Position numbers and translations under genes: made by a program. A DNA stretch of 58,132 bases, the filler included, from Sphacelaria rigidula (lineage: Eukaryota): NCBI GenBank assembly GCA_964200075.2. It is 3 parts of 3 records of this genome, joined end to end, with 100 filler letters (N's around TTAATTAATTAA, not from the genome) between each part and the next. Parts side by side here need not be neighbours in the genome. Positions count along the whole stretch, not along the records: positions 19,419 to 38,727 come from CAXNAA020000689.1; 2 more parts are not named here. One strand, given 5' to 3'. How positions within the stretch are numbered: position 1 is the first letter of the stretch; each line of letters starts with the position of its first letter. The notes under the pieces are model-generated. The model did no database searches, had not been told where the DNA came from, and was given only the letters and a program-made list of their open reading frames with translations. Below are positions 1 through 58,132 of the stretch, in pieces.

Positions 1-2193
1 GTCAGGCCGTAGAAATCGTAAATTTGGTGATTTTGAGTCGTGATGATTTGTCCTAACCGTGAAATTGACCTTTCCCTGAGAGGCACGCTATCAGCGTTTT
101 GCGGACTTCACGCCATTTTCATTCGCTTCTAGTGTGCAATTTCCGCCACGTAGACAACAACCTGTCGCGACAGGTGTACTGCATACAGTAGTGTCGCACG
201 CAGTTTGTATCGCGACCACATTTTCCATACTGTATGCGGTACACTTGTTCAGAGTAAATGTCAGGCGGGAGGTACACTGCGGAGTGCCGCGGGGATAAAC
301 AGAAAGCGTGGACAGTAAGAAGGTATCTGGCGGCAGTAATGTCCACCCGTACTCCTGGTGCAGTCCCTGCAACATCGTGGACCGTGTCTTCCGCGATGAA
401 GGTAGTTGTGACCGACATCTATCGCTTAGACTTTGCGTAACTCAATGAAGGCCGTGGCGGCATCATGTGCGGTGACAGTAGTGTGCAGTGCAACTAACTG
501 TCACAGGAAATTTGAAGCAGAGACGGCGCACGAGCCTTTTCACCGTTCATTCCGGCCGCGCTGGGATACGGAGAACTTTAATATCCTCGGTGCCATGTGA
601 TGGGGAGAAGTACAGTCGAGGTACGGGCGGCATTTTCGTGGCCAGTTCGGCATCGCTTCGCATCGCAACATACATACACGTACGCGAGGCACTGGCTGTG
701 AAGGCCGGGAGTGATACGACGGTAGGGGTTAACATTTCTTTTTCTCAGGTTGGAATTGTCAGGAGCCCTTTATCTTATCCGAACCACGACTTATGAAATA
801 TGTGAGACTACGCAAGGATTATTTCCCAGTGTGCTATGAAAATCTCGCATGAATTTGCAAACAGAGATGCCCTGACCCATATCCTTCTGCATCTACAGTC
901 GTTAAAAGCCCCTGAACCAGACAAGATTTTGCGTGAGAAGTGAAGAAGTCCACCCCTACCGTGGCATTACTCCCGGGGGGAACCTTGGCCTCTCGCATTA
1001 TCATGACCCTCCAATGCTCGGGACCCAAAATTTGTGGCGATCAGCATGTCGATGGGTGTGTGTGTACTCGCGGGGATGTGGATTGTTGGGCAAGCACGGT
1101 CCATGTGCCCAATTCGTCGTTGAAGTTGTTGTTTTTGTTGTCTTCACATTTTAAACCGTTCCGACATGAGGACATTGCTCTGTACCGGACATATCCCGCG
1201 GACGCTTCCCGTGGTGAAAGACAAGAAAAAAAGAACATGGGGCGAAACAATTTAAAAACAACTACTCGTACAGAAATAGATCACACAGATGCGATACCAA
1301 AACAGAGAAACAAATCTAATAAAATTGATAACAATACAACGAAAACAAAAAGGAGAAACAAATAGCGGGGATCGTCGGTGTGCGGTACAGAGCCGTGCAC
1401 ACCGCACGACCATACGTATCGCGCGCGACAGAGGTTTTGCGTGCCTCGCCGTCCGTCGCGCACATCTCCTAACCACTGCGTGCGGTGAAAATGTTCCACC
1501 CTAACCGTCAATGTATCGCACCGCTCGACGACTGATACAACCTCGAATTAGTGTTACCGTACAGCATCGCGCCAACAATACTGACTACGCCCCTGCACGG
1601 CGGCGCCATTGCGCTACATAAAAACCCAAGCCTCTACCCGCCCGCGCACCCACACAAATGCCGTCGCACCGCACAGCCCGCAACTCTGGGCGCTTCCACA
1701 CAAGTGGTTCCTGTCTGTCGTCGCCAGTGTCACCACCATATCACCCAACAATTAGCTGGGTGTCACACCTGACGGGCGGACCGCGATACATTCAGCACGG
1801 CCGTCGAGTAGACTCGCCGCCGGGTCCCGACGTTGGGATCTGCGCGGCAGAACCACTGGGTGACCGGCGTTACTACAGCAGAACTTCATCGGCCCCGTCC
1901 CTACGGCCGCACTCCGTGCCTTCAACCGTCACGTCCTGCCACCCTGCGGCGCCCTTCGTCCCATGGACAACCAGTAAAACGTTAGACCTGCCCGACGTCA
2001 ATACCTGCGCCAGTCCCAGTAACAAGAGCGCACGGCAGTGGTGTGGCATCTTGAATTCCTGTGATATTCCAGCATGAAGTTCCGCTGTGTCAGCCGGCGT
2101 GTTCACTACTGTCGGGAACGTTTGTAAATACTCTCATCTGTGGCGATTATCCATGACTTGCGCGCGCGCCTCCTCTCGTCGCCATGCAGTTTT

Positions 2194-3708
2194 CCAAGTT
2201 CGTGTTCCGTGGGGTACGGTTTTCTGTATACCCGAGGCATTTTCCCGGTTATTTGCTACCTTTCAAATTTTTATTTTTCAGTCACTATAATTTGCGCGTC
2301 TTCCGTCTATTGTATATCTGTTCTACTCTACTACTGTTTCTAACGGGCTTCAGGGTCGGTGTTGACTTTTCTTGTGCCTTCGGCGCGTCCATTATGCTAC
2401 CACCGCCGAATCCCTGGGGGGTCAGTTCAAGTGCGTCAATGACTTCAACCAAGCAATCATTTGCCGTACCCGACAAATTCATGCTGGTATCCGACCGTTC
2501 TGAAAAGTCCGTAACACTTACATACCCTCATCCCACATTTGCAAGAGTTCTGTAAGCGTCCCGTACCATTACGAGGGGACGGGGTACGCTGTTGATAACA
2601 TACCGGGTTGCGGGTACGGTTTGCTGTGAGGTCTCCATATCCTGCCGAACACTTTCCGTCAGTTTTGCACGCCCCCCTCATCGCCGGAAGTTGCATCACG
2701 ATCACACCGCGCCAAGTGGGGTGAACGCTGGGCCGCCGCATCCCTCCTCTCATTCGCCGCCATACAGCCGGGTGCGCAGGGAGGGGGGTGTACCGCTCCT
2801 GCTATTGGTGCTGGCGGCCGCTTTCGCCGACGCCCACTGTTCCTCCGCTTCAATCCTTCCCACCTGCGCTCGATGGCATACACGGCGGCACCAGAAGCAG
2901 TATGGGTAACATGCGGCGCGGGGGGTGGATCACGATCGTCGCATCGACGGTATGTCAAACATGCGGGCAGGAGTCATATCCCTGTCAGCGGTGAGTCACA
3001 GCAATTTATTATTATGGGTCGCACCTACAACTATGGCATATTCGGCGCAAGTCAGTCCGTACAGTAGGCCCTACGAGAGATACCCGGTTGCACTTTTTCC
3101 TACTGCACGGAGCTCGTTTTGCGTGTTGCAGATCGTAAACGGAACCTAGCGTACGGGCTACGTTTACTGCCGTGCGGATAACTCGAAAGCACATGGCTGC
3201 CGCGTGCTGCACGCTGCACTCATTATATGGTTCAGCGAAATATGCAGGGTCGTGTTCTGTAAAGTACGGGCGCGTTCTGTAGGGTACGAGGTTCCTCACA
3301 GGACTTACAGAAATGTCGGGTACCGGTATGAAAGTCTTTAAAGAACTGCCGGGTACACTCCGGGTGCGTGTAAACTTTATATACAGAACTCACAGCCCTG
3401 TCGGGTAAGGGTATGGGAGGCTTACAGAACTCACCGAAACTGTCGGGTAGGGTATGGAGGTTGCACAGAAAACCGTACCCGCAATTGGGTACCTTATCAA
3501 GAGCGGCCCCTTGCCCCCCGGTAACGGTTCGGGGGTCTGACCGAGATCACAGAACTATCGGGTAAGGGTATGAAAGTGCAGAGATTACAGAACTGTCGGG
3601 TACCGGTATGAAAGTGTTACAGAAGTCACTGAACTGGCGGGTACGGTGAATACCCAAGAAAATACCCCGGGTATACAGTAACCCGTACCGTACAGAACAC
3701 AACCTTGG
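2194..3708. mobile_element. Non-autonomous DNA transposon (MITE-like) with degenerate terminal inverted repeats and subterminal repeats
   Basis: Left end CCAAGTTCGTGTTCCGTGGGGTACGGTTTTCTGTATACCCGAGGCATTTT matches the reverse complement of the right end (CCAAGGTTGTGTTCTGTACGGTACGGGTTACTGTATACCCGGGGTATTTT). Many ACAGAAC/TGTCGGGTA subterminal repeats at 3300-3650. Confidence 0.6.
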
Positions 3709-6600
3709 AAATATGGTGGACGTCCTTCGCCGACAGGTAGCTATTGACAACTAGCACACGCCACCCAATTGAGGATAAGAAGAAGCGAAGTTTCGGCGCA
3801 CTGGACGTTTCAATTTTTTCGTGGGACTACCAACATTCCCCCACACCAAAAAAAAATCGAACCTCAGTCGTTCGCCTCAACCCCCCTTCATTGATTTTCC
3901 CACAGGACCCCGAAAGATCGGTTATCGGAATAATGATTGGTGGGGCGCATGATGCTTCTCAATCGTAAACAGTCGATCGATAAAAACAGTCGTACTTACA
4001 CGAATCGGAGCGGATGCGAACGTTTCATGTTGCGGTGTGTCATGCACCATGCAAATCTGTGTGTGTGTGTGTGTGTTGTCGTCCCATTTATTCATTTATG
4101 GATTCAATCAAAATCGAGTTCAATCTACACCGATATAGTTCCCTGCCATGACACCTGTTCGGGCAACAACGGTTGAATAAATGAAGGAAGGCGACGAGCG
4201 TATTTTGGTAAGTATAATTACCTCTAAATCCGGCCCGCCTTGTCATAGCGGCACCCCCGCGCAATCATGGATTCTGAACCGAAATCGATCGACGGCATCA
4301 TACGCGGTATCCCGAGTCGGAGTTGTGCTTTGGCACTTTCTTCACACACACGACAGATTGCGCCCGCTGGTATGAGGTGTAACGCGCGCATGTTGCGAAG
4401 GAAGAAGCTCCGTCGCAGGACAAAAGCGTTAATGTCTATATGTTGGGACTATCTTGCCCATAAACCTTTGAACATTCATCATGGGGGGGTGTTAATCACC
4501 GTCTGATATTGAAAAATGTTCGATCTTCAGCTGCAGTGGTCAGGTAGGCTGGTGCATCACTCAGGGAAACGTTATCACTCCGGAAAGCGATATGATCGTA
4601 CACGTTAACCTAATAATGTATATTTGTGTGCCACTTGCTCATGCCGCAATTATCGCCGTGTGGATGCGGGGGAGCATCCCCTTCTCGTTGAAGAGCATGT
4701 CACAACGCATGTGGCGGGCACTACTACAGGTGGGACGCCGCACGGCGCCCTCCGCTCGCGCGTGATGCATGAAGCAGGAATAAAGGACCGGTGTCACGAG
4801 AGCACAGGCCGTGCTACAGGTTGTGGCGTCGGGTTTGCGTCACCTAACCCTAAGTCTCATGAGCACTACCACATATGCTCCGAGGAGGTGTTATTAACGA
4901 ACACTTCGGACTGTACTGTACTCGCTACAGGGGTGTCAGAGGTCCCTCATGTGCAATATGAGGGACCCACGTGCACTGCGGGCCGTGTTCACCTCGCGGC
5001 GAATGCACACGGGAAATCACAAGTACATTGTGGACATAAAGTACCGGAGCATGGCGACATGTGCCATTGCATGGCACAGCGCGTCGCACCGCAGCGAACA
5101 TGTTGCACCCTCCGTGGATATTCTTTCCTTCCCACACTCACGACCTACTTTGCAAGACGGTACGCAGCAAGTACACGCGGACCACAGGCACGCAATTCAC
5201 GGACTTGTCGTGTGTTACCCGACACCTACACATATCGGACAACCAACGCTTCCCGACTACGCGGCGACATACCTTCTTGTCTATCCGGCCGAAATATGCG
5301 CTGAGGGCGACCTCTGTAGTGCCAGTTATCCGTGCTGATATGGAGCCCTCTCTCCCAGAAACTTCTGCTCTCTTCGCACCCTAATTTACGCCTTGGAGCA
5401 TGACCGTCTCAAGGTGTTTTGCCACGGACGATTAATTATAATCAGGAACATGCCTCGATATTATTGAAAAAGAATAACACTGTGTACTGTCTGTGTACTG
5501 TTGTCTGTACTGCTGCCATAGTACCAGTAGAGTTTACCCACGCGGTAGGTATGGAACTTTGGAACTTTCCACACGTCGGACGTGTCAGCTCGTGACAGAT
5601 CCCAGTATGCTAATTTGGGGCATATATCATGATCCGTCCGTGGTGAGCTGTCACCCGTACACGTTTGTCCGATGCTGATCCGCAGGACACGCGTGACCCG
5701 TACATGTTTGCCGAGCGACGAGCTGTACGACCCGCTTCACACACACACTTTCGTGTTCAACTGAACTGCAGACCCGTGTCATCTGTACAACATCCCATAG
5801 TTGTCATTTATATCACTCGGATCAGGCGGGCGCAGTAGCTTGTCGTCGACCCGTGCGATTTGGAGCTCATGTACACCAAGAGCTACACCTTACCTGAGGA
5901 ATCCGAATCTAGTACAGTATACACGAAACCCTTTCCCGCACCCGTAAGATCCGGATCAAGTATGCAAGAAAACAATATTCAACTCCCTCACTTGTTGACC
6001 TGTATGGGCCGGGTACAGAGCATGTTCACAAGTCCGGACGTTGGTAGGCTTTAATTCCTTATGTGCGCATACATTGTAGCCTAATTTCGTTTTTTTAGCT
6101 CAAGTAGGCCTGTTTAGCGCTAAGCTTCCAATCGGCTTGATACGCTTGAAACGAGCTTAATGGCTTCAAACGCCCATAAACGCGCATAAAGTTGCGATAT
6201 TGTTTTGCTCGCAAGTGCTCCATGTGGCGTAACTCGTCACCAGAGAGGCCGACAGGCGTCAGGCTTCAGGCTCCAACACTCAATACTTCAAAATGACATG
6301 GTCATGTCTCGTGTTCCTATTTTGTTGCGGGAATGATGAGCAGACTGCTCCACTTTATATTCAATACACATGGTACCATGTTGCGTTCAAAAATATGACG
6401 AGATACTAAAAGAAATAATACACTTGTTCTTTGTACAGCAGACAGCAGACAGCAGGAGTAACAGCAGCACCGACAGAGAGCAGTTATAACGAGAGATAGC
6501 AGCGTTTGTTACTCACGATGTCATGGCAGGCCTACTGTCCGAGAAGGAACACTTTTTGGTCGCGGCCTCAGGCGCGCACTCGGAGCACGGTTTGCTTTCG

Positions 6601-6780
6601 TTTTGAGATGACAACAAGAACAGGCTTCCCTGTTATCTCGTGGCGATGGAAATTGTACTTATCCAGCCATCGTCCGCGTCTATGGAGCGAATGTTCCCGA
6701 TTTTGAGAAAGTGCTTGGACTCCCGACAGGAGGGAGGTGTTCGGTGACCAGATCGAATCCGCAGTTATGAAGAACAATCT
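6601..6780 (+). pseudogene. hAT transposase C-terminal dimerisation-domain remnant
   Basis: The frame from 6601 reads F*DDNKNRLPCYLVAMEIVLIQPSSASMERMFPILRKCLDSRQE. This matches the hAT dimerisation motif (FW...LP...QPSSA..ER.FS), with the Trp codon mutated to a stop and a frameshift downstream. Confidence 0.65.
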
Positions 6781-7259
6781 GTACAGGTAGTTCGACAAGA
6801 TTTTCAATTTCGACTGACGGTAGCTGATGCGGTAGGGGTGGTGGTAGCTTGTCGCTTGTAGCTTGCCGGGCGAGAGGCCAAAGGCTGCAATGCCCCGTGT
6901 CTAGAGGCTACAATACCGTACTGCTGTATCAAGTATCGTAAGTGTAGTGGCGGTCGTTGTTCCCGTACGTGGGTTAGGGTGCAGGTGTGCAGGTTGTGGT
7001 CTCCAAACTCAAAATCTGGAGTAAAGCTTCATTTTTCAACTCTAAATAATCAACAAAACTTCGAATGCCCAATTGTCGTCTTGCTCTCATGCTAGAAGGC
7101 GCGCCTTGTGAGGGGATACTGTCACAACGCCACAACAAGGACGGGAATAAGGCGCACAAAGCGCGCCTAATTTGCGCTAATAAAGCTCAAAATGGGGCTT
7201 GAAGACGAAAAAAGAAAGCCCAAGGAAAACAAAAAAATGGAGCTTGATTTCAAGAAGCT

Positions 7260-7614
7260 TCGACGTTGGCTGTGGCAACCCGGGCATATGGAACATGAAG
7301 TGCGTACATTCTATTCCGAGTGGTTCCACGGTGGGGGTGCATACTTTTCCCGAAGTTTGCACTGTCGGCGCATCCGAAGGAAGTATACAATGAACAGTAT
7401 TCAGTATTCCTCACCTGCTAACCTTGCCCTGGTACAATGCGCATGTTCACAAGTCCGTACGTTGGCGGTAGCAACCCGGGCATAGGGAACATGAAGCACT
7501 TATATTTTTTTCCGAGTGGTTCCACGGTAGAGCTGCATATGGTTTCTGAAGATGTGCACTATTGGTGCATCTGACTGAAGAATGCAATGAACAGTATTCA
7601 GTATTCCTCACCTG
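7260..7614 (+). repeat. Tandem direct duplication, about 200 bp unit
   Basis: GCAACCCGGGCATA.GGAACATGAAG...TTCCGAGTGGTTCCACGGT...CAATGAACAGTATTCAGTATTCCTCACCTG occurs twice. Confidence 0.7.
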
Positions 7615-8029
7615 ACCTCCACTACTCGTGCGATCCGTACACCTCCATCTGATGATGATCTGTATGACCCGTGCGATTCGTACATATATGTCTGATGATG
7701 ATCTGTATGACCCAAGTATCCTTACATGATCTCCTTGGGCACACCTATGTACTCCGAATCAGGTGTACACGAAACGTCAAGAAGAACCTGTGTATCCTTA
7801 TAACACGTACATGATGCCTCCCTCCTGGGCGATGATATACGGATCACGAGGACCGTTCCATAACTAGTTGCGCTGTATAGGAAATTTTGCCCCAAAAGTG
7901 TGCCGGCTCTTCCTGATGGACAAATCAAGCTAGCCAGTCATGAACAAGGGATCCGTCCGGTCGGTTCCAAGAGGCGTACTGATGATTCATCAAGATTCTT
8001 CCGATGCAGATGCCCACCCTTGGGGTGAC

Positions 8030-10400
8030 TAGACAAAGCCGAAATAAAACAGAGAGAACAACAGTACGAGTAGCACAACGCAGTACAAAATCTGTGTGGT
8101 ACAGTACAGTAAAATGTTTCCTTGTCTCTCTCCTCGCTGCTGTCTTTCCCTTCTTCAATAGGCACCATAGATGATCAGATAACACGAAACCTTTGAAAAG
8201 TGTTGAACCTGTGAGCCTCCACGGTTGGTCGCCTGGGTCTCGCATTCATCTTTCAAGTCGAGTACACATCAGAGAAGACTCTCCAATTCGTTGGTCCAAA
8301 TGCACAAAATATATTACCGCGGAGTCAGGAAAGCCAAAGCGCAACCTTTGCGCTACTCGGCGTGCTCAACGACCGGAGCTGTAAGGAGCACACATGAGAA
8401 GGGGGGGGGCAGGTGATCCGGATCATGATCTGTCCGACGTATTCAGTCAAAGTTATGCCAATGCACTTCCGATTACTCTCCCTGAAGGCGGTTGCTTATA
8501 GATGGATAAAGCCGAACAAGGCTCAGGCCATGTCTTATAAAAAACAAATCGACTCAAACGAGTTCGTGCGGCAGAACTGATTCAGTTCGCTACGCTAGGT
8601 TTGGGTCCGAGCGAATTCGCACGCTTTGAATCGAAAAGGCTAAGCGGAATTCGTGAAGCGATACTTCTTTACTTATGTTCAATAGACGGTAAGCTACAGA
8701 CAGTACAGACTGTACAACAGTGACGACCTGTACTGTCCAGATTGTGTGTGTTTCGCACAGCATGCGGGCGCGATGTGGAAAAGAAGCGGGCAACACGACA
8801 CACAGCAGATTTGACAAACAGCACAGCTTTCTGACTCTCTGCATACAGGAGGATGCGAAGCAGATTTGAACCACGTGCAGTTTTTCACCGCCTCTACTGT
8901 CCATGAGCGCGTTGGCAATTCGATCGCTCACTCCGACACGCAACGCCGTCGGTGGACCCTGCCACAAAATTAGATGCCCAAGTTTTCGCCAACAAGAAGG
9001 AACACATCATGCTAAAAGTGTGGTGGTGTCGGTTTCCTATCACTGCTGCAGCAAAATGTCCCTGTGCTGAGTTCGTGATCTATGCCGCAGGGTGGGATGG
9101 GTAGCTGCGAATGAACCATTTGGGTTTTGCGTATCTCTGTGAAAGGGTAGTATCTGGCACGGTTGTCTGCAACATGGGAGTTACGTGCCGCTTTGCTCAT
9201 TCCGCCGCTCGTTTCGCTCGAAAAAGCTGAGCTTTTCTGTTTTTGACCCTGCCCGTCGCGCGCAACTAATTATAAAATGAACTTGAAGCTATCTAGGAAC
9301 ATAAATACCGTGGACGTATCTGATTCGGCCTCGTAACGATCAGTTAGATTCGACCGCATGTTTTCGAGTCGAAAACAATTTGATAAGACGCGGCCTCAGT
9401 ACAGGACAGGACGACGCAGAACGAGACAGCACAGTACAGTTCAGGAGAGTGCTGTCTTCTCTCCCGCCGCCCCCTGCGTTCCTCCCGATTGCTTCCCTCA
9501 TCTATGGCCATCACCATGGACCAGGTTACACGAAACCTTTTGGAAGCATGAACTCGTCCTGCCCCCACCTTTGGGAGTGAACCCTTGACCCTTCACGGTG
9601 GGTAAGCTGTGTCTTCATTCATCTTTCAAGTCAAAATTATGCCAATGCAGACACTTTCTACAACAGCCCCCCCCCCCAAAAAAGTGCATGGTTTTGGGAG
9701 GTAAAATCTTCACGTAAATCGAAATGGGAAACGCCGAGCACATTTAGAAGCTGGGAATTCACACGCTTGGGTTCGTTCTCGCCAATGTCGCCAAAATGAG
9801 GCGCTTTATGCAGCCTGAACCCAAACATCAGGCGCTGTATGACCATTTTTTTCGTGACACTTTTGAGCTGGCTTTGGGGGGGGGGCTATCATAGAAAGTG
9901 TCTGCACAACAGATGACTCGCCCTGAAGGTGGTGTATATAAATGGGCAAAACCGAACAACAAGGCACAACAGCACAATACAGGGCAATGCAGTACAATGC
10001 AGTAGAGTAAAATAGAGTAGAGTTGTCTTCTCCCACTCCCTCCGTGCGTTCCTTTCCATTGCTCCCATTATCTAGGGGTATCACCATGGACAAGATTACA
10101 AGAAACCCTTGCAGAGTGTGAACTCGTCCTGCCCCCAGCTATGTACGTGAACTCTTGGGCCTCAACCGTGGGCAATCTGGGTCCCGTTCATATTTCGAGC
10201 CAAATCACGCCAATCAAATCAGTATACGCAAACACAACACTGAAGCTTCATGACAGCGCAGGGATGATGCACAGACGGCAGCCCGGTAAAGGTGGACTCT
10301 GCATAACCAAGAAACAGAAGAGCACAAGACAGTCACCATGTTTGTTCCAGTACACACCCGGCTCTCCAACGTTGGTCCCCGGAGCGGCTGGATACACACG
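8030..10400 (+). repeat. Dispersed degenerate repeat family, 3-4 copies of about 250 bp (near 8030-8260, 9390-9640, 9940-10200, partial 10300-10400)
   Basis: Shared blocks ...ACAGTACAGT...TGTCTTCTC...CACCATGGAC.AG.TTACA.GAAACC.TT...GAACTCGTCCTGCCCCCA...ATTCATCTTTCAAGTC. Confidence 0.55.
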
Positions 10401-11536
10401 CGACAGCGTTTTGCTGTTGATAAGCTCTCGGGGTGCATTACACACGGACGTCGTTTTACAAACCGGAAGGAGTCATTCCGGCTCAGATTTCTCCTGCCTT
10501 CTTGCTTCGCCCGTCCCGTCTTCGTGCATTTTCCCCCCAATTGCTCTTGTCGGGGACGGTGGTTTTTGGGGAGAGTCAATCGAGATGCTAGCTAAATCAG
10601 AGACGATCTCATCGACCACGAGTGCGATTTGAGCGCTGTTTTTGCGTTTTGTGCTTCAAATCACTATGCATGTCGTGATGACCTCGCTTTCCGGGAACGT
10701 CCCACGCTCGGCACATGAGGCGGCAATTTTTTTGCAGAGGTGCAGGGAACACTAGAGGAGTTGAGAAGAAAGGGGCTCATCTGGCAGTGCGTGTCAGAGG
10801 TGTGGATGTATAGGTGGCGCCTGAACAGGGAGGGCGTCGCTTCAACACACGATTTGCTCGTTCCAATGATGTGGTGTTTAATCAAAAGTATGCACATGAA
10901 AGAAGGGAAATGAGGGTGAGTTGTCCATGGTCGAAAAAATTTGGCCGAGCAGCCTGAAAAAAATCGGAGGATATCACCCCCCCCCCCCCCCCGATTCGCA
11001 CCACTAACTGTATGACCCAAATCGGGTACACAGGTGTGTTTACATTCGAGCTGTATGACCTGCGTCCTATAGAAAGTGATCCGCCCGACATGTAGAACTT
11101 TCCGACTTCGTTTTGGTATGGACACCGAAATCCGGATCTGTAACGGGGACTGTGCTCCGAGGGTTCGCAGAATGCGTCAAACGAAATACCGCCTGCGCTG
11201 CTTGACGATATTGCTGAATAATTGGTGTACTGCACTGTTGTTTTTCTACGTGGTTGTGGAGCTGCCTCTCTTTCTCTTGTTCCCATATAATATGAAGCAT
11301 TTTTATCCGACTATGCTGAATCCGATTCGTGCTTCGCTGTAATCCGACAGCTGGGATTCGTTGCATTATGTAACGATTCGTCCCCACAGACAAACCGCAG
11401 ATCCTGCTACGCTCTGATCCTCACTTCGTCTTACAGTTACACAAGGTTTTCCTTTGGGAGGTTGGTACGGCTCTCCCGCCTCCCGGGGGTGACCCAAGTC
11501 GAAAATACATGGTTCAGGCCGGATGTTACGGCAGAG

Positions 11537-11968
11537 AAATTTTTGACCCACGTGTTGTTCACTTTCGGGACGTTTGGCCCACTTTTTTACCATAAACAGG
11601 GAAAATTGCCAACACACGTCTCGGACACTTTGCATGACCCCACAGAGAGAAACCTAGCCTACTTTTCAGATTCCTTTTGCTCCGAGGTTTCGAGATTGGC
11701 CGTCGAACAATAACCCGTGTGCAACAATCTGTGCTTGCCAACTTGCGACAGTTTGCCCATTAAGCTGTGGAGATCGTCGGTTTTGTTGCAAACGGATTAT
11801 TGTGCAGCGGCCACTCTCGAAACCTTGGAGCCAAACAAATCTGAAAAATGGGCTAGGCTCCTCTCTGTGGGGTGATGCAAAGTGTCTAAGACGTGTGTTG
11901 GCGATTTTCCCTGGGGGTCGAAAAGTGGGCCAAACGTCCCAAAAGCGAGGAATCCGTGGGCCGAAAAT
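11537..11968. repeat. Long inverted repeat (fold-back), arms about 190 bp, spacer about 55 bp
   Basis: 11537-11727 (GGGACGTTTGGCCCACTTTT...GACACTTTGCAT.ACCCCACAGAGAG..CCTAGCC) is the reverse complement of 11782-11968. The ORF track shows near-identical peptides on opposite strands. Confidence 0.8.
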
Positions 11969-12764
11969 CTGTGTGTCATAGCACCCGGCCTAACAGAGGT
12001 TGTTGTATCTCAATGTACAGCAGTGATCGTGGCTGTACAAAACATCGCATGTGTTATCGGATGGTGGGCTCCGGATAAGGTTAAAGTTCACCAATTTGAG
12101 TAACACGGATGTGAAGGTTGTACAATGGTTGGGCGGCAATAATTCCGACATGTGTGGCATATGCGTTTGGATGTGACATGAGCCGAAGGTGATGTTGAAC
12201 GCTATTGTACGTTTGGTCGGGACAGCCAGCAGTCCGTTTCTGTTGGAAATCAGTTCCAGCCGAGATTGAAGCTTGCAGTGTCATTCCCCCAGGATCTGGA
12301 ATGAGATTCATGAAGGTGTTCGGGAATGTGTTGGATAAGTTACATTCTCACCAATGTGTGCGCATTTGGGTCGTTGGAATATCGTCGGGCAATACATCGT
12401 AGCAAGCAAGCCCCGCCTCCAATTTCATTGACTAATTCCCAAGTCCATGGCGGATGTTCTTGGTCGTCGTAATCATCGCTGCCGTCATTGTGACCGCCAC
12501 GGCCGCTGTCACCGTCACCGCTGTTGAAGCTTATGTCACCGCTATCTCCATCACGACCACCATTCTTGTCGCCTGAAGCAGTCTGGCTGTCACCATAACC
12601 GCGAAGAGACAATGCAATGCCAAAGACTGGAGGAGGTTGCCCTGTGGACCGGCGTAGGACATTCGTGGTATTCCCAAGGTGTCAGAGTGCGAAGTAGCTC
12701 TCGTGCCATCAAGACATGACAGCAGGAACCACTTCCCGAAAAAATGGAACGTGTGCAACATTGT

Positions 12765-13105
12765 TGGCATGTTCTTCGTCACTTGAGAGGCTCGCGGGTA
12801 TGTTTTTTCAGTGCTCCGCTTTTTCGCTGCACGTAAGAGTTTGCATTTCTCTGGACAAAAGAGTGGCTCTTGCTGAAACTTGGGATGCGTGAAACATTCC
12901 TGGCATGTTCTTTCTCACTTGGGAAGCTCGCGGGTATCTTCTTTCAGTGCTTCGCTTTTTCCCTGCACATGAGAGTTGAAGTTTTTTTTAAAGCCAGCCG
13001 AACTTTTCACCTGGCCTTTTGCAACGGTCCTTTATTGTAACGGGCATGTTCTTGCAATGCTGTCGTTTTTCGCTGTACGTGAAAGTGTGCATTCCTCTGG
13101 ACATG
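12765..13105. repeat. Three degenerate direct repeats, about 130 bp period
   Basis: GGCATGTTCTT...TTTTTCGCTGCACGT.AGAGT recurs near 12766, 12902 and 13043. Confidence 0.55.
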
Positions 13106-14279
13106 AGAGTGGTGATTCTTGTCTGAAATGATCGCACATCACTGTGGCTTCCACCTCACGGAGCCTTTTTTAAACAGTGTAATTGTTTTTGCGGCAAAAC
13201 ATTCTTGTGCTGCCGTGCTGTTGTGCCTTGTTCAACTCGCCAACGGCCCATTGCACGGTCTTGTGTTTGGCTGGTGACTAAGGCCAAGGCAATGTTCAAT
13301 TGTTCTCAACTGCTTTGCTCTCATGTTCTCGTGACATTGGCGGCATAACCGGTGTGTTCGTGCTCCCAAATGAACGAGAACGCGACAAAGAGAAACACGA
13401 GGAAAAAATATCCCGCCAAAATTTATCCTGTTTTAAGTTTTCCATGATCAACAGGCTTTTGTGGTTCGGGTTCCTGTTTCAAGTTTCCCATGATCTTGAA
13501 AAGGCCTTTGTGGTTCGGGATCAACACCCGCGAAAAAGGACCAGTTTGAGCGACTGTGGGTGGCCAGAACACGCGCCACGAGTATCAGATGACACCCAAA
13601 CCTGGACGACAATGTACTGCTGAGCCTCCTTGGTGCGCTGCAAAAAAAAGCGCGGGATAAAATGCCTCGCCTCCAGAGAAAACTCGGTAAAAGTGGTGAA
13701 AAATGTGAAATGATACATGTACATATATGTAGGTATATGTGTACAGACACTTTTTGCCTGTCGGTATATAATGCCTACGATGGACTTTAGACCTGGGGAG
13801 TTTGGTCGACTGCTGTCATCCTGGGGAGTTTTGTCGACTGCTGTCATGTGTACCCACGCAGGTGGTAGCAGAGGCTGACACCTACCGACGGATGTCGGAT
13901 CTAGCTTGGAGAGTTTGAAACAGCAGAGTATACGAGTACTTCAATGCATAATACAAGTATGAAGATTTTTTACCAAACAGCGGCGCTTGTGGCCAACACA
14001 GAAAAATGTAAAATAGATAGGCTGCTGGTGACGCACGCAGGACGATGTCCGTATCCAAGAGACAACAAGGATAGCTGATGTACCTCAATATCCAGAGCGA
14101 TCACCCCAAGTGAGGTCGAGTATAGCATGTCACGCCAAGATGAACAATGCACAACAAAAGTGGTTCTCCGAATAGATTCCAAACCGACACATACCATACC
14201 AACGGCACATATTCTACTCAATGCACTACTGTTCATGTAAAAGTGTTTTAGATGTTAAGCTGAAATAGAGCATTTTCAT

Positions 14280-15120
14280 TGTTCGTCGTCGGCGATTTTC
14301 AATAGTTGTTTCGTGTGCCGTCGCTCACCATCCCAGTAAACGGTTGATCCTGCAGTGTAAAGATCGGGAGATACTTTGCATCCGCTCCACATTCCGAAGC
14401 AAAAATTATCTCTGCGCTCAAAATTGGGCAACTTACGAGCTGAATTGACTGGGGGTGTCATTGGCCGTTTTTGGTCCAAAACGTGGTTATTTTTGGGCCT
14501 AGCGCAGCAAAATAGGTGAAGATATAAAGTAAGGGTCTGTGAAATTATTCACGAGAGCGATCGGGTTCGTTTCACCACCACATATGCTATGCAGAGCTCG
14601 GTTGGGCAATTTTTGTTTTGGGTACTTTTCTGAATTTTCTCGTGTAGACGAGTATTCTTGGCACTCGAAAGCCCCAGCATCGATATATACATTGGGAAAA
14701 AAGCAGATCGTGCTTAGGACACAACCCTCATTTGATGTTGTCGGGGTGATACGGAGCAAGTACCTCATCATTCATCAAGGGAGTGTTGTCCACCATCACT
14801 GGTGCGAAAAACACAGTTTTTCGGCTTAAGCGCAACGAATAGGTGAATATTCCAAAAAGACATTCCATATTAATTGCTCACGAAAATGATCTCGATTGCT
14901 TCAATCGAGCGAAAACACCCAAGGGTCATAATCTGGGGTTGAGTAGTCGCAGTACCCCCGAAAACCGGCCAGCCCAAGTGGTTCAATATTGAGGGCAGGT
15001 GTTGGTTTTGTTCCGGAATGTGGAGTGGATGCTTAGTATCTCCCGATCTCCAAACTTTGGTATCAAACGTTCACTGGGATAAGCGGCGGCACGCGAATAC
15101 TTGATCGAAAATCGTCGACT
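14280..15120. repeat. Degenerate inverted-repeat element
   Basis: GATCGGGAGATACTTTGCATCCGCTCCACATTCCG (about 14362-14396) is inverted at about 15013-15047. Flanking similarity extends over about 120 bp. Confidence 0.6.
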
Positions 15121-15214
15121 GGGAAAAATTACAATATTCCCCCATTTTCAGCCGAAAACTACCCTACCAACACTGAAAATGGACTACACAAGTAGAGGAA
15201 CAGCGAAAACATTT

Positions 15215-16772
15215 CAAGGGCAGGTCGAGTAGAGTATAGTCAATACTCGGTATTTTTAAAAGTAATATTTTTAGTACCCAAAATGTGAGTAGAGTATTGA
15301 GTTCATACCCAAGTGATACTCTATACTCAAGTATTACTGGGAGTACTTGGTCAATATTTGAGTCGAGTATTTGAGGTCGTTCTCAATTTACCACACCCTG
15401 GACAATATATGGTCAAAATATGCAATGTACGAGAAGTGTACTGCATATAATATAGGCCTATTGCACTTATTGCCGGCCGACAATAGTCGCAATAGCCCTA
15501 TACTTTATGCAGTACCTTTCTTGTCTAATGCAGCTAATGGCCATAGATTGTCCAAGGTGTGCAATCTACCCAAGATTTGAGCAGAGTATTTGATGTCATA
15601 CTCATCTACCCAAAATATTGAGGTTATACCCAAGTGATACTCTGGACTCGAATATTTTCTGAGAGTACTTACCCAATAATTGAGTAAAGTGTTGGAGGAG
15701 GTACGCGATTTACTCAAAATTTGAGTAAAGTAAATACTCGGGCAGTTTACCCGAGTATTCAAAAGTAGATACTCTACTCGATCTGCCCTTGCACTGTTTC
15801 CACCGCTAGGTCGCCCATGGAGAAGTCAGATGTGCGGCCCGTAGAGTCGCTCATTTTGACAATACCTACCCGATTACCCGTCTACTCGATTATCACCCAA
15901 AGGTGATGAGCACTTTGAACTGAAACTGGTGTCAAAGGGGTTTCGAGGTGTGTAGTATGTACTGTTATGTGTGGGGGCAGGTGAGCTGGGGCAGGTATAA
16001 TGGGTTCATTCACTTGCATGTTTTTTTATTTTCTTTTTGACGGCCACTATTCCCGCATACTATTTGTTGCACGTGCCGTAACGTCACTCATCTCATTGAT
16101 GGCCATCGTTTGCTAATATATTCGTCAATGTCTGTGAAGTGACGTCACGAGGTCGCCGACGGTCACGGTCACTCGTCATACCCTAATGATCCTCTATACT
16201 TGAGTATTACTGAGAGTGCTTACCCAAAATTTGAGTAGAGTATTGAGTTCATACCCGAGTGATCCTCTGTACTCAAGTATTACCGAGAGTACTTACCCAA
16301 CAATTGAGTAGAGTGTTTGCGGTCGTACTCACCGTAAGGTTTGAGTAGATTATTTGATGTAGTAGAAAATTCGACTTCACGGTCGAACAATGTAAAGGAC
16401 TGCTTAACCCCTCACGCGATGATGAATAAAGGCAAACACCGCGGAAGGAAGGTGGAGAACTAGCATAAATAACAAGAAAAAAACTCATGCGTCGACCTTC
16501 CTCCTGTGTGACCCCGGCTGGTGCGCCCACATACTGTATACCGAAAGGTGTAGACTGGCGTCCACAAATGAGATAGGATGACAACACACACACACACACA
16601 ATCTACCCAAAATTTGAATAGACTATTTGAAGTCGTACCCAATGTACTCGAAATTTGAGTAGAATATGAATAGTTGAGGTCGTACCCAATCGACTCAACA
16701 CTTGATTAGAGTAAATACTCGGGTATTTTACCCGAGTATTCAAAAGTATATTCTCTACGCGACCTGCCCTTG
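15215..16772. mobile_element. hAT-type non-autonomous transposon with perfect 8-bp target-site duplication
   Basis: TIR CAAGGGCAGGTCG at both ends. AAACATTT lies at both 15207-15214 and 16773-16780. Dense TACTC/GAGTA subterminal repeats, and an extra internal end copy finishing at 15791. Confidence 0.85.
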
Positions 16773-16852
16773 AAACATTTTCATAACACTCCTCCTCGAT
16801 GAAAGTTGCCGGTGAGATGCGACAATCAAAATGCATGAATTGTTGAATATGA

Positions 16853-18330
16853 TCGATTGATTGATTAATTGATTGATTGTCGCACCGTAACTGATCTTCC
16901 AGAAGTCATAATCCAGCCGTGATCATCATCCGCATGATAGACGTACCCAAGATGAAAACAAAATGAGAACACTCTCTGAAAGGAAGTGAAAAACAGAGAG
17001 GTAGACAGACAGGCTTCGGTGGAAAAGATATTGATAAAAACCGCTCTTACATCGAATCTTGAGAACAAAACGTCGTGGAAACAGATTGTGGTTAATCTAT
17101 TTCGACCTAAATATTTTGGGTATGAAGCTCTCATCCATGAAGCCTACGGAAGAGAGGAACCAAACTGGCATGTGCATATACTAGGAGGAAAGAACACACA
17201 TGGAGAGATATGTGGGGAAAGAAAGGTGACGGGAAAAAATGAGACTACGGGGGTGATAAAATCTAGAGGACACAGTGTGCAGTGGAGCAGGTATACGCAC
17301 ACACCAGGGTGTACCGCAAAACCACAGACCAAGGACAAAATCAACAACCAATAGAAAAAGACAGCGGTGCATCAGTTTCCGTGTTGGCCTAATTCCTCGC
17401 TTCCATCCCTAGTCGGGTACAAAGCGGGCCTGTCTCTCGGACATTTCATATTGGGCCCCTCGCGAGCCGTTACTGATGTGCTACCGGGGGCAGTTCTCGG
17501 ATTGGCGACCTTTGATGCAGCAGCCTCCTTTGTAATGGCGGTCCAATTTTCGTTTGTCTTCGCTTCGCCACATGTCCTCAAACTCGTCCGCCGCGTTCTC
17601 GACCCCAAGATGCCATCTTGCCCTTGTTCTTCGCCGTTGTGACCCAATCGTGTCCGTTGTTAACCTCTACACCGTAGACGAACCGTTTCCGTCGCGCTCC
17701 TTTGCGTGGAGCAGCCCCCAGTGCACGTAGGTTCCCCCAGAGGTTGTTTCCCTAGTGTTTGGAGGGGGCGGCCAGCCTCCTCAGACCCTTCGTCGGCTAA
17801 GCCTTCCTGCGTGATGCGTTTGGGGATATTTCATCCTCCCGGACGGGGCTCCCGCGAACCAGAGTTGACGTTTGAGGGTGGCCGTCTCGATACCTTCACA
17901 GCTGATCATGTCGAGCGCAGCTCTGTACGAAAGTCTTGAAGCCCGTTCCATCTTTCCAGTGGAATCCAACTCCTCGCAGCAAAAGCTCGTGATGGGCAGT
18001 GCCGGACTGTCGAAGTCCTCAGAACGCGACGTCAGTGTGGAACATCCATACAACAGAGTTTCCACCACCTCCGCTTTAAGCAGCCGGACTTTCATGGATA
18101 ACTGAGTGTCGGATCGATCATAGAGTTGGAAAACATACTTTCGGAGACATACCCCCACCCCACTTTGATTCGGCGATTTCGGTGAACATTTTCGCGTCCG
18201 CGCTGGGAGCACCAAGGTAGACAAACTTGGCCGTCCGCTCGTACCGTCCGCCGGCCGCGTTGATGTGTAGGGCGTTCTCTGTGTTTCTGCTCCGATTTTT
18301 CTCTAGCACGTCAGTCACGGTACTGGCCTC
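16853..18330 (-). mobile_element. Degenerate 5'-truncated RTE-like LINE retrotransposon
   Basis: Minus-strand fragments FVYLG, KVRLLKAEVVETLLYGC, LSYRAALDM..CEGIETATLKRQLWFAG typical of the post-RT region of RTE-clade LINEs, with frameshifts. (TTGA)n tail at about 16853-16879. Confidence 0.75.
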
Positions 18331-18587
18331 GCGTGTTGACCTCGCGGGGAGGGCGCAGCCTTCCCAGCCCACGCCGGTCGCTTGCTTCAGTCCGCGGAGT
18401 ACTGGACTAACAAGTGTCTCATCTCCAACGTACTTTTCATGACAGTGTCCCAACTCCGGGTAAAGCTCTGCAGCTGCGGGGTTCAAATGGAACTAAAAAT
18501 CGAGATATTTGAGGTAAGCAACCCCGAGGTGATCAAGTGACCGAAAATATAACTCGAAGTGGTGTGATCACGCATACATGAGGTGTG

Positions 18588-19318
18588 CAAGGGTAGGTCG
18601 AGTAGAGTGTGTACTTTTGAGTACTCGAGTAAAATACTCACGTATTTACTCTACTCGACGTTTGAGTAGGTCAAGTATGGCCTCAAATACTCTACTCAAA
18701 TTTTGAGTAGGTCAAGCACGGCCTCGAATACTCTACTCAAATTTTGAGTAGGTCAAGTACGACCTCAAATACTCTACTCAAATATTGAGTAAGCACTCTC
18801 AGTAATACTTGAGTATAGAGTATCACTTAGTTAGCACTCTCAGTATTACTTGAGTATAGAGTATCACTTGCGTATGACCTCAATACTCCACTCAAATTGT
18901 GAGTAGATCAAGTATGACCTCAAATACTCTACTCAAATATTGAGTAAGCACTCTCAGCAATACTTGAGTATAGATTACTCCTTGGGTATGGTGAGTATCC
19001 CTGACAGTCGGCGACTTTGTGGCGTCACTTCACAGACTATTTTGAATACATGGTCGAACGATGGCCATCAATTAGATGGGCGGCTTTTCATCACAGCCAA
19101 CAAGGAGTATGAGCGAATGATGGCCATGAATTTGTTTTTTGAAAAAACGTGCAGGTGAATGCACCTCCCTGCCCCAGCGCCCCATCTCACCAGTAGGTGT
19201 AAAATGGAAACGCCCATTTTTTCAAGGGTAGGTCGAGTAGAGTATGTCCTTTTTAGTACTCGAGGAACATACTCAAGTATTTACTCTACTCGACGTTTGA
19301 GTAGGTCGAGTACGACCT
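18588..19318. mobile_element. Second, inverted copy of the CAAGGG-TIR hAT-type element, cut by the contig end
   Basis: Starts CAAGGGTAGGTCGAGTAGAGT. Internal 19020-19200 is the reverse complement of about 15980-16170, and there is an internal end copy near 19223. Confidence 0.8.
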
Positions 19319-19418
19319 NNNNNNNNNNNNNNNNNNNNNNNNNNNNNNNNNNNNNNNNNNNNTTAATTAATTAANNNNNNNNNNNNNNNNNNNNNNNNNN
19401 NNNNNNNNNNNNNNNNNN
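19319..19418. other. Artificial contig-joining spacer
   Basis: 44 N + TTAATTAATTAA (stops in all six frames) + 44 N = exactly 100 nt. Composition changes abruptly across it. Confidence 0.98.
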
Positions 19419-19837
19419 GTTTCGTATATATGTCGTTAGGCGATCTATATATTCAGACGAACCGCTACACAGCTTCGGAGCGTTCCCTTCAATCTGCGCT
19501 CACCGCGTTCGGTCGACTGGAGCAGCGGGACTGGCTTCAGGAAGGCCAGGTACACAGTGTGTTGGGCTTTCTATATATTCGGGCGAACCGCTACGCAGCT
19601 TCTGAGCGTTCACTTCAATCTGCGCTCACCGCGTTCGGTCACCTGGACCCACGGGACTGGCTTCAGGAAAGCCAGGTGCACCGCTTTCTGGGCGCTTTAT
19701 ACCTTGTGACCAACCGCTACGAGGCATCGGAGCGTTCACTTCAATCTGCGCTCACCGCGTTCGGTCGACTGGAGCAGCGGTACTGGCTTCAGGAAGGCCA
19801 GGTGCACCGTTTGTTGGGTGGCCTACACAGGACAAAG
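19419..19837 (+). repeat. 126-bp intragenic tandem repeats (TPR units)
   Basis: AACCGCTAC recurs at 19460, 19586 and 19712, each followed by a near-identical GAGCGTTC.CTTCAATCTGCGCTCACCGCGTTCGGTC...CTGGCTTCAGGAA.GCCAGGT.CAC block. Confidence 0.95.
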
Positions 19838-22003
19838 GGTCGGTCGACCGACGCGTCTCGGCACTTCGCCCTCGCGCGTAAGCAGATCGGTCGCACGCAC
19901 CCCTTGGAGGCGGCTGAGGTGGATCTTCGCTCCGCGATGACGCCGGATGATCGCGTGCGAGCGCTCGGGCGGATGCTCCTTCTGCTGGATCGAGTCGAGG
20001 ACACAGAGCGCAGCCTACAGGCCCAAAACACACTGCACCCCTACATCATTGCCCAGGTGGCAGACCAATATGCGTCGAACGCGCCGGAGGCTTGGCACTG
20101 GTCAGATGTCGGGCGTGCGGTATGGACGATGCAGGCCATGCGTCGGGGCTCAGGCGGCCGGCTGGGCGAGCGATTCGCGTCGACCGGGAGCGACGTGAAG
20201 ACTCTGCAGGCGCGCATGTCAAACGTTGAAGCAGCGATTGACCCGAAGCCAGACTTGCGGACCCGCGAAAGCCTGTTTGAGTCCCCGGAGGCGCTGCTCG
20301 ACGAAGCTCAGGCGCTTGTGACGGCGCTTCGCGCGCTTGGGCCTGCGGGCGAGGCGCTGGCTGAGGCTACATACTTGGTCCCGTTGGCTGCGAGCGACAT
20401 TCCGCTCGAAGACGGCGAGGTGCTAGTGGAGTACCGGGTGCTCGAAGACAAGGTGTTGCTCTTCGTGCTCCGGAAGGGCGAGGCCGTGACGGCCCACTCG
20501 CTCGGCAAGCTGGTCGTCCATCCGGGAGGCGGTGGTCTGGAGCCCCTTGAGCAGGCCTCAACGTCCACGCAGTCCGCAAGCGCGGCCCTCGCGGCGGTGG
20601 TCGCTGCGTACGGCGCTGAGGCCAACTGTACGGGGGGAGCCAGACCGCGAGCCCTGTCGCTCGAGCTGGGCGCTGCACTGTACGACCGCCTCGTGGGCCC
20701 CGCGAAGCTGGACCCGACCCGAGACAAGCGCATCATCGTGGTCGCGGACGGCGCGCTGTGGCGTCTACCGTTCGAGGCCTTGCTGACCACGGCCCCTGCG
20801 AAGGTCTGCGCGCAGCTCGGAGGGTACACCGAAGCCTGCGAGCTCGTCGCAACGTCTTCGAAATGCAACTTGCAGAGCATCCCGTTCGTAGATGCGACCT
20901 ACGGGGTGAGTTACCTGCCATCGGCCCGCGCGCTGCGTTGGCAACGCAAGACGCTGCGTCAGGTCCCTCGGGACGACGTCGACCCCAAGGCACGACCCCT
21001 GCTATTCGCGGACGCGGTGTTCGGCAGCGATGACCCGCGTTGCAAGAACGGGCTCTCCTGTCCTTCAGGCGAGCAGGTGAAGCGGTTCGATGAACGCCTC
21101 GAACAGGTCGAGCAGGGGGCGTCCCCAGACGCTTCGAGTGCGGTGGCATTGGCCAGCCGAGGAAGCACTCGACGCAGTGCCGAGGGTGGCCGACTGCTGG
21201 GGACAGCCTACGAGGCGGCCGCGTTGAACGGGCTGCTTGGTCGGATGGGTCTGGACCCGGTTGTGCATGAGGGCCTCGATGCCCAAGAGGAGTATCTGGG
21301 GGGCTCTGATGTCCCAGTCGCGCCGGGCTTCGTGCTTGGTCTACCGATGCACGGGGTGGTGAACGCATACGCGGAGACCGGCGTGCTGGTGATGTCCATC
21401 CCGACATCCACCGCAGCAGATGGCCTGCTCTATCCCTACGAGACCTCGAACCTAGACCTGCGGGGCACCGAGGTTGTGCTCTTGACCGCGTGTCAGCTCG
21501 GCCGGGGCCTCCTGAGGCCGGGCCAAGGTGTGCTGGGCATGGTCGACCACTTCATGGCGCAAGGCGCGAAGCGGGTGTGGGCGAGCGGGTGGGACATTGA
21601 CGACGCCTCGGGTGCGGAGCTGACGGCGCGGATGATGGCGTACGCGGTCAGTGGCGAGGAGATCACGTCTGCAGCAGCTCACGCCCGCGGGGACCTTCGG
21701 CGGCAGTACGGCGTCGCTGGAGTCCACCCGTGGTACTGGGCGGGGCTCCGGGTCATCGGTGCGCCAGGGCAGGTCCAAGTGCCGCAGGGCACGAAGCGGT
21801 TGTCCACGGAGGAGGCTCTGGGCGTCGCCCTCAAGGCCTTAACGAAGACACCGACAACTATGGCCGCCACAGTCAGCTCCTCGCTGCGCCCTGCTGGGGG
21901 AGGACCCGACGCCAATCAAACTGTATTGTGGCTTCTAGCGCTGGCCACCTTTGTGGGCGTCGTCTTGGCGTTCGCGTTCGTTCGAACGCGCCGGTCTCCG
22001 TGA
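19419..22003 (+). CDS. TPR-repeat CHAT-domain (caspase-like, clan CD) protease with C-terminal membrane anchor; 5' truncated at the contig edge
   Basis: 42-aa TPR-like repeats and CHAT motifs LYDRLVGP, IIVVADGALWRLPFEALL, VSYLPSA, LLGTAYEA, MHG (catalytic His), VLLTACQLG (catalytic Cys), SGWDIDD, HPWYWAG. C-terminus is VLWLLALATFVGVVLAFAFVRTRR. The frame is open to the contig edge, so ATG 19430 is probably internal. Confidence 0.92.
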
Positions 22004-22007
22004 ACCG

Positions 22008-22033
22008 TGTCAGATGAACATCGGCTCGACGTT
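22008..22033 (+). promoter_or_regulatory. Putative ECF-type promoter TGTCAG-N16-CGTT upstream of the TadE-like gene
   Basis: TGTCAG 22008-22013, CGTT 22030-22033, ATG 10 nt later. Same motif and spacing at five other gene starts. Confidence 0.75.
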
Positions 22034-22043
22034 GATGGGGTGC

Positions 22044-22451
22044 ATGAGAACCACGGGACGACATCGTTTTCGAGGCAACGCAGTGCTGGAACTCGTGGCG
22101 GTGATGCCCATCATTCTGCTGTTCGCGTGGCTAGCGCTCGACCAGTTCTTTGTTTGGATGCCGCTTCAGCCCGAGAGCGTGCACTTGCGTGCCGCACTTT
22201 GGCAGGCCCGGAACGGGGGCGATGCGCCGCCACTTCCGGCGGGATGGTCCGTGGAGCGATTCTCATCGACTGCCGATGTGGGGTTCGATGAACTGCCGCT
22301 CGAACATCGACGGGTTTACGCGAAGTGGAGCAACCTTGAGGGTCAATCGCTCGGAAAGACGATGGAGATGTTCACGATCGTGGACCCGCGCCTCGGACCT
22401 CGGACCACGCCGGATATCTGGGGCGTTCTCTTCAGTGGGGAGGGCTTTTGA
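22044..22451 (+). CDS. TadE-like pseudopilin
   Basis: MRTTGRHRFRG|NAVLELVAVMPIILLFAWLAL: basic leader, G|xxxxE prepilin-peptidase site, hydrophobic helix with Pro. Confidence 0.75.
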   Translation: MRTTGRHRFRGNAVLELVAVMPIILLFAWLALDQFFVWMPLQPESVHLRAALWQARNGGDAPPLPAGWSVERFSSTADVGFDELPLEHRRVYAKWSNLEGQSLGKTMEMFTIVDPRLGPRTTPDIWGVLFSGEGF

Positions 22452-22537
22452 GGGTCGACTTCAAACGGTTTCTGCCGCCGATATCATGCGTGGTTTTGAC
22501 ATGTTAGGTGATTCTAGGAAGAAATCGTTGTGCATCC

Positions 22538-22563
22538 TGTCAGATGGGGCTGGTACCCACGTT
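22538..22563 (+). promoter_or_regulatory. Putative ECF-type promoter TGTCAG-N16-CGTT upstream of the sigma-like gene (autoregulatory)
   Basis: TGTCAG 22538-22543, CGTT 22560-22563. Confidence 0.75.
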
Positions 22564-22648
22564 CATGTGGTTGCAATGGATGCTCGCCAGGCCCCAGGCC
22601 CCAGGCCCCAGGCTTGCCGCGCGACGCCAAAGCAGAAAGGGATGGACC

Positions 22649-23977
22649 ATGCACGGAGGTGGAGTGACAGCAGTTGAGGCTTGCACACGGTGGCTTTGCA
22701 CCTGTCTCGCGGCCCTCGTCGCGCGACGCGCAGTGTGGGTTGATATCCAAACGTTGCTCCCCGTGACGGAGAAGGCGTACGACACCTTCCGGCAATTCGT
22801 CTCTGCTCTCGGCCCAGGCGCGAGCGCGAAAGACGTCTCGCTGTGCGAGACGGTTGAGCTGCTCTCTGCCCTGCTGGTCGAGGAGCTAGGTGGCAAAGTC
22901 TGGAATGCGCTGGAGGACGCGTGTGCCGCTGTCACGAAGGGCGAATCAGAGACTGTCGTGCGAGACCTGCTCGTCGAAGCCCTATCGCCGGACAGCGTGG
23001 ATGAGGCAGAGGAGCTGCTCCTCGAAGCCCTGTCGCTGGACAGCGTGGACGAGGCAGAGGAATCGGCCGTCTCCCGTGAATTCCCCTTCCCGATCGGAGA
23101 AATCCAGACGCCAGAGGACCTCACGAAGCTTGTTGCTGTTGGTGTTGCGGCGTCGCTGGCCGAGATGAGGAGGTGGGGCCGGAGATCCGACGTCGATCTC
23201 GCCAAGGGAATCGCGACGGATGCTGTGGTGAAAGTACTAGTGAGCTACGAGAAGAAGCTGAACGATGGTACGTGGAAGGAAGAGCCTCGATCTGAGCGCT
23301 TGCGAAGATTGCAGGGAGTAGCCGCGAGGAATCTAACGAAGGACAGATTGCATCGGCTCGTGCGCGAGGTAGGCACGGAAGAGCAAGACCTTGATCGTTC
23401 CATCCATCGACAGAGCCCACCCCCGCCGAATTTTCGACTAGACTCCGATTACTACATCCTTTGGGGCTGCCTCAGGCAATACAATAGAGCGAACGCGACC
23501 GAAGGCCAAAAACGCGCGATCCGGCATATCTGCGCGGAGATGATCGGAATCGATATGTGGTGGCTGCGTCGCATGTTCCGGTTGCTCTTCAACATCCCTA
23601 CCTTGAGCGCAATCGAGGCAGGCGTATATCGGATGAGGAATGCCGTCGTTTCGGCTATCGGCGAAGATCACGAACAGCTGAGCCAGAGGGAGTTGCCTCG
23701 GCTATTGCAGGACACCATGGTCATCTACAATGATCTCGCCGCCGAACTTGTTCAAGCGTGTCAACACAACTTGGTCCAGGGCGTGCTCGACGCTCAGCGC
23801 TTGCGGGCGAGTCTTGTGGGAACTCCACTGTGCTCCGGACCGGGTGTCATGCCAGGCATGCAGCGCCCGGCTGCGCCATCGTTGTCGGCAGATGTGCTCG
23901 TTGCCCGCCTCACCGCCTGGATCATCAACAACCCCAATTTCTGCCCCCAAGTGATTCCAAGAGGAGAAGCGAGATGA
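22649..23977 (+). CDS. Divergent ECF sigma-70-like factor with N- and C-terminal extensions (paralogue 1)
   Basis: Region-2-like IATDAVVKVL...LQGVAARNLTKDRLHR and region-4-like FNIPTLSAIEAGVYRMRNAV. Clear similarity to 36925-38310, and stop overlaps the next start (ATGA). Start is uncertain: ATG 22649 or GTG 22664; the longer ORF would overlap the promoter motif. Confidence 0.65.
   Translation: MHGGGVTAVEACTRWLCTCLAALVARRAVWVDIQTLLPVTEKAYDTFRQFVSALGPGASAKDVSLCETVELLSALLVEELGGKVWNALEDACAAVTKGESETVVRDLLVEALSPDSVDEAEELLLEALSLDSVDEAEESAVSREFPFPIGEIQTPEDLTKLVAVGVAASLAEMRRWGRRSDVDLAKGIATDAVVKVLVSYEKKLNDGTWKEEPRSERLRRLQGVAARNLTKDRLHRLVREVGTEEQDLDRSIHRQSPPPPNFRLDSDYYILWGCLRQYNRANATEGQKRAIRHICAEMIGIDMWWLRRMFRLLFNIPTLSAIEAGVYRMRNAVVSAIGEDHEQLSQRELPRLLQDTMVIYNDLAAELVQACQHNLVQGVLDAQRLRASLVGTPLCSGPGVMPGMQRPAAPSLSADVLVARLTAWIINNPNFCPQVIPRGEAR
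22967..23062 (+). repeat. 48-bp in-frame tandem duplication
   Basis: LLVEALSPDSVDEAEE / LLLEALSLDSVDEAEE, near-identical at DNA level. Confidence 0.95.
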
Positions 23978-25074
23978 CCAAGAAGGACTCGACGCTTGGG
24001 TCAGTGGGTCTAGGCGACCCGGGTCCCGAGGAGATTGCGTCCTTGGACGCGCTGCGTGTTCAGGTGGTTCGAGCTTGCAGGTCGAAGGGCCTCGCTTGCG
24101 AGCTGTCCGATGAGCTTCTGTATCGAGCGATGTCAGGGACCCTTGACCCTGGTTTGCGCGAGGAGGTGCGCGATCTGGCTGGGGATGTGTATGAGGCTCA
24201 GGAGGCCGAGCTTGCTGCTAATGTCAGCGCGCTGATCGCTGGCTCGGAGACTTCGCCGACCCCACTTCGGCTCGGTGTCTCTGAGGTGCTGGCGGAGCGG
24301 GGGACGACGACCGCATTCTCCGAAGAAGTTCTCTATGCGGCGATCGGTGGCTGTCTGAACACCGAAGACCAGGCCCGCGTTGAGGCCATTGCAGAATCTG
24401 AGCTGGCCGCTTTACGCAGCGACCTTGCTGCCGACGTCAGCTCTTTGCTGAAGCGAGCACGGCCATCAACTGCGGCCGTTTCGGAAGACACCGCGTCTAC
24501 GATTGGGACTGCGGTTCGGCGGGACCAAGGCCCATTAGGGGTAGGCGTTGACCGGGCCGAACAGGACCCGGTGGGAGCTGCAAACAAAGAACATCAGTCA
24601 CCAGCCGGAAATGTGATTCCGTTCCGACGTTGGCTGCGTGGGCAAGTCGTGCCCGTGGTCTCAGCACTGGCGGCAAGTATCATCGTGCTCTCGGTAGGGC
24701 GGGTTTGGCTCCAGGATGAAGGTAGTGGGATTCGGGCCATAGGGAACCGCGGACCCGAAGTTTCGGTAGAGTTCTCACCATCAACACGAAGCGTAGGTCC
24801 TTTGCATTGCCCTGGTTGTGGCTTGGGGAGTTTTCCTGGTGCCTTTGAGCTGGTTCTGAAGCCGCAGGTATTGGGCTCTGAGTCGGCCACGCTCACCTAC
24901 CATCTTGATGGCGAAGAAGGCCCGGTATCGGAGTCCATCGACTTCGCTGATGGGCGGTACTGGGCGGCAAAGACGGGCTGGAACCCTAGGCGTCCGATCA
25001 CGGTTACGCTGCCTGAACGGGAGAACCTGGTGGTCGTTGTGCCGATTGCTACCGGCTCTGACGCTGTCCCTTGA
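23974..25074 (+). CDS. Transmembrane anti-sigma-factor-like protein
   Basis: GAGGAG RBS and ATGA coupling to the sigma-like gene. Two copies of an anti-sigma-domain-like helix pair (DELLYRAMSGTLDPGLREEV; EEVLYAAIGGCLNTEDQARVE), a NVIPFRR...ALAASIIVL transmembrane segment typical of anti-sigmas, and a small beta-rich C-terminal domain. Confidence 0.7.
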   Translation: MTKKDSTLGSVGLGDPGPEEIASLDALRVQVVRACRSKGLACELSDELLYRAMSGTLDPGLREEVRDLAGDVYEAQEAELAANVSALIAGSETSPTPLRLGVSEVLAERGTTTAFSEEVLYAAIGGCLNTEDQARVEAIAESELAALRSDLAADVSSLLKRARPSTAAVSEDTASTIGTAVRRDQGPLGVGVDRAEQDPVGAANKEHQSPAGNVIPFRRWLRGQVVPVVSALAASIIVLSVGRVWLQDEGSGIRAIGNRGPEVSVEFSPSTRSVGPLHCPGCGLGSFPGAFELVLKPQVLGSESATLTYHLDGEEGPVSESIDFADGRYWAAKTGWNPRRPITVTLPERENLVVVVPIATGSDAVP

Positions 25075-25076
25075 TT

Positions 25077-25109
25077 CATCGTGGCTGATTCTGGGAGTCA
25101 GCCACGGTG
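25077..25109 (+). terminator. Stem-loop after the anti-sigma-like gene
   Basis: CATCGTGGCTGA...TCAGCCACGGTG, a 12-bp stem with one G-U pair, 2 nt after the stop. No U-tract. Confidence 0.55.
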
Positions 25110-25134
25110 CGAACCGAACTCTTGAAAAAAGGTA

Positions 25135-25160
25135 TGTCAGGAAGGGCTGTCCGCCACGTT
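25135..25160 (+). promoter_or_regulatory. Putative ECF-type promoter TGTCAG-N16-CGTT upstream of cpaF
   Basis: TGTCAG 25135-25140, CGTT 25157-25160, ATG 10 nt later. Preceded by an A-tract (TGAAAAAAG). Confidence 0.75.
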
Positions 25161-25170
25161 GTTGGTACAG

Positions 25171-26289
25171 ATGGCGCATCCCTCGACCTCGACATCCTGG
25201 AGAAACATCTACTCGGCGGCCTTCGCTGACGTTGCGGGTCCGCTCCGGCCCTATCTGGAGGATGACTCCACTACCGAACTCATCGTCAACGGCTCCAACG
25301 CCGTCTACGTCGAGAAGGACGGCAGACTGCGTCGGCTGGAAGACGCCTTTGAAGGTCCGGAGCAGCTCGAGGCGTTTGCGAGGGTGCTGGCCCAGTTCGT
25401 GGGCAAGCGGCTCGAAAACAATGCGCGAATCGACGGTCGGACCCCCGAGGGGGCCCGTGTCCACATTGTGCACGGACCGACCGTGGGTGGCACAATTGTG
25501 GCGATTCGCCGGGCCTCCCACACCCACCGAACCCTCGATGACCTCGTGGCGAAGGATGCGTTGACGGCCGAGGCGGCTGCCTACCTGCGGACCCTTACCC
25601 GCCTGGGTCGCAACATCATCTTCACCGGTCCGCCGTCGTGCGGAAAGACAACGCTGCTTGGCGCGGTGGCGTCTGAACTCGACTCAGGCCTTCGTGTGCT
25701 CGTGCTTGAGGACAGCCGGGAACTCTCGCTCCCGCTTGACCACGTGGTCTACCTTGAGGCCCGCCCGTCAGACGAACACGGCGAGGGCGGGGTGACGCTT
25801 CTCGACCTACTTCACTCGTCGCTTCGCCTGCGGGGTGACGCGCTGGTGGTCGGAGAGGTGAGGGGCGAGGAGGCCCTGCCTCTGGTCTTGGCGCTCACGA
25901 GCGGCTACGCGAGCACGGGGTTGTCGACGTTGCACGCAGCGTCCCCAGGCGCGGCACTGGCCCGCCTAGAGACCCTGTGTCTCATGGCACTGCCTTCGAT
26001 GGCCCCAGAGGCCCTCCGGTTGCTCGTTCGGGAGGCTGTGCACGTAGTTGTTCAGGCAGGTCGCACGTCGATGGGGCGCCGACGTGTCACCACCATCGCG
26101 GAGGTGACGCCGAGCGCGTCCGCCCCAATGGCTATGTTCGACATCGCCCCAACCGGCCCTCAGCAAGGACAAATGGTGTGGACGGGTCGGCGTTCCTGCT
26201 TCGCCGACGATCTTGTGCGCATGGAGATCGCCCCACCGGACACCCCTCCCTTCCATGCTGTGTGTCAGCCGGACAGTGATGGTTCGTAG
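25171..26289 (+). CDS. cpaF: CpaF/TadA-family pilus assembly ATPase
   Basis: ELIVNG, VYVEKDG, IDGRTPEGARVHIV, Walker A GPPSCGKTT, Asp box LEDSREL, Walker B LVVGEVRG, His-box STLHA, ALARLE. Confidence 0.93.
   Translation: MAHPSTSTSWRNIYSAAFADVAGPLRPYLEDDSTTELIVNGSNAVYVEKDGRLRRLEDAFEGPEQLEAFARVLAQFVGKRLENNARIDGRTPEGARVHIVHGPTVGGTIVAIRRASHTHRTLDDLVAKDALTAEAAAYLRTLTRLGRNIIFTGPPSCGKTTLLGAVASELDSGLRVLVLEDSRELSLPLDHVVYLEARPSDEHGEGGVTLLDLLHSSLRLRGDALVVGEVRGEEALPLVLALTSGYASTGLSTLHAASPGAALARLETLCLMALPSMAPEALRLLVREAVHVVVQAGRTSMGRRRVTTIAEVTPSASAPMAMFDIAPTGPQQGQMVWTGRRSCFADDLVRMEIAPPDTPPFHAVCQPDSDGS
26263..26288 (+). promoter_or_regulatory. Putative ECF-type promoter TGTCAG-N16-CGTA upstream of the kinase-like gene
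   Basis: TGTCAG 26263-26268, CGTA 26285-26288, inside the last codons of cpaF and 45 nt before the next ATG. Confidence 0.6.
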
Positions 26290-26333
26290 AATAACCGACG
26301 GCTCCGCTGAGTGCCGTCGAAGGAGGCTGACGC

Positions 26334-27545
26334 ATGGCCGTGATCAGATCAGATCGGTACGTTCGGGACCGAAAACTCAAACAGGATCGGGACCTCGTTG
26401 TCGAGGTGGCTCGAGACGTCGATTCCGGGAGGCGGGTCGTGATCCGTCAGCTCCCTCCAGAGCTTCCCGTCCAGTGTGAAGCTGGGGAGTCGCTCCGACG
26501 CATGAAGGAAGTACTCGACGGTCTTGAGCGGCATCCGCACGTTGAGACGGTCGTTGATTCCGGGACGGACGAGCTGGGTCGACCGGTGCTGGTGACATCG
26601 TACTTTGAGGGCACACCGCTGTCGGTTCGTCTGGAACAGGGACCGCTTCCGGCCACTCGTTGGTTGGCGCTGGCGGTCGAACTCCTCACTATCTTAGACC
26701 ATCTGGCAGGACAGGGCATCCTGCACGGGGACCTGCACCCTGGACACGTGATCGTGAAGGACGACGTGTTGATGGGGATCGTTGACTTAGGAGGCGCCCA
26801 GCAACTCGACCTCCCCAGGACGGTGCGCGGTAGTGACCCCACGACCATGGCCCCGGAGGTCTTGTCGGGCGACAACTACGGCGCACGGACCGAGTTGTAC
26901 TCTACGGGCATGGTGTTACTGCAGGCGGCCGTCGGGCACGAGCGCTGGCGCACGATCGCGGGTGGTTCGAGCCGGGGGCAATCGCGTGATCAGTGGTTCG
27001 GCTTGCACACGAGGGGCTTTCCTGTTCCCGATCTTCGCACAATTGCGGGCGTAGGATGGGACGCCATCTCGGCCGAACCGACACTTCGCCAACTCGTTGC
27101 GCGTGAGCCAACGGACCGGCCCGAGGGCGCTCGTGAGGCTCTTGACCTGCTTTCTCGAGACCTGAACACTGCAATTGCGCCGTTCCTCCCAGCGGAAGGG
27201 AGCATTGATGCAGGGTGGACCGCTATCCAGCGGTCCACGGGGCGTAAGAGAAAGGATGCACGCAACAGCCGGCGTCACGTATGGCTCGCCGGGGCGGCTT
27301 GCTCTTTGCTTGGGCTGGGCCTGCTGGCCGTAGGGGCGCAATCCCGAGGTCGCGCCGCCGGATGCAGACTGGACTCAAGGCTTGAAGCCATGGCGCAAGA
27401 AGCCGTGGGCGACTCACGCAGAGCGCAACGGATCTCCGTCCAACTCGAGGCCGTCGGATGCAGCGACCTTGCGCGAACTCTGCGACAAACGACGTCGTCC
27501 GAGACTGAAGCTGGTCACGCAGACACTCACTTCCGTGCCCCCTGA
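26334..27545 (+). CDS. Membrane-bound Hanks-type Ser/Thr kinase-like protein (probable pseudokinase)
   Basis: AGGAGG RBS. Subdomains HPHVETVVDSG, LHGDLHPGHVIV, IVDLGGA, TMAPEVL, ELYSTGMVL, PTDRP, and TM helix VWLAGAACSLLGLGLLAVG. Confidence 0.85.
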   Translation: MAVIRSDRYVRDRKLKQDRDLVVEVARDVDSGRRVVIRQLPPELPVQCEAGESLRRMKEVLDGLERHPHVETVVDSGTDELGRPVLVTSYFEGTPLSVRLEQGPLPATRWLALAVELLTILDHLAGQGILHGDLHPGHVIVKDDVLMGIVDLGGAQQLDLPRTVRGSDPTTMAPEVLSGDNYGARTELYSTGMVLLQAAVGHERWRTIAGGSSRGQSRDQWFGLHTRGFPVPDLRTIAGVGWDAISAEPTLRQLVAREPTDRPEGAREALDLLSRDLNTAIAPFLPAEGSIDAGWTAIQRSTGRKRKDARNSRRHVWLAGAACSLLGLGLLAVGAQSRGRAAGCRLDSRLEAMAQEAVGDSRRAQRISVQLEAVGCSDLARTLRQTTSSETEAGHADTHFRAP

Positions 27546-27789
27546 GACCGCACCTGGTTCGGCCCGCAACTATCAACTGGACCACGTCAGTTCAGCCTTC
27601 GTCCCATCGCGTGTTGTCTGTGAGCGACGGGCCTCCCATTCCCGAGACTCCCTCAGCCTGACTCGCTGCCTCTCATCACTACCTAATACTATCGCGACAA
27701 TCTCGCCAGAACGCTTTGCCACTATCCCGACAGCAGCAACGTCCAGACCTCCGAAGCCCAGAGCTCGATCGAAAACAACTGAAAAAAGA

Positions 27790-27815
27790 TGTCAGACGAC
27801 CGCATCCAAGAAGTT
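27790..27815 (+). promoter_or_regulatory. Putative ECF-type promoter TGTCAG-N16-AGTT upstream of the Flp-like pilin
   Basis: TGTCAG 27790-27795, AGTT 27812-27815. Preceded by TGAAAAAAG as at cpaF. Confidence 0.7.
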
Positions 27816-27867
27816 ATCAGAACAACACGGAGGCAAAACCTCCATAGACCAAAAGGCGGGATCGAAA

Positions 27868-28047
27868 ATGCAGATCATCAAGTACGGGTACGAATTCTTG
27901 TGGGACGAGTTAGGCGCCGCGGCGGAGACCGTTGCAATCATCGGAGCTATCGCGGTTCCGTTGATCGTCACGCTCTTCTTTGCTGCGAAACAGATCAAGG
28001 AGACGTTCACGTCTGCCATCGAAGTGTTCTCTGGGTTGGTGCTTTAG
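27868..28047 (+). CDS. flp: Flp-like major pilin (59 aa)
   Basis: MQIIKYGYEFLWDELG|AAAETVAIIGAIAVPLIVTLFF...IKETF: F..DE.G leader, hydrophobic helix, Flp size. It is the 3' end of the listed 27382-28047 ORF. Confidence 0.8.
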   Translation: MQIIKYGYEFLWDELGAAAETVAIIGAIAVPLIVTLFFAAKQIKETFTSAIEVFSGLVL

Positions 28048-28125
28048 ACCGACAAGAAAGTGGGGTCGCCTGTGTCGGAGCACCCCCGCTCCCGCGCAGG
28101 CGTCCCACACATAGAAGGAAGAAAG

Positions 28126-28593
28126 ATGCCGAAGACTGAGTGCCCCGGAACCCTTGATACAATTGCAGCGATAATTCTCGCAGCCGTACTGCTGGCGGGT
28201 AGCGCGTGCGCGACCTCCCCCGTAGCTTTGCCGTTGCGCCTCAACCTACTTTCGCTGAGGGTGGTCGAGGTGGAGTCGAAGGATCCAATCTGTCAGGCGA
28301 AATTACGTCTCGAGAATCAGGACAACAAGAGCAGTCTATCAACCTCAGGATGGGCCGCCGTTAGCCATGACGGAAGGGCCTTCTTCACTCACGACCCTGC
28401 GCTTCCCCTCCCGCGGATTGGGATCAGCGTCCCGAGCAACTACTTCACTCCCCCAGCTCGGGGGGTCGAGTTCGACAACGAGTCTCTGTATGAGAAGACG
28501 ATCGTCGTTCGGGCGCGCTCGCGCAAGCACCACCAAGAATCGCAGCGTGAGTGCAAAGAGATCCGTCAGCTCCAGACGAACGCCGCGTACTAA
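28126..28593 (+). CDS. Putative lipoprotein, unknown function
   Basis: GAAGGAAG before ATG 28126; hydrophobic stretch IAAIILAAVLLAGSA|C. Confidence 0.6.
   Translation: MPKTECPGTLDTIAAIILAAVLLAGSACATSPVALPLRLNLLSLRVVEVESKDPICQAKLRLENQDNKSSLSTSGWAAVSHDGRAFFTHDPALPLPRIGISVPSNYFTPPARGVEFDNESLYEKTIVVRARSRKHHQESQRECKEIRQLQTNAAY
28564..28589 (+). promoter_or_regulatory. Putative ECF-type promoter CGTCAG-N16-CGTA upstream of the coiled-coil lipoprotein
   Basis: CGTCAG 28564-28569, CGTA 28586-28589, 26 nt before ATG 28616. Confidence 0.5.
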
Positions 28594-28615
28594 TAGCGAA
28601 AGGGGAGGACAGGAC

Positions 28616-29242
28616 ATGAATCATGGATGGCGTAAGAAGGTATCGACTCTCGGCTTTCTCGTAGTGCTGTTTGTCGGGGCAACGGCTTGCGACGAGGCGC
28701 CTCCGGCCTACCGGGCGCCCGGTGCCGGTAAGGCACCGCTTGAGAACAATAGGCTGCGAAAGAGGACGGAGGGAATCCAAGAGAAGGTTACGCTGGCGAT
28801 GGTGGAGGCCGAGCGTCTGGAGGGGGCCAAGGGTGAGTACATTGCAAAGCTCGAAGCCTGTGAGGACGACCAGCAACAGAGGGCAGAGCGAATCGAGGAA
28901 CTTAACAAGGAGGTCGCTCAGGCCCGTTCCCGTGGCCGCAAGCTTCGCGGCGCTCTGATACGTCTTAAGAAGGAGCAGTCTCGACTGAGGTACATCGAAG
29001 GGCAGATGGTGGGGCATCTACAGCGCGACTTTCCGATTATTCAGGAGAGGAAGTCACAACTCGATCGAATCAGACGCAAACTGACGAGCGGAAACGGCAT
29101 GAATGCGTGCAGGATGTTGATGGTGTTGGGGCAGCGGCTACGCATCGACCTAACGTCTACGCCATCGGACGGATTCGTCCACGGCTACCTCGCCGCCATC
29201 CTGAATCACGTAAATATCCTCTATAAAGAGTGCGGCGGGTGA
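28616..29242 (+). CDS. Coiled-coil lipoprotein, unknown function
   Basis: GGGGAGG RBS; MNHGWRKKVSTLGFLVVLFVGATA|C lipobox; heptad-rich helical body. Confidence 0.7.
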   Translation: MNHGWRKKVSTLGFLVVLFVGATACDEAPPAYRAPGAGKAPLENNRLRKRTEGIQEKVTLAMVEAERLEGAKGEYIAKLEACEDDQQQRAERIEELNKEVAQARSRGRKLRGALIRLKKEQSRLRYIEGQMVGHLQRDFPIIQERKSQLDRIRRKLTSGNGMNACRMLMVLGQRLRIDLTSTPSDGFVHGYLAAILNHVNILYKECGG

Positions 29243-29272
29243 TGACGGATATTCTGGAAGGACTATGAAGAG

Positions 29273-29941
29273 ATGGAACAGAAAGCAATAACGATGACCG
29301 CCGTGGCTATGGCTGTGGCGATAGGCGCGATGGGCTGTGACCACAAGCAAGGGCCGGCGGAGTCGAGTGAACAGCAGGCGATCGCATCCCTTGAGCGCCT
29401 CGATAATGAGCATCAGGAGAAGGAGATTCAGGGCCTCGAGATCCAACTTTCCGGTATGCTCGCCAAGCTCGAAAGCACCTCGGCCGACCTTGCGAATACG
29501 CAGGCGAATTTCGCCGAGTGTGCCGGTCGGCTCGGGCTGCAGACGCCGCAAATTGAGGCCCTGGAAGGGAAGGCGAAGAGAGCGCAGAGGCTGGCGAAGG
29601 ACCTCGGCAAGGCCGTGGCGAGTACAGAGAAAGGGAGGAAGGCGCTTGAAGTAAGCGTGAAGAAGGCGGTCGCGCAGGTTATTGCCCAGGGGGCCTCCGA
29701 CCTCGCAAAACTGCGAGTCGATCGCGATCGCCTCGAGGGAGCGCTACGGGCGGACACCCTCTCTTCGCGGCGCGTGCGCATACTCTGTGAGGCGCTAAGC
29801 GAGGTACTGTCCCGTGCACAAAGGCTCGATGAATTGCACGGCCACCCGCAGGAGATGGCCTGGGAGACCCAACGCCTTGCAGAGATGAACCGTGCGCACT
29901 GCGGTTCCAAAGACCGGCCGTCGAAAGGAAGGGCGTCATGA
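29273..29941 (+). CDS. Coiled-coil lipoprotein, unknown function
   Basis: AVAMAVAIGAMG|C lipobox; long heptad pattern; ATGA overlap with the next gene. Confidence 0.7.
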   Translation: MEQKAITMTAVAMAVAIGAMGCDHKQGPAESSEQQAIASLERLDNEHQEKEIQGLEIQLSGMLAKLESTSADLANTQANFAECAGRLGLQTPQIEALEGKAKRAQRLAKDLGKAVASTEKGRKALEVSVKKAVAQVIAQGASDLAKLRVDRDRLEGALRADTLSSRRVRILCEALSEVLSRAQRLDELHGHPQEMAWETQRLAEMNRAHCGSKDRPSKGRAS

Positions 29942-30456
29942 TTGTGATGGCAGTGGTCTTAATGGCTGCGACCGGGCAATCCGCATCCAATATGCACCCT
30001 ACATCCGTACCGGCGGCTCGGGTCCAGTATCCTCGTTGGGATTATGGTTTTGCCGTGGGAGGTGGGCTCGGCGGACGACGTGAACTCACGGAAGGCGAAG
30101 GAGGACTGAAGGGCTCGCTCGCAGGGGGAGCGCACATTGAGTGCGAGCTTGCCGAGCACTGGGCTTGGGTATCCACGGCGGACCTCCGAATCGGCATCAT
30201 ACCTGTTGCGTTGACGTCAGTCTTCACTCGGTCCGGCATACATGTGCGTTGGAAAATGCTCTTCGCTGGAGCGAACCTCCGGCTCGACGTCTATCCAACG
30301 CCCCCGGCCCCTGCTTTCGAGCCCATCGTCGGGGTTCGGTGGCTCATCGGCGCGACGACGCGTGTTTTCGCGCAAGTCGCCACGCCGCTCTATCCAACCC
30401 GCGCCGACAAGGTCGACGTACTTGTGGAGGCCGGGTTGCGCATCGCGTTCCGGTGA
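29938..30456 (+). CDS. Putative small outer-membrane beta-barrel protein
   Basis: Hydrophobic N-terminus, about 8 alternating amphipathic strands (YGFAVGGGLGG, GIHVRW, VGVRWLIG, RVFAQV), ends EAGLRIAFR. Confidence 0.6.
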   Translation: MIVMAVVLMAATGQSASNMHPTSVPAARVQYPRWDYGFAVGGGLGGRRELTEGEGGLKGSLAGGAHIECELAEHWAWVSTADLRIGIIPVALTSVFTRSGIHVRWKMLFAGANLRLDVYPTPPAPAFEPIVGVRWLIGATTRVFAQVATPLYPTRADKVDVLVEAGLRIAFR

Positions 30457-30470
30457 CCAGGGGATTAAGG

Positions 30471-30635
30471 ATGCGGACACGTCGGCGCCAGCATGTGCGA
30501 GGCCTCGCGGCACTTGAGACCGTTGCGATCGTCACGGTCGTCGCGTTCCCCCTCGCCGTCGCAGGCTGGATTGCGCATGACATGATATCCATATGGTGGG
30601 TTGCGACCTGGAACGTGATTGCCTTCCCGTGGTGA
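30471..30635 (+). CDS. Small pilin/pseudopilin (54 aa)
   Basis: MRTRRRQHVRG|LAALETVAIVTVVAFPLAVAGW...IAFPW: G|xxxxE site; shares ETVAI with the Flp. Confidence 0.75.
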   Translation: MRTRRRQHVRGLAALETVAIVTVVAFPLAVAGWIAHDMISIWWVATWNVIAFPW

Positions 30636-30692
30636 ATCAACGCCACCGACAAGTTAGAGAAGCAGAGTTGTTCGCATTAAAGGAGGCAGGGC

Positions 30693-31181
30693 ATGAGGAA
30701 GATCGAGAAGTACCGCCGAACCACGCGTGGACATGCAGCGATATCGGTCATGCTCGCGCTCCCCGTACTCCTCGGGTTCCTGGACCTTATGACTCAGGCT
30801 GTGGTCTTCGCTTGGGGCGTGAGCCTCAGCGGGCACGCCGCGGTGCGCGTCGCGCGGTCAGCCAGCGTGCTCGTCTCGCAGAGGCTCGAGAACGACGCCC
30901 CCAACGTGCTGGGCGCCGCGAAGAGAGTTAGGCTTGAGGAGGTTGCTCGCACCGCGCTTGCGCCTCTTGGGGAACGTCTGGCGATGACCCTGGATGTGCG
31001 AGACGGCACCTTCGGGCCGACCGAAATGATCGAGGTGCGACTCGACGTTGGACTGCCCTGCATCGCCCCCATGTGGGGGCGCTTGCTCTGCGATGAAAGA
31101 GAGGGGCAAGTCCGCCGACGATGGGTACGACACACGGTCTATATGCCAAACGAGGGACATCGCCATCTGGGCAGAAGGTGA
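30693..31181 (+). CDS. TadE-like pseudopilin
   Basis: AAAGGAGG RBS; RRTTRG|HAAISVMLALPVLLGFL...GHAAVRVARSASV (TadE AA..AAR.A motif). Confidence 0.8.
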   Translation: MRKIEKYRRTTRGHAAISVMLALPVLLGFLDLMTQAVVFAWGVSLSGHAAVRVARSASVLVSQRLENDAPNVLGAAKRVRLEEVARTALAPLGERLAMTLDVRDGTFGPTEMIEVRLDVGLPCIAPMWGRLLCDEREGQVRRRWVRHTVYMPNEGHRHLGRR

Positions 31182-31187
31182 GACACT

Positions 31188-32387
31188 ATGAAGACTGCAA
31201 GAAGAACCCGCCGAGGGATGGTGTCCATCTGGACGATGCTCGTGTTTATTGGACTCGTAGCGCTGGTATGCTTCGCGCACAACGCGGCCCGGTCGGTGTC
31301 GGCTGCGACGGAGGCCCAGGTGGCAGCGGACAACGCCGCGATGACCTTCGCCACGACTTACGCCCGCGGGCTCAACAAGATCGAGACTCTCAACCAGGAA
31401 TTGTCATTGATTATGGGCGCAAGAGCTGTCGCGGAAGCTCTGCCACGTGCACTCAGGGACTGCCGGACAACGGCGGTCGCACTGGCTGCGGCGACTTCCT
31501 GGTGGGGCGGCTGGGTGATTTACGGGCCGTATCTCGAAGCCCTTAACGTCCTGATCCCCACCGCCGACGGGCTTAGGGCCGTCGTGGTCGGTGCAGCGCA
31601 AGTACGCTTGCCTGTGTTGGCGCAGCAGGCGTACAGAATGGCCAAGGGTACGCCTGCCCTCGCCACGCAGACCGCGAGAGCTTCCATCGCAGAGACGGGC
31701 ATCACGGTGACCTTCGTGCCCCTAGACCCTGAGGGTGACCTCGAACTCCCAGTCCAACCTCGACCCCTCGGAGCCCTCTGCTCGTGGGTCAAGGACGGTT
31801 CACCCCAGGGGGCGGACAGCCGGCAACGCCGCGTCTTCTCTGCCCTCTGGGGGTGGCGAGAAGACGAAGGCACAGCCGAGCACATCGCCAAGGGGTGGAG
31901 CCTGCCGGAGCTGTTCAATATCGCCCTCGCCCCAGTGGGCGGCCCGTTCCACTGGTCCCATCGGCTCAAGGAGGCCGTTAGAGACGAATGCGATCGCACG
32001 GAACCGGGACCGTATCTGTTTCCATCGACGTCCAATCCTGTCGAGAAAGCAGCCCAGCGAACCCAGTTCCTAGCCCTGACATTAGCTCCTCGGCCCCTCC
32101 TGCTCGATGTCATCGCGCCTCGTAGCGGTGAACGTACATTCGAGCGTACCGAGACCACCGCGCTCCTCTCGACCGCCACGGTCGAGCTCGCCAACGATGT
32201 AAGCATCGGGTGTGCGAGCAGCGCCTCGTGGGCTCCGCAGCTGGTCTTCGAGCCGGACGCGACGCTTGCAGCCGTCGCTCGTGTGGGGGATCTCGGGCTT
32301 TCCGAGGCAATGAGCACCACCATCACAAACCGCTTTCGCCATCACGCGCGCGTCGCAGTTGGACGTGGCTTTAGCGCCTCTCACTAG
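31188..32387 (+). CDS. TadG-like pilus-assembly protein
   Basis: RRTRRG|MVSIWTMLVFIGLVALVCF...EAQVAADNAAMTFATTYARGLN matches the Tad N-terminal Q.AAD.AA motif. Confidence 0.8.
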   Translation: MKTARRTRRGMVSIWTMLVFIGLVALVCFAHNAARSVSAATEAQVAADNAAMTFATTYARGLNKIETLNQELSLIMGARAVAEALPRALRDCRTTAVALAAATSWWGGWVIYGPYLEALNVLIPTADGLRAVVVGAAQVRLPVLAQQAYRMAKGTPALATQTARASIAETGITVTFVPLDPEGDLELPVQPRPLGALCSWVKDGSPQGADSRQRRVFSALWGWREDEGTAEHIAKGWSLPELFNIALAPVGGPFHWSHRLKEAVRDECDRTEPGPYLFPSTSNPVEKAAQRTQFLALTLAPRPLLLDVIAPRSGERTFERTETTALLSTATVELANDVSIGCASSASWAPQLVFEPDATLAAVARVGDLGLSEAMSTTITNRFRHHARVAVGRGFSASH

Positions 32388-32639
32388 CGGGACCAGGCGT
32401 TCGAAAGGGGCACAAGGCTTGGTCCTCGCTTTCTCTCTAAGACGAGGCGTCGCAGAGTGCACCCGCAGACCAGTTTTGGCTTAGTCCCTTGCTCAGAAAT
32501 TCGAGCAATCAAGTCGGAAGGCCTCAGTATCCAGTATGCGGGCGCGCAATAATCTGGCATGATTGCGTGTTGCTCAACGGGGCGCCAGCCGTATGTGCTG
32601 TCTTGCCATTCCGCCCTGAACAAGAATCGAGAGTCCAAC

Positions 32640-33125
32640 ATGTCCGGAGAAAGCTTGAAAGCGTCTCGAACTGCACGAGTGACACCCACGCTAAACGTCG
32701 AAGCGTCCGTGGACCTCGTCTGTCACCAGCTCGGCGAGACTCGTGAGCAGCCGTCAAGCCGAGAGCAAGTCCTTCAGAAGCGCGATGAACTAGTCTATCG
32801 CGCGCTAGTGGGTGAACTCGACCCTCGCCTTACCAACGAGGTACGGGAGTTATTCGCGGACCGTATTGAGGAACTTGGACTGCAGGTCGATGGCGAGGTA
32901 TGTTGGCTCATCGGCGCCTCGACCATTGCCCTCGCGCTTGAGATCGCAGAAAAAGCAGCCGCGGAAGGCGTGAGCGTCGAGTTGCCCGATAGTCTGCTTG
33001 AAGCTGCGGCTGAAGGCAAACTGAGCGAGGAGGTGACGGCACGTCTTGAAGCGATCGCATGGCCCGAGCTTGCCGCGACCCGTCTTGTCGTTTGGGGCAG
33101 GGCTGGCAAGGGGGACTTAGGATGA
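32640..33125 (+). CDS. Soluble paralogue of the anti-sigma-like N-terminal double domain
   Basis: DELVYRALVGELDPRLTNEVRELFAD aligns with DELLYRAMSGTLDPGLREEVRDLAGD, and ARLEAIAWPELAA with ARVEAIAESELAA. No TM helix. Confidence 0.7.
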   Translation: MSGESLKASRTARVTPTLNVEASVDLVCHQLGETREQPSSREQVLQKRDELVYRALVGELDPRLTNEVRELFADRIEELGLQVDGEVCWLIGASTIALALEIAEKAAAEGVSVELPDSLLEAAAEGKLSEEVTARLEAIAWPELAATRLVVWGRAGKGDLG

Positions 33126-33131
33126 AATCAC

Positions 33132-33172
33132 GGGCAGCTTGCAGCTCCCTGTTGAGCTGTCAAAGGCTGCCT
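33132..33172. terminator. Stem-loop between convergent genes
   Basis: GGCAGC.TTG.CAGCTC-loop-GAGCTG.CAA..GCTGCC in the 66-nt gap between two stop codons. Confidence 0.5.
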
Positions 33173-33191
33173 GACGCGGACGAGCCGGCCA

Positions 33192-36100
33192 TCATAGTCG
33201 GCCGTCCTTAGTCGGGCCCTCAATTCCTTGAGCCGATGCTGCCAGTGTCTCTTCGTATCGCTGCCTCAGGTAAGCCCAGTGCGGCCGCCTAGAGTAATCC
33301 AGCAAACGGATGAGATTATCGAACCTAGCTTGATCGTGCGCAACCAGGTCGCGCACCTGAATTCTGTGTTGAGCATCTCCTTCGTCGCTAAGTAGCAAGC
33401 ACCTCGCCGTCTCCAGTCGCTCCTCTAGATGCTGAAGTCGAATCCGTGCATTAGAGCCTCCATCAACAAGATAGACGTCCGCCTCATGTAATACTCGAAA
33501 ACATCGCAAAAGGTCCCCAGATACGACGCGGATGTACATGCTCTGGAGAATCAGGATGCGGGCCTTTTCCTCCGGAAGGTCAATGCTGTGTTGCGACAGC
33601 GTGTCAATATATCGGCGGGCCTCCTCCGCAAAGAAGTAATCATCCACCCAAGCTAAGCGACGAGGCCCTTGTTGGGCCTGAAACTCATACAGCCGCAGAC
33701 AAATACGGACAAGGACTCTTGATGGGTGCGAACTGAGCCGGTTCCCCCCACTGAGAGGGCGCAGGAGGAAGTGGATCCTACGAAGGGTCTCGGCGAAACG
33801 AAAGCATGCGAGTGCCTCGACAAGAAGAGGGACTTCATGCTCTCGCGCTGGCTCATCCTCAATGTGGAGCTGCCGAACCATAATTTCAGCGACTCGAAAC
33901 ACGAGATCGGCAGCCTCTGGAATACAGTGTCGAGCGATGCATGCTCTGACCAAACTGGTTCCAAGAGCAACCGCTTCCACGACTTTCGTATCGGGACCGC
34001 GGCCGTTCTCGGGCCCGATTGAGCCTTCGATGATTGACCTCATTCGCCGGGCTAGGAGCTGAACACCATCGCCCGAAGAGTTCCCCCTCATTTCCTGCGC
34101 CAACCCGCGTGATACGCCATATACTGCCCCCATTGCTGACGCCGCCCCGGGGACTTCCTTGTCGAGATTCAGAGACTTTAACCACGACTCGGCCTCCGCC
34201 GTTGCATCCTCAAGCGAATCACAGTGTACCGCGGCATCTACAAGGACTTTGGATATCGAGCCCCTTTTTCGTTGCTGTGCCCTTACGTACAACAGCCCGG
34301 CGGGAGCGGGAGCGGCTGCGTGATTATCCTTAAGGAACTCTTCTGCCAGCCGCTTTGCTTCATCTGCCATCCCTGTGTCGAGTTCGGCTCGAGCACTAGC
34401 TAAGATGAAGTCGCCCACCAGTTGCTGGCTCGCCTCGACGGTTAATAGGGATCCTGGACCTGCCTGAGGAAATACAGACTCCCAGGCTTGCCGAGTTAGC
34501 TTGAGTAGCTCCCGCTTCTCGTTGCCGGCCTGAAGGACCCGCGCAAGGCGCCACCTGGGCGGTGCCTCCAGAATTCCGCGGTAGAAGATCGTATATAGTC
34601 GAGCGAACATCTCGCTGGGATCCGATGGAAGTAGCCGCTTTCGGTATGAGCGAAGTTCTTCGGACGGAAGGCCCCATATTATGGACTCATACCCGTGGCG
34701 GAGCCCCTGGAGCATCCTGCGGTAGAACAGTAGTGATTCGGATGACCTCCAGATCGCGTGTCTTGATACGATGGCATCCTGCCTTAGGCACTCCTCGCAG
34801 ATGATCAGGTGCGCAAGGCCGATATCATGCCGACTATCCATGTCTTTCGACAAGCGACTCCCATCCAGAGATTTTCGGAGGAGGAGCTTAAGGCCTCCGT
34901 CAGCCAGCCAAAGGCGACGCGACCGTCTATTATTACGGATTTCGGCGCTCTCTTGGTCTAGGTAAGATGTAGAGTCGGCAGCATATTCCAGGCCAGGTAT
35001 TCGCTCGGGGTCACCCTCAACAATAATCTGCGGAAGTTGGCTCTGAAAACGCGAAAGGCCTCCAAGAATCGCTTTGGAATCCTCGTTACTCGGTGGAGCG
35101 CTGCCTGGGGCCAATCCCTCGGCGCACGCCGGGCCCGCCTCACGCAGGCTGCACCAGAGTGCGATGAAGCGCGCCAATCGCACTTTGTTGACACCATCAT
35201 CAACAAGGGAAAGAAAGACGATGGTAAGCCAGAGATGAATGTCTCGCTCTCTCAAAACGCTGAGGAACATCGCAGCGGCGTCCTCGGGTCGCGACATCTC
35301 GGACAAACGACGTTCATCGTGACCACCCAGGGAGATCATCGCGTCAACTACAACAAAGAAGTAGTGCTCGTAGTGTCCCCCGTGGGCGAGAGCGCTCAAC
35401 TCCCTCCAACTCGCGAACTGACTCTTTAGAACAGAATCGAGATTTTCGGCCGGCAAACGAGGTAGCATGCGGCGCTTTGTTCGGGGCGTCTGCTCGGTCA
35501 GTCGCGTGCAGGTTTGCGTTGACGTCGTGCCAACAAGGAACGTGGGACGCACAATTCCATAAGTGATTCGGTCGCCGTCGGGAGGATCTGAATCTTGGAC
35601 GGAGAAGTGTGGCCAGAGAAGCTGGTCGATGAGCCTGTGTATTGAGTTACCCGTAATTGCCTCTGTTAGATGCGGGTAGTCAGCTGACGGTGACTCCCCC
35701 ACTCCATCAAAGAGGATAATGGTCCTTTGGCGCTGCAGGCCACTTCGGACTCTATCTAGGGTCGGTCGAATCCAACCCGTGTCGTTGTAGTCAGGGATTT
35801 GCTCGCTGAGGTCCTGTCTGCTCCGGTCCTTGAGGTACGCGTCCAACCAGAAAAGGACCTTGTGGGCGTCAATGTGCCAGTGGGGTGTCAAATAGGAGGA
35901 AACCGGAAGATAGAGATACTCAGTATCGGCAGGATCCAAATGAGTGTGAATAATATATCGAAGCGACTCTGTGATGAGCCACGGAGGCATCGCACCGCCC
36001 AAGAGCAAGGTGATCTCTGTGGTCCCACGGAGTATGTCCTTTGCTACATCACTGAGCTCCTTTTTACGCTCGTCCGTCAGGACGAGATTGCCTGGTGATT

Positions 36101-36668
36101 CCTTTGCGCCGGGCAGGAGACAGCTGTTCCCCCTTGGTCGAAGGACGCGGACAAGACCGCGATAGAAGCTAAGATAGGACTCATCGTAGGAATCACCCTG
36201 TGGCGGATGGGGCTCCCTAAGAAGGTTCCGGAGCTCGTCTGTCAACCGGGCCAAGCGGGTCTCTGGCATTTGGTCGAAGAGATGGGAATGCGCCCACTCG
36301 ATGAGCTCTGACGAAGCTTGGGCATGGTTGGGTGTGCGTGGGTCCTTGTGTGTGAGATCAAGATCGAGCCATCTTCTGGCGTTCTTGGTGTCGGGCGCAT
36401 CACGCGAACGCTTCACCACATCCAACATTCTGTCCAAGCGATTTGAGGGGCCCCTAGTCGGAAGAAAGTAGGAGAGTGCTTCGCACAGAAGCCTGTACCT
36501 CGGAGCCATTCCCAAGCCAAGCGCGTCGTCGACTAGATGTCGGTCGCGCGCCTTCTTGGGGTGGGTCTTTACGTTGAGAAGCAGGCGCTTGGCCTTGACG
36601 AAGTCATGTGGATGGTCAGGGAAGTGCACTGGTGTCGCTCTCGCCGGGTGGGGTTTCGAATGGGTCAT
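33192..36668 (-). CDS. 1158-aa protein resembling a degenerate STAND NTPase with helical/TPR-like C-terminus
   Basis: Long uninterrupted ORF. Walker-B-like RTIILFDGVGE and sensor-1-like FLVGTTS, but no GxxxxGK[ST]; helical repeat-like C-terminal half. CDS is secure, family call is tentative. Confidence 0.6.
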   Translation of the reverse strand: MTHSKPHPARATPVHFPDHPHDFVKAKRLLLNVKTHPKKARDRHLVDDALGLGMAPRYRLLCEALSYFLPTRGPSNRLDRMLDVVKRSRDAPDTKNARRWLDLDLTHKDPRTPNHAQASSELIEWAHSHLFDQMPETRLARLTDELRNLLREPHPPQGDSYDESYLSFYRGLVRVLRPRGNSCLLPGAKESPGNLVLTDERKKELSDVAKDILRGTTEITLLLGGAMPPWLITESLRYIIHTHLDPADTEYLYLPVSSYLTPHWHIDAHKVLFWLDAYLKDRSRQDLSEQIPDYNDTGWIRPTLDRVRSGLQRQRTIILFDGVGESPSADYPHLTEAITGNSIHRLIDQLLWPHFSVQDSDPPDGDRITYGIVRPTFLVGTTSTQTCTRLTEQTPRTKRRMLPRLPAENLDSVLKSQFASWRELSALAHGGHYEHYFFVVVDAMISLGGHDERRLSEMSRPEDAAAMFLSVLRERDIHLWLTIVFLSLVDDGVNKVRLARFIALWCSLREAGPACAEGLAPGSAPPSNEDSKAILGGLSRFQSQLPQIIVEGDPERIPGLEYAADSTSYLDQESAEIRNNRRSRRLWLADGGLKLLLRKSLDGSRLSKDMDSRHDIGLAHLIICEECLRQDAIVSRHAIWRSSESLLFYRRMLQGLRHGYESIIWGLPSEELRSYRKRLLPSDPSEMFARLYTIFYRGILEAPPRWRLARVLQAGNEKRELLKLTRQAWESVFPQAGPGSLLTVEASQQLVGDFILASARAELDTGMADEAKRLAEEFLKDNHAAAPAPAGLLYVRAQQRKRGSISKVLVDAAVHCDSLEDATAEAESWLKSLNLDKEVPGAASAMGAVYGVSRGLAQEMRGNSSGDGVQLLARRMRSIIEGSIGPENGRGPDTKVVEAVALGTSLVRACIARHCIPEAADLVFRVAEIMVRQLHIEDEPAREHEVPLLVEALACFRFAETLRRIHFLLRPLSGGNRLSSHPSRVLVRICLRLYEFQAQQGPRRLAWVDDYFFAEEARRYIDTLSQHSIDLPEEKARILILQSMYIRVVSGDLLRCFRVLHEADVYLVDGGSNARIRLQHLEERLETARCLLLSDEGDAQHRIQVRDLVAHDQARFDNLIRLLDYSRRPHWAYLRQRYEETLAASAQGIEGPTKDGRL

Positions 36669-36924
36669 TATCCAGGGGTTGCGGGTGTGAACCCGAGGGG
36701 GTCATAGCTGAAACAACGGCGGAGATCGAGGGGGCCCACATGCCGTCAAATGTGCGGACTCGGGGAGCTTGGGGAGTCGGCGCAACCGCACAGGCCGATA
36801 TCGGAGCATATGGAGCCACTGAAGAACTGATGGGAGTCACAAAAACCCTAGACATATCAAGCGGTTACCGGTTCGCGCGGGTTGCAATCGCCATTGCGAT
36901 TGGTCAGAATAGTGGTGTGGGCTG

Positions 36925-38310
36925 ATGAGTGCACCAGGGTCGGTGCAACGCTCAGCCCCGGGGAGGATGACTGAAATGCCAGATGTGCAAAGGCCCGGAT
37001 CGAACGCGTCGATAAGGGCGGCCCTTCTTGACAGGGTTGATTTGGGTGTGTCTAGGGCTGAGCAAGGCATTCGACCTTGCTCCTCGGAAGATCTACCCCT
37101 AGGCCTCGAGAGATGCGCCCTATTGAGAGCATCGTTCCGAGAAAAGGTCAGCAACACGGCTTGCGCAGCCATCAAGTTGTCCTGCGAATCGGCTGGAGCG
37201 CTCTCGCCTAGCCAAATGCGCGCCCAGCTACTCGCGCTCGGCGACGCAACTAAAGTCGGAGCAGAGTCGCATGAACTCATACTAGCTGACTTTCCCGTGA
37301 GCCACCTCAAGGACGAGAAGGACCTCGCGGCCCTGCTTCACGCCCTTGAAGAGAAGTCCGGCGAACGGATCCCTTTCCCTGTGGGGAGGATACAAACCCT
37401 GGAAGACCTCAAGCACATCAACCAGGTGGGGCTCCATACTATCAGGCGAGAACTCGCCCGAAGGAGAAGACTCGACCTTGAAGAGTATATTGAGGATGAG
37501 GCAGAACAAGCCACCCGAAGAACACTCGCGGCGTACCAAGGATTTCTCGTTAACGAGACTTGGAAGGATTCTGGTTCATCAGGACTGGTAAGATACCACA
37601 CCGTTGTTGCACGCTACGCGGCCCGTGACTTATTGCGGCGTAATAAGCATAGGCCCCAGGCCGACCTCCGGTCTCGTGCCGCTAGAGACTTCGCGCGGAA
37701 CGGATCCGACCTAGACCTTGTCATGCTCATCGCGAGCGCCACCTGTCTTGGCGACATGGGCTGGCTCTCTGAGCGAGTGGAGCAAGGCCTGATGATCGCC
37801 TTGGCAGAGGAACTCGGCGGGGATCCGTGGTGGGTGCGGCGCGTGCTCGGGTGCATCTACGGGTTTCCATCGAAAGCTGCGCTGGAGCAGGCCGTGAGTC
37901 GGGCGCGGCCTGCCTTGATGGGCTTGAACGACCACTACGGCCTCTCCGTTACCGAGCGGATACGTCACGCGGAGGAGCCCCTGGAGGTGCTTGAAAAGCA
38001 CCTCCACGAAACATCCAGCTCCCGATACGAGCCGTTGGTCAAAAAGAGAAGGGCATTGAGGGCCGTGAAGGAGTTAAGATGGATCCGGAGCCATGATTGG
38101 AGAGAGATTGCAAAGGCAGGAGAGCCTCTCCTCACGCAGCTTGCTGACGTGCTCGCGAAGGCAATTCAAAACCGGCTTCTGGATGGGATTCTGTACGGAG
38201 CTCGACTTACACACTTGGCGGACGACCATAATAACACTGAAATCGCACTAATGCGCATCCAAGAATTTGGCGCTCGGCACCAAGGGTTCTATCACTGCTG
38301 TCGCGGGTGA
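36925..38310 (+). CDS. Divergent ECF sigma-70-like factor (paralogue 2)
   Basis: PFPVGRIQTLEDL (vs PFPIGEIQTPEDL), region-2-like VVARYAARDLLRR, region-4-like YGFPSKAALEQAVSRARPAL, shared WW(V/L)RR motif. ATG 36976 has GGAGG 9 nt upstream and may be the true start. Confidence 0.65.
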   Translation: MSAPGSVQRSAPGRMTEMPDVQRPGSNASIRAALLDRVDLGVSRAEQGIRPCSSEDLPLGLERCALLRASFREKVSNTACAAIKLSCESAGALSPSQMRAQLLALGDATKVGAESHELILADFPVSHLKDEKDLAALLHALEEKSGERIPFPVGRIQTLEDLKHINQVGLHTIRRELARRRRLDLEEYIEDEAEQATRRTLAAYQGFLVNETWKDSGSSGLVRYHTVVARYAARDLLRRNKHRPQADLRSRAARDFARNGSDLDLVMLIASATCLGDMGWLSERVEQGLMIALAEELGGDPWWVRRVLGCIYGFPSKAALEQAVSRARPALMGLNDHYGLSVTERIRHAEEPLEVLEKHLHETSSSRYEPLVKKRRALRAVKELRWIRSHDWREIAKAGEPLLTQLADVLAKAIQNRLLDGILYGARLTHLADDHNNTEIALMRIQEFGARHQGFYHCCRG

Positions 38311-38374
38311 AGTCTTGGTTCGCCAGATTCACCTCTCGCGTTCGGACACAGCCCGCTCGTCTGATTTCGGGCCC

Positions 38375-38587
38375 TTGCGGGCTGCGCTAGCCGCCACACA
38401 GGAGACCGTTCAGGCCTACGCGGGGCTGTTCCGAGCACTCCCGGACGCCTTCGGGCAGAACTTCATGATCTCCCTCCGCAACCACCTGCAGCGACTTGAC
38501 GAGAACGGAATCCCTCCCGAGTCGGATCAAACGCTCCGTGCCGCAGTGCAGGCACTCGCCGAGGTCGACGGCAAGAACACCGACTGA
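38375..38587 (+). pseudogene. C-terminal remnant of a TPR-array protein
   Basis: ALAATQETVQAYAGLFRALPDAFGQNFMISLRNHLQRL resembles the last unit of EALAATQEAV..YR.L....PDAF.P.LA.SLNNL TPR arrays. No good start or RBS. Confidence 0.5.
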
Positions 38588-38727
38588 TCGCGCAGCAGGG
38601 CGCCTTGCGGCCGTCGCGCCTCGGCATCGACTCTTGTGAAAATGAACCTTTTCAGTAAACTCGGTGCTTCGTGGCCCCAGCACCCAAGAAAACCCGCCCC
38701 ACCAAGGCCACCAAGCCCAAGCGACGG

Positions 38728-38827
38728 NNNNNNNNNNNNNNNNNNNNNNNNNNNNNNNNNNNNNNNNNNNNTTAATTAATTAANNNNNNNNNNNNNNNNN
38801 NNNNNNNNNNNNNNNNNNNNNNNNNNN
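38728..38827. other. Artificial contig-joining spacer
   Basis: Identical N44-TTAATTAATTAA-N44 structure. Confidence 0.98.
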
Positions 38828-39311
38828 GGAGAAACCGGTTCGTGGACACCACTTTTCGATTTTCCTCATTCTCGACCACCCCTGGGGGGGGGGGGTGAAC
38901 CATATTCCAGTTTGTAAGGCCCCTTGGGCTATACCAAAACAGCCATATCGCATCGAATATCGATACTCGATACGTTTCGTGTCGTTTTCGCAATATTGAC
39001 AAAAATATCGGTATCGGGGGTTGTGGGTCGATATTTTAAGAATATCGTATCGAAGTTTGTTCTCGGTCGGATATGCAACCCTGCCTACAGACTGTAGTCA
39101 TCCGTAGAAACCAAGGATTCAACAAGGATTTGATTTGTTCAACCATGTAATTTTTGGCTACCCACTTGCGTACGCGGTACAAAGACACTCCGTCCATACT
39201 ACGGTACCGTAGCGTGACATGGCTCTACTATCTCAACGCTAGTCGTTGACAACCAGCACCAGCACCAGCACCAGCACCACGAGACATTGTGCTTAATCAT
39301 TGGATGCTCAC

Positions 39312-39605
39312 ATGGAGGGAGAGATGCGAGCACGCGGCCACCGTTGCACACGGCAATCCCTCGCTTTTCGCCCAATTACACACCAGTTTCCGGAGACTCG
39401 TTCCCCCGCACTTCCAGACGTGCAAAAACATCACCGTCCCTCCTTTCGGGAGTTGACTGCTTGCTCGGAGACCCTTATTGCTGGCAACGCTGGACACTGC
39501 TGCCACCATCAGCACCACGAGCAGTGAATAGCTGATCGATAATATCCATGGACGCCGCGTATACAGTAGCGCGGTACGAGCGCGTGCGCCCCACGTTCCG
39601 TTCAT
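39312..39605 (-). CDS. First coding exon of a type II membrane (Golgi-type) sulfotransferase
   Basis: ATG 39605; TM ILSISYSLLVVLMVAAV; 5'-PAPS-binding loop FLHVWKCGGTS; GTGAGC donor right after 39312. The rest of the gene is not recognisable before the contig edge. Confidence 0.75.
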
Positions 39606-40470
39606 GAGTCGGTACAGTGGCCTGCGGTCTTTCCGCACCTTTCCGCGGACTGTGTGATGCTGCACACTTCAGCCCAGCAGGAGCAAAGCAAGGCAAAGGA
39701 GGAGCCCCTCTCCACGCCAGGAAATTTCTGTTGCAAGGAAGAAATAAGAAATAAGCGACACGGCACGACGGTACGGTAGTGAGGTAGATACAACTGTACT
39801 ACCCATACTGTACTGTTCTTACGAGGCGGGAGGAGGAGCAACAAACGACACGGTCTTTGTTCCGACTACAGTAGACGTACGCTCTACTGCCTGTGAAGCA
39901 CTGCCTGTCTGTGCTCTGTATTCTGCTGTATCGTGTTACTTGAATGCTCTGACATGCTCGGCTGAGACCACACACCTAACGCCTAACGAAGGAGCGACAA
40001 CCAAGGGAGTGGCCCGGCGTCCAGCGTAGCGCTCGAGCTTATGGGATGCAAAAGAATGGGGTCTCACCAGCTCAATAGTCCGCGCAACTATCCCAAGGGT
40101 GATGTTCGTACCATCATCCGTTTGTGGGCTGGAAACCATTGTTGGTGTGTTGTGGAAGATGAGAATAAAAATCCCCCGAGGAGATGTCATGGAGTATGAC
40201 ATATCACGACTGTACTGCTATGGATCGTATCCACATATGCCCGTTTAGACGGGGAAGCTCCACACAGCACAGGCTGCTGGTTACACGGTGTGAATCTCAG
40301 TGTTGGTAATGCTTCTGTGAGTCTAACTGTTCATCTGATCTTCATGGGTTCGCCTCACTGGCCCCTATTGCTCGAATTGTCTATGCGGTCAGTCACACAT
40401 TGCTCGGTTCACCTGGGAATTTTGAAACTCACAAGTGATATTCTTCCTACTAACAGTCAGTATTATAGAA

Positions 40471-43400
40471 ATGGCCGTCGCGGTCACCAGTAACATCCTC
40501 TCGTGGTCGATTATCGGGGCGTCGGGTTTTCTTCTCCCTCCATGTAGCCTTGATTGTATAGGCACTGGTAGTGGAAGTCCTGTTTTTTCTGGTCGACATT
40601 GTGCAAAAGGCCATTACAACCACCTTCGTTGCCCTCGTGGAAGAAATTTACACGTCTGCACGAGCGGGGCAACCAAGCGGCCTACATCACCCGAGACGGT
40701 AGGATTCGAGAGTCTGAGCAATCCCGCGCCTGGAGCTAGTAAAATTACGGCGAGACACGATAGTTTGGGCCCTCCAGACTTCTCATCATCTGCCGGCAGG
40801 ACAAAAGAGGAAGAATTGGGCGTGGGAGGAACTAGTGTGAGAAACCCACGACACCAGGAAGAAGAGATTAGGCGAGCTGGAGTGGATGATACAGTGCAAT
40901 TTGTTGAGGTGAGGGACCACAACATGCCTCGGATGGAGGGCAAAATACATGGTCGTCGTGGCGTCCTGCATTGCGTATAGATAGTATGTCAACAGACTAC
41001 GATGGGCTTTCAGGCTCTATGCGTGCTGCATTTTTTTACCCCAATACAACCGATTCGCCAGGGTACTCTAAAAGACAGCAACACACATTTTCATGCAGTA
41101 GTGGACCTACACTATCAGTATAGACCGGCCTAGTGCGAACCAAGTTCACCCGCCTTTTTTGAGATTATCGCCTTCCTTGCTGCGGACTATGTCGACATGC
41201 GGTTGCTCGTCATAAATGAGGCCAGAGTATCACCCGAAGGACGAGATTTTGGTCATATGTACAGATGCAAGCAGAGTCTATTTTCACTAATCCATCCAGC
41301 GCGTTAGTCGTTGTATTTGGTCACCAGGCGGCCAGGTACATCGAGGCCTGTGACGCCAGCCAGACGAACTGGTGGATCACTGCTGTTGAGGGACTCCCCA
41401 GTCTCACTGGTCTCAGTTTCAGTGGTCGGCCTTTACAATATTTCATTATTTATTATTTCCGGAGTGCCCTTGTAGGCACAACGTCATTATCCAGAACCCT
41501 CTCGGAACCCTCCGGAATCCTCGTGTCCCCGGTCATTATCCAGATCATCACTACTAACTCAAAGTAACCACGGCGTAATTTCGACACAGGCCATATACAA
41601 CGCTCGACGCTTTGGTGAGGATGTCGACTTGAGTATAGTTTACCAGGATATTGCCATGAACTTATCAAGTGTACCCGGAAGATATCAATACCTCACTTGG
41701 AGCTCGACAGCCCCGCCGATACGGGTAATATCGCAGCATGCACCTCAAGGCGCCCCCCTGGCTGACGGCGTGTGATGACGGTCGTTTTGCCGACTTCTCC
41801 CTGCTTTCCGACCCCCGTGGCCGACCGGATAAATCGTATCGCCCCAACCAATACGACCAGGCTAAGCTTTAAAAAAGCGGGTCAGCCATCCCACACGACC
41901 TGAAGAAGACCACGATGCGATCAGAAACAACAACACCAGTGGAAGGGTGTATCATGAATGCCACCCAAGAAGGGCATAATGATATTGCACGGGTATTTAA
42001 TGTTGACAACCCGTCCTTCGATAACGCGAAGACTCGGAACTCGTGTTTGTAAGAAACCTTCGAGAGCATTTGGCCTAGACACGCGATAAGAAATCAAGCA
42101 TCATGAAATGACACCAAACAGAAAGCAGCTAAGGGAGACACACTATTCACGGGACTCTTCTATCGGTAGCTTTCGACTTTTGGGGGGGGGGAAGAACATT
42201 TTTTTCCCGACCTCTCCAAATACAGTCTGCTGGAGAAAACGACGCGAGGTTCTCGGAGTAATTTGTAGTCTGTCTTGAAATTATTTATTGCCTGACCTGT
42301 TTAAGAAATTACTCTCAGACTTTTTTTTCAGAGGAAGGTTTTTCCTCGAAGAAGTCGGACGTTTTGTCTGAGATAATATCCCGTTGATAGTGCTTGCTCC
42401 CAAGTACAATAAAATATTAAGAAGCTCCACATATCATCGACGAAATGAATATAAAATTTTATCGAACCCTGAATACACAGGTTCTACAGGCAGGCCGCTG
42501 GGGAGAAACACACTCAGGTCTGTATGCTTACAGGATCACGAAGCGTGTGTATACATTGAGCAAACCATATTTGTCAGAAGCAAACCCTCGCACATCTTGT
42601 TATTCCCATAAGCCTCGGCAATCCCGTCTTGAAGACTTTGTTGCACAGCCATGACTGGCTGAACGTGGGTGCTGTCTCTCTTCGTCTCACCGGCCCGACG
42701 ACACACCAGTCCTTTGGTGCAGACTCGAAGTCAGATGATACAGAGAAACATCGAATGAGTAATCTTGAGAAACTGCAAACTCCACCCTCCTCATAATAGA
42801 CAGGCAGAAAACCACTAGAATATCGCAAGATACTAAGACGCAGCGTACAAAACCGAAATTATTTACGTTGAGGCCGAGCGGTTATCAGTCGTGTACCAAA
42901 AATAAAAACGGCTTCATATCGGGACCCGGCTTGTAGGGGACGGTCTTGAGTTGGAACTCCACTGTACACCACTGAACGAACAACGGAAACGCCTGCAGCA
43001 GCCACCAAGGAATGACATAGTGGGTACGCTGTTGAACGTGCTGCGAGTGTGTGTTTGCTTGTGAACTCGTCTGAAATCAAGACGGAGTGATGGCTAAACA
43101 GAACGAAATTCCTTGTCGTTTGTAGGAGCCAGCACTGGTGCAGGCATTGACAGAAGAATGTTGGACACATTCTGTTGAGAAAGGGTATGATGAGTCAAGA
43201 ATACTAACCGTATTTCCAAAAACCGCCTTACTAGGCAACGCATTACTGCGCGTCCATATCCGCATTAAGAACGTCCGCCGATTCGGCAAATACGCACGGC
43301 ATTCCAGCTGTTTTAATACTACTCAACACCTTGCATTTTCGAGTTTTCATCCTAAGGTGTACACCTCGCAAGGTCGTTCTCACTCAGAATACCAACCGTG

Positions 43401-46400
43401 GGGATGGGGTCACCCTGGACGAGTCAGATGAAAAACACAAACAGGAATACTCTTCTTGCACAGCTGACCGCGATATTACTGCTCCCATCTCGCAGTGCGA
43501 AACTTGACTCCCTTTCCTTCGCGCGATACGTTAGCTCTTGGCTACTCTGTGTTTCCTTGTAATACAGAGTAGATGTGAAGACATCGAGGATACGCGATGT
43601 GCGGAGGAAGAATTTGGGCGGGAGGATATCTTGCAAGAGCTCCAGAACGCTGTGGATGAGCTCGAAATAGAGGTTTGACTCAATAGACAAGGCGTACATA
43701 AGGATAACCGTTGCTACATACTCCATTCTAGTTTACACGGAGCTTCTCGTGGAGCACTGCGTTGAACGCTTAACCTAGTTTTGCTTTATACTATATGTTG
43801 ACGATTCATGCTGAGATCACTGTATCGTGACACATGCCCGTCTGAATTATTTGTCATGACAGGTGGAGAAACTGCGACAAGAAAACACCGAAGAGGATGA
43901 CGATCACGTCATCCTCGGAACTTGTCGTTTCTCGCGAGAGGGAAAAACCCGAAGCCCGGCCACACAGGTGAAAAAGAATCCTGCGATGCGTTCGCGCGTT
44001 TGGTCCGTTGACTTCATCCTTGGTCATTCGCTGTGAAAGATTCACATACTCTCTGACCTGGCACTGCGAATGATTTCCCACAGAGCCGAGACCTTCTGCT
44101 GTATCTCCCTGGGGTTGGTGGCCTTAACATCGAAGCGAGAGAACAGTTTGACTTTCTCTCGGCAAGTTTCGATACATGGTGCATGACCGTGGACGGGAGC
44201 GACAGGTCTTCGTTCGAAGATCTGTACCATGAGGTGAGAGAGTGGCTTGACCAGACGACGGCGTTTTCTTTTCTAAACCATGCCGTCCCTGCACTGTTTT
44301 CGAGGTGTTTTACAGCAGCCACCCACGGAATATCTTGCACCAAAAACTAAACCGCCAGCTCTTCAAGCATGATGGTTTCATCCTGCCACTGTGTCTCTCA
44401 AGCACGAAGGGTAGGCCACTGGAAATGCTCACGTGAGGGTGTGCCCGATGCTCATACTTCCGGGCAGATTCGTGAATTTTTGGACGTCGTGGGCGTTACC
44501 GAGGAGAGGCGAGCAGTACTCGTCGGCAGTTCCTTCGGGGGTCTACTGGCCTTAAAAATAGCCCACCAGGTGCGTAACGGGTATTTGGATTCCTGATGGT
44601 CAAGTGCCACTTAATTACGCCTGTAGGGGTGTTCCCTGCGCAGCATTGGACGGACGGAACAGTGGTCATTATTCGAGGGCAACTTGCATAGATCATTTTC
44701 CGCCTAACTGGTTTGAATGTGTCGAAAAATGGACACTATTACGTACCTTTATGTTCACCCCGCGTGGTCTCTCGTTGCCGCAGTGCAAGTCGCGGCTGCG
44801 GGGTCTGGTGTTGGTCAACCCGGCTACTTCTTTCAACGGGTCTGCCATACACAGGGTTGGGTCCTTCGTCGCCCACGCCCCGAGTCCGGAGATGTTTGGA
44901 GCAACAGCAGTTCTGGCCCTTGCGGCCTCCATCCCTGACACCGCAATGGTGAGAGTCATCGAGTATTTCGTTGACCACGACGGTGAAAGTGATATCTACC
45001 GATAGTATCTGTCTATGGAAGGGAAATCATTATATAGAATCGTCACATAGAAACTTCTCATTGCACATCCAGTGGACAAGATACCCACAGGACCTACATC
45101 TGGCCAAGTGGGCTCTGGAACGTGGTTTTCTGCCGCCTATAGACGGGACGAATGCAAGTAAACCCCACGGTTGCGGGCGCAGCAATGGGATTATGCGTAG
45201 CGGGGATACTCCAGCGAAAACGAATGAACACGTAAGTTTTCCCATCTGTTCTTACCCAGGCGTCAAGATATATGCGCGAATTCGAGGCCCTTCCTCCCCA
45301 GGAAGTTCCTGTACGCCTCAAGGATTTAGCTGATGAGTGGCTGGGCCTCACCATGGGACTTTTTTCTGGGACGGCTCAGGTGTGAACGCACGGTCTAAAA
45401 CAGGTCTTCGTCAGCAAAACAAAATCGCGGAAATATTTGTTTTCGAAGGAGGGATTAGGGGGACGGTTGCCTTATCGATTATCTCACATTAGCTGATCCG
45501 CGATAAACTAGCTGATCCGCCACGAATACAGCGATCGCAAGATAAACGCACATAAGTCAATAAACGGAAATGCGCGTCGCAGGAGGGTCGAAAAAGGGAC
45601 GAAAAACGAAAAAAAGAGGGACACACAAAACGAGCGATCCCGAGGGAACCTCCCACAGCTCCCCGCCAGCTCAGGGTAAGATGCCATGCAATGGACAAAG
45701 CTGTAGGAGCAAGTTGCGACTCAATCATCTGAAAAACGCGCTATCTTGAGATCCGAAGTCATCGCACCCCCCTCGACCGTAGCACCCTCGATTGATACCG
45801 CACAGTGAGGATTGTTGCGAACGAGTTTTATGAGTTTCGGAACCCCCAGTGGTGGCCACACTAGGTACGATAATAAAGAGCGGTGCAAGTGAGAACACTG
45901 GTGGCAGTCTTTATGGGCACTCCTTCCGAGTTGCTTCAATGTCGTGGGTACCACTTTGGAAGGAGGTTAGGGTTGTATCGGCACGAAAGAGCGACATGAA
46001 CGGAGAACAACTTTCTTTTTCATTGCGTTGTCGATCTCCTCCCTTCCGTTTCGTGAAAACAAAACGTGCATACACATCTAACATATATCTTCGAACTATA
46101 TGTGTTGATTTCACACAAAAACGTACCGCGAAAAGTTCACGCCTGACTCGTGCATTATTATTGCAAGCTCATTCCCGAGTATAGCTACGTCGGTTGTTGA
46201 ACTACGCTTTGATTTGTGGTCTGCGTAGTCTTCCCTACCAGTTGCTTGTGGTTGAGATTTTTGTGTGTAACAGGCTTCATGTGAAAACGATCATGTTAGA
46301 GTTGGCATCGTGTAAATAGTGTGTGTGTACCTTATTCGAATCATGTGAATATATTGTAGGATTTCGAAGAAGGAGCCGGCTGTAACCCAAAGTAAGAAAC

Positions 46401-49400
46401 CAAGATCAACATGAACAATTCTGTCGTACTACACTGTATGGTGGCACTATGCCGATGTTCCCTCAAGGCACCGCGAGTGAGGCACAATGTTTTTATAGGT
46501 TATTTCATGGATGCACAAGAAGCACTGTATATACACGCCACAGCAATGGCCATCGTGATATTTGCTCGGCCCCGTAGTCGCCGACCAACTGACGCGTTGG
46601 TCAACAAAGTCAAGGAATCTTTCTCCATAGTGATGAAGTGTTCTACATCACTGCAAACAAGGTGATACGTGAAGATGTCGGAACTGGTATCGTGTTCTTG
46701 GTAAGAAAAGGGCAACGCAACTCTAATCGGTGGCGTTTCATGTGTCGCGCTGAACTACCGGAAACTTCCAACAAATTAGTTTACCGTGCAGTACTCAGTA
46801 CTGTTGAAGTTAACTTCCTGTTCACATCGTCTGGTATAGTTACACCCCTTCCTAAACCTGTCAGGAGTTTTTTGGATTGCGGATCCGATGCGCCATCGCC
46901 TCCCCTGCTGCGCGGGAGTTCTACTGTGGTACCTGCCTCCGTGATTATCACCCCCCTCTGTTATAGCACCGCACGGTCTGTCACGACCGAGTTTTATTTC
47001 GTTTTCCACGGGATGCGATAACCCCGGGCTTACCGGCATTCGGCAGGAGTTCTCACACATTGATTGTGAAAAATAAGGGCGATCACAAACGACGATTGGG
47101 CAGAAGAGGGAGAACCACGAAAAAAGTAGAGAAACAAGAGAAGACAGAAAATATATCTTCTGAAAAGTCATGTGAAAGACGAGCAAGGACTACGAGCCAG
47201 GTAGAACTCAACTAACCTATAGGACAGGACGAAGCGCGGGTATCAGTCCCGTGCACTCCATCCTCTCCTCATTCCTAGCCACGGATAAAAGTGAAATCCT
47301 CTCTTGATCATTCCATCATGGGTTCCTCGCGCGAGGTATTAGCGTCATTGCGACGTTCTGATCACATTTTTTCACCTCCAGTCGAGACAAAACGATGAAC
47401 ATGTGACCCTGCCGACCATCGTGGAACACAGGAAACGCTTCGATGGCGGCTGAAACATTGGCTGGGAGAAGGGACGCAAGAAGTGGAACCACTTTTGTGC
47501 GAGATCACCCTACCTGTTCTCGTCCTAGCTGGTGGCGAGGATCACATACTCCCTTCGGTGGACGAAGCTGAACGATTGAGCCATCTGATCCCCAGCTGTC
47601 AAAAGGCACGTCAAACGAGGAAATATGATTGTATCACCTTGTCACTTTGTCCCATAGCAATGCTCTTGTCAGCTACAACATTGCGGTATAAATGTACAGG
47701 ATAAGGTTACAAATTGGCGCATACCGTTAGATCTTCGATCTTCGTTTAACTTTCGTGCGAGAAGGCAGAGAGAGGAAAACACACTCAATCTGGAGTACTG
47801 TACGTTCATGGTTCGCTGGTAAAGCTACGTAGGTCGTTCCTCATAGCGTCGGTATCTTGTTGGCACGTGGGCGCATTTCTTGTACACACTATGGTCAACT
47901 CGACACGATTCTGCCATCACTTTACCTTATCGATAAACGAGTTGAGCATCTCAATACATGACGACCTGGGGTGTGCCTCTTTCTTCCCACCTGCCTCTGC
48001 GTAATTTGCTCTCTCGAAATGCTCTCTGGTTGTGGGTGCAGATCATTCTACGCGGCGTTGGTCATGCCGCACTTCACGACCCCGGAGAGGTAGACCTGCG
48101 TAAGTTGATATCGTCGTCCGTGTTGTATGACGACATTCTGCTTGCCCGCGTACTCAAGAGCAAGGGAGCCAAGTTAGCCTCCGAGCGACGATATAAGGTG
48201 AAAAACAGTACTCGTTGTCGGACTGCACACGGGCCAATTTTTACGGCTCATCAGCTCTTTTTTGTCTTGCAGCGGCAAATCGTTCAAGATACCACTAGAA
48301 ACATGACGGGGTTGGGAAAAACACGCACAAGAAAATATCTCATTGGAATGAGAGCAGTTTCCTACCCTGAATAGTCTTGGGGTAACTAGGGGTATCAGGG
48401 TGTGGAGTAATGCACGCCTGAGGCTCCGTAGTATTTAATGTGCCTAGTAAATCCCAAGTACACCTAAGGTATCTCGCGCACAATCCGCCGTATTCCGAAA
48501 CTACAGAGATTGTGACGGTACCGAAGGAGACGATCAACATATACTATCTATTGCTCGCCACAACATGGGCGTCGTACTTTATTTTCTCCAATATTAGTAG
48601 AATAATGGTGTAAATGGAGCCAGTGCAGTACGACACTGTTGTTGACTGAATGGATTGATCCTAGACCGTCTGTGTGGGAACTAGACTACAATTTACTGGA
48701 CAGTCGATTGCACCCAACCCCCTTCTTTTTCTCTCTCTCTCCCTCTCTCTGCCCAACCTTGTCGGCACTAGACTACCAAAGAGAGAACAACTATATCTCG
48801 ACACGGACGACATCCTTGAGCGCGCAGAGACAGTTAGTTCAAACTACGCGTTGTAATATGGTGCACATGCTTCAAGAAGTAAATTCAAATGGTACAATTA
48901 CTCCAACACACCCTTGTACTTCTGCGCAAACCAATGTAGTAGCTCCGGTGCCCATCGTAGTGCGTTGGCTCCAGCTTCATGTCCACGCTATTTCCGGTGC
49001 ACGTTGATCTCATATCGAAACGACAGGAGGACATGATCGGCAACGGGAAAAACGGCAAGCAGCAACATACTACGAGCGACCCGATGATGGACTTTAAGCT
49101 GGACATGGGCGATGCGACGGTCGAACTGGCATGGAAAACCGCCCAGGTCCCGTCGCCGAGTTTTCGCACATCCTTGGTGGACATATTGCGATTGTTGGTG
49201 TAGAATGTTTTTTGTTTATTGGGAAATCATGAAATGTCCCTCATGAAGTATCTTATACCGACTTGGTCTATGTTCCGTGGCTTATTCGATTTGTTTTGTC
49301 ACTACGGAAAATCTGTTGCAACAGCACTATGAGTACACGTACTCGAAGTTGTACATGTTGTAACTGCATGGATAGGACTGTGTCAGCGTACCCACATACT

Positions 49401-52400
49401 CACAGTTTGTCGTCGCTCATTCGGACTCCATAGCGATTGCATGAGAGTCGCTCTTTCACGAATCGCGAATAGGCTCGGTGAGGGTGTGTGTTCAAGTCGA
49501 CTACTCGAGAAGCACTCCAGACGAGAAAAGTGTGGGGTCGACAAAATAGTGCCTTCAGCATTCGTGTATGATGTCCCTTCTTGACGGTTTTTTCGAGAAT
49601 TGAAAACTAGTACAATTCAGTTACCGTCTGAAACAACAGCGAGAGAATTGTCAAGCGTCCTGCAAGTCCTGCCTAAGCAATTTAACAACAACGTTCTTAC
49701 TCACGTGTTCGTCGTGCCTTTTGTCTCGCACTTGTATCTTGTGCATACCATCAGTCGGGGGTGCAGATTGGCAACCCCGCTCGAGAAGAATTTCTCGCAG
49801 TGATTTGGAATGAGAAATCTTGCTTTAACGTATACTGTTACTGCTCTTCCTCGCACATGCAGGTCATGGATCGCTTCACCAGCCCGGTATTTCTGTCGAT
49901 GAACGAGAGTGGTCAGCTAGAAGACGGCCTAGGAGGCGTTCCAGACTTCCAGGAAGGTCGTTCCATTTTGTTCGTGGGCAACCACCAGCTCCTTGGGATC
50001 GACATGCCCATTCTCGTAAGTCATCTGCGGTCGAGGAATCTCGCAGCAGAACTACCAATAAAATGTCAAAGTTCCCATAATGTGCAACGGGCGAGTTCCT
50101 TCCCTCGTTCTCCCCCAGTCTCACATGTGTTTGGTTTTGGAATACTATGAAGGATATATTGTTATCAATAATTGAAATATTGTGCTGTTCAGCCAAGGAC
50201 AGATCAAAACTTTCTTTATAAAGCTATCTACATTATGTAGGAGATTTCACGTCCTCTGACGTGCTGCACAACGTGGTCACCGTTTGGTTCGGTGCCACTG
50301 TTACTGTGATAACCCTCCGATTCCTCTCTGCTCTGGACGACGGGCTGTAAAAACAAGGTGAGAAAGCTCCTCGTGGAAAAAAACATACTCGTTCGTGGGC
50401 TGGCTCACCCAATGGTATCAGGTTCGCGCGACACGGACTTCCTGGGGAAGATGAAACAAAATCAGGCCGAGCAAGAACAGGTGACTTGAAGAACCACACG
50501 AAGAGGGAGACTGTCTCCGCGCAGCAATACGCAGGCGAACCCGCGTACCAATGATCTCTCCATGTCTGGCTTGTTGTGGGTTCCATCTATAGTTCGCGAC
50601 TCATAGGCTAAGGCGGGAAAGTGCTCGTGTAGTATCGAATAACCGACTTCGTCGGCATCACTTCTGTGCTACACTAAAGTCGGTGATCACATTTCCGATC
50701 ATATCGCCAGCCATTATTTCGCCGTAATATCTACACCAACCCTTCCCACGCATATCACGTCGCGTAGGAAGCTGCTTGTAACCCCCCGGGCGTAACCCTA
50801 ACCTGGTATACCTGTTTTGTCCCTCATTCCCAATCTGTAACGTAAGGAGGTGTCGCTGCTGCCTCATCCCAATCGAATTATCTTGAAATAGGCTGACTGT
50901 GATAGTGCAAGGAGGCCTGTCCGTGCCGTGAGGAAAGTCGCTTCGTCGGTTGTCCACGTGGTCGGGGCCGCGGCCGGTCGGACTGAGGCGGCCGGCCTTA
51001 CCGGAGTCCGTGGTGTCGTCGGGGCCGCGAAAAGCGTTACTTCAACGGCCTCCTCTGTATTGAATCGGGTCGTTCGTGGGAAGCGGAAAGGTTAGAAGGA
51101 TGAACTAGATGGATCCATATTATCAGTGCCGCAAAGGCACTCAACCGAATGACCGCTGACACCAAGCAACCCACCCCGCCAATGATTCAATTGAGACGGA
51201 GGACGAGTATTCATCGTGTTCGGACAAGGATCGCTTCACTCGAGATATCACCGGAGAAATCAAGACACCAAGAGTGTAGTCTAATAGGCTTTGCTACAAA
51301 ACAGCTCGAAATGGGTTCGAGGAGGGCAAATATATTGTCTCTCCCCGAGAAACGTCTGCCTTACGGGTATCCCTTCAAGATCTTCTCGTGGAGCATAATC
51401 GCGAGAATTGTATCCTGTTCGAAGGTTGGTCATTCGTGCTTCATGATTGGTGTTACGAACAATATGAAACGACAACCGTGTCGCAAATTCGCTTGCTTCA
51501 CAGGATCCAGGCCGCCCAACATGCACTCATGCCACATGCGTGCACGTGCGAAGTGCGCTCACGAGGACTTCGATGTTCTGGTCGTCAGCGGTATGGGGTA
51601 ACTTTCCCGTGGTGTGGAGGTGCCATTGCGTAGCCAAGCTTCGTACACAGTTTTAAGAGACGCAAGGTATCGGTTCCTCGAGGATCAAGACCGCCAACGA
51701 TGGCACGAACAGCAGGCAGTTTCCACCGTCCTTACTGCGTACTTTAACGCAAAAATGAAGGCTTTTAGTTTGTCTCGTTTAACTTCCCATCGCCTCACAG
51801 AATCTCTACAGTACCTGATTACGCGCACTTTTGAACGTCAGGAGGTGGAGGCGATAACAATGACAGAGGTTTCCAACGCCACGAACAGTCGCCGTCGACA
51901 CTGAGAGAGAGGGTGAGCGTGATACTATCCAAGCTCGGCGCAGTTTCGGTTACTCCGCAAAATATGCTGGCACTTCTCAGAGCTGGGGAATCCGTTCTGC
52001 TTTATCCAGGCGGTGCGAAGGAGGCACTGCACCAAAAGGTGATAATCCTAGACCAGCTGCGGCTTTCAAGTGCACACATACACAAGCCCGGCGCGTTTAA
52101 TATCATAATGGGACCCAATATACATGCTCGAGACGTTACAATGACCACTTGAAGAGGGCATACCATACCACTGCAATCAGAGGGTGCATGGTTTCCCGGT
52201 TCCGTACGCTTGGCATCGCAATCGCTCCGACCTTGTAGCATTAATATTTGGCGTGCGACTTGAACATTCTGCGGTCGTTTGGCAAAACATGACTAAACTT
52301 CGTCTTGCTGCACCTTATGATTCACAAAGCAAGTGCCTCAACATAGTAATCAAACAGTGCAAGAGAGGAATCCCCTTACACCACTCACAATACCCGCCCA

Positions 52401-54861
52401 TATCCGCCACCTTGCCATGTAATTCTTCGTGACTGCCGATGTAGGGGGAAGAGTATCAAATATTCTGGCCACAAAAGGGAGAGTTCGTCCGCATGGCTGC
52501 AGCTTGCAACGCCACCATAGTTCCGTTTGCGGCAGTTGGTGCAGCAGACAGGTACGGCGCGATATTAATCGGCAACACTTCCTGCCGGCACTGCAGCTCC
52601 CGGTTTTCGTTCTTCGTCCAACACCCCCAGCGGCAAGTCCCCGATCGATGAAAAATGTTTGATCACACGAGAAGATGGGGTCTTCCATGACGGCAAAATG
52701 CGGGTGGTGTTTGTGGTGCTTATTTGTTGACTTCTTCATAGCACTTGAGTAGCAACTACTACTATAGGTCGCAACAAGCAGATTTCAAGGAAGGATACAA
52801 TGTTTTCGTTCCTGTCGAGTATCTGCGAGTCGTCCACAACAAACACACAACATCATCATTCACTTGACCTTCGGAAAAGCCCATCCACTCCACCCCTTAC
52901 CAACGAATCTCATCCTCCCGGTTACATCACACGTATTACTGAAAAACATATGTTGAATGAAAATTGACGTACTGCAGAGACACTGATTCACTGGTCGATG
53001 AAGAATCGTCAGGCAAGTGCTGGGGGAGACACGGGCTAATCCCTTCAGGTCACGGACTCGTCCTACCGAAGGGAGGGGGGGGCGTACTCATTTGTTGCTT
53101 GCCTTAGTCATTTGACCATTGACCACGCATCCCTTTCGAGACGGAGCACTACCGAAGGGAGGGGGGGGAGGGGGGGGGGATTGACCGCATGCCTACAAAA
53201 AACTGCTGAAAAATGAAGGAGTGCGAGCGAAAACGATACCTGATTACAAGGCGCATGCCCCCCCCAACTCCCCTTCCCGCGCGCGCAATGTCTCAATCGG
53301 TTGACCCAGTATGGAGATTTTGATGGATCTGGATGATATATTCTCGTTGCCCTTCGGCCTTGGAGAACAGTTACACACCGCCGCGGGCTTCATGCCCCGT
53401 GCTCGAGGGTCAGACGAAGACGAGTACTTCGTACCACCATTGGCGCTACCTAAGGTATTCAGTACATGAGAAAAAGTTTTGCCACCTTGATGCAGACACG
53501 ATTTTCCGCTGCCCGCTATGAGGTTTCCATTGTGAGTTCATTGTGCCTCCGGCTGGAATTGTACCCGGGGATGTTATATTGGCAAAACTGTTTTCTAGAA
53601 CGTTCTGCATGCGCAGTATCACTACCAACCATTAATTGGGTCACCCTCCGCCGAAACAGGGCGTACAAACGGTCGGAGCCGCGCAACTTGACGTACGTGC
53701 AAACCTTGTTATTTTTTCCGGCTGTCAGGTACCGGCACGACATTACTTCGTGTTTGGAAGGCCGATAGACACCACAGCGGTGGACAAAAGCGACCGAGAA
53801 GCGTGCCAGAAGGTATACGATCGAGCGAAACTCTCTGTGGAGTCAGGCATAGACTATCTCCTGGAAGCCCGAGAGCAAGACCCCTACGGCTACGGCGCCA
53901 AGAGGCTAATGTACGAGACCGTCTTGAGAACACAGGTAAGTCACCACCACAGTCAGTCGTAGAGACAAACCGAGATTGACGAGCATTACGGGTTTCATAT
54001 GTGGGAGTTTTCCAGAGGCGGGTTCCGCGGTTAAGATTAGTTGCTTCTCCCTCCTTGGGAAAAAAAACAAAACAAATCGACTTCACGGTTCGCTCTGAAA
54101 CGACGAAAAAATAGGTTCTCAAACATCCGAGAAAAATATATGTATATTGTCTTCCCCTTGATTTTTTTTCGCCGTGTTCCCGACCTTGTTTTTCTTGGAT
54201 CACCTCGCCAATCGCTTTCGCTTGGCCGATTTAGGGGAGTAGAGTCACTTAGGAAATTGTTCCGAAAAACTCGAGGTGGGAACCGAGAATAAAAAATCCC
54301 GGGAAATTTGAAATTGCTCATCCAGGGTCAGCTTTTGGGCAGCTGCAACTCGATTGTAAAGCAAGACTAGGACATTCCAATGATATTTTCGTGATCCCCA
54401 TCCCAATATTACCCTATTTCGGAGCCTGGAGAGTTTGAATCAACGTGTGGATCGTTTTCCTCGGGATGGGGATTATTCAGTGTATTCCCTAGTAAATCCA
54501 ATGTTGTCCCCACATTTTTGCATATATCATTGCGCAGCTGTATCATGGTCACATCGATCCCGATCAAAATTCTCACGACGGATTCGTGATCTACACCCCA
54601 AAATTACCTTGACCTGAGAGTGATGCTACGGTAGGGGTACAGAAATAATTTCTGAGGTTAGAATTGTTAGGAGCTCCTTATCTCATCCGAAACACGACTG
54701 TCCCTCGTGAATGATGCTTCAACTTCATTTGCGCGCTTTCGATCGCGCAGGCACCCACATTTCCCCTGGATGCAGCGACCACTGACGGCTTTGGGTGTGT
54801 CGGAGAGCACAAGAAGGATAACACCGAAACAAGTGTTCGTGTTCAACGAAGCCAAGGGTGA
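40471..54861 (+). CDS. Phytyl-ester-synthase-like esterase/lipase + DGAT-type acyltransferase, multi-exon, probably plastid-targeted
   Basis: Phase-compatible exons: 40471-40908, 43863-43967, 44084-44233 (LLYLPG, DRSSFEDL), 44468-44569 (GSSFGG), 44784-44948 (LVNPATSF), 45260-45379, 47432-47605 (ETLRWRL, EDHILPS), 48042-48197 (GHA), 49027-49146, 49863-50015 (SPVFLS, FVGNHQLLGID), 50358-50421? (RGLAHP), 51842-52038 (LLYPGGAKEALH), 52445-52551 (FWP, FVRMAA, IVPF), 53310-53454, 53729-53935 (YFVFGRPI, DPY), 54751-54861 (APTF...stop). Small exons may be missed. Confidence 0.88.
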
Positions 54862-55601
54862 TGAGATCAGCTCAAACCATCGTGAACTTACAGCAGGAAA
54901 ATAACTTATTCAGCTGCACCATGCTCAATTCATCCGATCCGGTTGGCATTCAAAAGTCATGGACAATGACAGCACCAAGGGTGCCGCAAATTTTGAGCGC
55001 ATGCGGCTGAAGTGACGATGCGCTGAAACCTCACAATCTGAGCATGACAGGGCTACCCATCTAAGGTGGTTCCGATGCACAACACCAAGCTTCCGAGTAG
55101 ACAACCATCGGAAGGCTGTCATATTATACCGTCGTCAATACGTGTAACCTCAAACCTACAACAGTCGGTAAGGCGGTCGACATCGCTTCAACTAAAATGG
55201 GGTGCTCAAATATTGCAGCGTCACATTACCCTCGGTGTTCATGGCTATCGGTGATGGTCGATCGGGGGTAGAAACAAACATTGACGACGACACCGAACTA
55301 GCAGGAACTCTATGATAGGAGCAAGAAAATGAGAAAACCATTCAAAATACACGAGCAGTAGTACAAATGTAAAGTGAATCATTGTCATACAGTAGTCCCG
55401 TCTCACACCCCAACAACACTCTGCGCGGACGCGGGTGTTCGTGGCACATACTATTTCCCTCTATAGGCGGGGTACCACGACTTAATACTCACGAAGTATG
55501 CACAAGTGGAACCCTGTACCTTGCTATGCACATATCGACAATTTATACCCTGAATACCGCACAAGACGCGTTTGTAAACAGAAATCCAACGCCGTTGCGT
55601 A

Positions 55602-56299
55602 TCACCCTCTCTCGTACGAAAGGCCTGGCTCCTCCGCGATCTCGTGTCCATCGAGGTCGATAAGGACACTACTTTCTCCATCCGCGTCACTGTCGACAGC
55701 ACAATGATCCCGGTCCGACGAAAAAATCTCTTCGTTCGCAGCCATGGACAGCTGAGCGCGGAGCTCACTCATGAGATCTTGACCGTCTACAGTCTCGCAG
55801 ACAGGCATGTGCGACCTCGCCGGCTCCGGCGGCGGCGAGGCAAGAGGGGGAGTGATACCTTCCAAACCATCAGGCCCCAAGTCCTCTCCGTCTTCCTGTT
55901 CTACCTTGTCCTTCTGCTTTTCTTCGTCATTTTGCGCTTCCTGCTCCTCGCTATCTAGCGAGAGTTGGCTCTCCAGGGGAAGACGCTTCTCCAAGGTTGG
56001 TGGAAGAGGCCTTGCGCGCAGCACAGAACCAAGCTCTCCGAGCAGCTGGGAACGAGAGCGCTCGTTCTCCAACTCCACGGGATTGGCGCAGAAACTGGCG
56101 CTGTCGTCCCCTTCGTCGCGACTGCGACCGGGAGACGCCACTGCGACAAGCACGTCCGTCACTGCAGCCGGAGGCAAGTCCTGTGGCTTTTGGGTCGATT
56201 CTTGTTCGCCATTTCTGTCCTCGAAGACCCCCGGATTTTCCCGTCGTGGTGTCGTTAACGACACCCATCCCACCCCACTCTCGAGATGACGAGAAACGT
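55602..56299 (-). CDS. Terminal exon of an unidentified acidic/Pro-rich eukaryotic protein
   Basis: Open frame of about 230 codons with coding-like composition, candidate acceptor TTCGCCTCCAG ending at 56300, stop at 55602; convergent with the acyltransferase gene. Confidence 0.55.
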
Positions 56300-56456
56300 C
56301 TGGAGGCGAACAGCACCACGGGGTGGGTGGGAAGGGAGAGTTGGCGTCTCTTGCAACAAATCAGACGATGGCAGTTGTTGGAACAGCTGGCTCCTTCCAG
56401 CGCTAAACTACGGATAGTCTTCTCTGACGAAGGTATATACGAAGTGCAGTATACGG

Positions 56457-56912
56457 GGACACCTGTGTTCTTCTTCTGGCTAGAAACGAGGCAAATATTT
56501 TCATTCTTGGAATCGGCATCATGGTCAATTGAAAAAGGTCACGAGGCGCTAAAAACAACGGCTTCTATTTCAGACTTGAGTCGGTAGCTGGTTGGCCCGG
56601 TGGCTCAATTGATAACCTCGAAACCTTCCGACAGTTGGGTCGTGAGTTCGAATCTCGGTGCAGTCACACGATCTGGAATTTTATCTCACACCGTACCCAC
56701 AACAGTGGAGAGCGACTATGTCGTGGGGGTAGACACAATTCGACAATCTGTGTTTTTGGTTTGCGGTGACAATGAGTTCCCCGCGTTCACCTTTGATTGT
56801 GTTGGGTCGTTGGTCATGTGCCCCTAAGCATGAGCCTCAGTTATCAGGACACCTATGTTCCTCTTCTGGCTAGAAACGAGGCAAATCTTTTCATTTTTGG
56901 AATCGGCATCAT
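56457..56912 (+). mobile_element. SINE-like element with tRNA-type internal promoter, flanked by 66-bp direct repeats
   Basis: A-box TGGCTCAATTG (56601) and B-box GTTCGAATC (56646). GGACACCT.TGTTC.TCTTCTGGCTAGAAACGAGGCAAAT...GGAATCGGCATCAT occurs at 56457 and 56847. Confidence 0.55.
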
Positions 56913-56928
56913 CATCACTCAAAATAAG

Positions 56929-57795
56929 CAGGGAGGGTTACGTGATACGTGACACAGCGTGACACGTGACGTGAATGTTACGTTTTGGGCGTTATGTTAC
57001 GTTCACGTCAAAATTTTTCAACGTGATGAGCGTCACGTTCACGTAACGTTAAATTTCCAGATGGCACGTTCACGTAACGTTAAATTTTACGAACGTGACA
57101 AGTGTCACGTGTCACGTTACGTTAAATTGCCCAAACGTTCAAATCACGTACTATGTAACGTTTCATGTCACGTGTCACGTGTCTTGTACGTGACACGTGG
57201 CATGAAACACTACATATTACGTTACACGTTACATATATATATTTTCTTTCCATCGTTTTATTTTATGTTATCATATTTTTGCTTTGTACTTTCCTCTTGT
57301 TTTCCTTTTTCTTGTTTTAGGTCGGCCATTTCTTTCTGTGCTTCGCTTGTGTTGACTTTCTATTTTTTTTGTCACGACTCAGTCTGCTATGTCGTTCTGT
57401 TCGACCCCTCTTTTTTTCTTTCTCTGTTCTTTGTTTTTCTTCTGTTCCTTCTATGTTGTTCTTCCTCAGAGCGTGTTTCAAAATTCATTGCAGGTTGAAG
57501 TGTTCACCGCTTCATGTAACGTGTTTATGACGCATCATTTTGATTTGATTGATCGATTGATTGATTGATTGATTGCCGCACTTTAATTGACCCCCCAGGG
57601 GTCCAGCTGTGGTCTCATTATAGACATACCCAAGAAAAACGAAACGTCACGATACATTCGAACGTGACACGTGTCAATGTGACGTTACATCATACGTGAC
57701 ACGTGATAATATCACGTTACATATTACGTAACATGTAACGTAACGTCACGTTAAATTTTCAGATGGCACGTTCACGTGTCACGTAACCCTCCCTG
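56929..57795. mobile_element. hAT-type MITE with ACGT-rich subterminal repeats
   Basis: 17-bp perfect TIR CAGGGAGGGTTACGTGA; flanks AAAATAAG / AAAATACG (8-bp TSD, 1 mismatch). Contains a nested (TTGA)n LINE tail fragment at about 57540-57645. Confidence 0.85.
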
Positions 57796-58022
57796 AAAAT
57801 ACGTTGGGCATCACGTCAATTGAGAAAGGTATGAAACAGCAGCGTGCCGGCCTTCTCCACTGAACGCTCGGGGCGGAGTTGGCACGCCTCGATCGCGTTG
57901 TAATCTTGCACGCATATCGCACTGTCTCGACTTCACTTCATTCTTCTCTGTCTATGGACTGCTGTTGCTACTCCAAGGTACATGTGATTTATTTTTCATG
58001 AGGCACTGAAAATAACGGCATA

Positions 58023-58042
58023 TACTATTTTAATCCGAATAG

Positions 58043-58079
<37 letters not shown>

Positions 58080-58132
58080 CCGACCCAAAACCACCAACCA
58101 CACACACACCACCCCCCCCCCCCCCCCCCCAC
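58023..58132. repeat. Poly-C / low-complexity contig end
   Basis: Long C runs at the end of the sequence; probably partly a sequencing artefact. Confidence 0.7.

Follow-up and report, generated by a model that had tools for sequence, protein, structure and literature searches.

One contig of the DNA analyzed here may encode a DdvA/DdvS-type envelope signaling module that is split into separate genes and has a Tad-like surface machine as its output; we give this reading a probability of about 0.4. A gene for a TPR-CHAT protease is followed there, after one intervening gene, by a coupled pair of genes for a candidate sigma factor and a membrane-bound anti-sigma-like protein, and a CpaF-type ATPase and pilin-like proteins are encoded nearby.

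The contig and its genes

The window, i.e., the whole stretch of 58,132 nucleotides, consists of three contigs joined via N/TTAATTAATTAA linkers, and because linkers flank both ends of the gene cluster, the latter constitutes a 19,309-bp contig of its own (contig B, positions 19419-38727). Contig B and its genes are real, and the contig is found with 100% identity across the sequencing runs of three studies. It represents bacterial DNA amid eukaryote-like DNA and comes from a very divergent bacterium, which would accompany a eukaryote with a large genome. As originally predicted, the genes form one co-directional cluster, with densely packed open reading frames (ORFs) on the plus strand (19430-33125) and coding-like GC contents of the codon positions (e.g., 0.65/0.45/0.68 in g3). 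The linkers and the genes are as follows.

19319-19418, no strand: contig-joining linker (44 N, TTAATTAATTAA, 44 N); the contig to its left is unrelated
19419-22003, plus: g1, TPR-CHAT protease, 5'-truncated; 857 amino acids (aa) from the ATG at 19430
22044-22451, plus: g2, candidate TadE-like pseudopilin with N-terminal hydrophobic segment RGNAVLELVAVMPIILLF; no family match
22649-23977, plus: g3, sigma-like orphan, all-helical, 442 aa
23974-25074, plus: g4, anti-sigma-like single-pass membrane protein, 366 aa
25159-26289, plus: g5, CpaF/TadA-type secretion ATPase, Walker A motif GPPSCGKTT
26334-27545, plus: g6, membrane-anchored degenerate Ser/Thr kinase-like protein, transmembrane (TM) helix at residues 316-334
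27867-28047, plus: g7, candidate Flp-like small pilin, 60 aa; repeat family D7 shared with g12
28123-30456, plus: g8 to g11, three lipoprotein-like proteins (28123-28593, 28619-29242, and 29273-29941; two of the three coiled-coil) and one envelope protein of 172 aa (29938-30456)
30471-30635, plus: g12, Flp/TadE-like
30693-31181, plus: g13, TadE-like
31188-32387, plus: g14, TadG-like
32559-33125, plus: g15, soluble protein paralogous to the repeat domain on the cytoplasmic side of g4 (42% identity over 103 aa)
33192-36668, minus: g16, 1158 aa, on the same contig beyond the range of the original prediction
36925-38310, plus: g17, paralogue of g3 (25% identity, E = 4e-13)
38315-38584, plus: 90-aa ORF after g17
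38728-38827, no strand: second contig-joining linker (44 N, TTAATTAATTAA, 44 N)

Family-model searches returned no matches for g8 to g11, and no family was recognized for g16, which is flanked by a second sigma-like gene (g17) and a gene for a second anti-sigma-like domain (g15). Paralogues of g3 and of the N-terminal domain of g4 are both found on contig B.

The TPR-CHAT protein and the candidate sigma/anti-sigma pair

The g1 gene is considered 5'-truncated because its frame is open to the first base of contig B, within a 126-nt tandem TPR repeat; three such repeats are found at 19435-19818. Its product matches the Pfam families CHAT (E = 4.3e-29) and TPR_12 (E = 2.6e-10), and the catalytic pair, His641 (21350-21352) and Cys688 (21491-21493), is invariant in an alignment of 16 sequences and aligns with the HG and AC motifs of Myxococcota CHATs. 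At its C-terminus, a TM helix is predicted (residues 832-850; 21923-21979), followed by the basic tail RTRRSP. Judged by its sequence, g1 is a membrane-anchored TPR-CHAT protein with an intact catalytic dyad, and the original prediction was right about both the His/Cys pair and the anchor. At the sequence level, g1 has no match among Protein Data Bank (PDB) chains. Foldseek searches with its AF2 model (pLDDT 60) retrieved Csx29, DdvA, and separase (E values from 1e-9 to 4e-8), with craspase Csx29 chains as the best matches (1e-9 to 1e-8) and the DdvA chains 8rw5 and 8rot at 2e-8 to 4e-8.

The g3 product has roughly double the size of an ECF sigma factor, and its gene contains a 48-nt tandem repeat (22964-23059). 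Neither g3 nor g17 matched the Sigma70_r2, r4, or ECF families of Pfam and NCBIfam even at E values of up to 10, and sequence and profile searches of the PDB with g3 returned no sigma factor. A weak alignment to sigma region 2 was seen at residues 176-235, where the hhalign comparison of a profile of g3 and its paralogue with 13 natural ECF sigmas scored highest (regions 2.1 to 2.4, P = 0.02). This alignment is in register (ARNLTKDRLH against I.N..iD.lRk), and its score was matched by 1 of 100 column shuffles. No similarity to region 4 emerged, as P was 0.14 and 22 of 100 shuffles did equally well. Among named atlas clusters, those closest to g3, Sigma70_ECF/Sigma70_r2 (0.90-0.91), serve as leads only. 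The AF2 model of g3 had a pLDDT of 38.8, too low for use in judging the sigma2/sigma4 fold called for in the original prediction, and both structure models made for the sigma question were poor. It is plausible that g3 is a highly divergent sigma-like factor, with the status of a candidate.

The stop codon of g3 overlaps the start codon of g4 (ATGA, 23974-23977), with GGAG upstream. The predicted g4 protein consists of about 220 cytoplasmic residues, in which an LLYRA-G-LDP motif is repeated twice, a single TM helix (residues 223-241; 24640-24696), and about 125 aa that form an external domain. This layout, in which a soluble helical protein precedes one with a single membrane pass, supports the view that g3 and g4 are arranged as a sigma/anti-sigma pair. 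The g4/g15 repeats aligned in register with the N-termini of anti-sigma factors (hhalign, P = 0.024), and the nearest named atlas cluster of g4 was zf-HC2 (26% of members, score 0.87), again as a lead only. Neither an H-x3-C-x2-C motif nor a zf-HC2 match (family search up to E = 10) was found in g4, and the best PDB match of the g4/g15 profile, to SpoIIAA, was insignificant (E = 0.84). The putative sigma region 2 of g3 and anti-sigma N-terminal helix of g4 give concordant, if weak, signals. Of the coupled sigma/anti-sigma pair that had been predicted, the gene overlap and the TM helix are borne out and the region 2 match is suggestive, whereas Pfam, NCBIfam, and the PDB lend no support to the sigma identity of g3.

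Tad-like genes, putative promoters, and genome surveys

The g5 product matches T2SSE (E = 3.3e-30) and the TadA-family model TIGR03819 (E = 1.5e-60), which confirms the predicted CpaF ATPase. Its relatives are named CpaF, and the nearest ones (41-45% identity) come from Phycisphaerales, Bdellovibrionales, Bradymonadales, Polyangiaceae, and Bacteriovorax. The g6 product matches Pfam Pkinase (E = 3.8e-15) but lacks the G-loop and has VVIR in place of VAIK and HGDLHPGH in place of HRDLKPxN; these degenerate motifs make its earlier description as a pseudokinase a reasonable one. Kinase genes are found near CpaF in 10 of 80 loci. The five proteins described as pilin-like (g2, g7, g12, g13, and g14) do have pilin-type N-terminal hydrophobic segments, but none matched a TadE or Flp family at E values of up to 10, and the sole Tad-family match among them, of g14 to PF13400 (Tad; E = 0.0097), is below the cutoff. 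In addition, g13 and g14 match the TadE and Tad proteins of the locus L005 (E = 1.4e-3 and 5.9e-3, respectively). No TadB/C, TadZ, secretin, or prepilin peptidase (A24) was found in the 19 kb of contig B.

The promoter-like motif said to be common to six genes was not found upstream of the contig B genes. Five genes are preceded by the hexamer TGTCAG at a distance of up to 120 nt (5 of its 9 plus-strand copies), an insignificant enrichment equaled by that of another hexamer, CGCCAT, and no 7-mer is found upstream of at least four genes. A bipartite motif, [CG]GAAN-N16-17-GTCAG, defined post hoc once the sequences had been inspected, occurs three times on the plus strand of contig B and never on the minus strand (mean of 0.31 in shuffled sequences; 3 of 500 shuffles reached 3). 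The three copies lie upstream of g3, g5, and g7, in the three largest plus-strand intergenic gaps.

22517-22543, plus: site 1, GGAAG-N17-GTCAG, about 106 nt upstream of g3
25115-25140, plus: site 2, CGAAC-N16-GTCAG, upstream of g5
27770-27795, plus: site 3, CGAAA-N16-GTCAG, 72 nt upstream of g7

Sites 2 and 3 share an additional TGAAAAAAG. Plausibly, these sites are ECF-like promoters of the sigma-like, ATPase, and Flp-like genes.

Relatives of g3 and g4 were sought in 5.8 billion clustered proteins (by word search), in 1.84 billion representative proteins (one repetitive false match), and among 311 pattern matches in JGI metagenome contigs, and none was detected. Conserved synteny of CHAT and tad genes, put forward as a check of the original prediction, was not encountered: no other instance of the CHAT-Tad link was seen, with no CHAT gene within 10 kb on either side of CpaF in 80 CpaF loci and no CpaF in 54 CHAT loci. 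An ECF sigma is encoded within 4 kb in 3 of 14 CHAT loci (from three genomes). Another 40 CHAT loci included 11 with an ECF sigma, these 11 stemming from only 3 genomes. In this second set, there were 12 ECF sigma ORFs in 689,454 bases of CHAT loci versus 6 in 1,393,908 bases of CpaF-centered loci, which supports an enrichment of ECF sigma neighbors among the CHAT genes of the phylum Myxococcota, as sampled in few genomes. In the locus L160, a Sigma70_r2/r4_2 gene is followed by one for a zf-HC2 TM protein and then by a separate TPR-CHAT gene whose product ends in a TM helix; this order of three genes recurs in L151 and L169.

Proposed mechanism, alternatives, and known systems

In the proposed mechanism, g1 would be a cysteine protease anchored in the inner membrane by its C-terminal helix, with its bulk probably in the periplasm. 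Upon sensing a signal through its TPR part, it would cut the external domain of g4, which would then be removed, probably via a site-2 protease whose gene lies in another part of the genome. The ligands named in the original prediction (prey, kin, or an algal surface) are speculative. This would free g3 to act as a divergent sigma-like factor at the three GAA-N16-17-GTCAG promoters, which would serve g3 itself, the pair of CpaF ATPase and pseudokinase genes, and the Flp/TadE/TadG and lipoprotein genes, yielding a Tad-like surface machine.

The same genes could also be coincidental neighbors, with g3/g4 (and g17/g15) being accessory proteins that are restricted to this lineage and belong to a Tad-like pilus or secretion cluster, or having some other role, rather than a sigma/anti-sigma pair, and with TPR-CHAT acting on an unrelated substrate. 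This would fit the lack of sigma/anti-sigma family matches at E values of up to 10, the undetected region 4 and poor structure model of g3, and the failure of protein and metagenome searches to return g3/g4 relatives, as well as the surveys, in which CHAT never adjoins CpaF (80 plus 54 sampled loci) and the common TPR-CHAT genes mostly have no sigma neighbor (29 of 40 and 11 of 14 loci). We nevertheless find it somewhat less likely than the proposed mechanism, given that four weak signals concur (the region 2 alignment, the anti-sigma-type helix, the atlas leads, and the coupled soluble-then-TM architecture), that ECF-type bipartite sites fall exactly in three promoter-sized gaps, and that L160 has the same trio with canonical parts.

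A genuine sigma/anti-sigma/CHAT module might instead regulate itself and genes elsewhere, such as g16 or a defense island, with the Tad-like genes as mere neighbors. DdvA/DdvS controls CBASS and CRISPR-Cas rather than pili (PMC11506125); the CHAT-Tad link is absent from the sampled loci; and the second sigma-like and anti-sigma-like domain genes lie on either side of g16. However, two of the three bipartite sites, those with the shared TGAAAAAAG, immediately precede the ATPase and Flp-like genes, and PADLOC found no defense proteins on contig B except for generic kinase models, making such a regulon improbable. Least probable is that the CHAT protease has a direct role in the pilus machine rather than in signaling, e.g., by processing pilin-like or lipoprotein components for the missing prepilin peptidase. 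The absence of an A24 peptidase from contig B, its presence between CpaF and TadE in L005, and the position of TadE-like g2 directly after g1 would agree with such a role, but the peptidase may lie elsewhere because contig B covers only 19 kb, known prepilin cleavage takes place on the cytoplasmic face and is performed by aspartic peptidases, and no CHAT gene is found near any of the 80 CpaF loci.

The preferred reading, a split DdvA/DdvS-type module with a Tad-like output, combines features of several known systems. Contig B resembles Tad/Flp (type IVc) pilus clusters and the Tad-like Kil machine of predatory bacteria in having a CpaF-type ATPase and Flp-, TadE-, and TadG-like proteins, the pilin assignments resting mostly on N-terminal segments; unlike those clusters, it lacks a TadB/C platform, a secretin, TadZ, and a prepilin peptidase. 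The type III-E craspase comprises Cas7-11/gRAMP with the TPR-CHAT protein Csx29, Csx30, Csx31, and an ECF sigma. The g1 model is most similar to Csx29 chains; however, Csx29 is soluble and effector bound, whereas g1 is predicted to be membrane anchored, and searches of contig B detected neither Cas7-11 nor a CRISPR array nor Csx30/31. The craspase TPR-CHAT protease is reported to be functionally tied to the release of a sigma regulator (PMC10028731).

The split trios of Myxococcota (L160, L151, L163, and L169), for which no published description was found in the literature searched, likewise consist of three separate co-directional genes, and the L160 CHAT, which has a signal peptide, shares with g1 a C-terminal TM helix. 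They differ in their canonical Sigma70_r2/r4_2 sigmas of 170-200 aa, a match that the 442-aa g3 lacks, in the zf-HC2 anti-sigma of L160, which has no counterpart match in g4, and in gene order (sigma, anti-sigma, CHAT, as opposed to CHAT upstream of g3-g4). No Tad genes are found near these trios, and their proteins show no detectable sequence similarity to g3 or g4.

The original prediction knew of no described system with this combination. It had overlooked DdvA/DdvS of Myxococcus xanthus, in which a transmembrane anti-sigma with a periplasmic TPR-CHAT has an ECF sigma partner, and periplasmic-side CHAT cleavage is proposed to lead to intramembrane proteolysis and sigma release (PMC11506125). 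Relative to that description, g1 and g4 are two distinct proteins, which would make cleavage a trans reaction; the anchor helix is C-terminal in g1 and N-terminal in DdvA; g4 has no CHCC zinc site; g3, unlike DdvS, is not recognizable as an ECF sigma; and the neighbors are Tad-like rather than CBASS or CRISPR genes. As in DdvA/DdvS, a membrane-bound TPR-CHAT with a His-Cys dyad is found beside a sigma-type/anti-sigma-type pair, and the system would need no CRISPR effector. DdvA/DdvS and the split Myxococcota trios provide precedents for the coupling of CHAT proteases to sigma factors.

Origin and gene content of contig B

The two linkers in the window (19319-19418 and 38728-38827) are identical, each consisting of 100 bases in the arrangement 44 N, TTAATTAATTAA, 44 N. 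As the window is therefore a concatenation of three contigs, gene neighborhood across the linkers has no biological meaning. The GC content is ~58 to 66% between the linkers versus ~43 to 53% in the flanks. Both flanking contigs (1-19318 and 38828-58132) contain hardly any open frames of more than 150 aa, whichever stop codon scheme is tried; short tandem repeats are abundant in them, their nine longest open reading frames (ORFs) have no Pfam matches, and they look like noncoding eukaryotic DNA. A run of 36 C bases is found in the right one, at 58043-58078. The tRNA and Rfam scans of the window returned no matches. A protein collection lists the ATPase of contig B as encoded on a contig of exactly 19,309 bp. 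Contig B itself, the piece between the linkers (19419-38727; 19,309 bp), displays dense coding, overlapping stop and start codons, and GGAG-type ribosome sites, a style that, judging from the sequence, is bacterial.

Contig B is genuine, as difference-free pieces of it recur across sequencing runs. A single contig piece from run X1 spans positions 19823-38694, and three overlapping pieces from run X4 tile 19751-38709, all with 0 differences from contig B, which rules out a chimera or an assembly artifact. These two runs represent two host labels; X5, from a second study, carries contig B in part, and 22 Hi-C reads in X8, from a third study, match it at 99 to 100% identity. The word depth of contig B is ~75 in X1 and as high as ~965 in X4. 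The libraries under the host labels include 200-Gb Hi-C and polyA RNA-seq, pointing to a large eukaryote. The overall picture suggests that the source of contig B either accompanies these hosts stably or contaminates them commonly. Every assembly of contig B breaks at the same two points, on the left at a 126-nt tandem TPR repeat and on the right at a repeat (~38.63-38.69 kb) that is common to another contig. Its genes are referred to here, from left to right, as g1 to g18; those discussed by position are as follows.

Selected genes of contig B
19430-22003, + strand: g1, with CHAT and TPR_12 matches
22649-23977, + strand: g3, sigma-like protein of 442 aa with coding-type codon statistics
32559-33125, + strand: g15, soluble paralogue of the repeat domain of the anti-sigma-like g4
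33192-36668, - strand: g16, protein of 1158 aa, no family
36925-38310, + strand: g17, paralogue of g3, 461 aa (25% identity, E 4e-13)
38315-38584, + strand: g18, 90-aa ORF after g17

By its matches to T2SSE (3.3e-30) and TIGR03819 (1.5e-60), g5 is classified as a CpaF/TadA-type ATPase. Its relatives that are named CpaF show 44 to 45% identity, and the nearest relatives, at 41 to 45% identity, come from Phycisphaerales, Bdellovibrionales, Bradymonadales, Polyangiaceae, and Bacteriovorax. Pilin-type hydrophobic N-terminal segments are found in g2, g7, g12, g13, and g14 and are the sole basis for the pilin-like reading of g2, g7, and g12. In addition, g14 resembles PF13400 at an E value of 0.0097, which is below the cut-off, and g13 and g14 match the TadE- and Tad-domain proteins of an Anaerolineaceae locus, L005, with E values of 1.4e-3 and 5.9e-3, respectively. 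Proteins g8 to g10 are lipoprotein-like, two of the three being coiled-coil, and g6 is a membrane-anchored kinase-like protein in which the glycine loop is absent, VVIR stands in place of VAIK, and HGDLHPGH replaces HRDLKPxN. No contig B ORF belongs to the families of the TadB/TadC platform, the CpaC/RcpA secretin, or the TadV/CpaA prepilin peptidase; as contig B is only 19.3 kb long, these parts may lie elsewhere. A second, divergently arranged set on contig B comprises g16, g17, g18, and g15.

For comparison, we sampled 80 loci, each reaching 10 kb to either side of one of the closest CpaF relatives. Ser/Thr kinase genes accompany the CpaF-type ATPases in 10 of them. Thus, L005 (9950-16588) has the order CpaF, A24 peptidase, TadE, TPR-kinase, and TadG, with an FHA protein close by, and in L018 and L053, the kinase gene directly follows the ATPase gene.

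The TPR-CHAT protein and the sigma-like and anti-sigma-like pair

The original prediction of a TPR-CHAT protein with intact His and Cys residues was borne out. The CHAT domain (Pfam ID PF12770) is recognized in residues 412-777 of g1 with 102.3 bits (cut-off, 24; E 4.3e-29) and is preceded by TPR_12 (E 2.6e-10). His641 and Cys688 are invariant in an alignment of 16 sequences and align with the THG and SAC motifs of 8 CHAT proteins from Myxococcota. Since its frame runs uninterrupted from base 1 of the contig and its full-length relatives are longer (1000 to 1200 aa, with an identity of only 25 to 30%), g1 is truncated at the N terminus. The AF2 model of g1 has a pLDDT of 60; Foldseek matches it to the Csx29 craspase, DdvA (8rw5, 8rot), and separases with E values of 1e-9 to 4e-8, and its TM-scores to Csx29, DdvA, and separase are low, 0.25 to 0.35. 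Sequence and profile searches of the PDB with g1 returned no CHAT chain. Its domain content, catalytic dyad, and TPR array place g1 in the TPR-CHAT family, with predicted protease activity. At the C terminus, a transmembrane (TM) helix is followed by RTRRSP, which by the positive-inside rule would place the C terminus inside and the bulk of the protein, whose N terminus is missing, outside the cytoplasm.

Apart from g17, no relatives of g3 were detected by a word search of a 5.8-billion protein set. A metagenome contig scan with the g3 and g17 alignment gave 311 pattern matches and no relatives, Pfam and NCBIfam searches with g3 yielded no family even at E<=10, and sequence and profile searches of the PDB returned no sigma chain. 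The sole HMMER match to g3 and g17 among 1.84 billion representatives, a repetitive protein of 1794 aa that aligned ten times with profile columns 72-121, was judged to reflect low complexity; this spurious match is due to the acidic LLVEALSPDSVDEAEE repeat of g3, which is encoded by a 48-nt tandem duplication (90% identity) at 22964-23059. The AF2 model of g3, built from a two-sequence alignment, has a pLDDT of 38.8.

[quoted passage not shown] Five genomes supplied 13 natural ECF sigmas, whose alignment was compared with the g3/g17 profile by hhalign. The best match paired residues 176-235 of g3 with regions 2.1 to 2.4 in the expected register (P 0.02); 1 of 100 column shuffles matched this score, and the score of the reversed profile was lower. 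Region 4 (sigma-4) was not detected: the P value was 0.14, 22 of 100 shuffles scored as high, there was no Pfam match, and the alignment falls in an insertion found only in g17. Among the named clusters of a language-model atlas, Sigma70_ECF and Sigma70_r2 are the nearest to g3 (0.90 to 0.91), which we treat as a lead only. On these sequence comparisons, g3 is no more than a putative sigma factor.

The start codon of g4 overlaps the stop codon of g3 (ATGA). The predicted layout of g4 consists of ~220 cytoplasmic residues, one TM helix (223-241), and an external domain of ~125 residues, that is, the architecture of a single-pass anti-sigma factor with a cytoplasmic N terminus, coupled to a sigma-like gene. 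The cytoplasmic part contains two repeats of an ELLYRA-G-LDP motif, which recur in g15 (42% identity over 103 aa). Class I anti-sigma factors carry an N-terminal anti-sigma domain, often with H-x3-C-x2-C; g4 has no zf-HC2 match, and its repeats have no zinc (His/Cys) motif. Compared by hhalign with the N termini of candidate anti-sigmas that adjoin the sampled ECF sigmas, the g4 and g15 repeats aligned in register (P 0.024). In BLASTP comparisons with 13 candidate anti-sigmas, no match of g4, g15, or g18 had an E value below 0.7, and sequence and profile searches of the PDB with g4 returned no anti-sigma chain. The atlas links g4 to one cluster (score 0.87) in which 26% of the members have zf-HC2. 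The complex predicted for g3 (residues 140-400) and g4 (residues 25-175) scored 0.02 against a mark of 0.34 and, given the uncertain fold of the partner, weighs neither way. In locus L086, from a Bradymonadales metagenome-assembled genome, a candidate anti-sigma encoded 3' of an ECF sigma has three tandem LL-RY-DGE repeats before the TM helix, a module that is an architectural analogue of the two repeats in g4.

Promoter-like sites and CHAT-sigma neighborhoods

According to the original prediction, six genes of the cluster share one promoter-like motif. De novo k-mer searches revealed no such motif; TGTCAG precedes five genes. This hexamer is found on the contig in 9 copies on the + strand and 1 copy on the - strand, and five of these copies precede g2, g3, g5, g6, and g7 by no more than 120 nt (binomial 5e-4). 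In a comparison of all hexamers, CGCCAT equals it in enrichment, and no 7-mer is found upstream of 4 or more genes. The copy at 21491-21496 represents the codons of the catalytic Cys688 and Gln689 of g1, so coding sequence adds to the motif count. More telling is the bipartite pattern [CG]GAAN-N16-17-GTCAG, apparently of the classical ECF type, which occurs exactly 3 times on the + strand and 0 times on the - strand and occupies the three largest + strand intergenic gaps.

Bipartite sites on contig B
22517-22543, + strand: upstream of g3
25115-25140, + strand: upstream of g5
27770-27795, + strand: upstream of g7

The g5 and g7 sites additionally have TGAAAAAAG in common. Local shuffles contained a mean of 0.31 copies of the bipartite pattern and reached three copies in 3 of 500 cases, statistics that are optimistic because the pattern was defined after the sites were seen. 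The three ECF-like sites are only suggestive of promoter recognition by g3. A scan for sigma-70 promoters and terminators stayed at the chance level.

Conservation of the entire set, with CHAT, sigma, anti-sigma, and tad genes together, was likewise not borne out (0 of 80 CpaF loci and 0 of 54 CHAT loci): the CpaF loci encode no relatives of g1, g3, or g4, and the CHAT loci encode no CpaF. For the narrower idea, a CHAT gene next to a sigma/anti-sigma pair, there is precedent. In a first sample of 14 CHAT loci from three genomes, an ECF sigma was found within 4 kb in 3. A survey of 61 genomes of the phylum Myxococcota then gave 64 CHAT matches in 27 genomes, of which 41 are covered by the 40 loci taken; the matches left out were 2 already sampled, 13 with open frames of >1,500 aa, 5 fragments of <700 aa, and 3 further ones from genome G063. 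An ECF sigma is present in 11 of these 40 loci. Since one of the 11 positive loci belongs to G042, four to G048, and six to G063, they represent just three genomes and are not independent. By ORF counts, there are 12 ECF sigmas in 689,454 bases of CHAT loci versus 6 in 1,393,908 bases of CpaF loci. Four of the CHAT loci contain trios.

Trios of ECF sigma, TM anti-sigma, and secreted TPR-CHAT in Myxococcota
L160, 9437-13340, - strand
L151, 6026-10398, + strand
L169, 6978-10288, + strand
L163, 9268-13242, + strand

In L160, a Sigma70_r2/r4_2 protein is followed by a TM protein in which zf-HC2 is recognized (E 0.0012) and then by a separate TPR-CHAT (1.8e-43) that has a C-terminal TM helix as well as a signal peptide. 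The same order is seen in L151 and L169, with a middle TM protein that has no assigned family. Judging from gene order and domain content, these trios are the DdvS-DdvA arrangement in split form, and they suggest that the split format is a recurrent signaling design. In three other loci, L164, L166, and L167 (all from G048), ECF sigma frames abut TPR-CHAT frames, as in ddvS-ddvA, and these CHAT genes possibly encode fused DdvA-like anti-sigmas. There are several sigma-CHAT modules in the single genome G048, and G063 has 15 CHAT matches. Neither the split sigma/anti-sigma/CHAT form nor an ECF-controlled Tad cluster was found to be described in the literature searched.

The proposed switch and its relation to known systems

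From the anatomy of contig B and the catalytic residues of g1, we infer, with a probability of roughly 0.4, that contig B encodes a split DdvA-type module. In this scheme, the membrane-anchored TPR-CHAT protein g1 would clip the external domain of g4, the clipped g4 would be degraded, and its loss would free g3, which would then transcribe three operons from the bipartite sites, turning on the Tad-like machine. A fuller version, which we consider rather unlikely, has g3 and g17 as a sigma-like family without detectable public relatives, held by the orphan membrane anti-sigma g4 and released in trans by the membrane-anchored, periplasmic, caspase-like g1; this would be a CRISPR-independent, split variant of the DdvA principle, with a Tad-like surface or contact machine as the direct output, in an uncultured eukaryote-associated bacterium.

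The main rival, which takes g3 and g4 for lineage-specific proteins of some other function and g1 for an unrelated neighbor, is possible though doubtful: it would agree with the isolation of g3 and g17 in the databases, and the in-register alignments of g3 and g4 and the anti-sigma layout of the latter speak for a regulatory pair. The switch could also be real and its regulon different from the Tad-like genes, a version that we regard as improbable; the sites upstream of g5 and g7 point to the Tad-like output, and the lack of g1, g3, and g4 relatives in the sampled CpaF loci points away from it. That the CHAT protease serves the pilus machine directly is very improbable; CHAT and CpaF were not seen together in either set of loci. 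Compared with these versions, the split DdvA-type module remains our preferred reading. Should it fail, the locus would be a Tad-like cluster of the ordinary kind, containing accessory genes that are orphans and lying beside one of many TPR-CHATs.

If the split-module reading is true, CHAT control of ECF-type switches goes beyond DdvA, which is the single characterized case (fused, acting on defense genes), and takes in a split format that acts in trans as well as a new output, the Tad-like machine; g3 and g17 would also show how far a sigma-like protein can diverge, out of range of every family model. Overall, the original observation is partly confirmed and its interpretation partly supported, the qualifications being the status of g3 as a sigma factor and the precedence of DdvA/DdvS. 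What keeps the locus of interest is the sigma-like family without known relatives, the split format with its proposed action in trans, and a link to Tad that was seen in no other sampled locus.

Among known systems, the type IVc (Tad/Flp) pilus likewise has a CpaF/TadA ATPase, represented here by g5, and differs in its platform, secretin, and peptidase, which are absent from contig B. The type III-E craspase system includes Cas7-11/gRAMP and a CRISPR array, neither of which was found on contig B. The closest counterpart is DdvA of M. xanthus, an anti-sigma that spans the membrane, has a TPR-CHAT as its periplasmic part, and is paired with the ECF sigma DdvS (PMC11506125); this pairing runs counter to the claim that no system with such a combination had been described. 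In the mechanism proposed there, CHAT autoproteolysis is followed by cleavage by RseP (PMC11506125). DdvA/DdvS controls a CBASS/CRISPR defense island, whereas contig B has no repeat arrays and its PADLOC matches are to generic kinase models only; its reading as a defense island was set aside. The TPR-CHAT part of DdvA is reported there as periplasmic, and in g1, which lacks its N terminus, the C-terminal helix and basic tail suggest a bulk on the outside. Finally, DdvA combines the anti-sigma and TPR-CHAT in one polypeptide, whereas contig B encodes them as separate proteins, g4 and g1, with g2 and g3 in between.

Follow-up and report, generated by a model that had tools for sequence, protein, structure and literature searches.

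The window analysed here is a stretch of 58,132 nucleotides, filler included, from the Sphacelaria rigidula assembly (GCA_964200075.2), and the sequence examined for the genome discussed below is the 19.3 kb bacterial contig of a Tad locus at positions 19419-38727 (CAXNAA020000689.1). All genes and sites are numbered along the window and lie on the plus strand. An ORF open to the contig start encodes a TPR-CHAT caspase-like protease (19430..22003; 857 aa; Pfam CHAT E 4e-29, TPR_12 E 3e-10) with His641-Gly and Cys688 motifs and, by hydropathy, a C-terminal membrane helix (833-851) followed by a basic tail. Thirteen co-oriented genes run from a tadE-like to a TadG-like gene. The first (22044..22451) was labelled a TadE-like pseudopilin by eye from its N-terminal prepilin-like motif; it has no Tad match in Pfam, and its N-terminus is similar to those of three other pilin-like ORFs. 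It is followed by sig1 (22649..23977, with an alternative in-frame ATG at 22580), encoding an orphan protein of 442 aa that is ECF-sigma-like by its Atlas features, and by a gene for an anti-sigma-like protein of 366 aa (23974..25074), which overlaps sig1 by ATGA.

Downstream of this pair lie a divergent CpaF/TadA pilus ATPase (25171..26289), a membrane-anchored Ser/Thr kinase (26334..27545; Pfam Pkinase E 4e-15; membrane helix 316-334), a Flp-like pilin labelled by eye (27868-28047), and a lipoprotein-like ORF (28126-28593), the last two without a Pfam match. The best relatives of the CpaF are at most 45% identical to it. It carries TSGY where the TSGH box is expected and forms a long branch; its placement in the tree (support 93, open fork) is a loose one among 27 rows, one of them an Oligoflexia protein. 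A probable operon (28616..32387; gaps of 30, −4, 14, 57, and 6 nt) then holds two coiled-coil lipoprotein-like ORFs, an exported protein, a small pilin-like ORF, a TadE-like ORF, and a TadG-like ORF whose Pfam Tad match (E 0.0097) is below the cut-off. No TadB/TadC platform protein, secretin, CpaB, or peptidase has been seen among the contig's ORFs, many of which are orphans. The contig holds several paralogue pairs; sig1 has a sigma-like paralogue, sig2 (36925..38310, likely start 36976; 25% identity over 314 aa), and the N-terminus of the anti-sigma-like protein has a soluble one (32640..33125; 42% identity over 103 aa) with no motif upstream.

The initial annotation reported six copies of the bipartite motif YGTCAG-N16-MGTW (M, C or A; W, T or A), each just upstream of a gene, and their coordinates, plus-strand orientation, and spacer of exactly 16 nt are confirmed. 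All six sites span 6.6 kb, and each ends 10-85 nt 5′ of a start codon. P1 (22008..22033; TGTCAG-N16-CGTT) begins 4 nt past the TPR-CHAT stop codon and precedes the tadE-like gene, while P2 (22538..22563) precedes sig1 and is putatively autoregulatory. P3 (25135..25160) is located before cpaF. P4 (26263..26288), with CGTA as its second block, lies within the last nine codons of cpaF, overlaps the cpaF stop codon, and precedes the kinase gene. P5 (27790..27815), with AGTT, precedes the flp-like gene, and P6 (28564..28589; CGTCAG-N16-CGTA), the weakest, falls within the final codons of ORF 28126-28593 ahead of the probable operon, so that P4 and P6 both lie inside the ORF before them, at its 3′ end. 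Conservation is limited to the two blocks and the invariant spacer length; the sequences of the spacers and flanks are not conserved. The remaining 38.6 kb of the window, outside the contig, contain no copy of the motif. Across 34 other spacer lengths (5-39), seven matches are found in total, with at most two per length, and on either strand of the contig all 23 further YGTCAG hexamers, among them the four already described as solitary, lack the downstream block.

In shuffled sequence, none of 100 replicates reaches six copies (mean 0.93). Judged post hoc, the raw count of six is not significant, because 474 patterns of equal shape and degeneracy have at least six matches in the contig. The significance of the motif stems from its position and not from its count. 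When patterns were enumerated de novo in the 16 upstream windows, this motif alone came back at five to six genes, and five genes were reached by none of 400 random sets and none of 400 shuffles. Six-gene controls under three settings reached six in 0 of 1500 random window sets, 0 of 400, and 0 of 250. With each site held out in turn, the six ranked 1, 1, 1, 1, 1, and 4, the lowest rank belonging to 28564. The gene starts used are our own calls, made with the finding already known.

The motif is found once each in 7 of 118 comparison loci. The 8 genome loci (25-60% identity) and 80 metagenome cpaF loci (31-44%) compared are generic, and the comparison loci are too distant for a conservation test. 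Relatives of the orphan ORFs are absent from these 8 and 80 loci, the 80 metagenome loci gave no match to the ECF profile built here, and our searches found no orthologous locus. A sigma70 consensus scan gave 4 sites (3.6 expected) and a terminator scan 11 (13.5 expected), and the only PADLOC matches of note were generic kinase matches. No reads were placed from two polyA RNA runs, of which about 5-6% each was sampled, a result with no bearing on expression. An assembly artefact has been rejected.

ECF promoters have been described as two conserved blocks separated by a rigid spacer, and in the solved mycobacterial sigmaH promoter a hexamer at −34 to −29 is followed by 17 nt and then by G-11, T-10, and T-9. 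The motif has the same geometry, hexamer, 17 nt, GTT. In the sigmaH register, the predicted start is the ninth base after CGTT, which places +1 at 22042, 22572/3, 25169, 26297, 27824, and 28598. The ECF-type reading given in the initial annotation is thereby upheld by the geometry, as well as by the initiation pair described next, and its expectation of a start only a few nucleotides after CGTT is not. A pyrimidine-purine (Y-R) initiation pair is present at the predicted +1 in five of the six sites (T-G at P1, C-A at P3 and P5, C-G at P4 and P6) versus 3 of the 23 non-site hexamers (background 0.243; P 0.004 for one register and about 0.012 for three). Among registers from −60 to +60, no other reaches five such pairs, the motif itself excepted. 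The exception is P2, the putative autoregulatory site, where the pair occurs one base after 22572.

A second signal is found upstream of the hexamers. The only two A6 tracts of the contig lie directly 5′ of the cpaF and flp sites, and the UP-like tract that these two sites had been said to share, TGAAAAAAG, is indeed present at 25123 (25123-25131) and 27780 (27780-27788) and nowhere else in the window. Between tract and hexamer there are 3 nt at cpaF and 1 nt at flp. Neither the Y-R pairs nor the A-tracts played a part in defining the motif. From their sequence features, it is very probable that the six sites serve a local Tad/Flp regulon as ECF-type promoters. Taken on its own, we regard their promoter activity as highly likely; the sixth site, 28564, could by itself be due to chance.

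The tadE-like ATG (22044) and the cpaF ATG (25171) are each 10 nt after CGTT, as first noted. Since the sigmaH register puts the start at the ninth base after CGTT, both ATGs are at the predicted +3. The cpaF ATG is the sole in-frame start within 40 codons downstream. The lack of a clear ribosome binding site at these two genes is borne out by their having the weakest Shine-Dalgarno pairing among the 16 plus-strand starts tested, and the prediction that their mRNAs are near-leaderless is supported. By comparison, the predicted start at P4 would leave a 37-nt leader with a strong Shine-Dalgarno sequence to the kinase, and that at P6 an 18-nt leader, also with a strong Shine-Dalgarno sequence.

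The identity of sig1 has been approached in several ways. Its sigma2/sigma4-like core comprises about residues 150-340 and is flanked by helical N- and C-terminal extensions. For residues 140-345, a sigma-70/ECF name or Pfam appears on 8 of the 9 listed Atlas rows of named clusters; the Atlas matches have cosines of 0.91-0.92 and share 130-139 of 256 features with sig1, fewer than the 170 that members of a family typically share. Neither sig1 nor sig2 is matched by a sigma model of Pfam, NCBIfam, or PHROGs. Relatives of the two proteins were found neither at E<=0.001 among 8000 candidates, nor at E<=10 among 5870 candidates, nor among 311 metagenome stretches, and no sigma relatives were present in collections of 1.84 billion sequences, where one short, unrelated-looking match fell in a 1794-aa protein, and of 5.8 billion. 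Alignment by hhalign to 24 actinobacterial ECFs was in register, but its probability of 1% was exceeded by at least 5 of the 100 block-shuffled controls; in domain-wise runs the best scores were reached by 2 of 40 shuffles, and under other settings by 9 of 40 and 20 of 40. AlphaFold2 models of the sigma-like proteins have pLDDT values of 39 and 43. With these low-confidence models, Foldseek gave no match at E<=0.001 and VIA a best Z of 6.4, to unrelated helical bundles, in a comparison that barely covered the sigma4 part; the fold searches speak neither for nor against a sigma factor. Sequence searches of the PDB returned nothing useful. The profile, database, and structure tests do not confirm sig1 as a sigma factor.

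Three observations, and no others, point to sig1: its language-model features, its coupled anti-sigma-like neighbour, and its own upstream site. The initial annotation took this site as a sign of autoregulation and as independent support for the sigma assignment; the site is suggestive but does not amount to independent proof. The anti-sigma-like protein has one membrane helix (224-242, by hydropathy) and a C-terminal domain predicted to be outside the cytoplasm. Its N-terminus matches Pfam zf-HC2 weakly (E 0.076, below the cut-off), as do both paralogues, and contains no CHCC zinc motif by eye. A complex prediction for this N-terminus and the sig1 core, made without alignments, scored 0.00 and is given no weight. 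Upstream of sig2 there is no matching site, the best candidates lacking the −10 block, and no anti-sigma-like gene is coupled to it. On balance, we think it likely that sig1 is a sigma factor and the cognate reader of the six sites.

Most likely, an alternative sigma factor dedicated to the Tad cluster turns on all of it together, and the overall explanation, in which the sites are ECF promoters read by sig1 that drive a Tad regulon, appears reasonably probable. RNA polymerase with an ECF-type sigma would read the six sites, with TGTCAG as the −35 element (−34 to −29) and (C)GT(T/A) as the −10 element (GTT at −11 to −9), and would start transcription about 9 nt past the −10. Sig1 (22649-23977) would drive its own gene together with the coupled membrane anti-sigma, a positive loop with an inhibitor, and five further units, so that its control would extend over the whole run of 13 co-oriented genes described above. 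The regulon would supply Flp pilin, pseudopilins, pilus ATPase, kinase, and lipoproteins as an alternative set. A signal from outside would destroy the anti-sigma and free the sigma factor. The anti-sigma presumably binds sig1, and the operon extents are likewise presumed; that the adjacent TPR-CHAT protein cleaves the anti-sigma is speculative and rather doubtful.

It is possible, though unlikely, that the six ECF promoters are read by another sigma factor, either sig2 or a conventional ECF elsewhere (for example, ECF37-like), with sig1 as a target or a non-sigma regulator. Sig2 is equally sigma-like, no profile or fold test confirms sig1 as a sigma, the motif is at most two letters from the ECF41 consensus and from that of ECF37 in the available part of the classification, and the sequence examined covers just 19.3 kb of the genome. 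However, the upstream site and the coupled membrane anti-sigma-like gene belong to sig1 and not to sig2, and the six sites cluster around sig1, much as four promoters do around DdvS (see below). That the motif is a processing signal or the operator of a non-sigma transcription factor binding direct repeats or palindromes is very improbable. TGTCA is a short odd palindrome and presumably resembles the half-sites of OmpR/PhoB-type regulators, but the offsets from −45 to +45 hold no further conserved copy, direct or inverted, the hexamer's internal symmetry aside, and a Pho-box-like direct repeat or palindrome operator was rejected for this reason. Also, the two blocks are dissimilar and fixed in orientation, the Y-R pairs fall where a promoter predicts them, and Rfam gave no match. 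A chance pattern fitted post hoc, or a remnant left when gene starts were duplicated, is the least credible reading: the 474 same-shaped patterns, a consensus relaxed to take in 27790 and 28564, and the paralogue pairs speak for it, but no control that enumerated every pattern of this shape arrived at six upstream regions, and these positional controls largely refute it. The held-out ranks and the independently defined Y-R and A-tract signals also speak against it, and a repeat relic was rejected on the unconserved spacers and flanks and the position of the sites outside all listed repeat families.

Under the preferred reading, with sig1 as the reader of the sites, the promoter marks a probable sigma factor missed by Pfam, NCBIfam, and billion-sequence searches, which suggests that ECF censuses overlook such proteins. 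Both the predicted starts, six in number, and the two candidate sigmas lend themselves to a direct test.

Clustered ECF promoters are ordinary, and the switch is familiar in kind with unusually divergent parts. CGT-type −10 or TGTCA-type −35 elements are documented for ECF37, ECF41, ECF103, ECF131, ECF250, ECF288, DdvS, and B. subtilis ECFs. The literature searched, mostly listings together with part of the ECF classification tables and logos, contained neither an ECF −35 of TGTCAG nor any Tad locus with an ECF regulon dedicated to it. The B. subtilis sigmaW promoter has a −10 of CGTA and a 16-nt spacer. The −35 elements of sigmaH and sigmaW (GGAAYA and TGAAAC) differ from TGTCAG, and the proteins share no sequence relationship shown here.

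The layout had been likened to that of ECF41, whose promoter is TGTCACA-n16-CGTC with a spacing tolerance of ±1 (PMC3426412). The TGTCA start, the CGT-type −10, and a spacing inside this tolerance are shared, but in the same register the ECF41 consensus has one base more, its −10 ends CGTC, and TGTCAC or CGTC occurs at none of the six sites. ECF41 has no anti-sigma, carries a fused C-terminal regulatory domain, and targets only neighbouring COE genes, whereas the neighbours here are tadE-like and anti-sigma-like genes, the targets number six, and no COE Pfam match is found in 16 ORFs. No Pfam match to SnoaL was found in sig1, which as a protein escapes all profiles and whose extension is predicted helical at low confidence. 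The resemblance to ECF41 is that of a look-alike, and assignment to it was rejected.

Two further groups are compared through the available part of the PMC7826278 supplement. There, the actinobacterial ECF54 is found near TPR-CHAT proteins and has a −35 of GTATCAG, so that TPR-CHAT proximity and a −35 ending in TCAG are shared. It was rejected on its −10 of CTCC, its lack of an anti-sigma, and its subtilase and carboxypeptidase-like neighbours, all unmatched here. In the same material, ECF37 has a −35 of TGTCAACC, a −10 of CGTT, predicted autoregulation, a one-helix DUF3619 anti-sigma at +1, and a DUF3106 protein at +2. Compared by block letters and not by spacer, the −10 and the first five −35 letters are shared with ECF37 and position 6 of the −35 is G here, which makes ECF37 closer in sequence than ECF41 as far as these entries go. 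A one-helix anti-sigma-like protein at +1 and a putative autoregulatory site are further points of resemblance. Membership in ECF37 was rejected, as +1 here lacks DUF3619, +2 is CpaF, and DUF3106 and the other neighbours listed there are absent.

In architecture, the closest analogue appears to be DdvS/DdvA of Myxococcus xanthus, in which an ECF sigma is translationally coupled to a single-pass anti-sigma and four clustered promoters of the form GTAA-n16-CGT lie in its own locus, one 5′ of genes preceding the sigma, one autoregulatory, and the others downstream; in DdvA, the anti-sigma carries a fused TPR-CHAT protease as its periplasmic domain (PMC6061681, PMC11506125). The locus described here likewise has multiple same-motif promoters clustered at the sigma's locus, a sigma-like gene coupled to a one-helix membrane anti-sigma-like gene, and a TPR-CHAT protein nearby. 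It differs in its −35 of TGTCAG, which is one base further from CGT, and in a sigma-like protein of about 440 aa that is invisible to profiles. Unlike in DdvA, the TPR-CHAT protein is a separate ORF two genes upstream of sig1 with a C-terminal anchor, and the anti-sigma-like ORF has neither CHAT nor a visible CHCC zinc motif. The cargo is Tad/Flp, kinase, and lipoprotein genes, where that of DdvS is CBASS/CRISPR. We offer as a tentative and rather improbable extension that the locus is a split DdvA-like switch, in which a profile-missed sigma lineage of about 440 aa (sig1, sig2), recognisable by its promoter TGTCAG-N16-CGTT alone, has sig1 held by a membrane anti-sigma cut by TPR-CHAT and turns on an interchangeable Tad pilin, pseudopilin, and ATPase set, partly via near-leaderless mRNAs, for surface or cell contact and not for phage defence. 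Under the preferred reading, the combination of ECF, anti-sigma, and TPR-CHAT is tied here to pilus genes and not to defence genes.

The initial annotation described six copies of the motif YGTCAG-N16-MGTW, each just upstream of a gene, and this observation is confirmed and strengthened. All six are found with exact 16-nt spacing and exclusively on the plus strand: P1 at 22008 (before the tadE-like gene), P2 at 22538 (sig1, encoding a sigma-like protein), P3 at 25135 (cpaF), P4 at 26263 (kinase), P5 at 27790 (flp-like), and P6 at 28564 (lipoprotein-like gene). None of 100 shuffles reaches six, zero matches occur in the rest of the window beyond the contig 19419–38727, and alternative spacers of 5–39 give 7 matches summed across 34 lengths. 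The bare count means little, since the pattern was fitted post hoc and exhaustive enumeration finds 474 patterns of the same shape with six or more matches in the contig. The significance comes from position, not count. Among 16 upstream windows of 150 nt, with gene starts taken from our own calls and set after the finding was known, GTCAG-N16-GT is the sole pattern present at 5–6 genes. Five genes were reached by 0/400 random window sets and 0/400 dinucleotide shuffles and, with two start positions corrected, by 0/1500 sets. Five genes were reached in 9/400 sets with 250-nt windows and in 5/250 sets with spacers widened to 0–30; six were never reached (0/400 and 0/250). The control regions gave a maximum of 4 (first 150 nt of coding sequences) and 3 (last 150 nt). 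Conservation is confined to the two blocks, with flanks and spacers not conserved. In a leave-one-out scan the held-out sites ranked 1, 1, 1, 1, 1, and 4, and the next-best matrix matches were antisense and within genes. Two of the six sites are embedded in the 3' ends of preceding ORFs.

The six sites are very probably ECF-type promoters. According to 10.1101/534826, ECFs have strict sequence and spacer requirements, and the sigmaH structure places the -35 hexamer at -34 to -29, followed by a 17-bp spacer and G-11 T-10 T-9. TGTCAG-N16-C-GTT has identical geometry, and this register predicts +1 at 22042, 22572, 25169, 26297, 27824, and 28598. Transcription initiation prefers a pyrimidine at -1 and a purine at +1, a pair present at 5/6 predicted starts and one base later at the sixth site. 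Against a background of 0.243, P is 0.004 for one register and ~0.012 allowing three, the latter being fairer because the column table was already known before the numbering was read. The pair occurs at the equivalent position of 3/23 other YGTCAG hexamers, and no register from -60 to +60 outside the motif has it at five sites. The initial annotation had also proposed near-leaderless mRNAs for tadE-like and cpaF, which the register supports: both ATGs lie at +3 of the predicted starts, and their Shine-Dalgarno (SD) pairing (-2.3 and -2.4 kcal/mol) is the weakest among 16 plus-strand starts, the single minus-strand start tested being weaker still. At cpaF, translation could begin in frame only at 25171 within the 40 codons after +1. 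Leaders of 18–44 nt with an SD precede kinase, flp, and lipoprotein. The A-rich tract noted at cpaF and flp corresponds to the only two A6 tracts in the whole contig (both strands), just upstream of these sites. These tracts could serve as UP elements; in a myxobacterial host they could instead be sites for CarD-CarG, for which AT-rich binding is described in PMC6061681. No conserved second motif copy, direct or inverted, was seen around the sites, and an Rfam search was empty. Before P2, the AT-rich stretch 22460–22502 agrees with a sigma70-like promoter at 9 of 12 positions and also contains an isolated TTGACA. A basal promoter of sig1 may lie here, but the sigma70-like scan found no more matches than expected by chance.

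The motif-bearing contig (19,309 bp, 60% GC) is bacterial; the adjoining pieces (~49% GC, without long ORFs) look eukaryotic. ORF fragments in the low-GC flank (17781–18486, minus strand) resemble a decayed LINE-type reverse transcriptase region. The linkers 19319–19418 and 38728–38827 are identical, each with 44 N on either side of a 12-nt AT palindrome that contains stops, marking a concatenation and not a single molecule. The locus sequence is not an assembly artefact, since the run X4 contigs span 19751–38709 as three overlapping pieces with zero mismatching letters, and among the differences listed for X5, a run belonging to a second study, none falls at any of the six sites. X4 may come from the source sample. 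In the last 150 nt (38578–38727), several diverged X4 contigs pile up, an indication that the same genome carries a repeat family at other places.

The gene order is TPR-CHAT, tadE-like (P1), sig1 with a coupled anti-sigma-like gene (P2), cpaF (P3), kinase (P4), flp-like and lipoprotein-like (P5), and six closely spaced genes ending in a TadG-like one (P6). All 13 genes across 22044–32387 lie behind a site, with a largest gap of 78 nt among genes without their own. The pilin labels come from N-terminal motifs read by eye; Pfam support is limited to CpaF and, weakly, TadG. The Tad genes look like an accessory set, as TadB/C, secretin, and peptidase were not seen among the contig's genes. CpaF (25171–26289) has ≤45% identity to its best relatives and a very long branch (2.7 changes per column). 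It carries TSGY versus TSGH in aligned relatives, with further changes around the Walker B box; judged from sequence, it is fast-evolving and its activity possibly altered. TPR-CHAT has the dyad motifs and a C-terminal membrane helix. Its three 126-nt TPR-coding repeats (19439–19818) are 85–88% identical in DNA; the assembly breaks there, and the N-terminus and any signal peptide are absent from the contig.

The cognate sigma factor is probably sig1 (442 aa; 22649–23977, plus strand), the adjacent gene product. The initial annotation had taken the motif copy before this gene as support for the sigma assignment; that copy stands, but no profile, fold, or database test is significant. The helix series of sig1 and its paralogue sig2 (25% identity) are compatible with sigma2 and sigma4 by eye and in low-confidence models, and profile alignments place the sigma2 helices in register, not significantly. 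Neither has a sigma hit in Pfam, NCBIfam, or PHROG, nor relatives in sequence-collection and metagenome searches, and fold searches with the low-confidence models gave no informative match. hhalign against 24 of 30 fetched actinobacterial ECF loci gave 1%, below at least 5/100 shuffles; in a domain-wise comparison the best scores were equalled by 2/40 shuffles (9/40 and 20/40 in other settings). For residues 140–345 of sig1, the nearest named Atlas clusters (feature-based protein clusters) are sigma-70/ECF in 8/9 listed rows (0.91–0.92), with just 130–139 of 256 features shared. A 7-nt unit occurs in 3–4 copies at 22586–22610, in the sig1 leader or, should translation begin at 22580, in the N-terminal extension of the protein. 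The gene itself contains a 48-nt tandem duplication (22964–23059).

The anti-sigma-like gene has an ATGA overlap with sig1 and one membrane helix; its product and a soluble paralogue give weak zf-HC2 matches (best E 0.076). Its N-terminus (23974–24420) apparently contains, by eye, two tandem copies of the zf-HC2-matching helix motif, without zinc ligands. The motif is present upstream of sig1 and absent at sig2. Both sig2 (36925–38310) and the soluble paralogue (32640–33125) lack it, and they may therefore constitute another circuit under a separate promoter. They flank a 1158-aa orphan ORF (33192–36668, minus strand) whose called start lacks an SD and which has no match in Pfam, NCBIfam, or PADLOC. 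Read by eye, the ORF has a Walker-B-like segment at residue 317 and a degenerate P-loop-like one at ~215–230, features that suggest an NTPase of the STAND type in decay.

Searches for literature pairing TGTCAG with ECF factors found nothing evidently related, judged by titles, and no title had ECF control of Tad loci as its subject. P. aeruginosa SigX reportedly affects flp-related traits. On balance, we favor six ECF-type promoters that together define a self-contained Tad/Flp regulon, with the neighbouring sig1 as their most likely reader.

The resemblance to ECF41 proposed initially holds for the look of the promoter but not for membership: as defined in PMC3426412, ECF41 uses TGTCACA-n16-CGTC (spacing ±1), lacks anti-sigmas, and targets COE neighbours. 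PMC7826278 gives TGTCAACC/CGTT as -35/-10 for ECF37, and GTATCAG/CTCC for ECF54, which adjoins TPR-CHAT; the neighbours defining either group there are absent from the locus. B. subtilis ECFs use CGTA/CGTC (PMC5758882). The closest architecture is DdvS/DdvA, for which PMC6061681 and PMC11506125 describe a cluster of four GTAA-n16-CGT promoters and an anti-sigma coupled to the sigma; the TPR-CHAT of that system is periplasmic and is proposed to act as site-1 protease. The present locus differs in encoding CHAT on a gene of its own and in carrying pilus-related cargo. It would operate like a DdvS-type local ECF regulon, yet one outside the ECF41, ECF37, ECF54, and DdvA types.

Follow-up and report, generated by a model that had tools for sequence, protein, structure and literature searches.

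Two paralogous sigma-like proteins and a predicted anti-sigma-like membrane partner encoded on a bacterial-type contig of the Sphacelaria rigidula assembly

Genes at the locus

The window, by which we mean the whole stretch of 58,132 nucleotides analysed from Sphacelaria rigidula assembly GCA_964200075.2, contains a separate 19.3-kb contig (positions 19419-38727) that is GC-rich and of bacterial type. Its left and right edges are marked by contig linkers of the form N44-TTAATTAATTAA-N44 (19319..19418 and 38728..38827), beyond which the sequence is ORF-poor and unrelated to it. Both sigma-like genes reside on this contig and on its plus strand. Paralogue 1 (22649..23977) encodes 442 amino acids in a frame that stays open upstream as far as a GTG at 22508, and paralogue 2 (36925..38310) encodes 461. 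In BLASTP the two proteins share 80 identities over 314 positions (25%, E 4e-13) and are truly paralogous, as the preliminary description of this DNA had maintained. When each was compared by tblastn with the whole window, it recovered the other copy alone (E 8.6e-11 and 1.7e-12); the match ranked after that was at E 0.65. Despite this paralogy at the protein level, their DNA similarity is small, and GC1/GC2/GC3 are of the coding type in both frames (0.65/0.45/0.68 and 0.64/0.46/0.63, respectively).

All six motifs previously named as common to both proteins correspond to invariant columns of the pairwise alignment. In paralogue 1 numbering these are PFP(I/V)G.IQT.EDL (P146-L158), TWK (208-210), AR...(K/R)D.L.R (A226-R236), AE..G.D.WW.RR (A296-R308), P...A.E..V.R.R (P317-R330) and the C-terminal LA..L..A.Q..L..G.L...RL (L363-L385). 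On either side of a core of ~200 amino acids lie extensions, of ~145 amino acids at the N-terminus and ~100 at the C-terminus.

Downstream of paralogue 1 lies a gene for an anti-sigma-like protein of 366 amino acids (23974..25074, plus strand), whose ATG overlaps the paralogue 1 stop codon (ATGA). It is followed on the same strand by a TadA-family secretion ATPase (25159..26289; T2SSE E 3.3e-30; TIGR03819 E 1.5e-60, short of its curated cut-off), a membrane-anchored Ser/Thr protein kinase (26334..27545; Pkinase E 3.8e-15; transmembrane segment at 315-336) that is a possible second regulator, and a Flp-pilin-like gene of 59 amino acids (27868..28047) read by eye, for which no family match was found, nor any Pfam match for its enclosing frame. 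Further along, a soluble paralogue of the anti-sigma-like N-domain (188 amino acids, 32559..33125, plus strand; 42% identical over 103 amino acids) carries no transmembrane segment. Between it and paralogue 2, an orphan gene of 1158 amino acids occupies the minus strand (33192..36668).

A bipartite motif, CTTCA-N14-CCGATATC, is located 164 nt upstream of paralogue 1 (22459..22485, plus strand). Its second and sole other copy, CTTCA-N15-CCGATATC (36797..36824, minus strand), is directed towards the 1158-amino-acid gene. The copy upstream of paralogue 1, defined post hoc, is a candidate promoter.

Resemblance to sigma factors

No homologues of the sigma-like proteins were found in a search set that included 1.84 billion representative proteins. 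Pfam and NCBIfam searches at E<=10 returned no Sigma70 family, whether the two proteins were run whole or as isolated cores, the Sigma70_r2, r4, r4_2 and ECF HMMs did not match the paralogues, and the N- and C-terminal extensions matched no family. An ECF HMM built from 21 genome-derived ECF sigmas and run with --max against 79 frames gave no signal either (paralogue 2 scored 0.0 and ranked third of 79, paralogue 1 ranked 19). Membership in an ECF group, envisaged in the preliminary description, is unsupported because none of these sigma HMMs, whether from Pfam, NCBIfam or the 21 ECFs, found a match.

In profile-profile comparison with hhalign and a reference of 21 ECF sigmas from genomes (A2), the first half of the core was placed on region 2.2-2.4 in the sigma-2 half of the ECFs (score 26.4, P 1.6e-4). 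The second half fell on region 4.2, in their sigma-4 half, with a score of 16.6 (P 0.017), versus P 0.24-0.28 against sigma-2. The two similarities occur in the same order as in a sigma factor. Four cross-comparisons, matching the sigma-2-like half with sigma-4 halves and the reverse in A2 and in a further reference, A3, were null (P 0.12-0.28), none of 100 column shuffles matched either domain-wise score, and reversed templates reached 8.7 and 13.0. At whole length the region-2 placement was unchanged (score 27.0, P 0.0037; maximum of 100 shuffles 19.5), with a low hhalign probability of 8.9%. As mapped by hhalign, neither the Q of region 2.2 nor the W of 'WL', both invariant in ECFs, is conserved in the paralogues; where ECFs carry DAED in region 2.2, paralogue 1 has IATD and paralogue 2 has EAEQ.

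The sigma-domain-2-like part comprises residues about 144-236 of paralogue 1 (23078..23356, plus strand), as delimited by hhalign, by the predicted complex interface and by alignment to the modelled paralogue 2, and residues about 147-245 of paralogue 2 (37363..37659, plus strand), the sole segment modelled with confidence. The AF2 core model, computed from a two-sequence alignment, is of moderate quality over residues 11-100 (pLDDT 59-82), and the full-length model has a pLDDT of 39. When the core model was compared by VIA-align with 48,161 PDB representatives, sigma domain 2 made up 21 of the 50 matches listed, among them ShbA (Z 6.7, 90 aligned residues, 22% identity), the SigE N-terminal domain (6.1), sigmaE region 2 (5.9), BldN (5.9) and AlgU (5.6); non-sigma proteins among the matches listed score equally (urea transporter 6.7, PTS IIC 6.5), and fold-match Z values of 5-6.9 lie below what, by VIA-align's own account, helical models may attain through a common arrangement. 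Foldseek alone found no match to this model (best E 0.29); once its top 327 chains were re-aligned, ranks 1-21 were all sigma, with the SigE N-terminal domain at the top, aligned over 74/74 residues at an rmsd of 2.3 Å (Z 6.9). These comparisons predict a sigma-2-like fold for the first core half.

The candidate region-4-like helix-turn-helix, which in paralogue 1 spans AE.IG.D.WW.RR ... P...A.E..V.R.R (23516..23653, plus strand) and in paralogue 2 extends over 37798..37932 (plus strand), is more tentative. This half has an AF2 pLDDT below 50 and no confident model, and in Pfam the strongest hint for it is TetR_C_14 (E 0.0027; 18.1 bits, under the cut-off of 22.7). The weak profile signal puts P...A.E..V.R.R on the 4.2 recognition helix and WW.RR in the preceding helix, the register proposed earlier. 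The sigma-domain resemblance proposed in the preliminary description is upheld for domain 2 by profile and best PDB matches, and for domain 4 is seen in this weak profile signal.

A protein language model places the paralogues in the same vicinity. The four named clusters nearest to the paralogue 1 core (scores 0.91-0.92) are all sigma-bearing, their families being Sigma70_ECF (95%), Sigma70_r2 (38% and 100%) and Sigma70_r4_2 (31%); in the named cluster nearest to paralogue 2, Sigma70_r2 is present in 69%.

The predicted membrane partner

The transmembrane anti-sigma-like gene reported next to paralogue 1 is indeed there. Hydropathy indicates that its product consists of a cytoplasmic N-terminal part, one transmembrane segment at residues 220-247 and an outer domain of ~120 amino acids. 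The N-terminal part contains two L..A..G.L motifs in tandem, and the conserved motif aligns with helix 1 in the N-termini of 22 zf-HC2 anti-sigma factors (score 21.5, P 0.0078), a score matched by 3 of 100 shuffles. The zinc-binding H-x3-C-x2-C motif is absent from the partner, which has no Pfam-level membership in anti-sigma families.

ESMFold2 gave paralogue 1 and its partner a complex score of 0.68 (runs 0.65, 0.70 and 0.68), against 0.00 for the best of three controls. Among solved complexes 51 of 78 attain the score mark, as do 2 of 108 mismatched pairs, and 7 of 44 blindly drawn neighbouring genes pass too. Contact agreement between runs was at least 43% and partner pLDDT at least 62. 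The predicted interface joins residues 142-205 of paralogue 1, including PFPIG, to partner residues 117-128 and 148-169, and is confined to the sigma-2-like part. Paralogue 1 is thereby predicted to bind the membrane partner, with the PFPIG hairpin as the putative docking site, and the pass could also stem from sigma/anti-sigma structures that the model had memorised.

The partner's interface motif is the best-conserved part in the soluble paralogue, whose own zf-HC2 match is very weak (E 2.1). The statement that paralogue 2 lacks an adjacent anti-sigma gene is correct only in part; this soluble N-domain paralogue lies 3.8 kb upstream, across the divergent 1158-amino-acid gene.

Interpretation

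We consider it reasonably probable that the two proteins derive from the sigma-70 family (ECF-like), are extremely divergent and confined to their lineage, and represent a new variant of the sigma/anti-sigma theme. Their core would consist of the PFP(I/V)G hairpin followed by a sigma-domain-2-like module, a linker and probably a degenerate region-4 helix-turn-helix. Paralogue 1 would be co-translated with its single-pass partner, whose cytoplasmic part may grip the hairpin and the first sigma-2-like helices in the fashion of membrane anti-sigma factors. An envelope signal, acting via the outer domain of the partner or via the membrane Ser/Thr kinase encoded nearby, would free the sigma-like protein, which could then guide RNA polymerase to promoters in the Tad/Flp-pilus-like cluster around it. 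Paralogue 2 might pair likewise with the soluble partner paralogue. Within this scheme we infer that the proteins bind RNA polymerase and recognize promoters, and likewise the signal and a function of the extensions.

A less likely alternative is that the proteins carry a sigma-2-like helical module and bind the membrane partner without being sigma factors; they could be a signalling adaptor, or another type of transcription regulator kept at the membrane and serving the Tad-like secretion/pilus locus. Fold support and predicted interface are both limited to the first half, key ECF-invariant residues are not conserved, the proteins exceed twice the length of an ECF, and the second half combines the lack of a confident model with a sub-threshold TetR_C_14 hint. 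However, that second half fits the sigma-4.2 recognition helix better than sigma-2, a fit reached by no shuffle, both similarities follow the sigma order, and r4 and whole-ECF families are among the language-model neighbours.

We consider it improbable that the resemblance to sigma factors is due to chance, the proteins being unrelated orphan all-helical ones with a membrane neighbour unrelated to anti-sigma factors. Nil HMMER-level signal, empty homologue searches, low hhalign probabilities and middling Z values, commonplace for helical models, would be expected of such proteins. Nevertheless, four kinds of test, on profiles, folds, language-model neighbours and the complex, converge on one family chosen a priori. 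The off-diagonal and reversed controls are null, the complex score stands well apart from its controls, and sigma chains occupy the top 21 places after re-alignment and recur among the matches listed, although they presumably make up a minority of PDB clusters. Finally, spurious frames or an assembly artefact, conceivable for a lone contig built into a pseudomolecule and for GC-rich DNA, where long spurious frames abound, are effectively refuted by protein paralogy with little DNA similarity, coding-type codon-position composition, operon-like ATGA coupling and a second paralogous pair nearby, namely the partner and its soluble paralogue.

Comparison with known systems

ECF sigma factors form group 4 of the sigma-70 family, and their pairs with membrane anti-sigma factors include sigmaE/RseA, AlgU/MucA and SigK/RskA. 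Like these, the system derived from sigma-70 that we favour would have a two-module core, in which a sigma-2-like part precedes a candidate sigma-4.2-like helix-turn-helix, and an ATGA-coupled gene downstream, whose single-pass membrane product is predicted to bind paralogue 1 through its cytoplasmic N-domain. Unlike ECFs of about 200 amino acids, the paralogues reach 442-461 and are extended at both ends, display a conserved PFP(I/V)G hairpin, the predicted docking site, ahead of the sigma-2-like helices, match none of the Sigma70_r2, r4, r4_2 or ECF HMMs and do not conserve ECF-invariant residues. The predicted contact, unlike that of ECF/anti-sigma pairs, is confined to the sigma-2-like part. 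The partner shares with class I anti-sigma factors (ASD/zf-HC2) a cytoplasmic N-domain, one transmembrane segment and an outer domain, and its L..A..G.L motif weakly fits the first ASD helix; it differs from them by lacking the zinc motif and Pfam-level membership and by the tandem doubling of L..A..G.L.

Regulatory extensions occur in several ECF groups, such as the N-terminal pro-sequence of ECF121/BldN and the C-terminal extensions of ECF41/42 and of the CorE type, and the paralogues similarly combine an ECF-like core with fused extra segments. In the portion of PMC7826278 drawn on here, BldN possesses an N-terminal extension plus an anti-sigma factor, N-terminal extensions are rarer and generally shorter than C-terminal ones, and long extensions at both ends of an ECF are not mentioned. 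The paralogues depart from these groups in being extended by ~100-145 amino acids at both ends, with no family match.

Ser/Thr-kinase-regulated ECFs include ECF43, with the pairs EcfP/PknT and EcfK/PknS, and here too a membrane Ser/Thr kinase is encoded two genes downstream of paralogue 1. Unlike ECF43, to which we take PF07638 to correspond, the paralogues aligned only weakly by hhalign with 16 PF07638-type ECFs (P 0.061 at whole length, 0.15-0.17 domain-wise). EcfP reads STTA at the DAED position of region 2.2 according to section 3.4 of PMC8999054, and the IATD mapped to this position in paralogue 1 is comparable in having fewer acidic residues and a Thr. One may speculate from the ECF43 comparison that phosphorylation plays a part in the paralogue 1 system. 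Kinase-linked ECF groups typically have no co-encoded anti-sigma factor, as described in the same portion of PMC7826278, whereas paralogue 1 is encoded together with an anti-sigma-like gene.

A bacterial-type contig between unrelated flanks

Two identical linkers of the form N44-TTAATTAATTAA-N44, at positions 19319-19418 and 38728-38827, delimit a middle piece (19419-38727), which shows that three or more contigs are joined in the window. The G+C content of the middle piece is about 56-66%, against about 43-52% in the flanks, and its open reading frames (ORFs) are tightly packed, most of them in one direction. The flanks (1-19318 and 38828-58132) contain about a dozen ORFs of at least 150 aa, with no tRNA and no Rfam match, and a Pfam search of their nine longest frames returned no match. 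They look like non-bacterial or non-coding DNA. We read 19419-38727 as a bacterial-type contig placed between unrelated sequence, the rest of the window being irrelevant to the finding; the assembly around this contig appears non-bacterial and the contig itself is unplaced. The flanks also hold repeats of 38-73 nt, both tandem and interspersed (for example at 16176-16314 and 18647-18869).

Two paralogous proteins with long extensions

The ORFs at 22649-23977 (442 aa, paralogue 1) and 36925-38310 (461 aa, paralogue 2), both on the plus strand, are real, and the frame of paralogue 1 remains open upstream to a GTG at 22508. Their products are paralogues, as the preliminary description had proposed: BLASTP of paralogue 1 against paralogue 2 gives 80 identities over 314 positions (25%, E 4e-13). 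Compared with the whole window by tblastn, each protein matched its counterpart alone (E 8.6e-11 and 1.7e-12); no further match was better than E 0.65. All the sigma-like motifs reported earlier are found as invariant columns of the alignment of the two proteins. This paralogy, together with a coding-like codon-position G+C in both genes, leads us to reject the reading of the ORFs as spurious.

The unusual size and the extensions at both ends are likewise borne out. A core of about 200 aa, whose first half is sigma-2-like and whose second half is a candidate sigma-4-like region, is flanked by about 145 aa on the N-terminal side and about 100 aa on the C-terminal side, and neither extension of either paralogue matches a known family. 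Within paralogue 1, a 48-nt tandem duplication (22964-23059, 90% identical) specifies an acidic 16-aa unit (DLLVEALSPDSVDEAE-like) twice in a row, directly before the PFPIG motif; this repeat is absent from paralogue 2. The end of the paralogue 2 gene is overlapped over 44 nt by an ORF of 106 aa (38267-38587) near the contig end, strongly coding-like (GC3 0.74) and with no family match.

Searches for homologues and families

A word-seeded search of 5.8 billion clusters returned nothing for paralogue 2, for the pair alignment (E ≤ 0.1) or for the core alignment (E ≤ 10), and exhaustive phmmer with paralogue 2 as query against 1,835,955,588 representatives gave no match at E ≤ 0.001. Degenerate-pattern scans followed by tblastn yielded 311 pattern matches in metagenome contigs and 95 in viral contigs, none of which was confirmed.

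Sigma factors are normally detected by HMMs. Comparison with sigma-family models, a check suggested in the preliminary description, went against a sigma assignment: Sigma70_r2, Sigma70_ECF and the NCBIfam sigma70-ECF model matched neither paralogue, and no Sigma70 family of Pfam or NCBIfam appeared at E ≤ 10 with either the entire proteins or their cores taken alone. At this threshold, whole paralogue 2 returned no rows at all, and paralogue 1 only a phosphopantetheine-binding model (E 0.021) and TetR_C_14 (E 0.086). Separate searches with the N-extension, the core and the C-extension brought a single change, TetR_C_14 reaching E 0.0027 with the core of paralogue 1 at 18.1 bits for a cut-off of 22.7. 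A TetR-type regulator could be read from this match, and is rejected since the match is a single one, below threshold and confined to paralogue 1. PHROGs and PADLOC matched neither protein, and the empty PADLOC result led us to dismiss a component of a defence system. A sequence-profile search of the PDB produced five matches at E ≤ 10, the best of which was a Cas3 (E 0.21) and none a sigma factor.

Profile comparisons with sigma factors

Two reference alignments were used, one of 21 ECF-sized sigma genes from Pseudomonadota genomes (A2) and one of 16 PF07638-type genes (A3). An HMM built from A2 and run with --max over the 79 stop-to-stop frames of the contig gave no signal, paralogue 2 scoring 0.0 (rank 3) and paralogue 1 -1.6 (rank 19). 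In a whole-length hhalign comparison of the paralogue pair with A2, residues 179-235 of paralogue 1 fell on ECF columns 40-93, corresponding to regions 2.2-2.4, with a score of 27.0 (P 0.0037, probability 8.9%), whereas the controls gave 17.3 (reversed template), 17.0 (reversed query) and at most 19.5 over 100 column shuffles. Against A3, the whole-length alignment was collinear over 128 columns, from region 2 to the helix-turn-helix of region 4.2 (P 0.061).

Taken separately, the first half of the core aligned with the sigma-2 half of A2 (26.4, P 1.6e-4) and the second half with its sigma-4 half (16.6, P 0.017), the register of the latter varying with the template; none of 100 shuffles attained the real score for either half. 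The four cross-comparisons, in which the sigma-2-like half was set against sigma-4 halves and the reverse, gave P 0.12-0.28, and the two matched halves against A3 gave P 0.15-0.17. In the second-half alignment with A2, the P...A.E..V.R.R motif of the preliminary description falls on the recognition helix '..TV.sR..RAR..L'. The hhalign mapping, itself uncertain, places IATD of paralogue 1 and EAEQ of paralogue 2 at the DAED position, and by the same mapping the ECF-invariant Q of region 2.2 and W of 'WL' are not kept.

Predicted structure and language-model neighbours

An AF2 model of the full-length pair reached a pLDDT of 39.1. The core was modelled over 223 aa (residues 143-365 of paralogue 2 aligned with paralogue 1) from these two sequences only, with a mean pLDDT of 52.4 and a pTM of 0.46; residues 11-100 lie at 59-82 and the second half below 50. 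In this model PFPVGRIQT forms a small hairpin followed by three long helices. Foldseek found nothing at E ≤ 0.001 for the core model in the PDB (best E 0.29) or in BFVD, where a named sigma factor occupied five of the top 50 weak rows.

VIA-align of the core model against 48,161 PDB representatives retrieved 57 chains with a Z of 5 or more. None reached Z 8, and according to the tool such values fall below the level attainable by a common helical arrangement. Among the best 50 of these 57, 21 are sigma domain-2 structures (Z 5.2-6.7). They include ShbA (Z 6.7, 90 aligned residues, 22% identity), sigma-28 (6.3), SigB, a sigma-70 fragment and the SigE N-terminal domain (6.1 each), sigmaE region 2, WhiG and BldN (5.9 each), SigK (5.8), AlgU (5.6), SigH (5.4) and SigC (5.3). 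Unrelated membrane and helical proteins are interspersed among them at equal Z; identity among the matches listed is mostly 10-22% for the sigma structures against mostly 2-10% for the others. When the top 327 Foldseek chains were re-aligned, 22 reached Z ≥ 5 and ranks 1-21 were all sigma chains, a count in which chain F of polymerase-complex entries was taken by us to be sigma; the best was the SigE N-terminal domain (Z 6.9, rmsd 2.3 Å, 74 of 74 residues). No single score carries this comparison; its weight comes from the predominance of one family that had been selected beforehand. Similarity to sigma domain 2, for which structure prediction had been suggested as a check, was thus found in the ranking obtained with the predicted model as well as in the hhalign comparison of the first core half, and both point to a predicted sigma-2-like fold.

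The language-model neighbours agree in direction, in a tool whose own warning is that such rows are often due to chance. For the core of paralogue 1, each of the four nearest named clusters contains sigma families (Sigma70_ECF 95%, r2 38%, r2 100% and r4_2 31%; scores 0.91-0.92, 131-138 of 256 features in common), and the named cluster closest to paralogue 2 has Sigma70_r2 at 69%.

A predicted anti-sigma-like membrane partner

The gene of paralogue 1 is coupled to that of a 366-aa protein (23974-25074, plus strand) whose ATG at 23974 overlaps the paralogue 1 stop codon (23975-23977) in an ATGA arrangement. This partner has a single hydrophobic segment (220-247) separating a cytoplasmic N-terminal part from an outer portion, some 120 aa long, which may receive the signal. 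Its N-terminal part is paralogous to a soluble protein of 188 aa encoded at 32559-33125 (plus strand), from which the transmembrane segment is absent (43 of 103 identities, E 8e-15). The motif 'L(Y/E)(R/A)A..G.L....R.E' occurs twice in each of the two.

In Pfam, the partner found no match at E ≤ 0.01, and zf-HC2 appeared very weakly in the soluble paralogue only (E 2.1). We compared the pair by hhalign with 22 N-termini of zf-HC2 anti-sigma factors. The first motif of the partner fell on the first helix of the anti-sigma domain with a score of 21.5 (P 0.0078), which 3 of 100 shuffles reached, and the second motif gave P 0.16; reversed controls scored 14.7 and 15.7 and cross-controls 12.2-16.0.

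Complex prediction with ESMFold2 was applied to residues 140-362 of paralogue 1 and residues 15-170 of the partner. The three runs scored 0.65, 0.70 and 0.68 (median 0.68) against 0.00 in three of three controls, with a contact agreement of at least 43% and a partner pLDDT of at least 62. The mark so passed is attained by 51 of 78 solved complexes, by 2 of 108 mismatched pairs and by 7 of 44 blindly drawn neighbouring genes. The predicted interface joins residues 142-150 (the PFPIG hairpin), 155-205 and 219 of paralogue 1 to residues 117-128 (the second motif) and 148-169 of the partner. This prediction supports the binding of paralogue 1 to its partner, and may in part echo solved sigma/anti-sigma complexes remembered by the network.

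A possible Tad-like gene neighbourhood

The contig opens with a protein carrying TPR units and a CHAT domain (19430-22003; CHAT E 4.3e-29) and a C-terminal hydrophobic segment (828-854). This ORF starts 11 nt past the linker, so that its 5' end is probably cut off. Its TPR-like units correspond to three tandem repeats of 126 nt (19435-19818). Downstream of the partner gene lie a TadA-family ATPase (25159-26289; T2SSE E 3.3e-30, and TIGR03819 at E 1.5e-60, under its curated cut-off) and a membrane Ser/Thr kinase recognised by family match (26334-27545). Relatives of the ATPase among genome contigs were limited to two Methylobacter MAG loci, 38% identical, which served as starting points for retrieving the reference sigma and anti-sigma sequences. 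The kinase also matches PADLOC kinase models (PD-T4-6, E 2.1e-22), which probably reflects generic kinase similarity and not a defence role.

A weak TadG-like protein (31188-32387; PF13400 E 0.0097) completes the family matches, and two TadE-like genes (21951-22451 and 30693-31181) and a Flp-like gene of 59 aa (27868-28047) were identified by eye; genes for a Tad platform, a secretin or a prepilin peptidase were not recognised on this 19.3-kb contig. An adjacent pair of coiled-coil genes with weak SMC-like matches (28616-29242 and 29273-29941) stands between the Flp-like and the second TadE-like gene, and the product of 29273-29941 has a lipoprotein-like signal (…AIGAMGC). The soluble partner paralogue is separated from paralogue 2 by an ORF of 1158 aa on the minus strand (33192-36668), coding-like in composition and unmatched in Pfam, NCBIfam, PHROGs and PADLOC.

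Enumeration of shared motifs over 11 upstream regions revealed nothing common to more than three. The pattern CTTCA-N14/15-CCGATAT has exactly two copies in the window, one at 22459-22485 upstream of paralogue 1 and one on the minus strand at 36797-36824, upstream of the 1158-aa gene (expected 0.19; at least two copies in 1 of 100 shuffles). Both are candidate promoters, and since the pattern was defined after it had been noticed, it is no more than a lead.

The proposed system and its relation to known sigma factors

We consider it reasonably probable that paralogue 1 is a very divergent factor derived from the sigma-70/ECF lineage and held by its membrane anti-sigma-like partner. Once released it would bind RNA polymerase. 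Paralogue 2 and the soluble partner paralogue would form a second pair nearby, and both pairs would be positioned to control the Tad-like locus. The preliminary description had raised the possibility of an unclassified ECF group. At 442 and 461 aa, the paralogues are about twice the size of a compact ECF factor (about 200 aa without other domains), and with no HMM match they fall outside the operational definition; we therefore place them in no ECF group. What stands of the proposal is that they probably function like sigma-70-family factors and descend from them.

A fuller reading, which we regard as doubtful when all its parts are taken jointly, would make the paralogues the first two members of an unseen clade of large three-part sigma-like factors. 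The conserved PFP(I/V)G hairpin in front of sigma domain 2 would serve specifically to dock a new anti-sigma family that is zinc-free, has tandem motifs and comes in membrane and soluble forms. The extensions would add further control over a Tad-like pilus or secretion locus, as would the kinase by acting on IATD in region 2.2.

Were the two paralogues genuine sigma factors, the family would extend past the reach of Pfam, NCBIfam and the HMMER-based ECF classifications, and would include members that have long N- and C-terminal extensions and dock the anti-sigma factor differently. The case also illustrates how annotation can be recovered by predicting structures and complexes where about 1.8 billion representatives hold no homologue, within the practical limit that just two sequences of this kind exist.

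The partner shares with class I anti-sigma factors a single-pass topology with an extracytoplasmic domain, as judged from its hydrophobic segment. It differs from the ZAS subgroup, defined by an H-x3-C-x2-C zinc motif, since neither the partner nor its soluble paralogue has a His/Cys pattern after either motif. Passages of a survey of ECF groups indicate that N-terminal extensions are rarer and generally shorter than C-terminal ones, that the groups with extensions are tabulated in its Supplementary Table S2, and that kinase-linked groups are usually without anti-sigma factors (PMC7826278, Casas-Pastor et al. 2021). Section 3.4 of another study describes ECF43 members as having no DAED motif and as being switched on when a Thr at that position is phosphorylated (PMC8999054, Marcos-Torres et al. 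2022); the IATD that the hhalign mapping places there in paralogue 1 is a likeness to this group that is no more than suggestive.
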